Source: an uncultured Eubacteriales bacterium | GTDB taxonomy: Bacteria; Bacillota; Clostridia; Christensenellales; UBA1242 | Length of the DNA: 43,026 nucleotides | NCBI GenBank assembly: GCA_905203455.1 | Contig: CAJKVX010000001.1 | Span: forward strand, 1-43,026 | Direction of reading: 5' to 3' | Shown: positions 1 to 43,026 of the stretch, piece after piece | Position numbering within the stretch: the first letter of the stretch is position 1 | Layout of the letters: every line of letters begins with the position of its first letter | Position numbers and translations under genes: made by a program | Notes under the pieces: model-generated | Database searches by the model: none | What the model was told of the DNA's origin: nothing | Seen by the model: only the letters and a program-made list of their open reading frames with translations

Positions 1-547
1 TTGATTTCATTAATCCAAAAGTTTCATAATCATTTAGTATTATTATTTTTAAATTCGTTGCATTTTGAATTAAATTTTTTGTGTTTTTGTTTTCGCTCGC
101 ACAAAAAATTATAAGAGTTTTTACATTCAGGTTGTTTGCTTGTTTAATTAGGGTTAAAAGAATGTCGCAAGAAAGTTCTTGGCTTTCAAAACAGGGGGCA
201 AGCATGGTGAGATTGTCAGTTGTGAGCAAGAATTTGGTGTTGTTTTTAAAACTCATGTCTTGTTTTAACAGGCTTTTAAAAAAGGCTACATTTTTTGAAT
301 TTGGGGATTCAAGAAAGTGCCATATGCAATTTTGCATAAATTTAAGTTCTTGATTTTTCAAGTTTAGCCTGTTGGTTCGTTTTTTTGAAAAATAATGTAA
401 TTCAGTTGCAATTATGGTTATAATCATTGCACAAAGAATTATTGAAAGCATTTGGTTGTTTGTGAATCTTTTAATCCATGCAAAAATAACAAGCGATAAA
501 ATTGCAAGAATAATAACATTATTTAAAATTTTTGCTAGCCTTGTCAT
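1..547 (-). CDS. hypothetical membrane protein, partial (N-terminal 182 codons; 3' end lies beyond the left window edge)
   Basis: Absent from the supplied ORF track because it has no stop inside the window. On the minus strand, ATG is the complement of 545-547, followed by 182 sense codons down to position 2. I checked every codon of this frame and found no stop. An in-frame TAG (complement of 572-574) bounds it upstream. An open frame this long is unlikely by chance in such AT-rich DNA. The product begins MTRLAKILNNVIILAILSLVIFAWIKRF..MLSIILCAMIITIIATELHYF (two hydrophobic helices), then a soluble region. No family recognised. Confidence 0.6.
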   Translation of the reverse strand, partial: MTRLAKILNNVIILAILSLVIFAWIKRFTNNQMLSIILCAMIITIIATELHYFSKKRTNRLNLKNQELKFMQNCIWHFLESPNSKNVAFFKSLLKQDMSFKNNTKFLLTTDNLTMLAPCFESQELSCDILLTLIKQANNLNVKTLIIFCASENKNTKNLIQNATNLKIIILNDYETFGLMKS

Positions 548-600
548 GCTTAAAATATTTCCCTTTTTGGGCTAAATTATACTTTTGCCTTTGTTTAAGG

Positions 601-630
601 TTGCCATTTTGATATATAATTTGTTATAAT
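601..630 (+). promoter_or_regulatory. candidate SigA-type promoter upstream of the deoC-like operon
   Basis: TTGCCA (601-606), 18-nt spacer, TATAAT (625-630), with TG at 622-623 (extended -10). It lies just upstream of the 643/649 start. Consensus match only. Confidence 0.35.
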
Positions 631-642
631 AAAAATGGTGAA

Positions 643-1326
643 TTGTTTATGTTTTTTAAAAAGAAACAAGATTTAATAAGCAGTGGGTCAAACGACATTA
701 ACAGCAGAGTTGAATTAACATTGCTTGACGCAAGAGCAACAGAAAAAGATGTTGTTAGTTTTTGCAACATTGCTTATAAAAACAGATATTTGGGGGTTGT
801 TGTTTTTCCGTGTAATGTTAAAATTGCAAAGGAGTATATTGGCAAAAAACTTGATGGAGCATTAAAAGTAATTGCTGCTGTTGATTTTCCCTTTGGCGGG
901 GCAACTGCTTCAACAAAAATTGCTGAGGCTAAAAGGTGCTTTCAAGATGGTGCTGATGAGGTTGATGTTACAATTAACACTGGCGAAATTTTAGAAGAAA
1001 GGTTTAATGAAATTAAAAGCACAATTTCAAGAATTGTGAGAAGTTCAAGAGGCAAAGTTGTAAAAGCGGTTATTGAAACAAGTTACCTTAACAGAGAAAA
1101 CCTTTCAAAAGTTATTAGGTGTTTGTTGAAAACTAAGGTTGATTTTGTTATGACAAACACTGGTTTTGGTGAAGGTGGGGCAACACCTGAGGTTGTTGAA
1201 ATTATTAATGCAATATGCAAAAATAAATGCATGGTTAAGGCTTCAGGGGGAATAACAAACAAGGCAATTGCTGGTGACATGATAAGAATGGGTGCTCAAA
1301 GAATTGGAACAAGCAGGGTGATTTAA
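643..1326 (+). CDS. deoC: deoxyribose-phosphate aldolase (DeoC/DERA) family protein; Schiff-base lysine position is Met
   Basis: The track ORF starts at TTG 643. ATG 649, 7 nt after GGTGA, is the more likely start. By eye it is collinear with class I DERA: GADEVDVTIN, KAVIETS, VDFVMTNTGF, VKASGGI, RIGTS. The canonical FVKTSTG lysine is replaced (see findings). Confidence 0.8.
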   Translation: MFMFFKKKQDLISSGSNDINSRVELTLLDARATEKDVVSFCNIAYKNRYLGVVVFPCNVKIAKEYIGKKLDGALKVIAAVDFPFGGATASTKIAEAKRCFQDGADEVDVTINTGEILEERFNEIKSTISRIVRSSRGKVVKAVIETSYLNRENLSKVIRCLLKTKVDFVMTNTGFGEGGATPEVVEIINAICKNKCMVKASGGITNKAIAGDMIRMGAQRIGTSRVI

Positions 1327-1737
1327 ATGGATAAATTTATAAGTAACAGTTATAAAAAAACTGCAAAAATTGCACAAAAACTTGCAAAATCTTGCAAAAT
1401 TGGTGATGTTTTGTTGCTTTTTGGAGATTTGGGTGCTGGAAAAACTGCCTTTGTTAAGGGCTTTGCAAAAGAATTTGGAAAGGCGCAGGTAACATCTCCA
1501 ACATTTACAATTATAAACACTTATGATGGAAAAATTCCAATTTACCATTTTGATTTATACAGAATTGCAAGTGAAAGTGAACTTGAAGAAATTGGGTTTG
1601 GTGAATATATTTATGGTAATGGCATTTGCGTTATTGAGTGGCCACGGGTTGCTGTTGGGCTTTTGCCAAAAAATGTTATTAAAGTTACAATAAACAAACT
1701 TGGCGAAACAAAAAGGGAAATTATTGTGGAGAGATAA
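1327..1737 (+). CDS. tsaE: tRNA t6A37 threonylcarbamoyladenosine biosynthesis ATPase TsaE
   Basis: P-loop GDLGAGKT, SPTFTI and HFDLYR motifs and ~136-aa size are typical of TsaE/YjeE. The ATG follows the previous stop directly. Confidence 0.9.
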   Translation: MDKFISNSYKKTAKIAQKLAKSCKIGDVLLLFGDLGAGKTAFVKGFAKEFGKAQVTSPTFTIINTYDGKIPIYHFDLYRIASESELEEIGFGEYIYGNGICVIEWPRVAVGLLPKNVIKVTINKLGETKREIIVER

Positions 1738-1738
1738 G

Positions 1739-2365
1739 ATGAAAGTTTTAATAATTGATTGTGCTTATGGCAACCACTTGGGGTTAATTTGTGGTGATGA
1801 AAATTTTGAAATCAAGGCAGATTTAAATGAAAAAACAAGTGATACCATAATTTTGAAAATTGATGAATTGCTTAAAAAAAAGAAATTGGCTGTTGATGAC
1901 CTTGACGCGGTTTCTGTTTGTGTTGGCCCAGGCAGTTTCACGGGGCTTAGGGTTGGGGCAACAATTTGCAAGGGGTTTTGTGCTTTAAGTAAAATTAAAA
2001 TCATTACTTTTACAAGTTTTGAAGCCTTAACATATAATGAAAGCGAGGATAAAACCATTATATGTTTGCAGGGCTTTGGTAATTTTTTGTATGCACTGTA
2101 TAATGGAAAAATGTTTTGTGATGAAATACCAAAAATAAAAGCGTTGATTGAGGAAAACAATCTTAGTGTTTGTTGCAGTGAAAGTGTTGCAAAAAGTTTG
2201 GGTGTGAAAACTTATACAAGTTTGAAAACTGACATTTTTAAAATAACAAAAGAAAAATTTAACAGTGGCAAGTTTAGTGACATTAACTTTGAGCCCCTTT
2301 ATTTAAGGGCAAGCCAAGCAGAAATTGAAAGAGAAAAAAGGCAGAAAAATGAAAATAAAAATTAG
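1739..2365 (+). CDS. tsaB: tRNA t6A37 biosynthesis protein TsaB (YeaZ, inactive M22/Kae1 homologue)
   Basis: The track ORF starts at TTG 1700, inside tsaE. ATG 1739, 1 nt after the tsaE TAA, gives MKVLIIDCAY... The VGPGSFTGLRVG motif is characteristic of TsaB. It sits in the canonical tsaE-tsaB-rimI order. Confidence 0.85.
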   Translation: MKVLIIDCAYGNHLGLICGDENFEIKADLNEKTSDTIILKIDELLKKKKLAVDDLDAVSVCVGPGSFTGLRVGATICKGFCALSKIKIITFTSFEALTYNESEDKTIICLQGFGNFLYALYNGKMFCDEIPKIKALIEENNLSVCCSESVAKSLGVKTYTSLKTDIFKITKEKFNSGKFSDINFEPLYLRASQAEIEREKRQKNENKN

Positions 2366-2795
2366 GCCTGCAAATGATAAAGACATTGAAAAAGTGTTTC
2401 AAATTGAACAAGAATGTTTTAAAAAAGAAACAAAGCAATCTTTAAAACATTCCTTTTGTGTTGAAAGTTTTAAATATTTTGTGGCAGAAGTTGAAAATAA
2501 GGTTGTTGGATTTATTGCAATAAACCTATTGTGTGACGAGGCTGAAATTTTGTCAGTTGCGGTTAGTTTAAATTTCAGAAAAATTGGCGTTGCAACAGAA
2601 CTTTTTAAGTTTGTTTTTAACTTTCTTTTAAGCAGAAATGTTAGCAAGGTTTTTTTAGAAGTTAGTGTTAAAAATGAACCTGCAATTAAACTTTATAATT
2701 TTCTTGGGTTTGAAGAAATTTCACGAAGGAAAAATTATTACAGGTTTTCTAATGGAAAAAGTGAAGATGCGATTATTATGAAAAAATCACTTTAA
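2349..2795 (+). CDS. rimI: ribosomal-protein-alanine N-acetyltransferase (GNAT family)
   Basis: The track start is TTG 2325. ATG 2349 gives MKIKIRPANDKDIEKV. GNAT core AEILSVAVSLNFRKIGVATELF..., LEVSVKNEPAIKLYNFLGFEE, YY....EDAIIM, as in RimI. Located downstream of tsaB. Confidence 0.8.
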   Translation: MKIKIRPANDKDIEKVFQIEQECFKKETKQSLKHSFCVESFKYFVAEVENKVVGFIAINLLCDEAEILSVAVSLNFRKIGVATELFKFVFNFLLSRNVSKVFLEVSVKNEPAIKLYNFLGFEEISRRKNYYRFSNGKSEDAIIMKKSL

Positions 2796-2812
2796 ATTAA
2801 TTTGGAGATGGC

Positions 2813-3514
2813 ATGGATATTTTGACCTTTGGTGAAAAAACAAGCACTCCCGTTGTGTTTTTGCACGGCTGGGGCGGTGGGTTCTCTTCATTTATTTATT
2901 TTGCAAAACAAATTTCAGATAGGTTTTATTCAATTGTTTGCGACATGAACCCGATTTTAAACCAAGGAAAAGTTGTTGAAGTTAAAGATTTTGCTGTTAG
3001 TTTGAAAGAGAAACTTGACTATTTGCAAATTAAGAAAGTTAATTTGGTTGGGCATTCATTTGGTGGGCGAGTTATTGCGAAATTTTGTTATCTTTACCCT
3101 GAAATGGTTGAAAAAATTGTTTTAGTTGACTGTGCGGGCTTGCCACCTAAAAGAGGAATGTGGTATCATATAAAAGTAGGGTGGTATAAATTTAATGTAT
3201 TTCTTGCAAATAAAAACCTTATAAAAAAGGAGCGACTTTTAAAATTTGGGTCAAGCGACTATAAAAATTTAAGCCCGGTTTTGAAACAGAGTTTTAAAAA
3301 CATTGTTAATGAAGACTTAACTAAGTGTTATTCTTGCATTAAAAAGCCAACATTAATTTACTGGGGCAAGAAAGATAAAGACACCCCAATTTACATGGCA
3401 AAAAAATTGAATAAATTAATTGAGGGCAGTGGGCTTGTTGTGGTTGATGCGGGGCATTTTAGTTATGTTGAAACAAGTGATGAATTTTTAAGAGTTTTAT
3501 TTGCTTTTTTGTGA
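2813..3514 (+). CDS. alpha/beta-fold hydrolase
   Basis: GGAGA RBS at 2804-2808. VVFLHGWGG oxyanion region, nucleophile elbow GHSFGG (GxSxG), late D and GH (AGHF) residues. 233 aa. Confidence 0.8.
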   Translation: MDILTFGEKTSTPVVFLHGWGGGFSSFIYFAKQISDRFYSIVCDMNPILNQGKVVEVKDFAVSLKEKLDYLQIKKVNLVGHSFGGRVIAKFCYLYPEMVEKIVLVDCAGLPPKRGMWYHIKVGWYKFNVFLANKNLIKKERLLKFGSSDYKNLSPVLKQSFKNIVNEDLTKCYSCIKKPTLIYWGKKDKDTPIYMAKKLNKLIEGSGLVVVDAGHFSYVETSDEFLRVLFAFL

Positions 3515-3530
3515 AGTGAAAGGAGAGATA

Positions 3531-5207
3531 ATGAATTTAAGTTTGTTGTTAAGTGAGCCTGTTAATATGCCAGCACCTTTGGGGTTTGACAGTTGGCTTA
3601 CATTTTGGCTTGTTATTGTTGTGTCAGTTGTAAACGCGGGAATGTTGTGCCTTGCAGGATATAAGTTTTTGCAGGTTTTTCAGTTATCAAATTACAGGCT
3701 TAAAGGCTACTTTGGGTGGATTAAGGAAGACCGCGGGGCTTACTGGGGAAGGCTTTTAATTTTAACCTTTTTAAGTTCAGCAGCCTTGCTTATTACCAAT
3801 GTTTTGCTTGAAAACTTTTTTGTTTACAAAATTATGACCTATCTTGGGTTGGTGTTTTATTTTATTTTTGTTACTGTGTTTGTTATAAACCAGTTTAATG
3901 TAACCAAAAAAACGCCACTTAAATATACCCACAGAATGAACAGGCTTATTGCCGTTTTGTTTGTTTTAATATTTTTTGCAACAGTTTTTATGCTTAATTT
4001 CACCTCAATTTACATTCCATATTTTAAATATGGTGCTGTTGGGTTTACGCCTGTTTTGCTGCCGATTTTTATATTGCTTGCATATTTTATTACTTGGCCT
4101 TATGAACATTTAAAAAATAAAAGATATGTTAAAATTGCAAAGGAAAAACTTGAAGTCAAAAAAAATCTTATAAGAATTGGCATTACTGGAAGTTATGGCA
4201 AAACAAGTGTTAAAAACATTTTAGCAACAATGCTTAGTGAAAAGTTTGAGGTTTGTTCAACACCATATAGTTATAACACTCCGCTTGGAATTGCAAAAAC
4301 AGTGAGTGAAAATTTAAAACCAAATCACCAAATTTTTATTGCTGAAATGGGGGCTAGGTATGTTGGAGACATTAAAGAGTTGTGTGATATTGTTAAACCT
4401 AATTATGGCATTTTAACAGGAATTGGCAACCAACATCTTGCAAGTTTTAAAACCCAACAAAACTTAGAAAACACAAAGTTTGAGTTGGTTTTAGGGTTAG
4501 AAAAAGATGGTGAAATGTTTTTTAATGGTGATTGCCTTCAAATGAAATCGCTTATTGATAAGGCAACTTGCACTAAGTTTGTTTCAAGCATAAGTGCAAC
4601 TGATGGCGAGGTTTATGTTTCAGACCTTATCTCAACAAGCAAGGGAAGTGAATTTGTTTTGCATTATAAAGGGGATAAAATTAGTTGCCAAACAGTTTTG
4701 CTTGGAAAACACAATGTTTCAAACATTTTGCTTTGTGCAATGGTTGCGTTAAGGCTTGGTCTTAGCCTTGAAGAAATTGCAAGGGCAATTGAAAAACTTA
4801 CTCCTGTTTCACACAGGCTTGCATTGCTTCCTTCTGCAAATTCACTTATTGTTATTGATGATGCATATAATGGCAGTGTTGATGGTGCGAAAGCAGCACT
4901 TGAAGTGCTTAGTGAGTTTGAAGGTAAAAAATTTGTTATAACCCCTGGGCTTGTTGAACTTGGAAGCGAACAATTTAACTGTAACTTTGAGTTTGGCATG
5001 ATGCTTGCAAAAACTTGTGATTATGTTATTATTAACGGAATTGTAAACTATGACGCAATTTCTTCGGGGCTTGAATTTGCGGGGTTTAGCAAAGATAAAA
5101 TTTTAAGGGCAGGGTCGCTTAGCCAAGCCGTTCAAGTTTTAACAAACTTTGCGGTGGCGGGAGATGTTGTTTTGTTTGAAAATGATTTGCCTGATAACTA
5201 TACCTAG
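3531..5207 (+). CDS. murF: Mur ligase family protein, MurF-like (UDP-MurNAc-tripeptide--D-Ala-D-Ala ligase) with N-terminal polytopic membrane domain
   Basis: The track start is TTG 3501. ATG 3531 is preceded by AGGAGAG (3521-3527). The first ~200 aa contain five hydrophobic helices. Then come the Mur ligase P-loop GITGSYGKTS, AEMGARYVGDI, LTGIGNQHL, GKHNVSNIL and DDAYNGS, the last resembling MurF DDSYNANP. It lies immediately upstream of ddl, a common murF/ddl pairing. Confidence 0.75.
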   Translation: MNLSLLLSEPVNMPAPLGFDSWLTFWLVIVVSVVNAGMLCLAGYKFLQVFQLSNYRLKGYFGWIKEDRGAYWGRLLILTFLSSAALLITNVLLENFFVYKIMTYLGLVFYFIFVTVFVINQFNVTKKTPLKYTHRMNRLIAVLFVLIFFATVFMLNFTSIYIPYFKYGAVGFTPVLLPIFILLAYFITWPYEHLKNKRYVKIAKEKLEVKKNLIRIGITGSYGKTSVKNILATMLSEKFEVCSTPYSYNTPLGIAKTVSENLKPNHQIFIAEMGARYVGDIKELCDIVKPNYGILTGIGNQHLASFKTQQNLENTKFELVLGLEKDGEMFFNGDCLQMKSLIDKATCTKFVSSISATDGEVYVSDLISTSKGSEFVLHYKGDKISCQTVLLGKHNVSNILLCAMVALRLGLSLEEIARAIEKLTPVSHRLALLPSANSLIVIDDAYNGSVDGAKAALEVLSEFEGKKFVITPGLVELGSEQFNCNFEFGMMLAKTCDYVIINGIVNYDAISSGLEFAGFSKDKILRAGSLSQAVQVLTNFAVAGDVVLFENDLPDNYT

Positions 5208-5222
5208 CACAGGGAGGTAGTT

Positions 5223-6392
5223 ATGAAAAATGTTGCGTTAATTTTTGGCGGAAGGTCAACTGAACACGAAGTTTCGATAATAACAGCGTTACAAATTTTA
5301 AATGGATACACAAAGGAAGAATTTAACATTCTTCCTATTTTTATTGATAAATCAAATAAGTTTTATTTGGCAGATAAAAATCAATTAAAAATAGAAGATT
5401 TTAAGCATTCAAAGTTAGACACGAAAATTTTTACAAGAATTTATTTTAAAGTTGGAAGCAATAAAGTTTATTACGCAAAAAACAATAAGCCAATTCTTAC
5501 AATTGATGTTTGCATTAACGCTTGCCATGGCGGAGAGGGTGAGAACGGAAATCTTACAGCCATGCTTGAAATGTGTGGCATTCCATCAAGTTGTGGAAAC
5601 ACCTTGGGAATGGCTGTGGGGTTTGACAAAGTTGCAAGCAAACTTATGCTTAAAGCAAGCAAGATTAGCGTGATTGATTGTGTTTGGTTTTATAAAGAAA
5701 CATGGGAAAATGAGCCAACTAAAATTATTGCAGATTTATCAAAAAAGAAATATCCGCTAATTGTTAAACCTGCAAGGCAGGGAAGTAGCATTGGAATTTC
5801 AGTTGCCCATAACCCAAAAGAACTTATTGAAGCAATTAAGGTGGCTTTTGAGTTTGACAGCAAAGTTTTAATTGAAAGGGCACTTAAAAATTTCAGCGAG
5901 TATAATTGTTCTGCCATTGGGTTTGCTGGGGGTGAAATTGAAGTTTCTAAGGTTGATGAGCCCGCAAGGCTTCATGAAATTTTAAGTTTTGAAGATAAAT
6001 ATGTGGGTGGTGGCAAAAATAGTCAATCATCAAAGTTGGGAAAATCTTTGTCAGTTAAAGGTGGAGAAAAGTTTAGGGGTTCTCTTGCAGGAAGCAGGCG
6101 AGAGTTTTTAAAAAATGAAAAACTTGTGCAAAAAATAAGAAGCATGACAATTAAAGCCATGCAGGTTTTGAATTTAAGTGGGGTTATAAGGGTTGATTAT
6201 TTGTTTGACAATAAAAAGAAGAAACTTTATTTAAATGAAATTAACACTATTCCTGGTTCTCTTGCATTTTATTTTTGGACGCAAGAAAACATTGATATTA
6301 ACAAATTAATTGAAAAACTTGTTGTTATTGCAACGCTGAATTCTGAGCATAAGTTTAATGTTAAAACGGAATACATCACCAAATTAATTTAA
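5223..6392 (+). CDS. ddl: D-alanine--D-alanine ligase
   Basis: AGGGAGG RBS at 5211-5217. GGRSTEHEVSIITA, HGGEGENG, KPARQGSSIGIS and NEINTIPGS are ATP-grasp Ddl motifs. Confidence 0.9.
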   Translation: MKNVALIFGGRSTEHEVSIITALQILNGYTKEEFNILPIFIDKSNKFYLADKNQLKIEDFKHSKLDTKIFTRIYFKVGSNKVYYAKNNKPILTIDVCINACHGGEGENGNLTAMLEMCGIPSSCGNTLGMAVGFDKVASKLMLKASKISVIDCVWFYKETWENEPTKIIADLSKKKYPLIVKPARQGSSIGISVAHNPKELIEAIKVAFEFDSKVLIERALKNFSEYNCSAIGFAGGEIEVSKVDEPARLHEILSFEDKYVGGGKNSQSSKLGKSLSVKGGEKFRGSLAGSRREFLKNEKLVQKIRSMTIKAMQVLNLSGVIRVDYLFDNKKKKLYLNEINTIPGSLAFYFWTQENIDINKLIEKLVVIATLNSEHKFNVKTEYITKLI

Positions 6393-7319
6393 CAAGTATT
6401 CATTTGTTATGCGTTTGCATAATTCAACAATTTTTGAAATAACGCTTGAAGGTGAAATTACCTTAATGCTGTTGCCGTAATTTATAAGGCGTGAAATTAA
6501 GCCATCATTTAACAGCGCGCTTGATGTAACAATTGCATAATTTGCAGTTTGCTTGCAAATTTTAACATCTTTTGCCCAATCATAAATTTCAGGCAAGGTA
6601 AGTGAGTTAACTTTAAGTTCAAGAGTAATCTTATTGCCCAGTGGCTGATTGGTTAGCCAAGGTTTGTCTTCAATTTTAATTGGAATTCTGTTAAACTCAA
6701 CATCACATAAATTAATTGAGGTTATTCTTGAACATTTAAAAAGCCTGAAATCTTGCTTTGTTGTGCAAAAAGCATAAAGATACCACACGCCATCTTTAAG
6801 AATTAAAGAGTATGGGTGAATTGTTCTTGTTGATTGCTCGTTTGTTCGGCTGGTGTAATTAATTTTTATAACCAAGTTGCGGTTGCAAGCATCAAGCAAA
6901 CTTAAAATTTTATCATTATATAACTGTTCAACGCCCCAAGGAAGGTTGTCAATAATTATTTGGTCGCTTGTGTTTCCACTTTTTAACATTTTGTGGTTAA
7001 GGGTGTAATTTATTTTTTCAATTACACTTTTTGTGGTTTTGTCAATATTTTTAATTTCACAAGAGGAAAGAAGAGAACTTATTCTTGCAATTTCATCAGT
7101 TGTGAAAAAGTTGCTTTCAAGGTCAAAATCTGGCAGAATTTGAATTCCGCCATTTCTGCCTTGAGAGCAATAAATTGGAACTCCGCTTGCACACAGTTGA
7201 TTAGCATAACGATAAATAGTTTTTTTAGACACTTCAAATTTTTCGGCAAGGAAGTTGCAAGAACATTTTTTGTGTTTTATTAAAGTTAACAAAATTCCAA
7301 AAACAATATAGTTATTCAT
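6384..7319 (-). CDS. HTH + WYL domain transcriptional regulator (YafY/PafBC-like)
   Basis: N-terminal wHTH (FLAEKFEVSKKTIYRYANQLCASGVPIYCSQGRNGGIQI). Central WYL domain (IHPYSLILKDGVWYLYAFCTTKQDFRLFKCSRI). ~310 aa, typical for the family. Confidence 0.85.
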   Translation of the reverse strand: MNNYIVFGILLTLIKHKKCSCNFLAEKFEVSKKTIYRYANQLCASGVPIYCSQGRNGGIQILPDFDLESNFFTTDEIARISSLLSSCEIKNIDKTTKSVIEKINYTLNHKMLKSGNTSDQIIIDNLPWGVEQLYNDKILSLLDACNRNLVIKINYTSRTNEQSTRTIHPYSLILKDGVWYLYAFCTTKQDFRLFKCSRITSINLCDVEFNRIPIKIEDKPWLTNQPLGNKITLELKVNSLTLPEIYDWAKDVKICKQTANYAIVTSSALLNDGLISRLINYGNSIKVISPSSVISKIVELCKRITNEYLLN

Positions 7320-7431
7320 GAAAATATGTTAACACACTTGATAATAAATTCCAAGTATTTTTGAACATTTGTTTGAAAATTTGTAAAAATTTTTGGATTG
7401 CAAAGGGAAAATTAAATGTTTTGTAAATTAT

Positions 7432-7460
7432 TTGCATAATTGGTTCAAAATTAGTATAAT
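7432..7460 (+). promoter_or_regulatory. candidate SigA-type promoter for the 7490 operon
   Basis: TTGCAT (7432-7437), 17-nt spacer, TATAAT (7455-7460), 30 nt upstream of ATG 7490. Consensus match only. Confidence 0.4.
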
Positions 7461-7489
7461 CAAATTGATAAAATTTTAAGTGGGGAAAT

Positions 7490-8335
7490 ATGTTCGGCAA
7501 AATTAGTGAAAAGGCAAGGCGTCAAGCGTATTTAAATGCTCTTGCACAAGAAAAGAATGAGGGTGAAACAAAAAAGCAAGCAACACCAAATGTTGCAAGT
7601 GAAAAAAAAGTTGAAGTTGTATATGAGCCTCGTGAAATTGTTTCAGGCAAAGAGGCTGTTATTTTGGCTGACAAAGAGTTGAAAATTTCTTCAGCCCAAA
7701 GTAAGGGAATAATTAAAAACAGAATTGCCGATATGAAATATTACAAAAACTGGCGAGCAAGAGTTGGTGAAGTTGAAAGGGCAAGCCTTGAAACAAAACC
7801 TGTAAGTTCGCAAGGTTTAAAAAACCCTGCCAGTAAGCCAGATTACAGTGAAATTGGGGTTGAAAGGTCACTTGATGGTGATGATGCAACAATTGTAAAC
7901 AGAGGAACTGAAAGCAAATCAACCAAGGGTTTGCTTGATGAACTTTATCCAAATGACACAAAGCAAGAAGATGAAGATGATTTTTCATTTTTAGATGACT
8001 TTTTTAACATAAACAAAGAAAAGTCAAAGGCTGAGCCAAGAAAAGTTGCCAGCGCTGATAATAAAAAAGTTGAAGAGAAAAAGCCAGAGCAGAAAAGTTT
8101 TATTAACAGAAATCTTATTACAAGAAGAACACAAAATCAGCAAAAGCAAGAAGACTATTCAATTTCAGATTTTGAAAATGAAAGCAATGAGGATTATGCT
8201 GAAATTGCACAAAGTGCCACAAAAGTTAATGTTAGCAAAGATGCGGATTTGGTAAAAAAACCTAAACAAAGAAAGAAAAAGAAGAAGTTTGACGCTGACA
8301 TTATTGGCACGACTGGATTTTTTACAATTAGGTAA
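7490..8335 (+). CDS. hypothetical low-complexity, Lys/Glu-rich (probably disordered) protein
   Basis: 281-aa ORF with GGGGA RBS. No hydrophobic core segments, charged K/E/D/Q-rich composition, poly-K near the C-terminus (KKPKQRKKKKKF). The stop is 5 nt before the next gene's ATG. No family recognised. Confidence 0.55.
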   Translation: MFGKISEKARRQAYLNALAQEKNEGETKKQATPNVASEKKVEVVYEPREIVSGKEAVILADKELKISSAQSKGIIKNRIADMKYYKNWRARVGEVERASLETKPVSSQGLKNPASKPDYSEIGVERSLDGDDATIVNRGTESKSTKGLLDELYPNDTKQEDEDDFSFLDDFFNINKEKSKAEPRKVASADNKKVEEKKPEQKSFINRNLITRRTQNQQKQEDYSISDFENESNEDYAEIAQSATKVNVSKDADLVKKPKQRKKKKKFDADIIGTTGFFTIR

Positions 8336-8340
8336 GGCTT

Positions 8341-9897
8341 ATGAAATTTTTATTAAAACTTAGAGATGTAACACTTTCAATTTTGCCTGTGGTTGCAATT
8401 TGTTTGTTTATTCATTTTGCTTTTCACAGGTTTAGTGATGGTGTTATATTTTCTTTTTTAATTAGCACGGTTCTTATAATTGTTGGTGAAACCCTGTTTT
8501 TTTTAGGGGTTGACAATTCTATTATTCCCATGGGGGAAATTGTTGGGAACTCTTCAAATAAATCATCTAAGATTTTTGTGCTAATTTTGTTTGGGTTTAT
8601 TTTTGGGTTATTTGCAACCCTTGCTGAGCCAGATGTTTCAGTGCTTGCAGGGCAAGCAATTGGAATGGGGGTTGGGGTTTCGCGAATTGTTTTTATGTTT
8701 ATAATTGGTGCAGGGGTTGGCGTTGCCGTTGCCTTTGCGCTTATAAGAATTGTTGCAAGAATTCCGTTCAAAATTGTGCTTATTGTTATTCTTGCAATTA
8801 TTTTGATTTTTTGCTTTTTTGTTCCACATTCATTAATTGCTCTTGCTTTTGATGCAGGAGGTGCCACAACGGGAATTGTGACAAGTCCGTTTTTAATTGC
8901 AATTGCATCAGGTATATCTTTAAACAGAAGCAAAAACAGCACTGACAACTCTTTTGGGGTTATTGGAATTGCCTCTTTGGGGCCTGTGCTTGCACTTATG
9001 TTTTATTTTGCTTTGGCTCACATTAGTGGAGATGTTTCAAGCGTTTCAGGGCAAACTTCTGCCGATTTCTTTTCCCTTATGCTTGAAGAGTTGCAAGCCA
9101 CCAGTTTAAGCGTTTTGCCGCTTGTTTTCTTCTTTTTTATTTATGAACTTATCTTTGTTAAACTGCCTAAAAAGAAGGTGGGAGAAATTTTAATTGGGGC
9201 ATTATTCACCTTTGTTGGCTTGTTTTTGTTTTTGCTTGGGCTAGATTATGGCTTTATTTCAATGGGAAGAGAGTTAGGGGCATTTTTATCTGGAACCCCT
9301 AACTATGTTATAATTCTGTTTTGTGTTGTGCTTGGGTTTATAATCACATTCACCGAACCTGCCGTTCGCATTTTAGGTAAGCAGATTGAAGATGTTACAA
9401 GCGGGCACATAAAATCAAAGGTTGTTATAATTTCAATTGCGGTGTCAATGTGTTTTGCGCTTTTAATTAACGCGGTTAGAATTATATATAACATTGACTT
9501 TTTGTGGATAATTGGCATTGGTTATGGGCTTGCTGTTATTCTTATGATTTTCTGTGAGCCTTTGTTTGTTGGCATTGGGTTTGACTCTGGCGGTGTTGCA
9601 AGCGGACCAATTTCTGCGGCGTTTATTCTGCCACTTATGCTTGGGCTTGCAGATGGGGCAGAAGGCTTTGGAATTATTGCCCTTGTTGGGTTAATGCCGA
9701 TTATTGTGTTGCAGATTTTAGGAATAATTTATAAACTCAAACTTGTGGCTATTAGAAGAAGTGAAGAAAAACATGCACTTAGAATTGCCTATGGAATGGA
9801 TATGTTAAGCCAAACTGATAAACTTAGAAAAGAAGCAAATAAAATAAAAAAATTAAAACAAAAAAAGGTGGAAGAAAATGAAAGTGAAGAAAACTAA
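8341..9897 (+). CDS. polytopic membrane protein with two homologous halves, DUF1538-like
   Basis: 518 aa with a dozen or so hydrophobic segments. An internal duplication is visible: LAEPDVSVLAGQ / FTEPAVRILGKQ, and AFDAGGATTGIVTSPF (8845-8892) / GFDSGGVASGPISAAF (9577-9624). The motifs and the P-II neighbours match my recollection of Pfam DUF1538. This needs HMM confirmation. Confidence 0.7.
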   Translation: MKFLLKLRDVTLSILPVVAICLFIHFAFHRFSDGVIFSFLISTVLIIVGETLFFLGVDNSIIPMGEIVGNSSNKSSKIFVLILFGFIFGLFATLAEPDVSVLAGQAIGMGVGVSRIVFMFIIGAGVGVAVAFALIRIVARIPFKIVLIVILAIILIFCFFVPHSLIALAFDAGGATTGIVTSPFLIAIASGISLNRSKNSTDNSFGVIGIASLGPVLALMFYFALAHISGDVSSVSGQTSADFFSLMLEELQATSLSVLPLVFFFFIYELIFVKLPKKKVGEILIGALFTFVGLFLFLLGLDYGFISMGRELGAFLSGTPNYVIILFCVVLGFIITFTEPAVRILGKQIEDVTSGHIKSKVVIISIAVSMCFALLINAVRIIYNIDFLWIIGIGYGLAVILMIFCEPLFVGIGFDSGGVASGPISAAFILPLMLGLADGAEGFGIIALVGLMPIIVLQILGIIYKLKLVAIRRSEEKHALRIAYGMDMLSQTDKLRKEANKIKKLKQKKVEENESEEN

Positions 9898-10246
9898 AAA
9901 AATACTTCCTGATAAATTCAAATTAAAAGAAATAAATGACCTTAAAATGTGTGTGTTTATTGCAAAAAAAGAGTTTGAAGAAACTATGATTTATGACATT
10001 GAGTGCCTTGGCGGAAGAGTTTTAAGCGTTGTTCCTGCAAATGGAATTAGCCACACAAGTATGTTTGAGGTTATAAAATCTGTAAGCACACCTTGCATTG
10101 TTGTTTTTGCTGTTTGCAGGAATGAAGATGTTAGCGATGTTATTAGCCACATAAGTTTAAAATATGAACTTTTTATGCCAGGAAGCGGAAGGGCATTTGC
10201 CATTGATGTTGATGGATATTTAGGGGCTAAGGCGTTGTTTTTATAA
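9878..10246 (+). CDS. P-II-like signal transduction protein (divergent)
   Basis: AAGGTGGA RBS at 9866-9873. ~120 aa with a beta-alpha-beta x2 pattern resembling GlnB-like proteins (MCVFIAKKEFEETMIYDIECLGGRVLSVVPANG ... CIVVFAVCRNEDVSDVISHI ... GSGRAFAIDV). Overlaps the upstream gene by 20 nt. Confidence 0.5.
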   Translation: MKVKKTKKILPDKFKLKEINDLKMCVFIAKKEFEETMIYDIECLGGRVLSVVPANGISHTSMFEVIKSVSTPCIVVFAVCRNEDVSDVISHISLKYELFMPGSGRAFAIDVDGYLGAKALFL

Positions 10247-10257
10247 GGGGAGAAGAT

Positions 10258-10617
10258 ATGGAATTGTTTGATGAAATTTTTGATAAAGACGATTATAAAT
10301 TGGTTGTTGCCGTTGTTGCAAGGGGATATTCAGGTGAGGTTATAAACATGGCAAAAGCAGCAGGGGCAAAAGGTGCTGTTGTGCTTTCAGGAATTGGGTC
10401 AGGTGAAAGCAAGAAGACCTTTTTTGGCTTTTCAGTAAGCCCTGAAAATGAAGTTGTTATGATTGTTACAAAAACTGAAATTGTTATAGAGGTTATTGAA
10501 AACATTTATAAGGCTGTGGACTTTAAAAGCAGAGCAAGAGGGCTTGTGTTTGCTTTGCCAATTGACCATGTAACTGGAATGAGCCATATTAAAATTGAAG
10601 AAGAAAGTGAAGAATAA
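10258..10617 (+). CDS. P-II family protein (GlnB-like fold)
   Basis: AAGGGGAG RBS. KLVVAVVARGYSGEVINMAKAAGAKGAVVLSGIGSG...VVMIVTKTEIVIEVIENIYKAV...RGLVFALPIDHV aligns by eye with the GlnB pattern K.EAII....V..AL...G..G.TV..V.G.G...K..IEIVV.D..V..V...I...G..GDGKIFV.PV. Confidence 0.65.
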   Translation: MELFDEIFDKDDYKLVVAVVARGYSGEVINMAKAAGAKGAVVLSGIGSGESKKTFFGFSVSPENEVVMIVTKTEIVIEVIENIYKAVDFKSRARGLVFALPIDHVTGMSHIKIEEESEE

Positions 10618-10724
10618 AAGTCACCATAAGTAAACAACGGACCTAACAAAGAATTTTGTAAAAGAGTTCTTTAAAGGGTTAAATAAAGAATAATTGTAAA
10701 AGGGCTTTATAAAGTAAAGAGGCT

Positions 10725-11789
10725 TTATAATGAATATTTATAAATTTGTTCTAAAACTTGTTTGGTTCCATTTTTAAAACCGCTGTTTTTTAAGTGTTTA
10801 ATTAAATTTGCTTTTTCATTGTTTGTTGTGTTTATCATTTCAACAAGGGTTGTTGGTGAAAGGTTTTCTTGGTAAAGCACATTTGCAAAGTGGTTATCTT
10901 TAAAATAATTGGCGTTTTCAACTTGGTCGCCCCTTGAAGTGCCTTTTGGAAGGGGAATTAACAGCATTGGTTTTAAGGCATGGGCAAGTTCAAAAATTGT
11001 GTTGCTTCCAGCACGGCTTACAACAATGTCTGCAATGTCAATAAGTTCGGGCATATTTGAAGCAAATTCAATTTGGGTGTAATTTTTTAAGTTAAGGTTA
11101 TTGTTTTTGTTGCCTTTGCCTGTGATATGAATAACATAATAATTTTTGGTAAGAGTGTTTATTGCTGAGAAAACTGCCTTGTTGATTGCAACACTTCCAA
11201 GACTTCCGCCTGTTACAAGCAAAACTTTAAGGTTAGGCAAAATGCCCAATCTTTTTTTGGTTTGATTAATGGCGTCAAGGTTTTTTGCTTGACTTATAAG
11301 TGGTGTTCCTGTAAAAACCCCGTTATTTGATTTTAAGTGAGATGTTTTTTCAAAAGTGGTGCAAACACATTTGGCATATTTTGAGCAGATTTTATTTGCA
11401 AGCCCCATTGAAAGGTCACTTTCGTGGCAAACAACAGGAATTTTAAGGCTTTTGGCTGCAAGAACCACGGGAACAGAAACAAAACCACCTTTGCTGAAAA
11501 TAATATTGGGTTTTGTGGTTTTTAGATATTTTTTTGCTTGGTGTTTTGCCTTAATTAATTTAACAGGCAAAAGAAGGTTAACTAAAATTTTGCCCCTTAC
11601 AAATTTAACAGCATCTATTCCATAAAAGTCAAGGTTGGCTTTGTTTTTGACAATTTCTTTTTCAACTCCGTTTTTTGAACCAATGTATACAATTTTTGAA
11701 TAGTTTTGCTTTAAAGAATCAAGCAAGGCAAAGTGGGGCATAACATGCCCAGCAGTTCCGCCACCAGTTAAAACAATGCAGTTTTTCAT
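10725..11789 (-). CDS. murG: undecaprenyldiphospho-muramoylpentapeptide beta-N-acetylglucosaminyltransferase
   Basis: AGGAG RBS. LTGGGTAGHVMP N-terminal G-loop, GGSLGS, RAGSNTIFEL and GDQVENA motifs of MurG (GT28). 354 aa. Confidence 0.9.
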   Translation of the reverse strand: MKNCIVLTGGGTAGHVMPHFALLDSLKQNYSKIVYIGSKNGVEKEIVKNKANLDFYGIDAVKFVRGKILVNLLLPVKLIKAKHQAKKYLKTTKPNIIFSKGGFVSVPVVLAAKSLKIPVVCHESDLSMGLANKICSKYAKCVCTTFEKTSHLKSNNGVFTGTPLISQAKNLDAINQTKKRLGILPNLKVLLVTGGSLGSVAINKAVFSAINTLTKNYYVIHITGKGNKNNNLNLKNYTQIEFASNMPELIDIADIVVSRAGSNTIFELAHALKPMLLIPLPKGTSRGDQVENANYFKDNHFANVLYQENLSPTTLVEMINTTNNEKANLIKHLKNSGFKNGTKQVLEQIYKYSL

Positions 11790-11911
11790 AAAGTTTCTCC
11801 TTTTTAAAACCTTTTTTTGTTATTATATGTTTAAATTTTGCAAATATAGATTTTGATGCAATTAAAAACAAATATAATTGCCGTAACTTAAAAATTACTC
11901 TTAACTTTTAT

Positions 11912-11940
11912 TTGCGCACAACTTTTATTTTTGCTATAAT
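11912..11940 (+). promoter_or_regulatory. candidate SigA-type promoter for the topoisomerase pair
   Basis: TTGCGC (11912-11917), 17-nt spacer, TATAAT (11935-11940), with TG at 11932-11933 (extended -10). 31 nt upstream of ATG 11971. Confidence 0.45.
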
Positions 11941-11970
11941 ATTCCTGATAAAAACAAAGGATAGGGTTTT

Positions 11971-13935
11971 ATGGCAGAACATAATAGTTATGACGCAAAA
12001 GACATTCAGGTTTTAGAAGGGCTTGATGCCGTTAGGTTAAGACCAGGAATGTATATTGGAACAACAGGACCCAAAGGATTGCACCACCTTATTTGGGAAC
12101 TTGTTGATAACGCAATTGATGAAGCGGCAAATGGATATTGTGACCGCATTATTGTCACGCTTAATAAAGATGGTTCAGCAAGCGTTGAAGACAACGGAAG
12201 AGGGGTGCCTGTTGACATTCATCCAACGCTTAAAATTAGTGCGGTTGAGGTTGTTTACACTAAACTTCATGCGGGTGGTAAGTTTAACAATGAAAACTAT
12301 GCTTATTCTGGTGGGCTTCATGGGGTTGGAGCATCGGTTGTTAATGCGTTAAGCAAGTGGCTTAAAGTTGAAGTTTGCAGGGGTGGCAAGAAATATTTTA
12401 TGGAGTTTCACACCGTTATAGACAAAAGCGGAAAAGTGCATGGTGGGGTGCCTGTTGAGCCATTAAAAGAAGTTGGCAAGGCCATTAAAAGTGGAACAAA
12501 AGTAACCTTTTTGCCTGATGATACAATTTTTGAAACGGTTGAGTTTGACCATGATGTTATTTCAAAAAGGTTAAAAGAACTTGCCTTTTTAAACAAGGGC
12601 ATTGAAATTATTTTAATTGATGACAGAGAAAATGCTAACGAACAAACACACTATTTGTCTTATAAATATGACGGGGGAATAAGTGATTTTGTTAAATATA
12701 TTAACGAATCTAAAAACTGCTTGTATGATAACCCGATTGTTATTGAAGGGGAAAAGAGCGGGGTGAAGGTTAGTGTTGCAATTGAGCATACTGATGGCTA
12801 CACTGACAATGTGTTTAGTTATGTAAACAACATTCCAACAACTGAGGGTGGAACCCATGAAACGGGGCTTAGAAGCGGGCTTACAAAGGTTTTAAATGAC
12901 CTTGCAAGAAAAAACGGCAACCTTAAAGAAAAGGACGCAAATTTAATTGCAGATGACTTTAAAGAAGGGCTTACTGCTGTTTTGCTTGTTAAAATGAAAA
13001 ATGTTCAGTTTGAGGGGCAAACAAAAACCAAACTTGGCAACCCTGAGGCAAAGAACGCCGTTGAAGCGGTTGTTATTGAGGGGTTAACAAATTATTTTAG
13101 TGGTAACAGAACTGGTAAAATTTTAAACACAATTATTGATAAGGCTTTGGGGGCAGCAAAGGTTAGAGAGGCTGCAAGAAAAGCCAAAGAGATAACAAGG
13201 CAAAAAAATGCACTTGATGGTGCAAGTTTGGTTGGTAAACTTGCTTCATGCACAGGAAGAAACGCAAGAAACAACGAGTTGTTTATTGTTGAGGGTAAAA
13301 GTGCAGGTGGAACGGCAAAACAGGCAAGAGACAGGTCTTTTCAAGCAATTTTGCCACTTAGGGGAAAGCCACTTAATGCTGAAAAGAAAAGAATTGACCA
13401 AGTTTTAATGAATGAGGAATTTAGAACAATTATCACTGCACTTGGGGCAGGAATTGGTGAAGATTTTAATCTTGATGATTTGAAGTATCACAAAGTTATT
13501 ATTCTTGCAGATGCTGACCAAGATGGTGCACACATTAGGGCAATTCTGCTTACATTTTTTTATAGATACATGAAAGAACTTATAACCGAAGGGCATGTTT
13601 ACATTGGAATGCCACCGCTTTACAAGGTTTATAAAAAAGATGTTGAAGAATATGTTTATTCAGACAATGAACTTAGTGATGCCATTGCACGAGTTGGCAA
13701 AGGTTACAGCATTCAAAGATACAAAGGGCTTGGTGAAATGAGCAATGACCAACTTTGGGACACAACCATGAACCCTAAGGTTAGGTCTTTGATTAGAGTT
13801 TCAATTGAAGATGCAGCCGAAGCAGAAAAAATGATAACAATTTTAATGGGCGATAACATTGAAGCAAGAAAACTTTACATTAGTGAAAATGCGGACTTTA
13901 ACAAAGAAGATAATTTTAAACCCACAGGCAAATAA
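11971..13935 (+). CDS. gyrB: type IIA DNA topoisomerase subunit B (GyrB/ParE family; most GyrB-like)
   Basis: GHKL ATPase motifs VLEGLDAVRLRPGMYIG, HHLIWELVDNAIDEA and GGLHGVGASVVNALS. QFEGQTKTKLGN. TOPRIM EGKSAGG...DADQDGAHI. PPLYKV and RYKGLGEM. 654 aa. Confidence 0.9.
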   Translation: MAEHNSYDAKDIQVLEGLDAVRLRPGMYIGTTGPKGLHHLIWELVDNAIDEAANGYCDRIIVTLNKDGSASVEDNGRGVPVDIHPTLKISAVEVVYTKLHAGGKFNNENYAYSGGLHGVGASVVNALSKWLKVEVCRGGKKYFMEFHTVIDKSGKVHGGVPVEPLKEVGKAIKSGTKVTFLPDDTIFETVEFDHDVISKRLKELAFLNKGIEIILIDDRENANEQTHYLSYKYDGGISDFVKYINESKNCLYDNPIVIEGEKSGVKVSVAIEHTDGYTDNVFSYVNNIPTTEGGTHETGLRSGLTKVLNDLARKNGNLKEKDANLIADDFKEGLTAVLLVKMKNVQFEGQTKTKLGNPEAKNAVEAVVIEGLTNYFSGNRTGKILNTIIDKALGAAKVREAARKAKEITRQKNALDGASLVGKLASCTGRNARNNELFIVEGKSAGGTAKQARDRSFQAILPLRGKPLNAEKKRIDQVLMNEEFRTIITALGAGIGEDFNLDDLKYHKVIILADADQDGAHIRAILLTFFYRYMKELITEGHVYIGMPPLYKVYKKDVEEYVYSDNELSDAIARVGKGYSIQRYKGLGEMSNDQLWDTTMNPKVRSLIRVSIEDAAEAEKMITILMGDNIEARKLYISENADFNKEDNFKPTGK

Positions 13936-13952
13936 CCTAAGGAGAATTACAT

Positions 13953-16484
13953 ATGAGTTTTGAAGATGAAGATTTAACAATGAACGAAAATGCGGTTGAA
14001 AGTGAAGACTCAAGCCCAAAAGCCAGAAAAAGCAGGGGCAAAAATGATGGTGGCGGAACTATTCTTGCAAAAGAATTGTTTTTGATGCCTATTGATAAAG
14101 TTATTAATGATTCAATGATGCCTTACAGTGAGCATGTTATTCTTGACCGTGCTTTGCCAAGAGTTGAAGATGGGCTTAAACCCGTGCAAAGAAGAATTTT
14201 GTATACTCTTAATGAACTGGGCATAACCCCAGACAAGCCTCATAAAAAATCTGCAAGAATTGTTGGTGACTGTTTGGGGCGATATCACCCTCATGGCGAC
14301 ACAAGCGTTTATGATGCAATGGTAAGGCTTGCCCAGCCATTTAACATGAGAAATGTTCTTATTGATGGGCATGGTAACTTCGGGTCGGTTGATGGTGACG
14401 ATGCTGCAGCAATGCGTTACACTGAGGCAAGAATGGCACCTTTGGCTCTTGAAATGCTTAGAGATATTGACAAAGAAACTGTGCCTTGGACACTTAACTT
14501 TGATGACTCTTTAAAAGAGCCAGTAACTCTTCCGTGCAGATTTCCTAATATTTTGGTTAATGGTTCAAGTGGAATTGCAGTTGGGCTTGCAACAAACATT
14601 CCAACTCATAACCTTGGAGAGGTTATTGATGGCGCTGTTAGTTACATTGAAAATTCAAACTTAACCTTAACTGACCTTATGAAAAAAATTAAGGGGCCAG
14701 ATTTCCCAACTGGCGGATACATTATTGCAGGTGATGAACTTAAAAAGGCATATGAAACAGGCAAAGGGAAAATTTTAATAAGGGCAAAAGTTCACATTGA
14801 AGGGCAAGATGGTGACAAAAAGAACATTGTTATAACCGAGTTGCCTTATCAGGTTAACAAAGCCGCACTGTTACAAAAAATTTTAGAGTTAAGTGAAACT
14901 AAAAAAGATGAACTTGCGGGCATTAGTGAAATTTGTGATGAAAGCGATAGGTCAGGAATGAGGGCTGTAATTAAGGTTAAAAAAGATTATGACGCCCAAA
15001 AGATTTTAAACATTTTGTTTAAATACACTGCACTTGAAACTTCATTTGGAATTAACATGGTTGCAATTGCTGATGGCAGACCTCAGCAAATGGGGTTAAT
15101 GGACATTATTGCCTATTATGTTAATTATCAAAGAGATGTTATTTACAGAAGAACAAAATTTGAACTTGATGCAGCAAGGGAAAGAGAGCATATTTTAAAG
15201 GGCTTGGTTATTGCCGTTAAAAACATTGATGAGGTTGTAAAAATTATCAAAAAGAGCGGCTCACCAACAGAGGCAAAAACTGCCCTTAGGTTAAGGTTTG
15301 ATTTGAGTGATAGGCAGGCTCAGGCTATTCTTGATTTAAGGCTTGCAAAGTTAACCAGCCTTGAAATTTACAAACTTGAAACCGAACTTGCCGAACTTGA
15401 AAAAAGAATTGAGCAACTTGTTGCAATTTTAGGTTCACGAAAACTTCAACTTGATATTGTTAAAACTGAAATGCTTGAAATTAAAAAGAAATATAAGGAC
15501 CCCCGCAGGTCAGTTATTATTGACAGCGAAGAAGATTATGTTGTTAGTGCTTCTTCTTCTGCAAAACCTGTTGAAGATGTGTTTGTTACCATAAGTGAAA
15601 ATGGATATATTAAATATATGTCTGCAAAATATTTCGTGGGGGCAGTGAAAACTTTTGGGGATAGGTCAACGCTTAGCGAAGTTTATAGATGCATTTTAAA
15701 AACCACAACTGAAAGTCACATTTTGGTGTTTACTAACCTTGGAAATGTTTATAAACTTGATGTTGGAATGGTGCTTAGTGAGTGTAAGTGGAAAGAAAAG
15801 GGCACAAGTTTTGCAGATTTGTTTGAAGTTAGCAAAAATGAATTGCCTGTTAGCATGATTGAATTAACTGACCCAATGCCTGAAGGGCACTTGCTGTTTT
15901 TCACAAAGCAGGGCATGATTAAGAAAACGGCTTACAGTGAATACACTTTGCTTAAATCGGTTTATCAGGGAATTAAACTTAAAGATGGTGATGAACTTGT
16001 AAGCATTGAAAAAGACTTGCCTGACACTAACATTGTTATTGTAACCAAACTTGGCATGGTTTTAAATGCACTTAAAAATGACATTCCTGAACAGGGCAGA
16101 ATTTCAGGGGGCGTTAAAGGAATTAGCCTTGCTGATGACGATGAAGTGATTCTAATTTCACAAGTTAAAAAAGGTGAAAACATTGTTGCAATAACAAACA
16201 CGGGCTATGCAAAAAAAGTCAACATTTGTGAAATTGATGAAACTGCAAGATACCGCAAAGGCGTTAAACTTTATGACCTTAAGCCAACTTCAACTGGCAC
16301 AATGCTTGTTGGTGCCTTTGTTGAAAGAGATAACACTGAAATTATTGTTAAAAGTGAAAATGGTGAATATAATGCAATAAGTGCAAACAGTGTTGTGGAA
16401 GACACAAGGGGAAGCAAAGGCAAGAAACTTTCACTTGAAGACCTTAAATTACAGCAAGCATATGTAAGATTTTTGAGTAATTAA
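13953..16484 (+). CDS. gyrA: type IIA DNA topoisomerase subunit A (GyrA/ParC family; N-terminal domain GyrA-like, no GyrA box seen)
   Basis: AAGGAG RBS. DGLKPVQRRILY, KKSARIVGDCLGRYHPHGD, GHGNFGSVDGDDAAAMRYTEARM (active-site Tyr). C-terminal repeated beta-pinwheel-like blades (GRISGGVKGI, RYRKGVKL, TRGSKGKKL). 843 aa. Confidence 0.9.
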   Translation: MSFEDEDLTMNENAVESEDSSPKARKSRGKNDGGGTILAKELFLMPIDKVINDSMMPYSEHVILDRALPRVEDGLKPVQRRILYTLNELGITPDKPHKKSARIVGDCLGRYHPHGDTSVYDAMVRLAQPFNMRNVLIDGHGNFGSVDGDDAAAMRYTEARMAPLALEMLRDIDKETVPWTLNFDDSLKEPVTLPCRFPNILVNGSSGIAVGLATNIPTHNLGEVIDGAVSYIENSNLTLTDLMKKIKGPDFPTGGYIIAGDELKKAYETGKGKILIRAKVHIEGQDGDKKNIVITELPYQVNKAALLQKILELSETKKDELAGISEICDESDRSGMRAVIKVKKDYDAQKILNILFKYTALETSFGINMVAIADGRPQQMGLMDIIAYYVNYQRDVIYRRTKFELDAAREREHILKGLVIAVKNIDEVVKIIKKSGSPTEAKTALRLRFDLSDRQAQAILDLRLAKLTSLEIYKLETELAELEKRIEQLVAILGSRKLQLDIVKTEMLEIKKKYKDPRRSVIIDSEEDYVVSASSSAKPVEDVFVTISENGYIKYMSAKYFVGAVKTFGDRSTLSEVYRCILKTTTESHILVFTNLGNVYKLDVGMVLSECKWKEKGTSFADLFEVSKNELPVSMIELTDPMPEGHLLFFTKQGMIKKTAYSEYTLLKSVYQGIKLKDGDELVSIEKDLPDTNIVIVTKLGMVLNALKNDIPEQGRISGGVKGISLADDDEVILISQVKKGENIVAITNTGYAKKVNICEIDETARYRKGVKLYDLKPTSTGTMLVGAFVERDNTEIIVKSENGEYNAISANSVVEDTRGSKGKKLSLEDLKLQQAYVRFLSN

Positions 16485-16498
16485 TTTTGAAAAAAGTA

Positions 16499-16527
16499 TT
16501 GAATATGAAATAAGTTTGTGGTATTAT
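16499..16527 (+). promoter_or_regulatory. candidate SigA-type promoter for the small 16559 ORF
   Basis: TTGAAT (16499-16504), 17-nt spacer, TATTAT (16522-16527), with TG at 16519-16520 (extended -10). Confidence 0.4.
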
Positions 16528-16558
16528 ATGGCTAAATTAAGATAGAGAGGTTGATGTT

Positions 16559-16813
16559 ATGGCTAGTGGAATGTTAGGTTTAGAAAGAACAAATCTTGAA
16601 AACGCATTGAATTATAGTTATAGCGTTTTGTCATTTAATACTCAAAAAATTGAAGAAAAGAAAGCGTTGTTAAGGCAAACAACAAGTGAAACAAAGAAAC
16701 TTGAACTTAAAACAGACATTGATTTGCTTGAAGTTCAAAATGCTCAAACACGAATTAGCATTGAAAAAATTCATTCTAAATTAAATAGCCTTAATGAAGA
16801 AATGCAAAGGTAA
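16559..16813 (+). CDS. small hypothetical coiled-coil protein (84 aa)
   Basis: AGAGAGG RBS 8 nt upstream of the ATG. Heptad-like Leu/Glu/Lys-rich sequence (KIEEKKALLRQTTSETKKLELKTDIDLLEVQNAQTRISIEKIHSKLNSLNEEMQ). It has its own promoter-like and terminator-like signals. No family recognised. Confidence 0.5.
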   Translation: MASGMLGLERTNLENALNYSYSVLSFNTQKIEEKKALLRQTTSETKKLELKTDIDLLEVQNAQTRISIEKIHSKLNSLNEEMQR

Positions 16814-16875
16814 CAAACCAATTTAAAATTTTTGAATTTTGCTTTGTTAGGTAAAGTAAAACGAGCAAATTATGG

Positions 16876-16916
16876 GTGGAAAACTTTTTGAAATGTGAAA
16901 GTCTTCCACTTTTTTA
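16876..16916 (+). terminator. rho-independent terminator after the 84-aa ORF
   Basis: GTGGAAAACTTT (16876-16887) pairs with AAAGTCTTCCAC (16898-16909) at 11 of 12 positions. 10-nt loop, then TTTTTTATT. Confidence 0.6.
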
Positions 16917-16945
16917 TTGACGCGTTTTTTTTATTTTGTTATACT
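16917..16945 (+). promoter_or_regulatory. candidate SigA-type promoter for the 17002 gene
   Basis: TTGACG (16917-16922), 17-nt spacer, TATACT (16940-16945), with TG at 16937-16938 (extended -10). Confidence 0.4.
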
Positions 16946-17001
16946 ACATTTAAGTAGAATATTTTTATCTGCAAAATAAAAAACTAACTAAAAGATAACA
17001 G

Positions 17002-18969
17002 ATGGATAAATTACAAAATAGGGGAAACAACAATAACAAAATTAATGCTGACAATAGTTCGGCTTCTTTTGGTGAGCCTAAAAAAACAAGCAAAGTTTCT
17101 ATTAATAAATTTTTGAAAAGTTTGGGTGGAGCCCCTAAAACTAGTAATAAAAGTGAAGATGTTAAAAGTTTGCAACAAGAAGATGTTAAACCTTTACAAA
17201 ACAACCAAGAACCAACAATAAACACACAGTTACAAGAAAACCTTGAAAAACCTGTGACTAAAACTGAAATTAGTGGCATTCAGCAAACTCAGGTGGTGCA
17301 ACAAGTTGAAAATGCTACACAAAACACTGAAAACACTGAAAATTTTGAAGATGATAATGTTGAAAATCTTAATGCCGAAGCCGAAACTTCTAGCAATTTG
17401 GCTTCACCGGTTGACAATTTAAGCACTAATGATAACAACTTTGAAGAGGGGGCAGAGGTTGAAAACAAGTTTCAAACAGCGTTAGATAAATTTGCAGGCA
17501 AGGTTTGGACTTTAAAACCAAAAACCATTGAAGAAGACGGCGGTTTAGAGCAAGGTGTTGTTGACCCGTCTCAGTCTCAAGGGGTTAGCGATGCAAGCGT
17601 TATAAACGAAGCTCAAGGGCAAGAAAGCCCAGTTGAAGAAACCCCGGGGGCTTTGACTGATGGGGCTTTTGAAGGCGAACAAAATTCAACTATAGATGAT
17701 GCTGAAAACGAACAGAGTTTTGATGAAAGTTTTGAAGACCTTGACGGTGAACAGGGCGCGAGTGTAAGTGAAAATAATCAACCCCAAGGAAATGAAGAGG
17801 CTGAAAATTCAGGCGACTTTGAAGTTGATGAATTCACTAAATTTTTGCAGAGCCTTGAAAGTGGAACTCTTGCAAATGATGGTGAATCAACAGCAAATGA
17901 CACAACTAACGAAACTAATTCTTCAAACCAAGAAGAAAGTAATGCAGATGTAACAGAAGAACAAACATCTTCGCAGGGCTCTGCAAATGAAAGTGCAAAG
18001 CAAAGCCAAACAAGTGCAAGTGAAACGAGCAAACCTGAGAGCGAAATGGCTGAAAGCGAACAAGAGAGTGAAGAGAGTGAAAGCCAACCAAACAAGAACA
18101 GGCGAAGTATTTCAAAGTTAGATTATTTTAAATATAGATTTTTATCAAACAGTGCTGTTGGGGCTGATGGAAGTGCAAAGGTTGAAGAACTTGCAACTAG
18201 ATATGGCAACAGAAGGCAAGATAATGCGGGAATAATCACCAGTTCGCAAGAGGGTGATGTTGAAGTTCATTATAATGGTGAATTTAAAAAGGAAGAAATT
18301 AATCTTGACTTTTCAAAACGGGGCAATGCTCCAATTTACCGTAATTCAAATTTGCTTGCTATAATGTGCTGTGTGTTTGCATTTGTTTATGCAATTATTG
18401 GAATAAGTTTATATTTAGTTTTTGGAAGAGTAACAGAAGAACCTGTTGTTGCACAAAGAATTGATGTAAGTTTTGACGGCGTGATTTACCAAGAAGTTGG
18501 CACAACTCTTGATTTGTCAACCATAACGGTTACAACTTATTATTCAAATGAAACCCAAAGCACAACAAACTTAACAAACAGCATGATAACCTCAATTCCA
18601 TCAATTTTAAATAATAACTTGCTTGTTGTTGGTGAAAGTGTTGATGAACCTTCAACTTTAAGGTTCAGTGTTAATGGTTTCAGTTTCAGCGTTAATGTTT
18701 GGGGTTACGCATGGACTGCTGATGATATTACAGTTTATTATTATAAAACTGGGGGAAGCAGTGCTACTATTAATGCAGATAACATTAACCAAAGTGTTTT
18801 GTGTTGGGTTGAATATAGAAAAACTGTTAACAATGTAGATATGAGCAAAAAAACAATGATTAATTTGGTGGTTGGGGAAAATTGCGAAATTAGCAATAAT
18901 TTAATTACAAGTGTTACAATAGAGGTTGGTGGTAACGAGGTTACAATTAACCCAACACTTAGAACATAA
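17002..18969 (+). CDS. hypothetical single-pass membrane protein: ~450-aa acidic disordered N-terminus, one TM helix, ~175-aa beta-rich C-terminal domain
   Basis: 655-aa ORF. The N-terminal two-thirds are E/D/N/Q/S-rich low complexity. TM helix LLAIMCCVFAFVYAIIGISLYLVF lies at ~18351-18426, preceded by basic residues (NKNRR, KRGN). The C-terminal part has an alternating beta-strand pattern (IDVSFDGVIYQEVGTTLDLSTITVTTYY). The SD is weak. Confidence 0.7.
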   Translation: MDKLQNRGNNNNKINADNSSASFGEPKKTSKVSINKFLKSLGGAPKTSNKSEDVKSLQQEDVKPLQNNQEPTINTQLQENLEKPVTKTEISGIQQTQVVQQVENATQNTENTENFEDDNVENLNAEAETSSNLASPVDNLSTNDNNFEEGAEVENKFQTALDKFAGKVWTLKPKTIEEDGGLEQGVVDPSQSQGVSDASVINEAQGQESPVEETPGALTDGAFEGEQNSTIDDAENEQSFDESFEDLDGEQGASVSENNQPQGNEEAENSGDFEVDEFTKFLQSLESGTLANDGESTANDTTNETNSSNQEESNADVTEEQTSSQGSANESAKQSQTSASETSKPESEMAESEQESEESESQPNKNRRSISKLDYFKYRFLSNSAVGADGSAKVEELATRYGNRRQDNAGIITSSQEGDVEVHYNGEFKKEEINLDFSKRGNAPIYRNSNLLAIMCCVFAFVYAIIGISLYLVFGRVTEEPVVAQRIDVSFDGVIYQEVGTTLDLSTITVTTYYSNETQSTTNLTNSMITSIPSILNNNLLVVGESVDEPSTLRFSVNGFSFSVNVWGYAWTADDITVYYYKTGGSSATINADNINQSVLCWVEYRKTVNNVDMSKKTMINLVVGENCEISNNLITSVTIEVGGNEVTINPTLRT

Positions 18970-18972
18970 TGT

Positions 18973-19002
18973 AAAATCACCTTTTTGTGAGGTGATTTTT
19001 TT
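18973..19002 (+). terminator. rho-independent terminator
   Basis: AAAATCACC (18973-18981) pairs perfectly with GGTGATTTT (18991-18999). 9-nt loop. The T-run continues to 19002. Starts 4 nt after the stop codon. Confidence 0.65.
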
Positions 19003-19222
19003 GTTGACAAATTTTATAGTTGTCTATTTTTTATGTTAACTAACATTAACCTGTTTGGTTATATCTTTTTTTTGTGTGTCATATAATCAAAAAAAAGACC
19101 TAAACTCTTTATGATAAAAAACTTTAAAAAAGGACATAAAAGTTTCGTGGGCGACATTTTGTAAAATAATTCTTATTTAAGATTTAGGTGAATATAAAAT
19201 ACAATAAAGGAGCTAGCGCATT

Positions 19223-19987
19223 ATGAAAATTTGTAGTATTAACATAAGACCATTAAAAGTGTTTACGGTGTTCTTGCTTGTTGTTGCAATGCTTACTTGT
19301 TTGCTTGTGTTTAGTAAATCTCAAACTGTATACTTTGGATACACAGCAAGAAAAGTTCCCATTTACAGTGTAAACACCACCGAAAAAAAGGTTGCATTAA
19401 CATTTGATGCTGCATGGGGAGCCGACAAAACCAGCAAAATTATAGAAATTTGCAAAGAAAACAACATTGAGGCAACTTTCTTTTTGGTTGGATTTTGGAT
19501 AGAGGCTTATCCTGAAAAGGTTAAAGAAATTTATGATGCGGGGTTTGACATTGGCACACACAGCAACACCCACCCGCAAATGAGTAAACTTTCAGCAGCT
19601 CAAATTCAGCAAGAATTACAATACTCTTGCAACTTGCTTACAACAATCACGGGGCAGAAGGTAAGATTTTTCCGTCCACCTTATGGCGATTATAACGACT
19701 TATTAATTACACAGGCAACAAGCCTTGGTTTGCAAACAATTCAATGGAGCGTTGACTCACTTGATTGGAAAGGGCTTTCTGCTAGTCAAATTTTAACAAG
19801 GGTTAACAGCGGAGTGCATGATGGGGCAATAATTCTGTTCCACAACAACAGCGACCACATTGTTGAGGCTTTGCCAACAATTATTTCAAACCTTAAAGAG
19901 CAAGGATATTCAATGGTTAAATTAAGTGATTTGGTTTATGAAAGTGACTACACAGTTGATAATAATGGCGTGCAATCAAAAAATTAA
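19223..19987 (+). CDS. polysaccharide deacetylase (NodB homology domain), PdaB-like, with N-terminal signal anchor
   Basis: AAAGGAG RBS. N-terminal hydrophobic segment VFTVFLLVVAMLTCLLVF. NodB motifs LTFDAAWG, ATFFLVG, GTHSNTHP, FFRPPYG, WSVDSLDW and ILFH. Confidence 0.85.
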   Translation: MKICSINIRPLKVFTVFLLVVAMLTCLLVFSKSQTVYFGYTARKVPIYSVNTTEKKVALTFDAAWGADKTSKIIEICKENNIEATFFLVGFWIEAYPEKVKEIYDAGFDIGTHSNTHPQMSKLSAAQIQQELQYSCNLLTTITGQKVRFFRPPYGDYNDLLITQATSLGLQTIQWSVDSLDWKGLSASQILTRVNSGVHDGAIILFHNNSDHIVEALPTIISNLKEQGYSMVKLSDLVYESDYTVDNNGVQSKN

Positions 19988-20000
19988 TTTGGAGGAAAAT

Positions 20001-20690
20001 ATGAGCAACAATTTTGAAAAGAACAATCAAGTAACAATTAAAGGAGAAGTTGTAAGCGAACCTGTGTTTAGCCACAGCGTGCTTGGGGAAGGGTTTTATA
20101 ACCTTACTGTTAAAGTTCCAAGGCTTTCAAACGAAGCAGATTTTATTCCCGTTACCATTAGCGAAAGACTTATGGAGAACATTAAACTTGGCTTAACTGT
20201 GGCATTTTGCGGGCAATTTAGAAGTTATAACAAACTTGTGGGGCAAAAAAGCAAACTTATGCTTACACTGTTTGTAAGGGCAAGGCTTGACCCTGAAACT
20301 TGTGATGAAATTAATTCAATAAGTTTAATTGGATATGTTTGCAAAGAGCCAATTTACCGCACAACTCCGTTTGGAAGAGAGATAAGCGATTTGTTAGTTG
20401 CGGTGAACAGGGCATATAATAAAAGTGATTATCTTCCTTGCATTGCGTGGGGCAGAAATGCAAGGTTTGCGTTAAACCTTAATGTTGGAGAAAAGATTGA
20501 GATATTAGGAAGAATTCAAAGCAGGGAATATCAAAAAAAACTAGAAAATGATGTTGTTGAAACAAGAATTGCTTATGAAATTTCAATTAACAGCATTGGC
20601 CTTGCAGAAATTGGTGACAGCGCCGAAGTTGAAACAAATCATGTTTACAACAATAGTCAAGGCACAAACTTTGGGGCAAATATTATTTAA
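20001..20690 (+). CDS. SSB-like OB-fold protein with two tandem OB modules
   Basis: The track start is GTG 19926, inside the upstream gene. ATG 20001 follows GGAGGA (19991-19996). Module 1 is NQVTIKGEVVSEPVFSHSVLGEGFYNLTVKVPRLS..DFIPVTISERL. Module 2 is ISLIGYVCKEPIYRTTPFGREISDLLVAVNRAYNKSDYLPCIAWGRNARF...GRIQSREYQKK. This pattern is one I recall from clostridial proteins annotated as single-stranded DNA-binding protein. Confidence 0.6.
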   Translation: MSNNFEKNNQVTIKGEVVSEPVFSHSVLGEGFYNLTVKVPRLSNEADFIPVTISERLMENIKLGLTVAFCGQFRSYNKLVGQKSKLMLTLFVRARLDPETCDEINSISLIGYVCKEPIYRTTPFGREISDLLVAVNRAYNKSDYLPCIAWGRNARFALNLNVGEKIEILGRIQSREYQKKLENDVVETRIAYEISINSIGLAEIGDSAEVETNHVYNNSQGTNFGANII

Positions 20691-20726
20691 ACACGGCACA
20701 GTTTAAAATTGTTGCTTAAAAATAAA

Positions 20727-20776
20727 CACCTGAAATTTAAGTAAATCTTTATCTTAAAATTTCAGGTGATTTTTTA
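20727..20776. terminator. bidirectional rho-independent terminator between convergent genes
   Basis: Perfect 12-bp stem CACCTGAAATTT (20727-20738) / AAATTTCAGGTG (20757-20768) with an 18-nt loop. Flanked by an A-run upstream (AAAAATAAA) and ATTTTTTATT downstream. Confidence 0.7.
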
Positions 20777-20936
20777 TTGCTTTAATTTTACAACGCAAAC
20801 AATTATAGGGGTTGCAAAATAAAAATTTATGTGTTTTATCACAAAGATTGCTTTTTGTTCTTATAAATTTCAACAAAATGTCAGTTAATTACAAAATATT
20901 TTCAAATTTGTTCATGCAGATTACGATATTTACCAT

Positions 20937-22796
20937 CTAATCATGGTTAATTTTCTTTTTAACAAACAGCAACACAATTAGAAAAATCACATTAAGCCCA
21001 ACAAAAACCAAACCAATTATTTGCAAAGTTGACCATGAGTCTCTTGAAACATTGTCTGCTAAAACATAACCTGTTATTTCTTCACCACTTGCATTGTTAT
21101 AGGTTATTTTAATGTATCTTGCGTTGGTGCTTTGACCATCTTCAATTTTAACGCGTTGCCCTTCATTAATGGTGTCAATAACGGCGCTGTCATCATTAGC
21201 CTCTAAATAAACATTGGTTTGATGGGTTATTGTTGCATTGCAAGAAACCATGGTTTGAACACCGCTTGATGCAAGAGTTCTTAAACTTTCAACAAAACCA
21301 ATTGTGCCGTCTTGAGTTTGCACTAAAATGAATTTGTCATCACCAGCACTGTAATTATTGTTAACAGTGTTTGAAATAACAGTTAAAGTGGTGACGGTTG
21401 AAAAGGTGCTAAGTTTTGTGTTTGTGTCATCAACTAATCTTGAAGGCAGTTTGTAAAGATTGGTGTTTGAATAAACTTTCACTTGGGTTAAATTAAAACT
21501 TGATTGTTCAAGTTGCAAAAGGTCAGTGGTTTTAATAAACCCATAGTAATTTTGGCTATTTGAAGTGTAAATGCAATAAACAAAATCTTCAAGATAATTT
21601 TCTCCAATTTTAACATCTTTAATTTCACAAACCATTTCGCCTTCGCTAATTTCCAGAATTGGTGAGGTTGAAAATGGGGTTTGGTAAATGTTAGTGGCAG
21701 ACACAGTTCTGTAATATGTAAAATTTTGAGGTTCAATGTCAACTGTTGAAAGTTCATCATTTGAAATTAATTCTTGATTATCAAATGTTAAGGTATAATC
21801 TTGGTCGGTTCCAGTAAGCGACAGAAGATTAACACATTGGTTTAAATTATCTGAAATATAAATCAAATTACCAAAAGAAGAGAAGTTGTGGCTTAAAGAT
21901 GAAGCGAAAGTGTAATGAAATTCATAATCTGCTGTGTAATTTGAAGAAAAGTTTTCTTTGTAAACCCTTATTTCATTTTGGCAAATAACTGCAAGGTAAG
22001 AATTTTCATTATAATTTAGCCTCACAACATCTAAAATCTGTTCAGTTATGCCCAGTTCAAGGTTGGTGAAAGGATAGTTATTTAAAGCCTGTTCTGTTGG
22101 ATTAATTGCCATATAATAAATCGAATTGTCGCTAGAAAAAACTAAGTTAATTTCATTTTCGGCAGATGATGGGGAAATTTCAATGTGGCTTATTGGGGTT
22201 TTAAGGGTTAAATCTCTTGAAGCATTAATTGTGATTGAGGTGTTACTGAATTGCCAACTACTCTCAGAATTTTGAAGGTTAAACACTTCAATTGAGTTTT
22301 CAAGATTTATTTCATCAAACTTTGTAAGCACAACAGTTATGTTGTTTTCACTTGTTTTGTAAACCGCAAAATTGTTGGCGTTAGCAATAGTTGGAGCATT
22401 AGTAGTGTTTAGTTGTGCAATTTCACTGAAATTATTAGCATTATAAACTTCAACAACACAAGGGTTGTTTTTTAGCACAAAAAGTAGGTCATCAGCCACA
22501 TGAAGTTTAACAACATCACTTGCCGTAAGGGTTGGATAATCTTGCCTTAAATCTAATGATGTTGTTTGGTAACATTTGATAAGGCTATCATAACTGTCAT
22601 AAACAAAAATGTAGTTATCGTTTGCAGCAATGTATTGTGGGCTGTAAAGCAGAACAAGTGAACTTTTAGATAATTGTTCTTGACCCTGTTGAGCAAACGC
22701 AACTTCCCTTTGGCTAGAAGCCCTAGCCAAAGGTTGAAATTGCATAAAGCAAGCAACTAAAATTAAAACAAGTAAACTAAATTTTATTCTTTTCAT
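20937..22796 (-). CDS. secreted, C-terminally membrane-anchored protein with beta-rich N-terminal domain and three SH3b-like modules
   Basis: AGGAG (complement of 22803-22807) lies 6 nt before the ATG, and the gene starts only 12 nt after the giant gene's stop. Signal peptide MKRIKFSLLVLILVACFMQFQPLARA/SS. Three SH3_3-like units, for example TNVYLEANDDSAVIDTINEGQRVKIEDG..ARYIKITYNNASGEEITGYVLADNV. C-terminal TM LQIIGLVFVGLNVIFLIVLLFV followed by KKKINHD. Confidence 0.8.
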   Translation of the reverse strand: MKRIKFSLLVLILVACFMQFQPLARASSQREVAFAQQGQEQLSKSSLVLLYSPQYIAANDNYIFVYDSYDSLIKCYQTTSLDLRQDYPTLTASDVVKLHVADDLLFVLKNNPCVVEVYNANNFSEIAQLNTTNAPTIANANNFAVYKTSENNITVVLTKFDEINLENSIEVFNLQNSESSWQFSNTSITINASRDLTLKTPISHIEISPSSAENEINLVFSSDNSIYYMAINPTEQALNNYPFTNLELGITEQILDVVRLNYNENSYLAVICQNEIRVYKENFSSNYTADYEFHYTFASSLSHNFSSFGNLIYISDNLNQCVNLLSLTGTDQDYTLTFDNQELISNDELSTVDIEPQNFTYYRTVSATNIYQTPFSTSPILEISEGEMVCEIKDVKIGENYLEDFVYCIYTSNSQNYYGFIKTTDLLQLEQSSFNLTQVKVYSNTNLYKLPSRLVDDTNTKLSTFSTVTTLTVISNTVNNNYSAGDDKFILVQTQDGTIGFVESLRTLASSGVQTMVSCNATITHQTNVYLEANDDSAVIDTINEGQRVKIEDGQSTNARYIKITYNNASGEEITGYVLADNVSRDSWSTLQIIGLVFVGLNVIFLIVLLFVKKKINHD

Positions 22797-22808
22797 AATA
22801 AACTCCTG

Positions 22809-25800
22809 TTAAAGTGGGGGAAGATGTGACCAATCGATATTTTCAACATATTGAGAAACAACCTGAGCGACATAAAGGGTTCCGGCGGCGAGACCAATAA
22901 CGACAGCCGCACCCCCAGCAAGTGTTGCTGCAGTAGAACCTCCTGGAACTAAAAATAGTGCTACACGCAAAACTGAGCTGATTGCTGAAGCTATGGCACC
23001 AATTGGTAGGATATGAACTGCAAGAATTAGAGCCACACCTGCAACAACAATTCCCACAACAATTCCTGCGGTTTGGTTATTTGTTGGCGCCGTACCTATC
23101 CAGAATGGAAGGGAGAATACATTCATTTTTTCACTGTCATCAATTGTTAAAATATTAATAATTTCAGATGATTCATCTATTTCTGCAGCGTTTGGATAAA
23201 CTGAACTTACAAGTTGATTAACATATGTTCCTTCATGATATCTCATTGCTCCTGCAAGAGCAGAGAAAAGATTCCTAATTTTTTGCCATGTGTCAGGAGT
23301 TTCAGAGTTATCAAGCATTTGAATGGTATTGTTAATGTTATTGTCATAATTGAAAAATAGTCTTCCAAAGCGTTCTGCTGATTGATAAGTAAGTGTTGCA
23401 TGACTGTAAGCCAAGTGTGCTTTTTCGCCAGTTTTACCATCTTCAGAAATCCATTGGTCAACATATTTTAAAGCAAGCTCTGTGAATGTTACAACACTAT
23501 CTCCGCTTTTAACATAGAACGGGTTAAATTCGTCACTTGATTTTGCTGTGTAAATAGCGCCACTAGTTTCGTCAGGTTTAATTGTCTCAGTTTCATTCCT
23601 TGGGTTTCTAAATAAGTCTAACAACTCGGTGTCTGTGATAACATCAACATTGCTGTTTCCATAAGCGTTTATGTAACCCTTATCAATTAGTTCAGCTAAT
23701 GTTTTACTTACTGTTCGCCCAGTATACCATTCAAAAACATTTATTTCAGTAATTTTAAAGGTGTTATATGGGTCAAATGAAGGGTCAATTAAACCGCGAG
23801 ATTTCAATTGATTAAAGATAGTTTCAATGTCGGTTGCTAATAGACCTGTGTTGTTTTTATTGAATATTTCATCATCAAAATAATCTAGAAGTTTTGCATT
23901 TTCATTATATGTGAAGCCTTCAATCTTGCAGAAGTTATTTAATAATAATAAGAAACTACTAATGATTGTGCTATAAGGATTATTACCACTAGCTGATAAA
24001 GATTGATTTAACTCCAATAATTTATTTGCGATGAATGCGCCGTTTTCAACAATGTAGTATTTGTAACTTACTATGTTTTTGATAACAAAGTCTAAGTCTG
24101 ACTCTGCTGTTTTTTCACTTGGTCTTGAAGTGAGTTCAACTTCGGTTTGACCGTCAGTTATTTTTGCAACAAGTGGGGTAGACTTTTTACCATACATTAA
24201 ATACAATGTGAAGTTGCAGTTTGAAAGTTGGAAGTCTGGGTCAGTAAACAGTTCGGTGTTTTCAAACATTCGGTTATAAAACCCTGAAATTAATCTTAAA
24301 TCGCTGTTTGAGTTTTGGTCAAAATAACTAATGTCACTAAGTTCATTTGTTTTTGTGAATTCTTGCATTTTTTCTAAATACTCTGAATCGTCAAAAGAGA
24401 ACGGAATTACGGTTTGGTCATCAGTTGGAGAATTAGGCATTATTTTAACACTTGGGAATCCAACATTTGCTTTTGCCGTTACCACAAAGTTAACTTTGTA
24501 ATTTGCTATAACTTCGCCATTTACTGGATTGCCGGATTCATCTAATTCAATAACATTGCCTTCTGCATCAATAGGGGTTGCAACAATGTTGTAAGACGAA
24601 AGGTCAACTTGACGCTTGTTGTTGAATGAAACTGAAATTAGCCCTGGCTTAATATAAGTTGCTGCTGCGCCCGTGTTGGTTGTGTCTCTTTCAAAATATG
24701 TTGAAATGTTTGATGGGTCAGAATAGTTATATAAAGTTATGTTTGTTTGTTTGAAGAAGTTTGATGTATTAACTTGTGCTGGTTCTGTTATTTCAACACC
24801 ATTTTCGTCATATACGCCAGTTGGAACTTGGTTAAAGACAATTTCAATTCTTTGGTTTTTATTGTTTGCATCAAGAACATAATTATTATTAATCCCTTTG
24901 TATTTTAAGTAATAAGTGTAAACATGGTTTCCTTCCTCATCAAGAACATAGTTTATAACAGTTTGCCCATTCACAATCGTGTAAGTTACTTTTGGTTCAG
25001 GGTCGAGTGATGCGGCAACATCAATTAAGCTAACTTTAATTTTAGATTTTTCATAAAGCATGCTATCTCCGGCGTTGTTGTTTAAAACATCAAGTTCATC
25101 TGCATTTTGGTCATAATAGGTTTCAATAAAACTTACATTTCCGTTTTCATCTTTAATTGAAACATAGTTGCTGTAATTAGTAATTCCATCACTTTGTTCA
25201 GCAGCAAGGTCAGTTTCTTTAATTACAAATGAAATAACATAACTCATTGGGGCAAAGTAGGCTCCAACAACAAGGTTTGAAGTAACATTGTTAATGTAAA
25301 GGTTGTTTCTTGCATTTTGTGGGTTTGTTAGAATAAGTTGCTCGTCGCTTTCAAAAGTGAGGAAAGTTGTGTCTTCACTTGCAAACAGGGCTTTCACTTC
25401 ATCAATTGTTTTTGTTGAGCCACCTTCCATAACAAACATATTATTTTGCCTGTAATAATTTGTTGCCCAACCAACAAGGTTAGAGAACGGATAATTCTGT
25501 GTTGTTATTATTGCTGGTTCACCATTGTAAGCAAAGGCAGTTGTGGTGCTTGCAAGTTTGCCACTTGAAGAGTTTTGGTCTTCATCAAGGTCAATGCCGT
25601 TGATTGATTGTCCTTCAAGAGCAGATGTGTCATTAGAGTTTTGGGCTAATAACTGTTCATAACTGTTATAAACTGTGTCGCTTAAATCTTTAAGCCTTAT
25701 ATCAATTTGGTGAAGCACTTTTTCATACAATGCAATAATTTGAGTGTCGCCACTTAAAGAAATGTTTGGAAGAGTGTAGGTGTATGTTTGTGTTGTTGAG

Positions 25801-28800
25801 TCATAAGCAATATCAACATCTTCCCTTGAAATAATTTTATATGAACTGTAAGTTGAAGTGTGAGCAAGTTGTTCGCCATCTGCAAAAAGGTTAATGCTGT
25901 TACGAGAAGCAGAGTTTATTATCATAAACCCTTTGAAGAACCAGTTTCCAATGTTTTGTCCGTTAACACTTGTTTGAACACTTATAACATTTCCTGCTTT
26001 TAGGTAAGACTGAATGTAACTTGTAAGTTCATAAGTGAAGTCAACATCACCATCTTCATAAACATAATTTTCAAGAGTTGTTCTGTCAGTGTTATTTGTT
26101 GCATCTTCGCTGTTTGCAAAATAACTTAAATTAACGCTAACATCATTTGCAAAACTTAGAAGAGAATTGTCAATTGCGTTGCCTTCTTGCTTTAAGTCAA
26201 AAAGTTTATCTAAAAATTCATCATAAAGAGTTTTATAGTGATTTAACACAAAGGTTGTTGTGTCATTTGAACTGGTTGTAAGAGCATCAATGTAACCAAC
26301 GCTTACGCTAACATTTGCAAGTTGCTCAATAATTGCACTTAAACCATTTTCACCAAACTCGCTTTCGCTTGAAGCAAAAATATCATTTGTTTGAGTGGTG
26401 TTGATGTAATAAGTGTTGTCAAACTCATCATCAGTGTTTGTTGTTTGTTCAAAATAGGTTAGGGCATCAAGAATTTGTTCAGGAATGCCTTGACTGATTA
26501 AATTATTATTTCTATCAATCAAGCCTAAGATTGTTGATGAATTTGTTTGGTAATAGAATGGAACATTTGAATCAGGTGTTGCAGGAACAATTGCAAAAGT
26601 GTGGCCATCATTTGTTACATTTGTGAAACTGCTTGAAAGATTGGTTGTTTTATCTGTTACGCCTAAAACTGCATTAATGTATTTAGTGTTGAAGGTGAAC
26701 ACAGGAATATAGTCTGCAAGGAAATAGATGTTATCTGTTGCAATGAAACTGTAATTTGAAATGCTGTCAAGGGTTGTTTCTGTGTCGCTTGAAGTTCGAT
26801 TAAACAAGGTTGTTAAGTTTGAATAAGCCCCTTGAGCAACAAATTGTTGCCACTCATCAATTGTTAAATCGCCAATAACATGGGTTGAATCAAGTGGAAA
26901 TTCTTTGCCAGCGATGTTAACATTTAAATAATCAGTGTTATCAATGGTTTTAATAATAGGAGAGGTAAGTGAGAATCCAATTGTGTTGAAGTTGTTATTG
27001 TCAGATGCGGTTATTGTTACAACATCACCTTCTTCAACCCAAATGTTAATAATTGCATCTCGGTAAACTGTGGTGTTTGTTTGAGCATCAATCTCAAATT
27101 TTGAACTGTTGTTAACAGTAACTGTTATAACTAATGAAGAAATATCTGTGGCTTCATTAATTGCGTAAGTATATTGAATGTTAATAAGTTTAACAGTGTT
27201 AAGGTTTAAAGTTTGGCTTTGATAAAAATCTTCAAGGAACACTGTTGCACTTGGTGGGTTAATACCGCCGTGATTGTAAGTGTAACCTTGTATGATTTTA
27301 TCATTTTGCTGAGTAAAGTTTTTAAACTTATAAACCTGCCCTTCATAAGTAAGGGTGTAAGGTTCACCAGAACCTTGTAATGAGGTTTGACTAAATGCTC
27401 TGTCAATAATATAGAAAGTGTCGCCAAGTTCACTTGATGCCACTGAGTATTTAAGGGTGTAAACTGTTCTGCCACCAACAATTGCTGTTCCAACCACAAG
27501 ATTTCTGCCAGAACTTAATGCAATTGTTTTGTTTGTGTTATTTGTGTCTTCAAGCACAGTTTGAAGTGAAACAATACTTCCTTCGGTGGCACCAACAAAG
27601 ATTTCACCACCCTCATAATCTGGGTTTAAAATCATGGTTCTTGTTTCTTCAACAAAAACTGCTTTAAGTTCAGTAATATCAGCATAGGTATTAGGGTTAA
27701 TGGTTGCATTTGAAGAAATAATGTTTCCATTTTGGTCTTGCCAGCCAGCAAAGGTGAAGTAACTGTTGCCAAACGCTTGAACAACAAGGTTATTGTTGTT
27801 ATAGAATTCAATAGTTACAGAGTTTAAAATATTATCAAGCACAGTTGTGGTCGTTGTTTGGTCTGAACTGCTTGTGTTTTCACTTAGCCTTGTAACATCA
27901 ATTCTGAACCCAGAAGAAGGGGTGTTAAACACAGAATTATAAGTGCCAAGAGTTATTCCGTTAGTTAAAGTGTTTAGTTGAGTGTAACGATTATCTGCTA
28001 ATAGTTTAAATGAAACTTCAACTTCTCTTAACTGAGCAAACATAGCAACAATGTCATAAATTGTGTTTTGCGTAATATCTAATCCAGATTGTGGAATAAC
28101 CTTATTGTTGTAATAATATCCCAAAAATTTAGCACCGTCAGTTTTATCACTTTCAATGTCATAAAGAGTCTTAATATCAGCAGGGGTTAAATAATCAGTG
28201 GTTTTAACATAGCCATTGGTTGTGCTATATTCAATTATGCTATCATCAGCATAAAGAAGGTAAGACTCATCAGTTATATCATCAATCAAATTAATGTTTG
28301 TAACCTTGTTGTAAACAAATGCAATTTTAACATCTTGCTCGCTTGTTATGTTTAATTTAAGGTTTTTAACATATGCTCTTCCTGCGGCATCTCTTTCGCT
28401 TAATTCATAACTTTCAATTTGGAAATTAACAGGGGCAGTTGGCAGAGTTGGCATTGATATTTGCCCAGCAGTGTTTGTGTAATCAATTCTGTATAAATAA
28501 TTGTCAATAACAATTCCTGAAATGCGGTAATCTTCATTAGCAGTAACATTAACTTGTTTTGTAACAGTTGTTGCACCTTCAGGGGTAACATCTTCAACTG
28601 TTGTGTTGCCAAGGTCTGTAATGTTTTCAACAGTATTATTTATTATAACATCAAAAGATTTTCTAAACACAGGGGTGATAGTAATTGCGCCATCAAGAAC
28701 TTTAAATGAGAAGTGCTTTAAAGTGATGATGAATGTTTTTGTTCTTGTGCCGTTATCCATAACTCTAATTACTTCATAATAGGCAAGATATGCGTTTTCA

Positions 28801-31800
28801 TTTGTGTTAGGGTTGCTTGTTACAAACAGGTTGTCAAATGTTAACTCATTTACATAAACTGGGTTGTTGCCATTTTGTGTGTAAAGAGTGTCGCCATTTT
28901 GGTTTGTTATAACAATTGAACCATAATTTGAATTGTTAACAGTTATTACGGTTGTTGGTAAACTGTTCTCTGTTATTGCTCCACCTTGACTATTAATAAA
29001 ATCAGGGTCAATGTTGCTTAGGGTTGTTGTAATCTTTTGTTCGTCATCATCAAGAACGGCAACTCTTTGTTCATCACCATTTTGGTAAAATTGAATTGTT
29101 ATGTTTTTCACAATTCTTTGCGTTGAAATTGCGGTTGAATTTGCGTTGCTTTCAAGGTTATATCCTGAAATTGCGCTTATGTTTGCAGTTGCGGTTCCGC
29201 TAAGCAACTTAATTGTTGTTGTTTTTCCGTCAACAGATGTGGTTACAGAGAATGTTCTTATTCCTGAAAGGGTGGTGGCGTTATTTAAATTAGCAATGTA
29301 TGAACCAACATGGCTATCTCCTGATAAAGTTAGTTCAATGAGATTAACCCTTGTAAACACTGCAAAGATATCATTATATGGATAATTTGCAGCATCAATT
29401 GTTAAATTGTTTGAAAGTGGAAGATAGTGATAACCATCGCCTATTAAATATTTAGCACCCGCAACCCAACCAACAAACATATATCCTTGTTCCAAAGCAT
29501 AATCAATGTTTATTGAAAGGGAAGCAATTTGTTGGTTTGAACTGTTTGGTTCATAGGTTACTGAAATGAAGTTATAAGTTTCAAGTTCTTGGGTGTAAGT
29601 TGAGCCATCAGCAATAAGCCCGTTTGAAGAGGTTGATACAACCGCATGTGGAACAAGGTAATTACTGAAACTATCAACAGCCCCGCCACAAAGAGCATAA
29701 TAGGTTTTATTTTCAAGTGGCAAAATTCTAAGAGAATGGTCTGTGCTGTAATAAGCCACAAGTCTGTTAGAACCATCAGGGTTTGGCAATGCCCAAGCCG
29801 TGAAACCTGTAGGAGCCGTAATTGTTGCATCAACACCGTAAGGAAGTGTGTAAGGTTGAGTTGAAAGAAGTTCTCCTGCTTGGTTATAAGCTTCAACAGT
29901 AATTGTTACTGTTCTTGTGTATCTTGCTTCAATGAAAATTTGGTCGCCAGTTGCAAGCCTAATTAAATCAGCATTTGAAATTGTTAAGGTTTGGTCAGTG
30001 CCTAACTGGTTTCCAAAGGCATCAAAATAGCCAACAAAACTGTAACCGTCACATGAGGAGGTGATTGTGCTTGTTTGTGTTAAATTTTCGCCTGTTGCAA
30101 AGAAGTTGCTTATTGTTGTTGGGTTTTCTGCGCCAAAACTAACATTGGCAGAAGATTGTCCCATTATTGTGCCAATGGTGTTGATTGTGTATTGTTTTGA
30201 ATAGCAGGCTTCAATTACATAACTTGTAATTTGAGCTTCATTTGAGTTGTCAAGATAGTAATAGACAACATCATTAGTGTTAATTGTGCCATCTTCATTT
30301 CTTATAAACTCACTGCTTATGGTATTGCCATTTGCATCAACACAGTTAACCCTGAATCCAATAAATTCATAGCCAGCGTAACTGCTTGCGGTTAGAGCAA
30401 GAGAGGTGTATTTATATGCCATTGAAGACCCAGTGGCTGAATTTCCAGAAGTGTTACTTAAAACAAGGTTGGTAACACTGACATTGTTTTGAGTTAGTGT
30501 GTTGTAATAAGCAGTTACTGTGAAATTAGATAAATTGCTATCATTACTATTACCATCAATATTTCTTGAAAGAGTGATTGATGCAAGTTCAGCAAACCTT
30601 GCCTCAATTAAGGTGTTTTTCTTATCGTTATCAAGGTTAGCATTTTCTGGCAAGTTTTGTGATGGGTTAACTATTGTAAGAATTGTTCTATCTTCAATAT
30701 AATTATCTTTGCCATTAATTTCTTGATAGTAAGACAATGGTTTGCCATCAATAAACCAGCCAATAAATCTGTAATTATTATAATTAGGGTCTTCTGAGTC
30801 AATTAAATAAGACAAAACAAGGTTATTTGTGTTGTCAGATTTAAAGCCTAATTCAACGTATTCATCTTCACCTGTAAGAGTTTTGCCCGTTAAAGTTGCA
30901 GGCGTGTTGCCGTATTTAACATTAAGCGAAATGGTGTCACCTGTGTAAGGGTCATCATTAAGTCTTCGTGTTACTGTTACAAGGTTGCCTTCAACAAAGT
31001 TTGCCCTTAATGTTGTTTGGGTGGTGTTAAGTGAGTTTGTGTTTAATGTGTAAATGTTTTCATAAGTAACAATGTTTCCGTTTTGCCAGAAACCTTCAAA
31101 GAAATATCTTTCTTGGTTGTCTTCACTTACAATTGCTTCAACAACAACATCTGTGCCAAGAAGGGCATTGATTGTTATGCTTGTGCTGCTTCCAAGATTT
31201 GTTGAAACCTCGTTGCCGTAACCATTTGTGTAGTTAACAATAACATCAATATTTTGAACATCTTCACCTTGAGGCTCATTACCCTCAAGAGTTTTTTCTA
31301 TTGTTATTTGTTTTGTGAAGGCAAAAACCGCAACAATTGTTACTGAATTGTTATTAATGTAAGGGTTATCGGCATTAATGGTGAAAATGAAATTGTAATT
31401 TGTTGAAAGCAGTTTAGGGGTTTGTGTTTCATTTTCAATCATGTAATACCAACCAAGGAAGGTTCTTCCAAGGTTTTCTCCACTAAAACCAATTTCAAGT
31501 TGCTCGCCAGCCTTTACGGTTATTTGATTGCCAGTTATGTCAGTTGTTCCATTGAAAGTGCTTCCATCTTCAAAGGTTACAGTTATGCCTTGCTGAATTT
31601 GGTTAAGGGCTGAACTGTTTGAATAATATGAGGTTGAAGCCTTAATGTTAAGGTAAATGTTTTTAACAATTCTAAGTTCAACAACTGTGTTTTCGGTAAG
31701 TTCAAATTCAACAGTATCAGTTGAACTTACAAGTTCATTGTTAATGTACCAGCCAATAATTGAATATGGTTGGTCATTTGGGTTAAATTCAAGCCTTATT

Positions 31801-34800
31801 CTTGAGCCTTGTGCAAAAACTTGGAAGTTATCTCTTGCAACCCATGCGTCATCTTCCAATTTCCAAATGTTATAAAGGGTGTAGCCAGTGAATTTTGAAC
31901 CTTGGGTTGTTTGGTAAAAGTCATTGAACAAAATTTGGTCAATGGTTAGCGTGAACCCTTCTCTTATGTTGATTTTAACAATTGAATCAACCATAAACTC
32001 AATTTCAAAGTAAGGGTAGGTATCAACCCCATAATAGATAGGGGCGGTTATAAATTCAGGCGCATTTGGGTCAACCCCAAAGTTAGGGTTTGTGTGTGAA
32101 ACTGATTCAAGAACATAGCCATAATCAGGGTAAACTTTAAAGTGAACAGGGTAGCCTGCAAGAGCATAATAATAATCGCCTTCTGGGTAAAAGCCAAACA
32201 CTTGACTTTCAACTTGCATTGAATTGTCAAGATAAGCCTGAGACTCAATTTCAAGATATTCCATGTTAATTTGGGTGCCATCATCACCGTTCACTAATGT
32301 TACTTGCGCAATTTTAACAAACCTTGCCTCAATTGTTCCGCCTTCGTTAGTGTCAAGGCTTAGGTCAGTTGAAACAATAACTCCGTTAACAACCCAGCCA
32401 ACAAATGCATAAACATCAGCCTGTGTTAAAGTTCCGTTAGGGTAGGTTATGGTGTTATCAATAACCAAAAGTTGTTCGCTGATTGTTAGAACAAAGTTTG
32501 TGTTTGTTCCGTATCTGCCTGTGTGATATTTAGTTGAAATGGTGCCATTTGCATTTGTGTTATCAGCAGCCTCTGATGTGTCAATGTTTAAATCACCATC
32601 TTGTGAAGCATATTTTATGCCTGTGAAGGTAAACTCAATTAAATCATCAAAGGCATTGTCTGTGCCTGAAATTGTTCCGTCTTGGTTAGTGTTGCCTGAA
32701 ACGCCAAGGTCAGCAAGGCTTTGTGGGGCGCTATTTACATTATCTTGAAGAGTGATTGAAATTGTTTGTTTGTTTTCGTCTTCAATGATTGCCCTTAAGT
32801 GATAAACCAAGTTATCTTTTGAAAGTTTAAATTCATCATTATATTGTGCATTTTGTGCGTTAACATCAGGGTCAAGAGTGTTGGTTGGCTTTTCAAAAGT
32901 AATGTTTTGAGTTGTTGGGAAGGTAACATTTTCATTAAGGTCACTTCCTGTGTCAGCCCCACTGATTGAACTTGGAGTTTGAGCATTAATATACCAATGG
33001 TCAATAGCATCATCTTTGGTTTCATTATTTGTAATTGAAGTTATGATGTTAAGAGTGTTTTCATCAGTAAATGTGTTATCTAAATAAGCATAGAAAATTA
33101 AATTGTTGTTAGCAATTTCAAGATAGATATAAGTGTTTGAACTTGTTTTTGCAAAGTTTGAAAGAACATCTTGATATTCAGTTGAATTTAAAATAATGTC
33201 AGTTAGTTCTGCAACTGAATAATTATTTGCATAATATTCACAACTTAAATAACCACTTAAAAAGCAGTTGAAAATCCACTCATCTAAAAATCCTTCATTC
33301 ATTGCATATGCAGGCAATGTTTCATTTCTGTTGAAGTTTTTGGTAAGAAGGTTGGTTATGTCAAGCGAAACAGTGAAGTCATCATCTGCCGAAGGGGTGT
33401 CTTGACCAAAACTTAATGTGTTTTTGAAAATTCTTGTGTCAAAGAAAATTCCGTCTGCGCTATCATTCACTTGGTCAGGCGTTAAAATGGTGGTTGAGTC
33501 TGCACCGGTTAAGTAATACAAAATAAAGTCATAATTTTTTGCAGTGGTTAAACCTGTGTCAGCATCAAAGGTGTAGTAATTTTCGATTTGAGAATAAAGC
33601 ATAGTTACCCTTTGAGTTTTAAAGGTTATATGCTTAGAAGATTGCTCTACATTTTCGGTGTTAAACAATCTGTTAATTACGGCAGTTGTGTAAACAATTC
33701 CTGCAAGGTTAACGCTATCATAAGTGCTAACTGAATTTTCACTAGGTTCTGCAATGTTTGTGTCAAGCAGGCTGTTTGTGTTTGAAAAACTTAAAACCGT
33801 GTTTCCTGCATCATCAAATTCGTCAATTTGAGTTGAACTTTGTTGGCCTAACTCATCGGTTAAAACTTCATAAACACCGTCAAGCCTGTATCCACCTGAT
33901 GGGCTAATAGTAAGAGTAGGGGTGGCATCAATATAGAAATTTCCTTTAACCCTTATTTCATAAGTGTTTGTTGAAACATAATTGTCTTGAATAACGGCAT
34001 AAGCCTCTTGTTTGTCTGTAATGTTTTCACCTATTATAACACCATTTTGATAAACGGTGTAGGTTAAAGGGTTGCCAAGACTGTCAGTGCTGGTGCTTGA
34101 AGTTACACTCATTTCAATTGGATTAAATGAATATTCAAGTTCAACAACTCTTTTAAAAAGGGCAGTTATAACTGTGTCTGCATTTGAAAGTGCAACATAA
34201 GGATACTTGTAAGTTGTGCTTACAAGTTCAAGGCTTGACCATTCAACATATTGGTAATTGGTGCTTTCAACCAAAACACCATCTTGCCTGTAAAGTTCAA
34301 GAGTTTCAGGGTCAATAAAGTAAAGCCAGTTTGTCATAACATCTTGCCTTGAAGGGGCAGGAACAGGGTCCCCAGCATGGTAAGCCCCAACTGCGCTGTC
34401 TTTTGCATAAACAACAATGGTGTTGCCTGCATTATCTGTGCCAAAGGCATAATTAGTGTTTTCATTAACAACATTTAATTTGTTGCCTTCAAGGTCAAAG
34501 AAACGGTTATAAATGCTTGTTATTCTTTTTTGTTGATACCAACCCATGAATTGGTAGCCCACATTAGTGCTTTGTTCTGCTAAGCCTTCAATAAGAAGCA
34601 ATGTGTTTTCAGCAAGAAGGAAATCTTTGTAAACATAACTAGGAAGGTTTTTGTCTTTTTGGTAATCAGGGTCTGTGTCAACATAGTGATTAGTAAATTG
34701 AATGCCAGTTGGGGTGTCTGTAAGAGCCCCGTTATAATAAATTCCTGCAAAATTTTCTTCTGGGCTGATTGACCCCATGTAAGTTCGGTTGTTTGTTCCA

Positions 34801-37800
34801 ACAGAAGTGTAAAACTCAAAATATCCAGTTCCAGAATTTCCAAGTTCATGAGCGTTTTCTTCACTGAAAATTGCGTTGCCGTTTGCATCATAACCATCAA
34901 TGGTTAATGATTGAATTGAGAATGAATACATTTTAATGGCAGTAAGGTTAATAATGTTAACTGAACCATCACCAACAGGGGCATGAGTGTATTTATTTAC
35001 ATAAGCATAAGTGTCGTAATATTCTTGGTCTTTATCACTGTTAGGGTCAATGGTGTCAGGCGCTTTATTTTCAACAAGTAAATATTGAAGGGTTGCAAAC
35101 AATCTGTCAATGTAATAAATTTCATTCACAGTTCCACCATTAAGAGTTGTTATAGCAAGGGCAGTAAAAGTGCCATCTTCTTCAACTTGAATTAGCCCTT
35201 CAAGTTCAAGAGCGGTGATATTTTCTTGAAGGTTTGCCTTTTGAGTTTCATTTAATGTGTTGCCATTTAGGGCATTGTAAAGTTTATTTAAATATTCTTG
35301 GCTTAACTTAACATTTCCTATATTTAAATTCTGCTCTGTGTTATGCAAAACATCACTATTAATATAATTAAGAAACTCAACAAATCTGTAACCACTGAAA
35401 CTGTTATAACCAGTTATGTTGTTATAAATTTCTCTGTAAGTTTCAGAGTTGAAATCAATAATGTTTGCAAGAAGAGGGTTCATTACATTAGTCATAAATG
35501 CTTCACGATTAATAAACCCAAAATTGAATTTATTGTTAGTTTTTGTAAATGTGAAATAATCTGCAAAGTTGAAATAAACAGAGTTTGTTACAGGTTGAGC
35601 AGTTTGTGAATTTAAACCTTCATAGGTTAATTCAACATCAAAATAATTTGAATAGGTGTTTAAATAGTTTCCTGTTAAAATGTCAAGACTTATGCTTATT
35701 TCACGGGTTGGGTGAACAATTAAATCAGCATATTCATTTTCAGGGTCACGGTTAAAGGTAACTTCAAAAACATAGTAAAGATAATCTGCTCTAACATCAA
35801 GCACATCTTGTGTGTTTTCAGTTAAACTTGGTTTAGTTGAGTTTGAAATTATGTATTCATCACTTGGGTAAATTATTGGTTGCAAGTTATATTCACTTGG
35901 AAGCCCCAATGTGTGAAGTTCAAGAGGAGAAGATGAAAGAGTTCTTACCACAATTATTGCGGTGGTGTTGTCATCAAAATAAAGATTTTGCAGAGCAAAT
36001 GATTCACCTTCACCAGATGGCATTGCCTGTTTTCCAACAGTTCCGTTATCTGCATTTAAGCCATTTGCATACAAAAAGTATTCCCATGCATTAATCTCAG
36101 AGTAATTATTTTTGTAATTATTTTTTGAAAGGGCAACATAGCCGTTATAAATTCCATTTTCGTCAACTGTGTTAATTAAAGAATTAGAAACAATGGTTGA
36201 AGCGAAATTGTTGTCATCTTCAACATCAAAAAGTTTAAACAGGTTAGGGTCAACATTTTGTGCAGATTTATCAAAGCCATATTCAATTGTGTTATCGTCA
36301 ATGGTAATAATTTGCCCATCAGCCCCAATTCTGTTGGCAAGGTTATTGTTTTGTTCGTTATAGTAATAAACTGCTTCAATTGAAACGCCGAATTCTTCTT
36401 CGCTGTCAGTTAAAATCATTGCTTGGTAAACTTCTCTAAACACTGCAACAAATTCAATGTTTGAATGAAGTGAAGAAATGATTAAGTTGTTGCCTTCAAC
36501 CTTAATGTTTCCAGTGCTGAACGAGGTGTAATAAAAGTCCCCAAATTTATAAACTTGAAGTCCGTTTAAGTAATAGAATGTGTCGCCAGAATTTTCATCA
36601 GTAATGCTAGTTATTGCATCAATATGAGGCATTTCTTTAACAATTAAAGTAGGGTTGCCATATTGGTCATATTCATAAATATATTTATCTTCAACCGCAA
36701 TGGTGTAAGTTGAATCATAAAAATATTTATCTTTTGCAGGAGAATAGAATACTTCAACATAGTTTGGTGAAACTTCTGTTTGAGTGTTAATGTAATACCC
36801 TCTAACTTTATATAAAAGTTTTTCAGGAACAGGTTCAGAGTAAACAAATGTGCCATCTTCATTTTCTGTTCTTGTGTAATAATAGTTACCGTTATAGAAA
36901 TATGCAGGGGTTATTTTGTCACTTTCGCTATAAAATCTTTGTTCTTCACCATAAAGGTCATAAAGAGACTGACCGTCAACTGTGTACCAGCCAAGAAGCC
37001 TGTAACCTTCATCTGGAATTGCTGAAAGCATAACTTCACTTTCACGGTCAATATAACTGTTTTTAAAAGATAGGGTGGTGTTTAATTTCCCATCTTCATC
37101 ATAAGCCATTTCCCCAGCAACAAGGTCGTTAGTTGAGTTATGGTAATAGTCGCCATATTCGCTTGAAATAATGCCTTCCAAAATTTCAACAATGGTGATT
37201 TCTGAAACTGTTAATTCTGCAATAGGGCTGGCTTCTTCAAAATTAATAATGCCGTTTTCTATATTAAATATTGCGTAAGGGTCTTCAACATTATAAAGTT
37301 TATCTTCAAAGTTGAATAAGCTTATAACTTCTTCTTGGTTTGAACCTGAAATTGTTGGTTGAGCAAAAATGCAAGAATACATAAATCCAACGCCAGCAGT
37401 TATTTCTTTGTTTGAAGAAGTGTCAGTTGTTAAATTAGGGTCATCATAAATAAGGTAATACCTTAAATTTTCATAAGTCAGTGCGAACAATTTATTTGCA
37501 ACATTTCCACTTGCGGCATCTTCACTTGTGCCAATGGTAACGCCAGAATATCTAAACCTGCCTTCATCTTCGTCATAAAATTCAGCCCAATAAGGCCCAA
37601 AGGGGGTGTTTTCAAATTGTGGAAGATAGAACACCTGAGTGAGAGAGGTATTAATATTACCATCTTCATCAAAATAAACATATGGGGTGGCGGTGATGTT
37701 TTTGTAGTAATAACCAAGTTTGCCGCCAACCTCAGTTTGAAGATATTCAATTGTGTAAATCTCTTGAAGAGTGGTGCCATCAAGGTTAACAGAAGCACCA

Positions 37801-40800
37801 TCTTTATAATAAACAACAATTGAACCACCTTGGTTTTGTGGACCATTTTCAACTTCAGTTGCAACTGAAACCTCAAAAACTCTTTGGTAAACAGGAAGAA
37901 TAACATAGTGCCCAACATTTTCAGGGTTAAACACCATGGTTGCAGAAAACCTTTCGTTGCCTAAACTTTCGGTTACTGCTTGGTCGTAATAAAGCACGCC
38001 TGAGTTGTATCTTGAATAAACTCTCCATTCAAGAAAACGATAGTAAACTTCATCGGTAAAGTTTATCATTGGGTCTGCAATTAAAACTAAGCATTCTCTG
38101 CCTTTTAAGAAATAAGTTTCATTTGTGTCGTATGAATCAATAACAGGAATTGATGTTTGAGGGGTGTAACCAACATAGTCAGCCCCAGTGCCATAAATCA
38201 TGCTGTTAATGTATGAAACGCTGGTTCTGTAAGCCGAAGTTGTGCCTGCAATTATAACTTGGTCAAAATCATAATCATCAGCAATGTTATGAACATCACC
38301 CAAAACAAGGCCTTCAAGTTCAGAGCAAACATCATTAATGTCAAGTTCACCTGAGTTGAAAATTATTGTTCCAGTTAGCCTATCTTCGCTGTAACCATGA
38401 ATGTCAAAATAACCAACATCTTTAATGTATTTCTTGCTTGTTCTCCAAGCGTAGCACTCACTTTCAGTAAGTGGGCGATAGTAATAACCACCAATTGCAA
38501 TTGAGTTAAGTTCAACCGTTGTTCTAACATAAACAGGGTTTGTGTAAACTCCGTTTGCGTCAAATGCGTCAGTCCAATAAATAATGCCGTCATCTGCAAC
38601 AAAAATTTCATTGACTCTTAAAGTTAAGCCATCTTCATAATCTGGGTCAACAACATAGTCACCATTTGAGGTGAGATTTAATTTGAAAGCGTTAATGTGG
38701 CTAAGAGTTGTGCGGTCAAGAACATAATATATATTATTAATATAATCTTGTGAATCAATATTATCTAATGTGTCTTTAAATGAATAGGTTGAAAAATCAA
38801 GCACAAGGTTAGATGAACTGTTTTCAAGTTTGTCTGCCATAACCTCTGCAAAGAACACGCTTTTAATGTCAACTGCAATGTTAACTTGGGCATATTCGTT
38901 TGCCTTGTGCCTGACTGACAAAATTAGAACAGGGTTAGGGTAAGGTGGACCAGAAAGCAGGCTTGAACCAATAAACCCATCTTTTTTAGCAGAATCTGTG
39001 CTGTAATCAATGTCAAAATAGAAACTGTTAATTGGGTCAAAGATGTAAGCGTTGTCATATTCAAGCGCACAAGAGAATGATGGATAAATTATAGGTTCAT
39101 TAGGGTCGCTTGTTGGAACAAATTTTCCCCAAACCATAATCTGAGTTTTTTGGTTGGTTGTTGGGTCATGAACAAAGGCTTCTCTTTCAATAACATAAAC
39201 ATAACCTTCATTAGGTTCATAAGTTAAATCATGCCTTGTATTGCTTGAGTCAATGTAATAGTAACTATAAGTGTTTTCTTGGCTATCAGAAGAAATGATT
39301 GCTGCGTTTTCATTGTTATCAACCAAACTTGCGGCAACAAATGCATCTGTGCCATTTTCATCTCCAATTTTAATTGATGGGAAAATGAAATATTGTGAAA
39401 AGTCAGTTATTACTTGATTGTCAATTATCCAATTTGTGCCATCATAGGTTGCAACATAAGTGGTTAACTCATTATCAAGTTTAACTGCCTGGTAACTTAC
39501 GGTGAAAATGAAACTAAACCCTGAGTCGATAAATGAATAAGTTCCGCTGTTTCTAAAATTGGTTCCCTCTTGTGGTTCTATTTCATCTTTAGAATCTGAA
39601 AACTGAACAATAGAGCCATTCCTATCATAAAGAATGCCACCATTATCAAAATTGAAACTGAAGTTAAGCGTGTTGGTTACATCAGTTAACTCTCCGTCAA
39701 TTCTTCTTTGGGCAACAAATTCAAAAGTTGTTGGGTTGAAAGTAATTCTGTAATTAATTCCGTCAATTGTTATGCTTTTAAATAATTCAACAGATGTTAC
39801 TTCTTCCTGAATATCATATTCAAGGTTATACTCACTTCCAGGTGTTCCATTAGGGTCGTCTTCAGTGAAATAGAACCAACCGCCACTTTGTCCCATGGCG
39901 ATGTCGTTATATTGCCTTACATGCACTTCGCAAGGGGTTACTGGTTCAACATAATAGTAATAATTATTTACAATTTTTTGACCAAGAAGATTATAGAATG
40001 TTTGGTAGCGAGATTGGTTTTGCAAAATATCTCTGCCAAGAACAATTCCACTGTAATTTGTGTTAGTGAAATTATAGAACCATTGAGTTGAATCATCTGC
40101 AAGTTGTCTTCCAATTGGGCTTGTGTAATAATGGGTGGTGGTTCCACTTTGTGTTCTGCTTTTAATATCATAATAAAAGTAAACATCTTGTGTTTTTTCA
40201 CCTTCGCCGTCATTATAAGTGTAAGTTAGATTTGATTTATAAGCAGTTGCAATTGAAGAGATGTCGCCATTTGTTACATAGTCATAATAACAAGGGGTAA
40301 CAGTTAAAGAGTCAAGAGTTCTTTCAAAATAATAAACTGTTGTTGAATATTGAAGACTTGAAGAATTGTTGTTAAGCAAAATTCCGCTAGTGTAATTGGT
40401 GAGGTAAGTTGCAAGAAAATCTGTTGCTTGTTCAAGCGTTGTAATTATTGTTGGTGGGTTTGCAACTAAACCTTGGTTTGAATTTGTTGCAGAAAAATCT
40501 TCAAGCACCCTGTGTTGTCTTAAACGATAAGTTGTTGAGTTACCTTGGGTTGAAACAACAATGCTTTCAAAGGTTGCAACAGAGCCGTCTTGATTGTAAG
40601 AATAGTTGCCGTAATAATAACTGTTATATGTTAAAACTCCATTTTCATAAGTTGAATCTCTAAAATTATACACATAAAGTTGACCATTATAAAGCAGATA
40701 ATTTCCTGTTCCATCAGCAGTAACAGTGCCAGCAAGAGATTGTTGTGTTGTTTTGTAATATGTATTGGTTGTTGCGTTAAAGTAAATATAGTTTGCTGGG

Positions 40801-43010
40801 TTTAAGGTGCAAGTGCAATTGCTTTCTGTGTGGGCAGGGTTGGTGCATAATTTGTAATTAATTTGGGTTGAAATTTGTGGTGTTTCAACATTATAACTAA
40901 CAAGCATATGATTGCTTGGAACAATTATTGAAAGAATAATGTTGGTTGTTACATACCCATGAATATCTTCCTTGGTTGTTACAGATTTTATAATTTCATA
41001 GGCAACATCACTGCTAACACTTCCAACTTGGTTATCATCATCAACTTGGCTAATTGTCACTTCAATGTTTGAAGACTCTGCATATTCAGTGCCAATAACG
41101 CCACAAAGAGTTTTGTCCCATTGCCCAACAAACAAACTTCTTGTTATTGTTTCTGCCAAAAGCACAGAACTCATTGTTCCGTTATGGAAGGTGTAACTGG
41201 TTGAAACGCCACTTGTTTCATCATTATTTGTTGAAACTTTATCAAAAATCAAACACATGTTGTGTTCAAGCCCAGTAACTGTGAAGGTTGAGCCATCAAT
41301 GTTAATTGAAATTTCAATTGTTCTTCCATCATCAGTGGTGAAGTTAAAAGTTGTTGATGTTTGAGTTTTTCTAATAGCATCAAAACTTTTTAGTTTGAAA
41401 ACATCGCTTGACGCAAAAATATAACCATTCGCATCAAAATCAACTTCATAAATAGAAATGGTGTATCCTGTTAAATAATGATTGCTGTTTCCATTAAAAA
41501 ATTCGTCACCAGCAAAAACGGTTCCACTTTGAGTGAAATTTTTAACCTTGCTGTAATTAGCATAGAATGTGTAGCCTGAAATATGGCTTGTTGCAACAAC
41601 ATTTATGGTTGAAGAAAGGTTTGATGGGGTGGTGTAATCAGTTGTTTTATCAATGTTAAGCAGGTCAAAGAAAAGATTATCTTTGTTATCAAGATTTAAT
41701 TTTTGACCATAAGCCACAAAGCCAAATTGCGGTGTGGTATCATCAGAGTAATAGTGGTTAACAATAAAAGTTAAACTGTTTGCTGATTGCGTTAATGCTG
41801 GATTTTGGTCTGACGCAAAATTAAAGAAGTTTGAAAGTTGACAAGGAAGAGTTCCGTTTAAAACAGAGTTTGAAGTTGCCTCTGTGTTAGTTGTCCAACT
41901 TGAAAGGGCAAAATCACTGTTTTCAACTTGCTTTCTTGTAACTTTAACAACTCTTCCTTCAGGGAAATAGCCTTCAAGATAGGTGATTTTTGCGTCATTT
42001 TCATTTGCAGTTATTGTGGTTTTAATTCTGTCAAAATAGTAAACATCTCGGTCATATTCAAGGTAGCCTACTTGTGAAATATCATCAGCTGAATTTGGGC
42101 TGTAAACAGAAAATGCCAGCCTTGATGCTTGGTAGGTTATGGTTGAAGAATAAGCACTGTCGCCACGGTTTGAGCCTTCTTTTGCAAGTGCTTTAACCTT
42201 AATTGTTCTGCTTATGCTGCTGCCTTCAAGTTGAGGGTTAAACACCACCATGTATTCAGGGAAAGGAATGCCAGTTTCAGCACTATTTATGTTGCGGTTT
42301 GTTTCAGTTTCAACAATTTTGATGTATTCACTGCTTAAAGGTTGGGTTTCACCAAGATAGGTAAAATAGAAAGCATTAGTGTTTAAAACATACATTTGCC
42401 TAGTTTGGTCAAACATAACAGTTGACTCATTTGGATAAACATTCACTGCAAAAGTTAATGCCTTGCCATCAACAACAACCTCATAGTTAGGGAATTCAAT
42501 GTTTGGTGAAAAGAAACGGTAAAGGGTAATGTTTCCATCTGTCCATGAGTTTGTTGCAGAGTTGTACCTAACGGCAGATAAATCACCTTTGTAAATATAT
42601 TCAGCAAGTTTTGCTTTATCTTCATCAGTTAAATTTCTTTTTGAAAGAATTTCGGTTGGGTCAGTAGTGTAAAAATTAACGCCAAGATATTGCTCATCCG
42701 CTTCTGGCGAATAAACATTTTTTGCATAGTATGAGAAGTTCCAAGAAAAAGAGCCCGAAAGTTCAGGGTCAAAATAATCCTCATCATTCTCATTTTTTTG
42801 AGAGTAGTTATAAACCAGTTGAGGAGTAAGGATTCTTAAATAGCCATTAGCATCAAAGGTTGCGTTTGAAGTGTTTTGTGGAATTTCAGGGTCGCAACCC
42901 ACAAAGCAGAAAAGTGATGCAAAAAGTAGAACAAACAGGCTAAAAATTTTAGCAATAGAAGACTTTTTATTAGTTTTAGATTTAGCGTTAACAATCACAG
43001 AATTTCCCAT
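22809..43010 (-). CDS. giant (6,733 aa) surface lipoprotein containing InlB B-repeat / Listeria-Bacteroides repeats, with C-terminal membrane hairpin
   Basis: Uninterrupted frame of 6,734 codons. AAGGA (complement of 43020-43024) lies 9 nt upstream of the ATG. Lipoprotein-type signal with Cys39. Many GY-x-F-x-GW ... [IL]-x-A-x-[FY] modules. The longest alternative-frame ORF in the track across this span is 146 aa. Confidence 0.93.
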   Translation of the reverse strand: MGNSVIVNAKSKTNKKSSIAKIFSLFVLLFASLFCFVGCDPEIPQNTSNATFDANGYLRILTPQLVYNYSQKNENDEDYFDPELSGSFSWNFSYYAKNVYSPEADEQYLGVNFYTTDPTEILSKRNLTDEDKAKLAEYIYKGDLSAVRYNSATNSWTDGNITLYRFFSPNIEFPNYEVVVDGKALTFAVNVYPNESTVMFDQTRQMYVLNTNAFYFTYLGETQPLSSEYIKIVETETNRNINSAETGIPFPEYMVVFNPQLEGSSISRTIKVKALAKEGSNRGDSAYSSTITYQASRLAFSVYSPNSADDISQVGYLEYDRDVYYFDRIKTTITANENDAKITYLEGYFPEGRVVKVTRKQVENSDFALSSWTTNTEATSNSVLNGTLPCQLSNFFNFASDQNPALTQSANSLTFIVNHYYSDDTTPQFGFVAYGQKLNLDNKDNLFFDLLNIDKTTDYTTPSNLSSTINVVATSHISGYTFYANYSKVKNFTQSGTVFAGDEFFNGNSNHYLTGYTISIYEVDFDANGYIFASSDVFKLKSFDAIRKTQTSTTFNFTTDDGRTIEISINIDGSTFTVTGLEHNMCLIFDKVSTNNDETSGVSTSYTFHNGTMSSVLLAETITRSLFVGQWDKTLCGVIGTEYAESSNIEVTISQVDDDNQVGSVSSDVAYEIIKSVTTKEDIHGYVTTNIILSIIVPSNHMLVSYNVETPQISTQINYKLCTNPAHTESNCTCTLNPANYIYFNATTNTYYKTTQQSLAGTVTADGTGNYLLYNGQLYVYNFRDSTYENGVLTYNSYYYGNYSYNQDGSVATFESIVVSTQGNSTTYRLRQHRVLEDFSATNSNQGLVANPPTIITTLEQATDFLATYLTNYTSGILLNNNSSSLQYSTTVYYFERTLDSLTVTPCYYDYVTNGDISSIATAYKSNLTYTYNDGEGEKTQDVYFYYDIKSRTQSGTTTHYYTSPIGRQLADDSTQWFYNFTNTNYSGIVLGRDILQNQSRYQTFYNLLGQKIVNNYYYYVEPVTPCEVHVRQYNDIAMGQSGGWFYFTEDDPNGTPGSEYNLEYDIQEEVTSVELFKSITIDGINYRITFNPTTFEFVAQRRIDGELTDVTNTLNFSFNFDNGGILYDRNGSIVQFSDSKDEIEPQEGTNFRNSGTYSFIDSGFSFIFTVSYQAVKLDNELTTYVATYDGTNWIIDNQVITDFSQYFIFPSIKIGDENGTDAFVAASLVDNNENAAIISSDSQENTYSYYYIDSSNTRHDLTYEPNEGYVYVIEREAFVHDPTTNQKTQIMVWGKFVPTSDPNEPIIYPSFSCALEYDNAYIFDPINSFYFDIDYSTDSAKKDGFIGSSLLSGPPYPNPVLILSVRHKANEYAQVNIAVDIKSVFFAEVMADKLENSSSNLVLDFSTYSFKDTLDNIDSQDYINNIYYVLDRTTLSHINAFKLNLTSNGDYVVDPDYEDGLTLRVNEIFVADDGIIYWTDAFDANGVYTNPVYVRTTVELNSIAIGGYYYRPLTESECYAWRTSKKYIKDVGYFDIHGYSEDRLTGTIIFNSGELDINDVCSELEGLVLGDVHNIADDYDFDQVIIAGTTSAYRTSVSYINSMIYGTGADYVGYTPQTSIPVIDSYDTNETYFLKGRECLVLIADPMINFTDEVYYRFLEWRVYSRYNSGVLYYDQAVTESLGNERFSATMVFNPENVGHYVILPVYQRVFEVSVATEVENGPQNQGGSIVVYYKDGASVNLDGTTLQEIYTIEYLQTEVGGKLGYYYKNITATPYVYFDEDGNINTSLTQVFYLPQFENTPFGPYWAEFYDEDEGRFRYSGVTIGTSEDAASGNVANKLFALTYENLRYYLIYDDPNLTTDTSSNKEITAGVGFMYSCIFAQPTISGSNQEEVISLFNFEDKLYNVEDPYAIFNIENGIINFEEASPIAELTVSEITIVEILEGIISSEYGDYYHNSTNDLVAGEMAYDEDGKLNTTLSFKNSYIDRESEVMLSAIPDEGYRLLGWYTVDGQSLYDLYGEEQRFYSESDKITPAYFYNGNYYYTRTENEDGTFVYSEPVPEKLLYKVRGYYINTQTEVSPNYVEVFYSPAKDKYFYDSTYTIAVEDKYIYEYDQYGNPTLIVKEMPHIDAITSITDENSGDTFYYLNGLQVYKFGDFYYTSFSTGNIKVEGNNLIISSLHSNIEFVAVFREVYQAMILTDSEEEFGVSIEAVYYYNEQNNNLANRIGADGQIITIDDNTIEYGFDKSAQNVDPNLFKLFDVEDDNNFASTIVSNSLINTVDENGIYNGYVALSKNNYKNNYSEINAWEYFLYANGLNADNGTVGKQAMPSGEGESFALQNLYFDDNTTAIIVVRTLSSSPLELHTLGLPSEYNLQPIIYPSDEYIISNSTKPSLTENTQDVLDVRADYLYYVFEVTFNRDPENEYADLIVHPTREISISLDILTGNYLNTYSNYFDVELTYEGLNSQTAQPVTNSVYFNFADYFTFTKTNNKFNFGFINREAFMTNVMNPLLANIIDFNSETYREIYNNITGYNSFSGYRFVEFLNYINSDVLHNTEQNLNIGNVKLSQEYLNKLYNALNGNTLNETQKANLQENITALELEGLIQVEEDGTFTALAITTLNGGTVNEIYYIDRLFATLQYLLVENKAPDTIDPNSDKDQEYYDTYAYVNKYTHAPVGDGSVNIINLTAIKMYSFSIQSLTIDGYDANGNAIFSEENAHELGNSGTGYFEFYTSVGTNNRTYMGSISPEENFAGIYYNGALTDTPTGIQFTNHYVDTDPDYQKDKNLPSYVYKDFLLAENTLLLIEGLAEQSTNVGYQFMGWYQQKRITSIYNRFFDLEGNKLNVVNENTNYAFGTDNAGNTIVVYAKDSAVGAYHAGDPVPAPSRQDVMTNWLYFIDPETLELYRQDGVLVESTNYQYVEWSSLELVSTTYKYPYVALSNADTVITALFKRVVELEYSFNPIEMSVTSSTSTDSLGNPLTYTVYQNGVIIGENITDKQEAYAVIQDNYVSTNTYEIRVKGNFYIDATPTLTISPSGGYRLDGVYEVLTDELGQQSSTQIDEFDDAGNTVLSFSNTNSLLDTNIAEPSENSVSTYDSVNLAGIVYTTAVINRLFNTENVEQSSKHITFKTQRVTMLYSQIENYYTFDADTGLTTAKNYDFILYYLTGADSTTILTPDQVNDSADGIFFDTRIFKNTLSFGQDTPSADDDFTVSLDITNLLTKNFNRNETLPAYAMNEGFLDEWIFNCFLSGYLSCEYYANNYSVAELTDIILNSTEYQDVLSNFAKTSSNTYIYLEIANNNLIFYAYLDNTFTDENTLNIITSITNNETKDDAIDHWYINAQTPSSISGADTGSDLNENVTFPTTQNITFEKPTNTLDPDVNAQNAQYNDEFKLSKDNLVYHLRAIIEDENKQTISITLQDNVNSAPQSLADLGVSGNTNQDGTISGTDNAFDDLIEFTFTGIKYASQDGDLNIDTSEAADNTNANGTISTKYHTGRYGTNTNFVLTISEQLLVIDNTITYPNGTLTQADVYAFVGWVVNGVIVSTDLSLDTNEGGTIEARFVKIAQVTLVNGDDGTQINMEYLEIESQAYLDNSMQVESQVFGFYPEGDYYYALAGYPVHFKVYPDYGYVLESVSHTNPNFGVDPNAPEFITAPIYYGVDTYPYFEIEFMVDSIVKINIREGFTLTIDQILFNDFYQTTQGSKFTGYTLYNIWKLEDDAWVARDNFQVFAQGSRIRLEFNPNDQPYSIIGWYINNELVSSTDTVEFELTENTVVELRIVKNIYLNIKASTSYYSNSSALNQIQQGITVTFEDGSTFNGTTDITGNQITVKAGEQLEIGFSGENLGRTFLGWYYMIENETQTPKLLSTNYNFIFTINADNPYINNNSVTIVAVFAFTKQITIEKTLEGNEPQGEDVQNIDVIVNYTNGYGNEVSTNLGSSTSITINALLGTDVVVEAIVSEDNQERYFFEGFWQNGNIVTYENIYTLNTNSLNTTQTTLRANFVEGNLVTVTRRLNDDPYTGDTISLNVKYGNTPATLTGKTLTGEDEYVELGFKSDNTNNLVLSYLIDSEDPNYNNYRFIGWFIDGKPLSYYQEINGKDNYIEDRTILTIVNPSQNLPENANLDNDKKNTLIEARFAELASITLSRNIDGNSNDSNLSNFTVTAYYNTLTQNNVSVTNLVLSNTSGNSATGSSMAYKYTSLALTASSYAGYEFIGFRVNCVDANGNTISSEFIRNEDGTINTNDVVYYYLDNSNEAQITSYVIEACYSKQYTINTIGTIMGQSSANVSFGAENPTTISNFFATGENLTQTSTITSSCDGYSFVGYFDAFGNQLGTDQTLTISNADLIRLATGDQIFIEARYTRTVTITVEAYNQAGELLSTQPYTLPYGVDATITAPTGFTAWALPNPDGSNRLVAYYSTDHSLRILPLENKTYYALCGGAVDSFSNYLVPHAVVSTSSNGLIADGSTYTQELETYNFISVTYEPNSSNQQIASLSINIDYALEQGYMFVGWVAGAKYLIGDGYHYLPLSNNLTIDAANYPYNDIFAVFTRVNLIELTLSGDSHVGSYIANLNNATTLSGIRTFSVTTSVDGKTTTIKLLSGTATANISAISGYNLESNANSTAISTQRIVKNITIQFYQNGDEQRVAVLDDDEQKITTTLSNIDPDFINSQGGAITENSLPTTVITVNNSNYGSIVITNQNGDTLYTQNGNNPVYVNELTFDNLFVTSNPNTNENAYLAYYEVIRVMDNGTRTKTFIITLKHFSFKVLDGAITITPVFRKSFDVIINNTVENITDLGNTTVEDVTPEGATTVTKQVNVTANEDYRISGIVIDNYLYRIDYTNTAGQISMPTLPTAPVNFQIESYELSERDAAGRAYVKNLKLNITSEQDVKIAFVYNKVTNINLIDDITDESYLLYADDSIIEYSTTNGYVKTTDYLTPADIKTLYDIESDKTDGAKFLGYYYNNKVIPQSGLDITQNTIYDIVAMFAQLREVEVSFKLLADNRYTQLNTLTNGITLGTYNSVFNTPSSGFRIDVTRLSENTSSSDQTTTTTVLDNILNSVTIEFYNNNNLVVQAFGNSYFTFAGWQDQNGNIISSNATINPNTYADITELKAVFVEETRTMILNPDYEGGEIFVGATEGSIVSLQTVLEDTNNTNKTIALSSGRNLVVGTAIVGGRTVYTLKYSVASSELGDTFYIIDRAFSQTSLQGSGEPYTLTYEGQVYKFKNFTQQNDKIIQGYTYNHGGINPPSATVFLEDFYQSQTLNLNTVKLINIQYTYAINEATDISSLVITVTVNNSSKFEIDAQTNTTVYRDAIINIWVEEGDVVTITASDNNNFNTIGFSLTSPIIKTIDNTDYLNVNIAGKEFPLDSTHVIGDLTIDEWQQFVAQGAYSNLTTLFNRTSSDTETTLDSISNYSFIATDNIYFLADYIPVFTFNTKYINAVLGVTDKTTNLSSSFTNVTNDGHTFAIVPATPDSNVPFYYQTNSSTILGLIDRNNNLISQGIPEQILDALTYFEQTTNTDDEFDNTYYINTTQTNDIFASSESEFGENGLSAIIEQLANVSVSVGYIDALTTSSNDTTTFVLNHYKTLYDEFLDKLFDLKQEGNAIDNSLLSFANDVSVNLSYFANSEDATNNTDRTTLENYVYEDGDVDFTYELTSYIQSYLKAGNVISVQTSVNGQNIGNWFFKGFMIINSASRNSINLFADGEQLAHTSTYSSYKIISREDVDIAYDSTTQTYTYTLPNISLSGDTQIIALYEKVLHQIDIRLKDLSDTVYNSYEQLLAQNSNDTSALEGQSINGIDLDEDQNSSSGKLASTTTAFAYNGEPAIITTQNYPFSNLVGWATNYYRQNNMFVMEGGSTKTIDEVKALFASEDTTFLTFESDEQLILTNPQNARNNLYINNVTSNLVVGAYFAPMSYVISFVIKETDLAAEQSDGITNYSNYVSIKDENGNVSFIETYYDQNADELDVLNNNAGDSMLYEKSKIKVSLIDVAASLDPEPKVTYTIVNGQTVINYVLDEEGNHVYTYYLKYKGINNNYVLDANNKNQRIEIVFNQVPTGVYDENGVEITEPAQVNTSNFFKQTNITLYNYSDPSNISTYFERDTTNTGAAATYIKPGLISVSFNNKRQVDLSSYNIVATPIDAEGNVIELDESGNPVNGEVIANYKVNFVVTAKANVGFPSVKIMPNSPTDDQTVIPFSFDDSEYLEKMQEFTKTNELSDISYFDQNSNSDLRLISGFYNRMFENTELFTDPDFQLSNCNFTLYLMYGKKSTPLVAKITDGQTEVELTSRPSEKTAESDLDFVIKNIVSYKYYIVENGAFIANKLLELNQSLSASGNNPYSTIISSFLLLLNNFCKIEGFTYNENAKLLDYFDDEIFNKNNTGLLATDIETIFNQLKSRGLIDPSFDPYNTFKITEINVFEWYTGRTVSKTLAELIDKGYINAYGNSNVDVITDTELLDLFRNPRNETETIKPDETSGAIYTAKSSDEFNPFYVKSGDSVVTFTELALKYVDQWISEDGKTGEKAHLAYSHATLTYQSAERFGRLFFNYDNNINNTIQMLDNSETPDTWQKIRNLFSALAGAMRYHEGTYVNQLVSSVYPNAAEIDESSEIINILTIDDSEKMNVFSLPFWIGTAPTNNQTAGIVVGIVVAGVALILAVHILPIGAIASAISSVLRVALFLVPGGSTAATLAGGAAVVIGLAAGTLYVAQVVSQYVENIDWSHLPPL
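22812..23069 (-). other. C-terminal Gly/Ala-rich transmembrane segments of the giant protein (aa 6648-6733)
   Basis: AGIVVGIVVAGVALILAVHILPIGAIASAI, SSVLRVALFLVPGG, STAATLAGGAAVVIGLAAGTLYVAQVV. These are two to three hydrophobic small-xxx-small helices. The DNA here is locally GC-richer because of Gly/Ala codons. Confidence 0.65.
27636..32573 (-). repeat. densest block of divergent protein-level InlB-B/Flg_new-like repeat modules within the giant CDS (approx aa 3480-5125)
   Basis: G-W codon pairs, frame-checked: 32394-32399, 31749-31754, 31449-31454, 30756-30761, 29466-29471 and 27741-27746. G-F/G-Y variants have their G codon at 31092-31094, 30357-30359, 30030-30032 and 28119-28121. Each sits in a Y/F-x-F/L/I-x-G-W/F/Y context. 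Each is followed 25-45 aa later by I/L-x-A-x-F/Y (IEARF, VAVFA, LRANF, IEARFA, IEACY, IEARY, FAVFT, KAVFV). Block boundaries are approximate. The repeats are divergent at the DNA level. Confidence 0.6.
42894..43010 (-). other. lipoprotein signal peptide of the giant protein (aa 1-39)
   Basis: MGNSVIVNAKSKTNKKSSIAK (basic n-region), IFSLFVLLFASLFCFVG (h-region), then C39 in an F-V-G-C lipobox-like context followed by DPE. Confidence 0.6.
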
Positions 43011-43026
43011 TTTGTTGTGTCCTTTG

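Follow-up and report, generated by a model that had tools for sequence, protein, structure and literature searches.

Giant surface proteins shape the encounters of gut bacteria with their host, with phages and with one another, and in the uncultured Clostridia almost none has been studied. The stretch of DNA analysed here (the window; 43,026 nucleotides from an uncultured Eubacteriales bacterium) raises the question of what a single open reading frame (ORF) of more than 20 kb encodes, and of what its genomic setting says about the product. A sequence-only reading had described this product, hereafter the giant, as an envelope protein of no assignable function. The interpretation that we favour, on balance and with modest confidence, is that the giant is a doubly anchored, fast-evolving surface fibre or shield of a new family, encoded in the accessory slot of a phage-like gene cluster.

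The giant frame is a genuine gene

The giant ORF is a genuine, conserved gene. As claimed from the sequence, the complement strand holds one ATG-to-TAA frame across the span listed in Table 1, and both the ORF listing and a renewed translation place its sole stop at the terminal TAA. Its share of the window (20,202 of 43,026 nucleotides, 47%) and the length of the longest alternative ORF inside the span (146 aa, 37478..37918) reproduce the earlier figures. The remaining five frames contain 324-953 stops each, and at the lowest stop rate among them a run of 6,733 codons would be free of stops with a probability of about 1e-144. No DNA repeat longer than 39 nt lies within the gene, and repeat collapse is therefore no concern. 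Two further assemblies of the same species, L016 and L018, which with the window make three independent ones, carry the gene uninterrupted, with products of 6,744 and 6,756 aa; it lies there in contigs of 912 kb and 917 kb, next to the same neighbours. Outside the species, the homologue P0012 (6,928 aa) is 42% identical to the giant and colinear with it from end to end; a frame of more than 5,100 aa is open in seven other species (L002, L003, L004, L006, L007, L009 and L010); and at least 8 species have orthologues that are both open and colinear. In the C-terminal half, dN/dS is 0.08-0.40. That the giant is instead an artefact of assembly or a pseudogene in decay, arising from collapsed repeats, a chimera or a frame open by chance, could draw on the broken frame in three related assemblies (L001, where a single T is lost from a TTT run; L005, where coverage is 1.8x; and L008) and on several contigs that stop just upstream of the gene, but the lack of long repeats, the independent contigs, the colinear orthologues and a dN/dS below 0.4 speak against this reading, which we consider most improbable.

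Table 1. Coordinates in the window of the giant gene, its parts and its neighbour
Feature	Position	Strand	Remarks
Giant ORF	22809..43010	(-)	6,733 aa, 754 kDa, pI 4.2
Shine-Dalgarno-like AAAGGA	43020..43025	(-)	9 nt before giant ATG; context matched in L002
Lipoprotein-type signal peptide, aa 1-39	42894..43010	(-)	K-rich n-region, hydrophobic core, lipobox F-V-G-C
N-terminal unique region, aa 40-1941	37188..42893	(-)	no family match
B-repeat-like module copy 1, aa 1942-2049	36864..37187	(-)	Pfam Flg_new_2, E 0.0077
B-repeat-like module copy 2, aa 2765-2870	34401..34718	(-)	iterated HMMs
Ten more B-repeat-like modules with unassigned linkers, aa 3477-5130	27621..32582	(-)	iterated HMMs
C-terminal unique region, aa 5131-6325	24036..27620	(-)	no family match; 97-100% identity to other strains
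Allelic C-terminal cassette, aa ~6326-6733	22809..24035	(-)	49-73% nt identity to L016, L018
Three predicted transmembrane helices, small-residue-rich, aa 6648-6719	22854..23069	(-)	hydropathy scan
Partner gene, 619 aa	20937..22796	(-)	12 nt past giant stop

Export signal, membrane anchors and composition

The location of the giant in the envelope, predicted from its sequence, is well supported because its lipoprotein signal, with Cys39, and its three C-terminal hydrophobic helices are conserved; these features persist in homologues merely 25-57% identical to the giant. Cys39 and its flanking residues are invariant in P0001, P0012 has FVGC, and the cysteine is also kept in L022. Position -3 of the lipobox is F or M, not L. 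The hydrophobic stretches at the C-terminus are kept in P0011-P0015. Both the Shine-Dalgarno site and the lipoprotein-type signal noted earlier are borne out, and the start context of the giant, AAAAGGAC...ATGGG, recurs in the relative L002. The C-terminal membrane anchor also stands as a hydrophobic C-terminus, but it comprises three predicted helices, not one.

The giant is, as first described, rich in N, T, Y and S and poor in C, M, H and R (T 10.3, N 9.8, S 8.2, Y 7.3, C 0.34, M 0.76, H 0.76 and R 2.1%). It contains no cytoplasmic-type domain. A motif scan of the whole protein confirmed the reported lack of LPxTG, HExxH, RTX and NRPS/PKS motifs: LPxTG, HExxH, GGxGxD, P-pant and Walker A motifs are not present, and the sortase signals LP.T[GAS] and NPQTN are absent throughout. 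The RTX-type motifs GG.G.D and D.D.DG are likewise missing from the giant, which has a Sec-type N-terminal signal instead, and NRPS/PKS domains gave no Pfam or NCBIfam matches.

A family of its own, with divergent B-repeat-like modules

Iterated HMMs delineate 12-13 very divergent copies of a module with the motif GY.F.GW...A.F, which together make up about 21% of the length of the giant. A check against Pfam and TIGRFAM (PF09479/TIGR02543) had been proposed, and in that check no copy in the giant reaches a gathering score: matches to Flg_new and Flg_new_2 are all sub-threshold, the best being to Flg_new_2 (16.6 bits against a cut-off of 23.6), and no NCBIfam family, TIGR02543 included, exceeds its threshold in any tile of the giant. 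At the site orthologous to copy 1 in L003, Flg_new_2 scores 23.3 bits against the same cut-off of 23.6. When a profile of 24 copies was compared with the PDB, an InlB B repeat (2y5p_A) was the top match (E 0.0019, 66/74 residues), and internalin B accounted for five of the seven top matches. The copies are 9-25% identical to the reference copy, with one orthologous pair at 42%. For the putative beta-grasp fold of the modules, an AF2 model of aa 4265-4375 has a pLDDT of 61.6 and reaches 70-86 in its last 65 residues only; with this low-confidence model, Foldseek returned no match in the PDB at E <1. A relationship of the modules to the InlB B repeat (described in PMC8900821) is weakly supported. 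The earlier hint of Listeria-Bacteroides or InlB repeats thus survives in weak form, through the match to 2y5p, but for about a fifth of the protein and not for the whole of aa 2000-5130.

Some 79% of the giant is without a recognisable module. Beyond the B-repeat-like modules, nothing was found in Pfam, NCBIfam, PHROGs, PDB sequences or 1.84 billion representative proteins, and the description of the protein as having no assignable function holds after these searches. Specifically, the N-terminal unique region has no match in Pfam, NCBIfam or PHROGs; phmmer searches of the PDB with both halves of the giant, and with profiles of aa 1241-2060 and of the C-terminus, returned nothing; NCBIfam and PHROGs gave nothing meaningful over all tiles of the giant; and Pfam searches with tiles of two orthologues yielded a near-threshold Flg_new_2 match only. 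Jackhmmer searches with 200-aa tiles detected almost no further internal repeats. An AlphaFold model of the C-terminal 834 aa, built on a 6-sequence alignment, was unusable (pLDDT 45.6); the giant would repay structure prediction from deeper alignments. The module-free sequence could hide an enzymatic or other activity. The N-terminal unique region includes the best-conserved core of the family (aa ~1295-1770; window 37701-39128), and its homologues align with invariant columns; distant homologues are 36-42% identical to the giant over aa 1251-1800.

In a word-index search of the protein database, P0001 was the sole match to the first 2,000 aa and the last 1,633 aa had none, a sparseness that reflects the limits of the index or giant proteins missing from it, not rarity. 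A genome scan located the giant in 12 species, and GenBank phages contain no match to the protein. No description of the family or of the locus was found in the literature searched. The giant belongs to a previously undescribed family, confined to a small clade of uncultured Clostridia of the gut.

The kind of protein has been noted before: large Clostridia proteins with Listeria-Bacteroides repeats, 10,000-30,000 aa in length, are known from mammalian gut metagenomes (bioRxiv 10.1101/2023.11.21.568195). The giant resembles B-repeat surface proteins (PF09479, PF18998) in its gut Gram-positive-type host, in being large, acidic, N/T/S-rich and secreted, and in its modules with the GY.F.GW...A.F signature. 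It differs from them in that its copies fall below the Pfam gathering score and cover a minor part of its length, the rest being unique and non-repetitive, and in that its apparent anchors are a lipobox and C-terminal helices in place of LPXTG, GW or S-layer-homology elements. A second comparison is with the giant fibrous adhesins, such as Ebh of Staphylococcus, SiiE, LapA and MpIBP, which exceed 5,000 aa and are acidic extracellular rods of many small domains. These proteins consist of numerous tandem repeats that closely resemble one another, the Gram-negative ones use type I secretion and RTX, and Ebh has a C-terminal membrane-spanning segment. The giant shares their size class and acidic design and, with Ebh, the C-terminal membrane-spanning segment; unlike them, it has no RTX, almost no internal paralogy and an N-terminal lipoprotein signal, and it has no sequence similarity to any of them.

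The locus and its phage-like block

The window ends 16 nt upstream of the giant ATG, with the upstream neighbourhood of the source species outside view, and linkage to the phage-like block in that species is thus inferred from relatives. Homologues of the giant were found, and the synteny check that had been proposed gave the same picture in all 10 relatives whose upstream flank is visible: the giant gene and the gene of a sigma-like regulator point away from each other, and the regulator is the first member of a block of terminase, portal, capsid and tail genes (annotated as TerL, portal, MCP and tail). So far, no lineage has been seen to carry the giant without the block. The block also occupies the same PDA-SSB-gyrAB locus in relatives that have no giant, and it therefore looks vertically inherited. 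It adjoins PDA-SSB in L041, L044 and L045, and lineages whose SSB is merely 52-63% identical share the locus. In L061 the order is giant-SH3-SSB-PDA-gyrAB, the same as in the window.

In giant-bearing genomes the far side of the block lies beyond view. In L045 and L047, host genes begin about 4 kb past the MCP gene, and no integrase or replication genes were seen there. Host genes also flank the other side of the locus. There are no tRNA genes, as possible attachment sites, in 13 related loci, and no Rfam families or convincing terminator in the window. The closest GenBank phage capsids to the MCP of the block are 25-27% identical to it. IMG/VR classes fragments of the block as viral, and a scan of viral contigs for its far side yielded three short contigs only.

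The region between the sigma-like and giant genes holds TTGTCGA-type motifs common to both sides. A Cheo/LexA-box-like palindrome occurs 10 times in 297 kb, and eight of these occurrences are at this intergenic position. An invertible promoter between the two genes was considered and rejected; the inverted repeats there look more like motifs that two divergent promoters have in common. The search for a promoter common to the giant and to the SH3/TM gene of giant-less relatives yielded a generic extended -10 only.

Downstream, the giant is followed by a gene for a partner protein with a signal peptide, a repeat or propeller-like region, an SH3_3 domain and a C-terminal TM helix. This partner also follows the giant in L016, L018 and L061, and the two genes form an apparent operon. 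The C-terminal 236 residues of the partner are homologous to sigma-adjacent proteins of giant-less relatives (hhalign 96.4%, E 1e-9). The SH3/TM partner is the older companion of the phage-like block.

The giant evolves far faster than its neighbours. Between L061 and the window, which have the same gene order, identity is 35-41% for the giant and 35% for the SH3 protein, against 75% for SSB, 83% for PDA, 76% for GyrA and 91% for GyrB. The divergence of the giant is correlated with that of the MCP (rho 0.86).

A proposed surface structure beside a phage-like cluster

In the model that we favour, that of a doubly anchored surface fibre or shield, the giant would be exported via Sec by its N-terminal signal and probably lipid-modified at Cys39. 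The three C-terminal helices would stop transfer, such that both ends of the protein would sit in the cytoplasmic membrane. Some 6,600 acidic, beta-rich residues, among them the 12-13 InlB-B-repeat-type modules, would then be held outside as a long looped fibre or coat, and the SH3/TM partner would probably tie the assembly to peptidoglycan. From the relatives, the giant and its partner would sit in the slot for accessory genes of an ancient phage-like head-tail cluster that is fixed in the chromosome, with the host PDA-SSB genes on one side and the sigma-like regulator of the cluster on the other. Strains appear to swap the membrane-proximal C-terminal module of the giant, and such swapping, together with fast evolution, is what would be expected of a surface exposed to pressure from phages, phage-like particles or the host. 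The most likely function would be that of an adhesive or protective surface layer; the fibre, adhesin or sheath proposed earlier is likewise what we infer from the sequence.

The position of the giant also suggests a second reading, possible but clearly less probable, in which it serves the phage-like element as a functional accessory, with its expression coordinated with that of the cluster. It might mask receptors, as in superinfection exclusion, or act as a receptor or immunity determinant for the particles of the cluster. The constant divergent arrangement with the sigma-like regulator, the homology of the partner to a gene in the same slot of giant-less relatives, the intergenic motifs and palindrome, and the correlated divergence of giant and MCP are all consistent with this, and fast evolution with an allelic cassette would fit an arms race. 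Adjacency at a vertically inherited locus, however, yields the same correlation without a functional link, and the regulatory motifs are sequence patterns only, the LexA-like box being assignable to either divergent promoter. Moreover, PHROGs gives no significant match for the giant or for its partner, and at 754 kDa the giant is very large for an exclusion role, known exclusion lipoproteins being small.

Doubtful, and less probable again, is a more specific version in which the block is a vertically inherited, probably SOS-controlled particle element of the GTA/PBSX type, and the giant and its SH3/TM partner are its dedicated surface module. To this reading, with the same doubt, belongs a role of the module as particle receptor, self-exclusion or release determinant, with the cassette setting strain specificity. 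The cluster of the relatives resembles RcGTA and PBSX in its compact set of TerL, portal, MCP and tail genes with a sigma-like regulator, in its fixed chromosomal locus, in the host genes that follow soon after the MCP (L045, L047) and in the LexA-box-like site; it differs in that IMG/VR lists fragments of the block as viral. We know of no GTA or PBSX locus that carries a 20-kb surface-protein gene.

Whichever of these readings applies, the giant family is unusual in being non-repetitive, with about 80% of its sequence having no detectable relative, in its apparent membrane tether at both ends, in its replaceable strain-specific C-terminal module and in being embedded, in all visible relatives, in an apparently domesticated phage-like element. 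A functional link to the element would represent a new type of alliance between the relic of a phage and a surface structure of its host, in the gut of humans and ruminants. Without such a link, the giant gene still marks a fast-evolving surface under selection.

The C-terminal cassette

The last ~410 aa of the giant form an allelic cassette with a sharp boundary, whose flanks are 97-100% identical between strains that are otherwise about 99% identical. It consists of a mixed alpha/beta domain, an LPFW motif, the three hydrophobic helices and an N-I/V-D-W tail. The cassette alleles are homologous over their full length, at about 50% amino-acid identity, and the 619-aa partner gene of L016 is 98-99% identical to that of the window despite the different cassette there.

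Replacement, from strain to strain, of the last few hundred residues of a very large exported protein, with a sharp boundary, recalls CdiA-CT, Rhs and LXG systems, and the giant might accordingly be viewed as a contact-dependent polymorphic toxin, its length a stalk presenting a variable, membrane-inserting C-terminus. Some membrane-inserting toxins have helices rich in small residues, as do the window protein and P0012, and the size of the giant would suit a stalk. However, alleles homologous along their full length are not the unrelated toxin domains expected of such systems; the downstream gene does not co-vary with the cassette, and there is therefore no candidate cognate immunity gene; the giant has no demarcation motif, VENN, PxxxxDPxGL and LXG all being absent from it; and Pfam and NCBIfam identify no toxin family in it. 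The terminal helices of a Sec substrate would, in addition, be expected to remain in the membrane of the producer. The polymorphic-toxin reading is thus disfavoured, and we judge it very unlikely.

With regard to the placement of the cassette itself, a membrane-proximal anchor is an odd site for it if selection acts on the exposed surface.

The giant frame is a genuine gene

Translation bears out the single frame described by the sequence-only reading: both the ORF listing and the translated protein give one uninterrupted run from ATG to TAA, which encodes 6,733 aa and occupies 47% of the window. Within its span the other five frames contain 324-953 stops each, the longest alternative ORF is 146 aa, and the chance of an open frame this long is ~1e-144 at the lowest stop rate among those five. 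The sequence AAAGGA lies 9 nt 5′ of the ATG. The composition (rich in N/T/Y/S/D/E, poor in C/M/H/R) and, by motif scan, the lack of LPxTG, HExxH, RTX and P-pant motifs likewise agree with that reading; the scan found no Walker A motif in the protein either. Because the gene contains no DNA repeats >39 nt, and one trivial tandem repeat only, repeat collapse is no concern. GC skew of the + strand is slightly positive (0.0-0.14) over window positions 22000-43000, with the giant gene on the - strand. A lagging-strand position of the 20-kb gene would explain this, as would a Thr/Ser/Asn/Tyr codon usage that overrides the coding-strand skew.

The gene is intact, in an unchanged gene neighbourhood, in two independent same-species assemblies, and dN/dS between strains is 0.08-0.40 across its C-terminal half. 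A scan of one genome per species located relatives in 12 genomes of uncultured Clostridia, all from the gut (of human, goat, sheep or rabbit), and in seven of these the frame is open for >5,100 aa, up to the end of the DNA retrieved. A word-indexed protein search was misleadingly empty; when the last 1,200 aa were used for an exhaustive HMMER search, seven of 1.84 billion representative proteins matched. Five are strong, being clear members or fragments of the family, and two are weak (E 7e-5 and 2.5e-4). One of the strong matches, a protein of 6,928 aa, is 42% identical to the giant and colinear with it from first to last residue. Both homologues and synteny in related genomes, the check suggested from the sequence, were found. 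Three copies are broken, by loss of a single T from a TTT run (locus L001), at 1.8x coverage (L005) and by a stop (L008), which fits sequencing error or sporadic decay. The giant ORF is a genuine gene, and the probability that it is an artefact or pseudogene is very low.

Recognisable parts of the giant protein

The protein begins with a textbook lipoprotein signal, in which a K-rich start and a hydrophobic core lead up to F-V-G-C39; the signal had been noticed earlier, and the lipobox Cys39 proves to be kept in homologues. At the C-terminus are three hydrophobic, small-residue-rich helices (aa 6648-6719) and a short conserved tail, N-I/V-D-W. If the N-terminal signal is used, the protein is tethered at both ends, with the intervening sequence outside the membrane.

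The Pfam search that had been proposed gave matches to Flg_new_2 and Flg_new only, all sub-threshold, and none at threshold. An HMM iterated from a GY.F.GW motif detected a ~100-aa module in 12 confident copies plus a marginal one, together amounting to 21% of the protein. The best PDB match of a 24-copy module profile was the InlB B repeat (2y5p, E 0.0019), and internalin B provided five of the top seven; we take the predicted relationship to be real but distant. A structural model of one copy (aa 4265-4375) had a pLDDT of 61.6, with 70-86 only in its last 65 residues, and Foldseek matched it to no PDB entry at E below 1. For the remaining ~79%, single sequences and family profiles found no match in Pfam, NCBIfam, PHROGs or the PDB, and internal paralogy is almost nil. 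The giant is thus a string of unique, orthologously conserved segments rather than a repeat-expanded adhesin, a reading we reject for want of internal paralogy. The best-conserved core of the family is aa ~1295-1770, and structure prediction for the C-terminal 834 aa gave a pLDDT of 45.6, too low to be of use.

With moderate confidence, we favour a doubly anchored giant envelope protein. A lipid would anchor its N-terminus and the helices its C-terminus, and its ~6,600-aa acidic ectodomain, partly of B-repeat-type modules, would form a looped fibre or coat. It would act together with the SH3/TM protein encoded downstream, and its fast evolution would be that of an exposed surface with an adhesive or protective role.

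Coordinates of the giant gene, its neighbours and related features
Feature	Position	Strand	Description
Giant ORF	22809-43010	-	6,733 aa
Allelic cassette of giant	22809-24035	-	last ~410 aa, including TM helices
~100-aa modules of giant	aa 1942-2049; aa 2765-2870; ten between aa 3477 and 5130		
Variable patch of SH3 gene	22200-22600		aa ~100-250
SSB-family gene	19926-20690	+	SSB domain aa 129-221 of longest ORF, ~100-aa N-terminal extension
655-aa protein	17002-18969	+	acidic low-complexity N-terminal half, one TM, beta-rich C-terminal part
281-aa K/E/D-rich protein	7490-8335	+	no family match
MurF-type Mur ligase	3501-5207	+	Mur_ligase_M and Mur_ligase_C from aa 228 onward
Same-species copy of giant	ENA contig, 912 kb		called as 6,744 aa
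Same-species copy of giant	NCBI contig, 917 kb		called as 6,756 aa
Phage-like block gene		opposite	339 aa
Phage-like block gene			large terminase (TerL)
Phage-like block gene			portal, P22-type
Phage-like block gene			scaffold-sized
Phage-like block gene			major capsid protein (MCP), phrog_14242
Phage-like block genes			two small genes
Phage-like block genes			virion structural protein and tail protein
Palindrome sites	L001 ~9786, L002 ~9810, L007 ~2164, L009 ~9792, L010 ~9784, L011 ~4313, L023 ~1652, L024 ~202		in related loci

A phage-like block beyond the giant gene in related loci

The window ends 16 nt 5′ of the giant ATG, and synteny with related loci would place a phage-like block immediately beyond 43026. 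Related loci considered for the block were L001, L002, L006, L007, L009-L011, L013-L015 and L022-L025. In all ten related loci with a visible upstream side, the giant gene is divergent from a sigma-like regulator that heads this strictly syntenic block. Upstream of the giant ATG, by 60-90 nt, is a promoter-like element with an extended -10, TTGTTTTGCttaATCGACAAnATATGaTAAAAT, conserved in L001-L011. A TTGTCGA/TTGTCAA motif is repeated two to three times beside the divergent sigma start codon, and TTGTCGA-type motifs are common to both sides of the intergenic region. The region also contains, at an equivalent position across loci, a Cheo/LexA-box-like palindrome, CGAAC-N4-GTT[CT]; it occurs 10 times in 297 kb of related loci, eight times at this one position, and is adjoined by a conserved hairpin followed by a T-run.

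IMG/VR fragments whose capsids are more distant share the sigma-terminase arrangement but have no giant. In its place they have only a protein of 615-864 aa, in which a signal and a TM helix accompany an NHL-like region and SH3-like domains. Its C-terminal 236 residues are homologous to the window's 619-aa SH3 protein (hhalign 96.4%, E 1e-9). In these giant-less relatives the block is directly adjoined by genes homologous to the window's SSB (52-63% identity) and polysaccharide deacetylase (PDA, 52%), so that it occupies one PDA-SSB locus with or without the giant. The block predates the giant gene. On its far side, two relatives have host genes starting ~4 kb past the capsid gene: one carries serA-like, aminotransferase and RNase J genes there, the other McrBC and LexA, the LexA gene being beside the block in L045. 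No integrase or replication module was seen at the block in the related loci examined, none of 13 related loci contained tRNA genes, and no GenBank phage has a capsid closer than 27%. Considered together, these features in relatives suggest an old phage relic of the GTA/PBSX type, passed on vertically and possibly under SOS control, rather than a mobile prophage. The block is thus a candidate for domestication.

The N-terminus of the giant and the capsid diverge in step (rho 0.86). The giant might be a functional accessory of the phage-like element, serving as its exclusion, receptor or specificity determinant, which we regard as possible but unlikely; a role as surface module for a GTA-like element is more doubtful still.

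The window and the related contigs L003, L004 and L012 stop 16-363 nt 5′ of the giant ATG, and the IMG/VR contigs L020, L024 and L025 end ~110-370 nt past their match to a common 683-aa gene on the block's far side. Assembly or binning may have broken off here, where the block has its borders.

Strain-level replacement at the C-terminus

The giant's last ~410 aa form an allelic cassette with 49-73% nucleotide identity to two same-species strains; its flanks on both sides are 97-100% identical. Both edges are sharp, the upper at ~24,030 and the lower at the stop codon itself. The three alleles are homologous over their full length, TM helices included, at ~50% amino acid identity. These data show that the membrane-proximal module is replaced from strain to strain. 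The SH3 gene downstream does not vary with it, being 98-99% identical in the same-species locus L016. This gene has a variable patch of its own in L018 (also same-species) and the homologous protein P0008, which likewise does not co-vary with the cassette: nucleotide identity to L018 is 78-89% in the patch and 96-100% elsewhere in the gene, and P0008 and the homologue P0010 match there at 35-37 of 50 aa. The homologous alleles and the non-co-varying SH3 gene rule out a classical toxin-immunity pair. It is very improbable that the giant is a polymorphic toxin of any kind, as it lacks a fitting immunity gene, a demarcation motif and a toxin domain.

The doubly anchored envelope protein that we favour would resemble the giant fibrous surface proteins of Gram-positive bacteria in mode of action. 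It has a distant module in common with Listeria-Bacteroides-repeat proteins, repeats already noted in large gut Clostridia proteins (bioRxiv 10.1101/2023.11.21.568195), although its modules fall below the Pfam membership threshold of that family. The giant is not of the LPXTG, RTX or NRPS type, and differs from known kinds in its non-repetitive, mostly unrecognisable sequence, predicted double membrane anchoring, swappable C-terminal module and fixed place in what its relatives suggest is a phage-derived locus.

Neighbouring genes

The SH3 gene (619 aa) begins 12 nt past the giant stop codon; between the signal peptide and the C-terminal TM helix of its product lie a repeat or propeller-like region and SH3_3. 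Beyond it, on the opposite strand, are ordinary host genes for an SSB-like protein, PDA, a 655-aa acidic membrane protein, a gyrA/gyrB-type topoisomerase and murG, with ddl, murF and tsaE/tsaB/rimI farther along. The host genes flanking the giant/SH3 pair therefore indicate a walled Clostridia-type chromosome. An SSB-family gene always flanks the giant/SH3/phage-like locus; its longest ORF and the end of the deacetylase gene overlap. The protein is annotated with 229 aa in other assemblies.

Locus L061, from another giant-bearing species, has the window's order, giant-SH3-SSB-PDA-655aa-gyrA-gyrB, with identities of 75-91% for housekeeping proteins, 35-41% for the giant and 35% for the SH3 protein. 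The 655-aa protein, which has no Pfam match, is only 37% identical there whereas its neighbours reach 75-91%, and is thus another fast-evolving envelope protein. Unusually for a cytoplasmic ligase, the MurF-type enzyme is extended at its N-terminus by ~220 aa that include several hydrophobic segments. Downstream of the gene for the 281-aa protein come a DUF1538 membrane protein gene and two small ORFs, of 122 and 119 aa.
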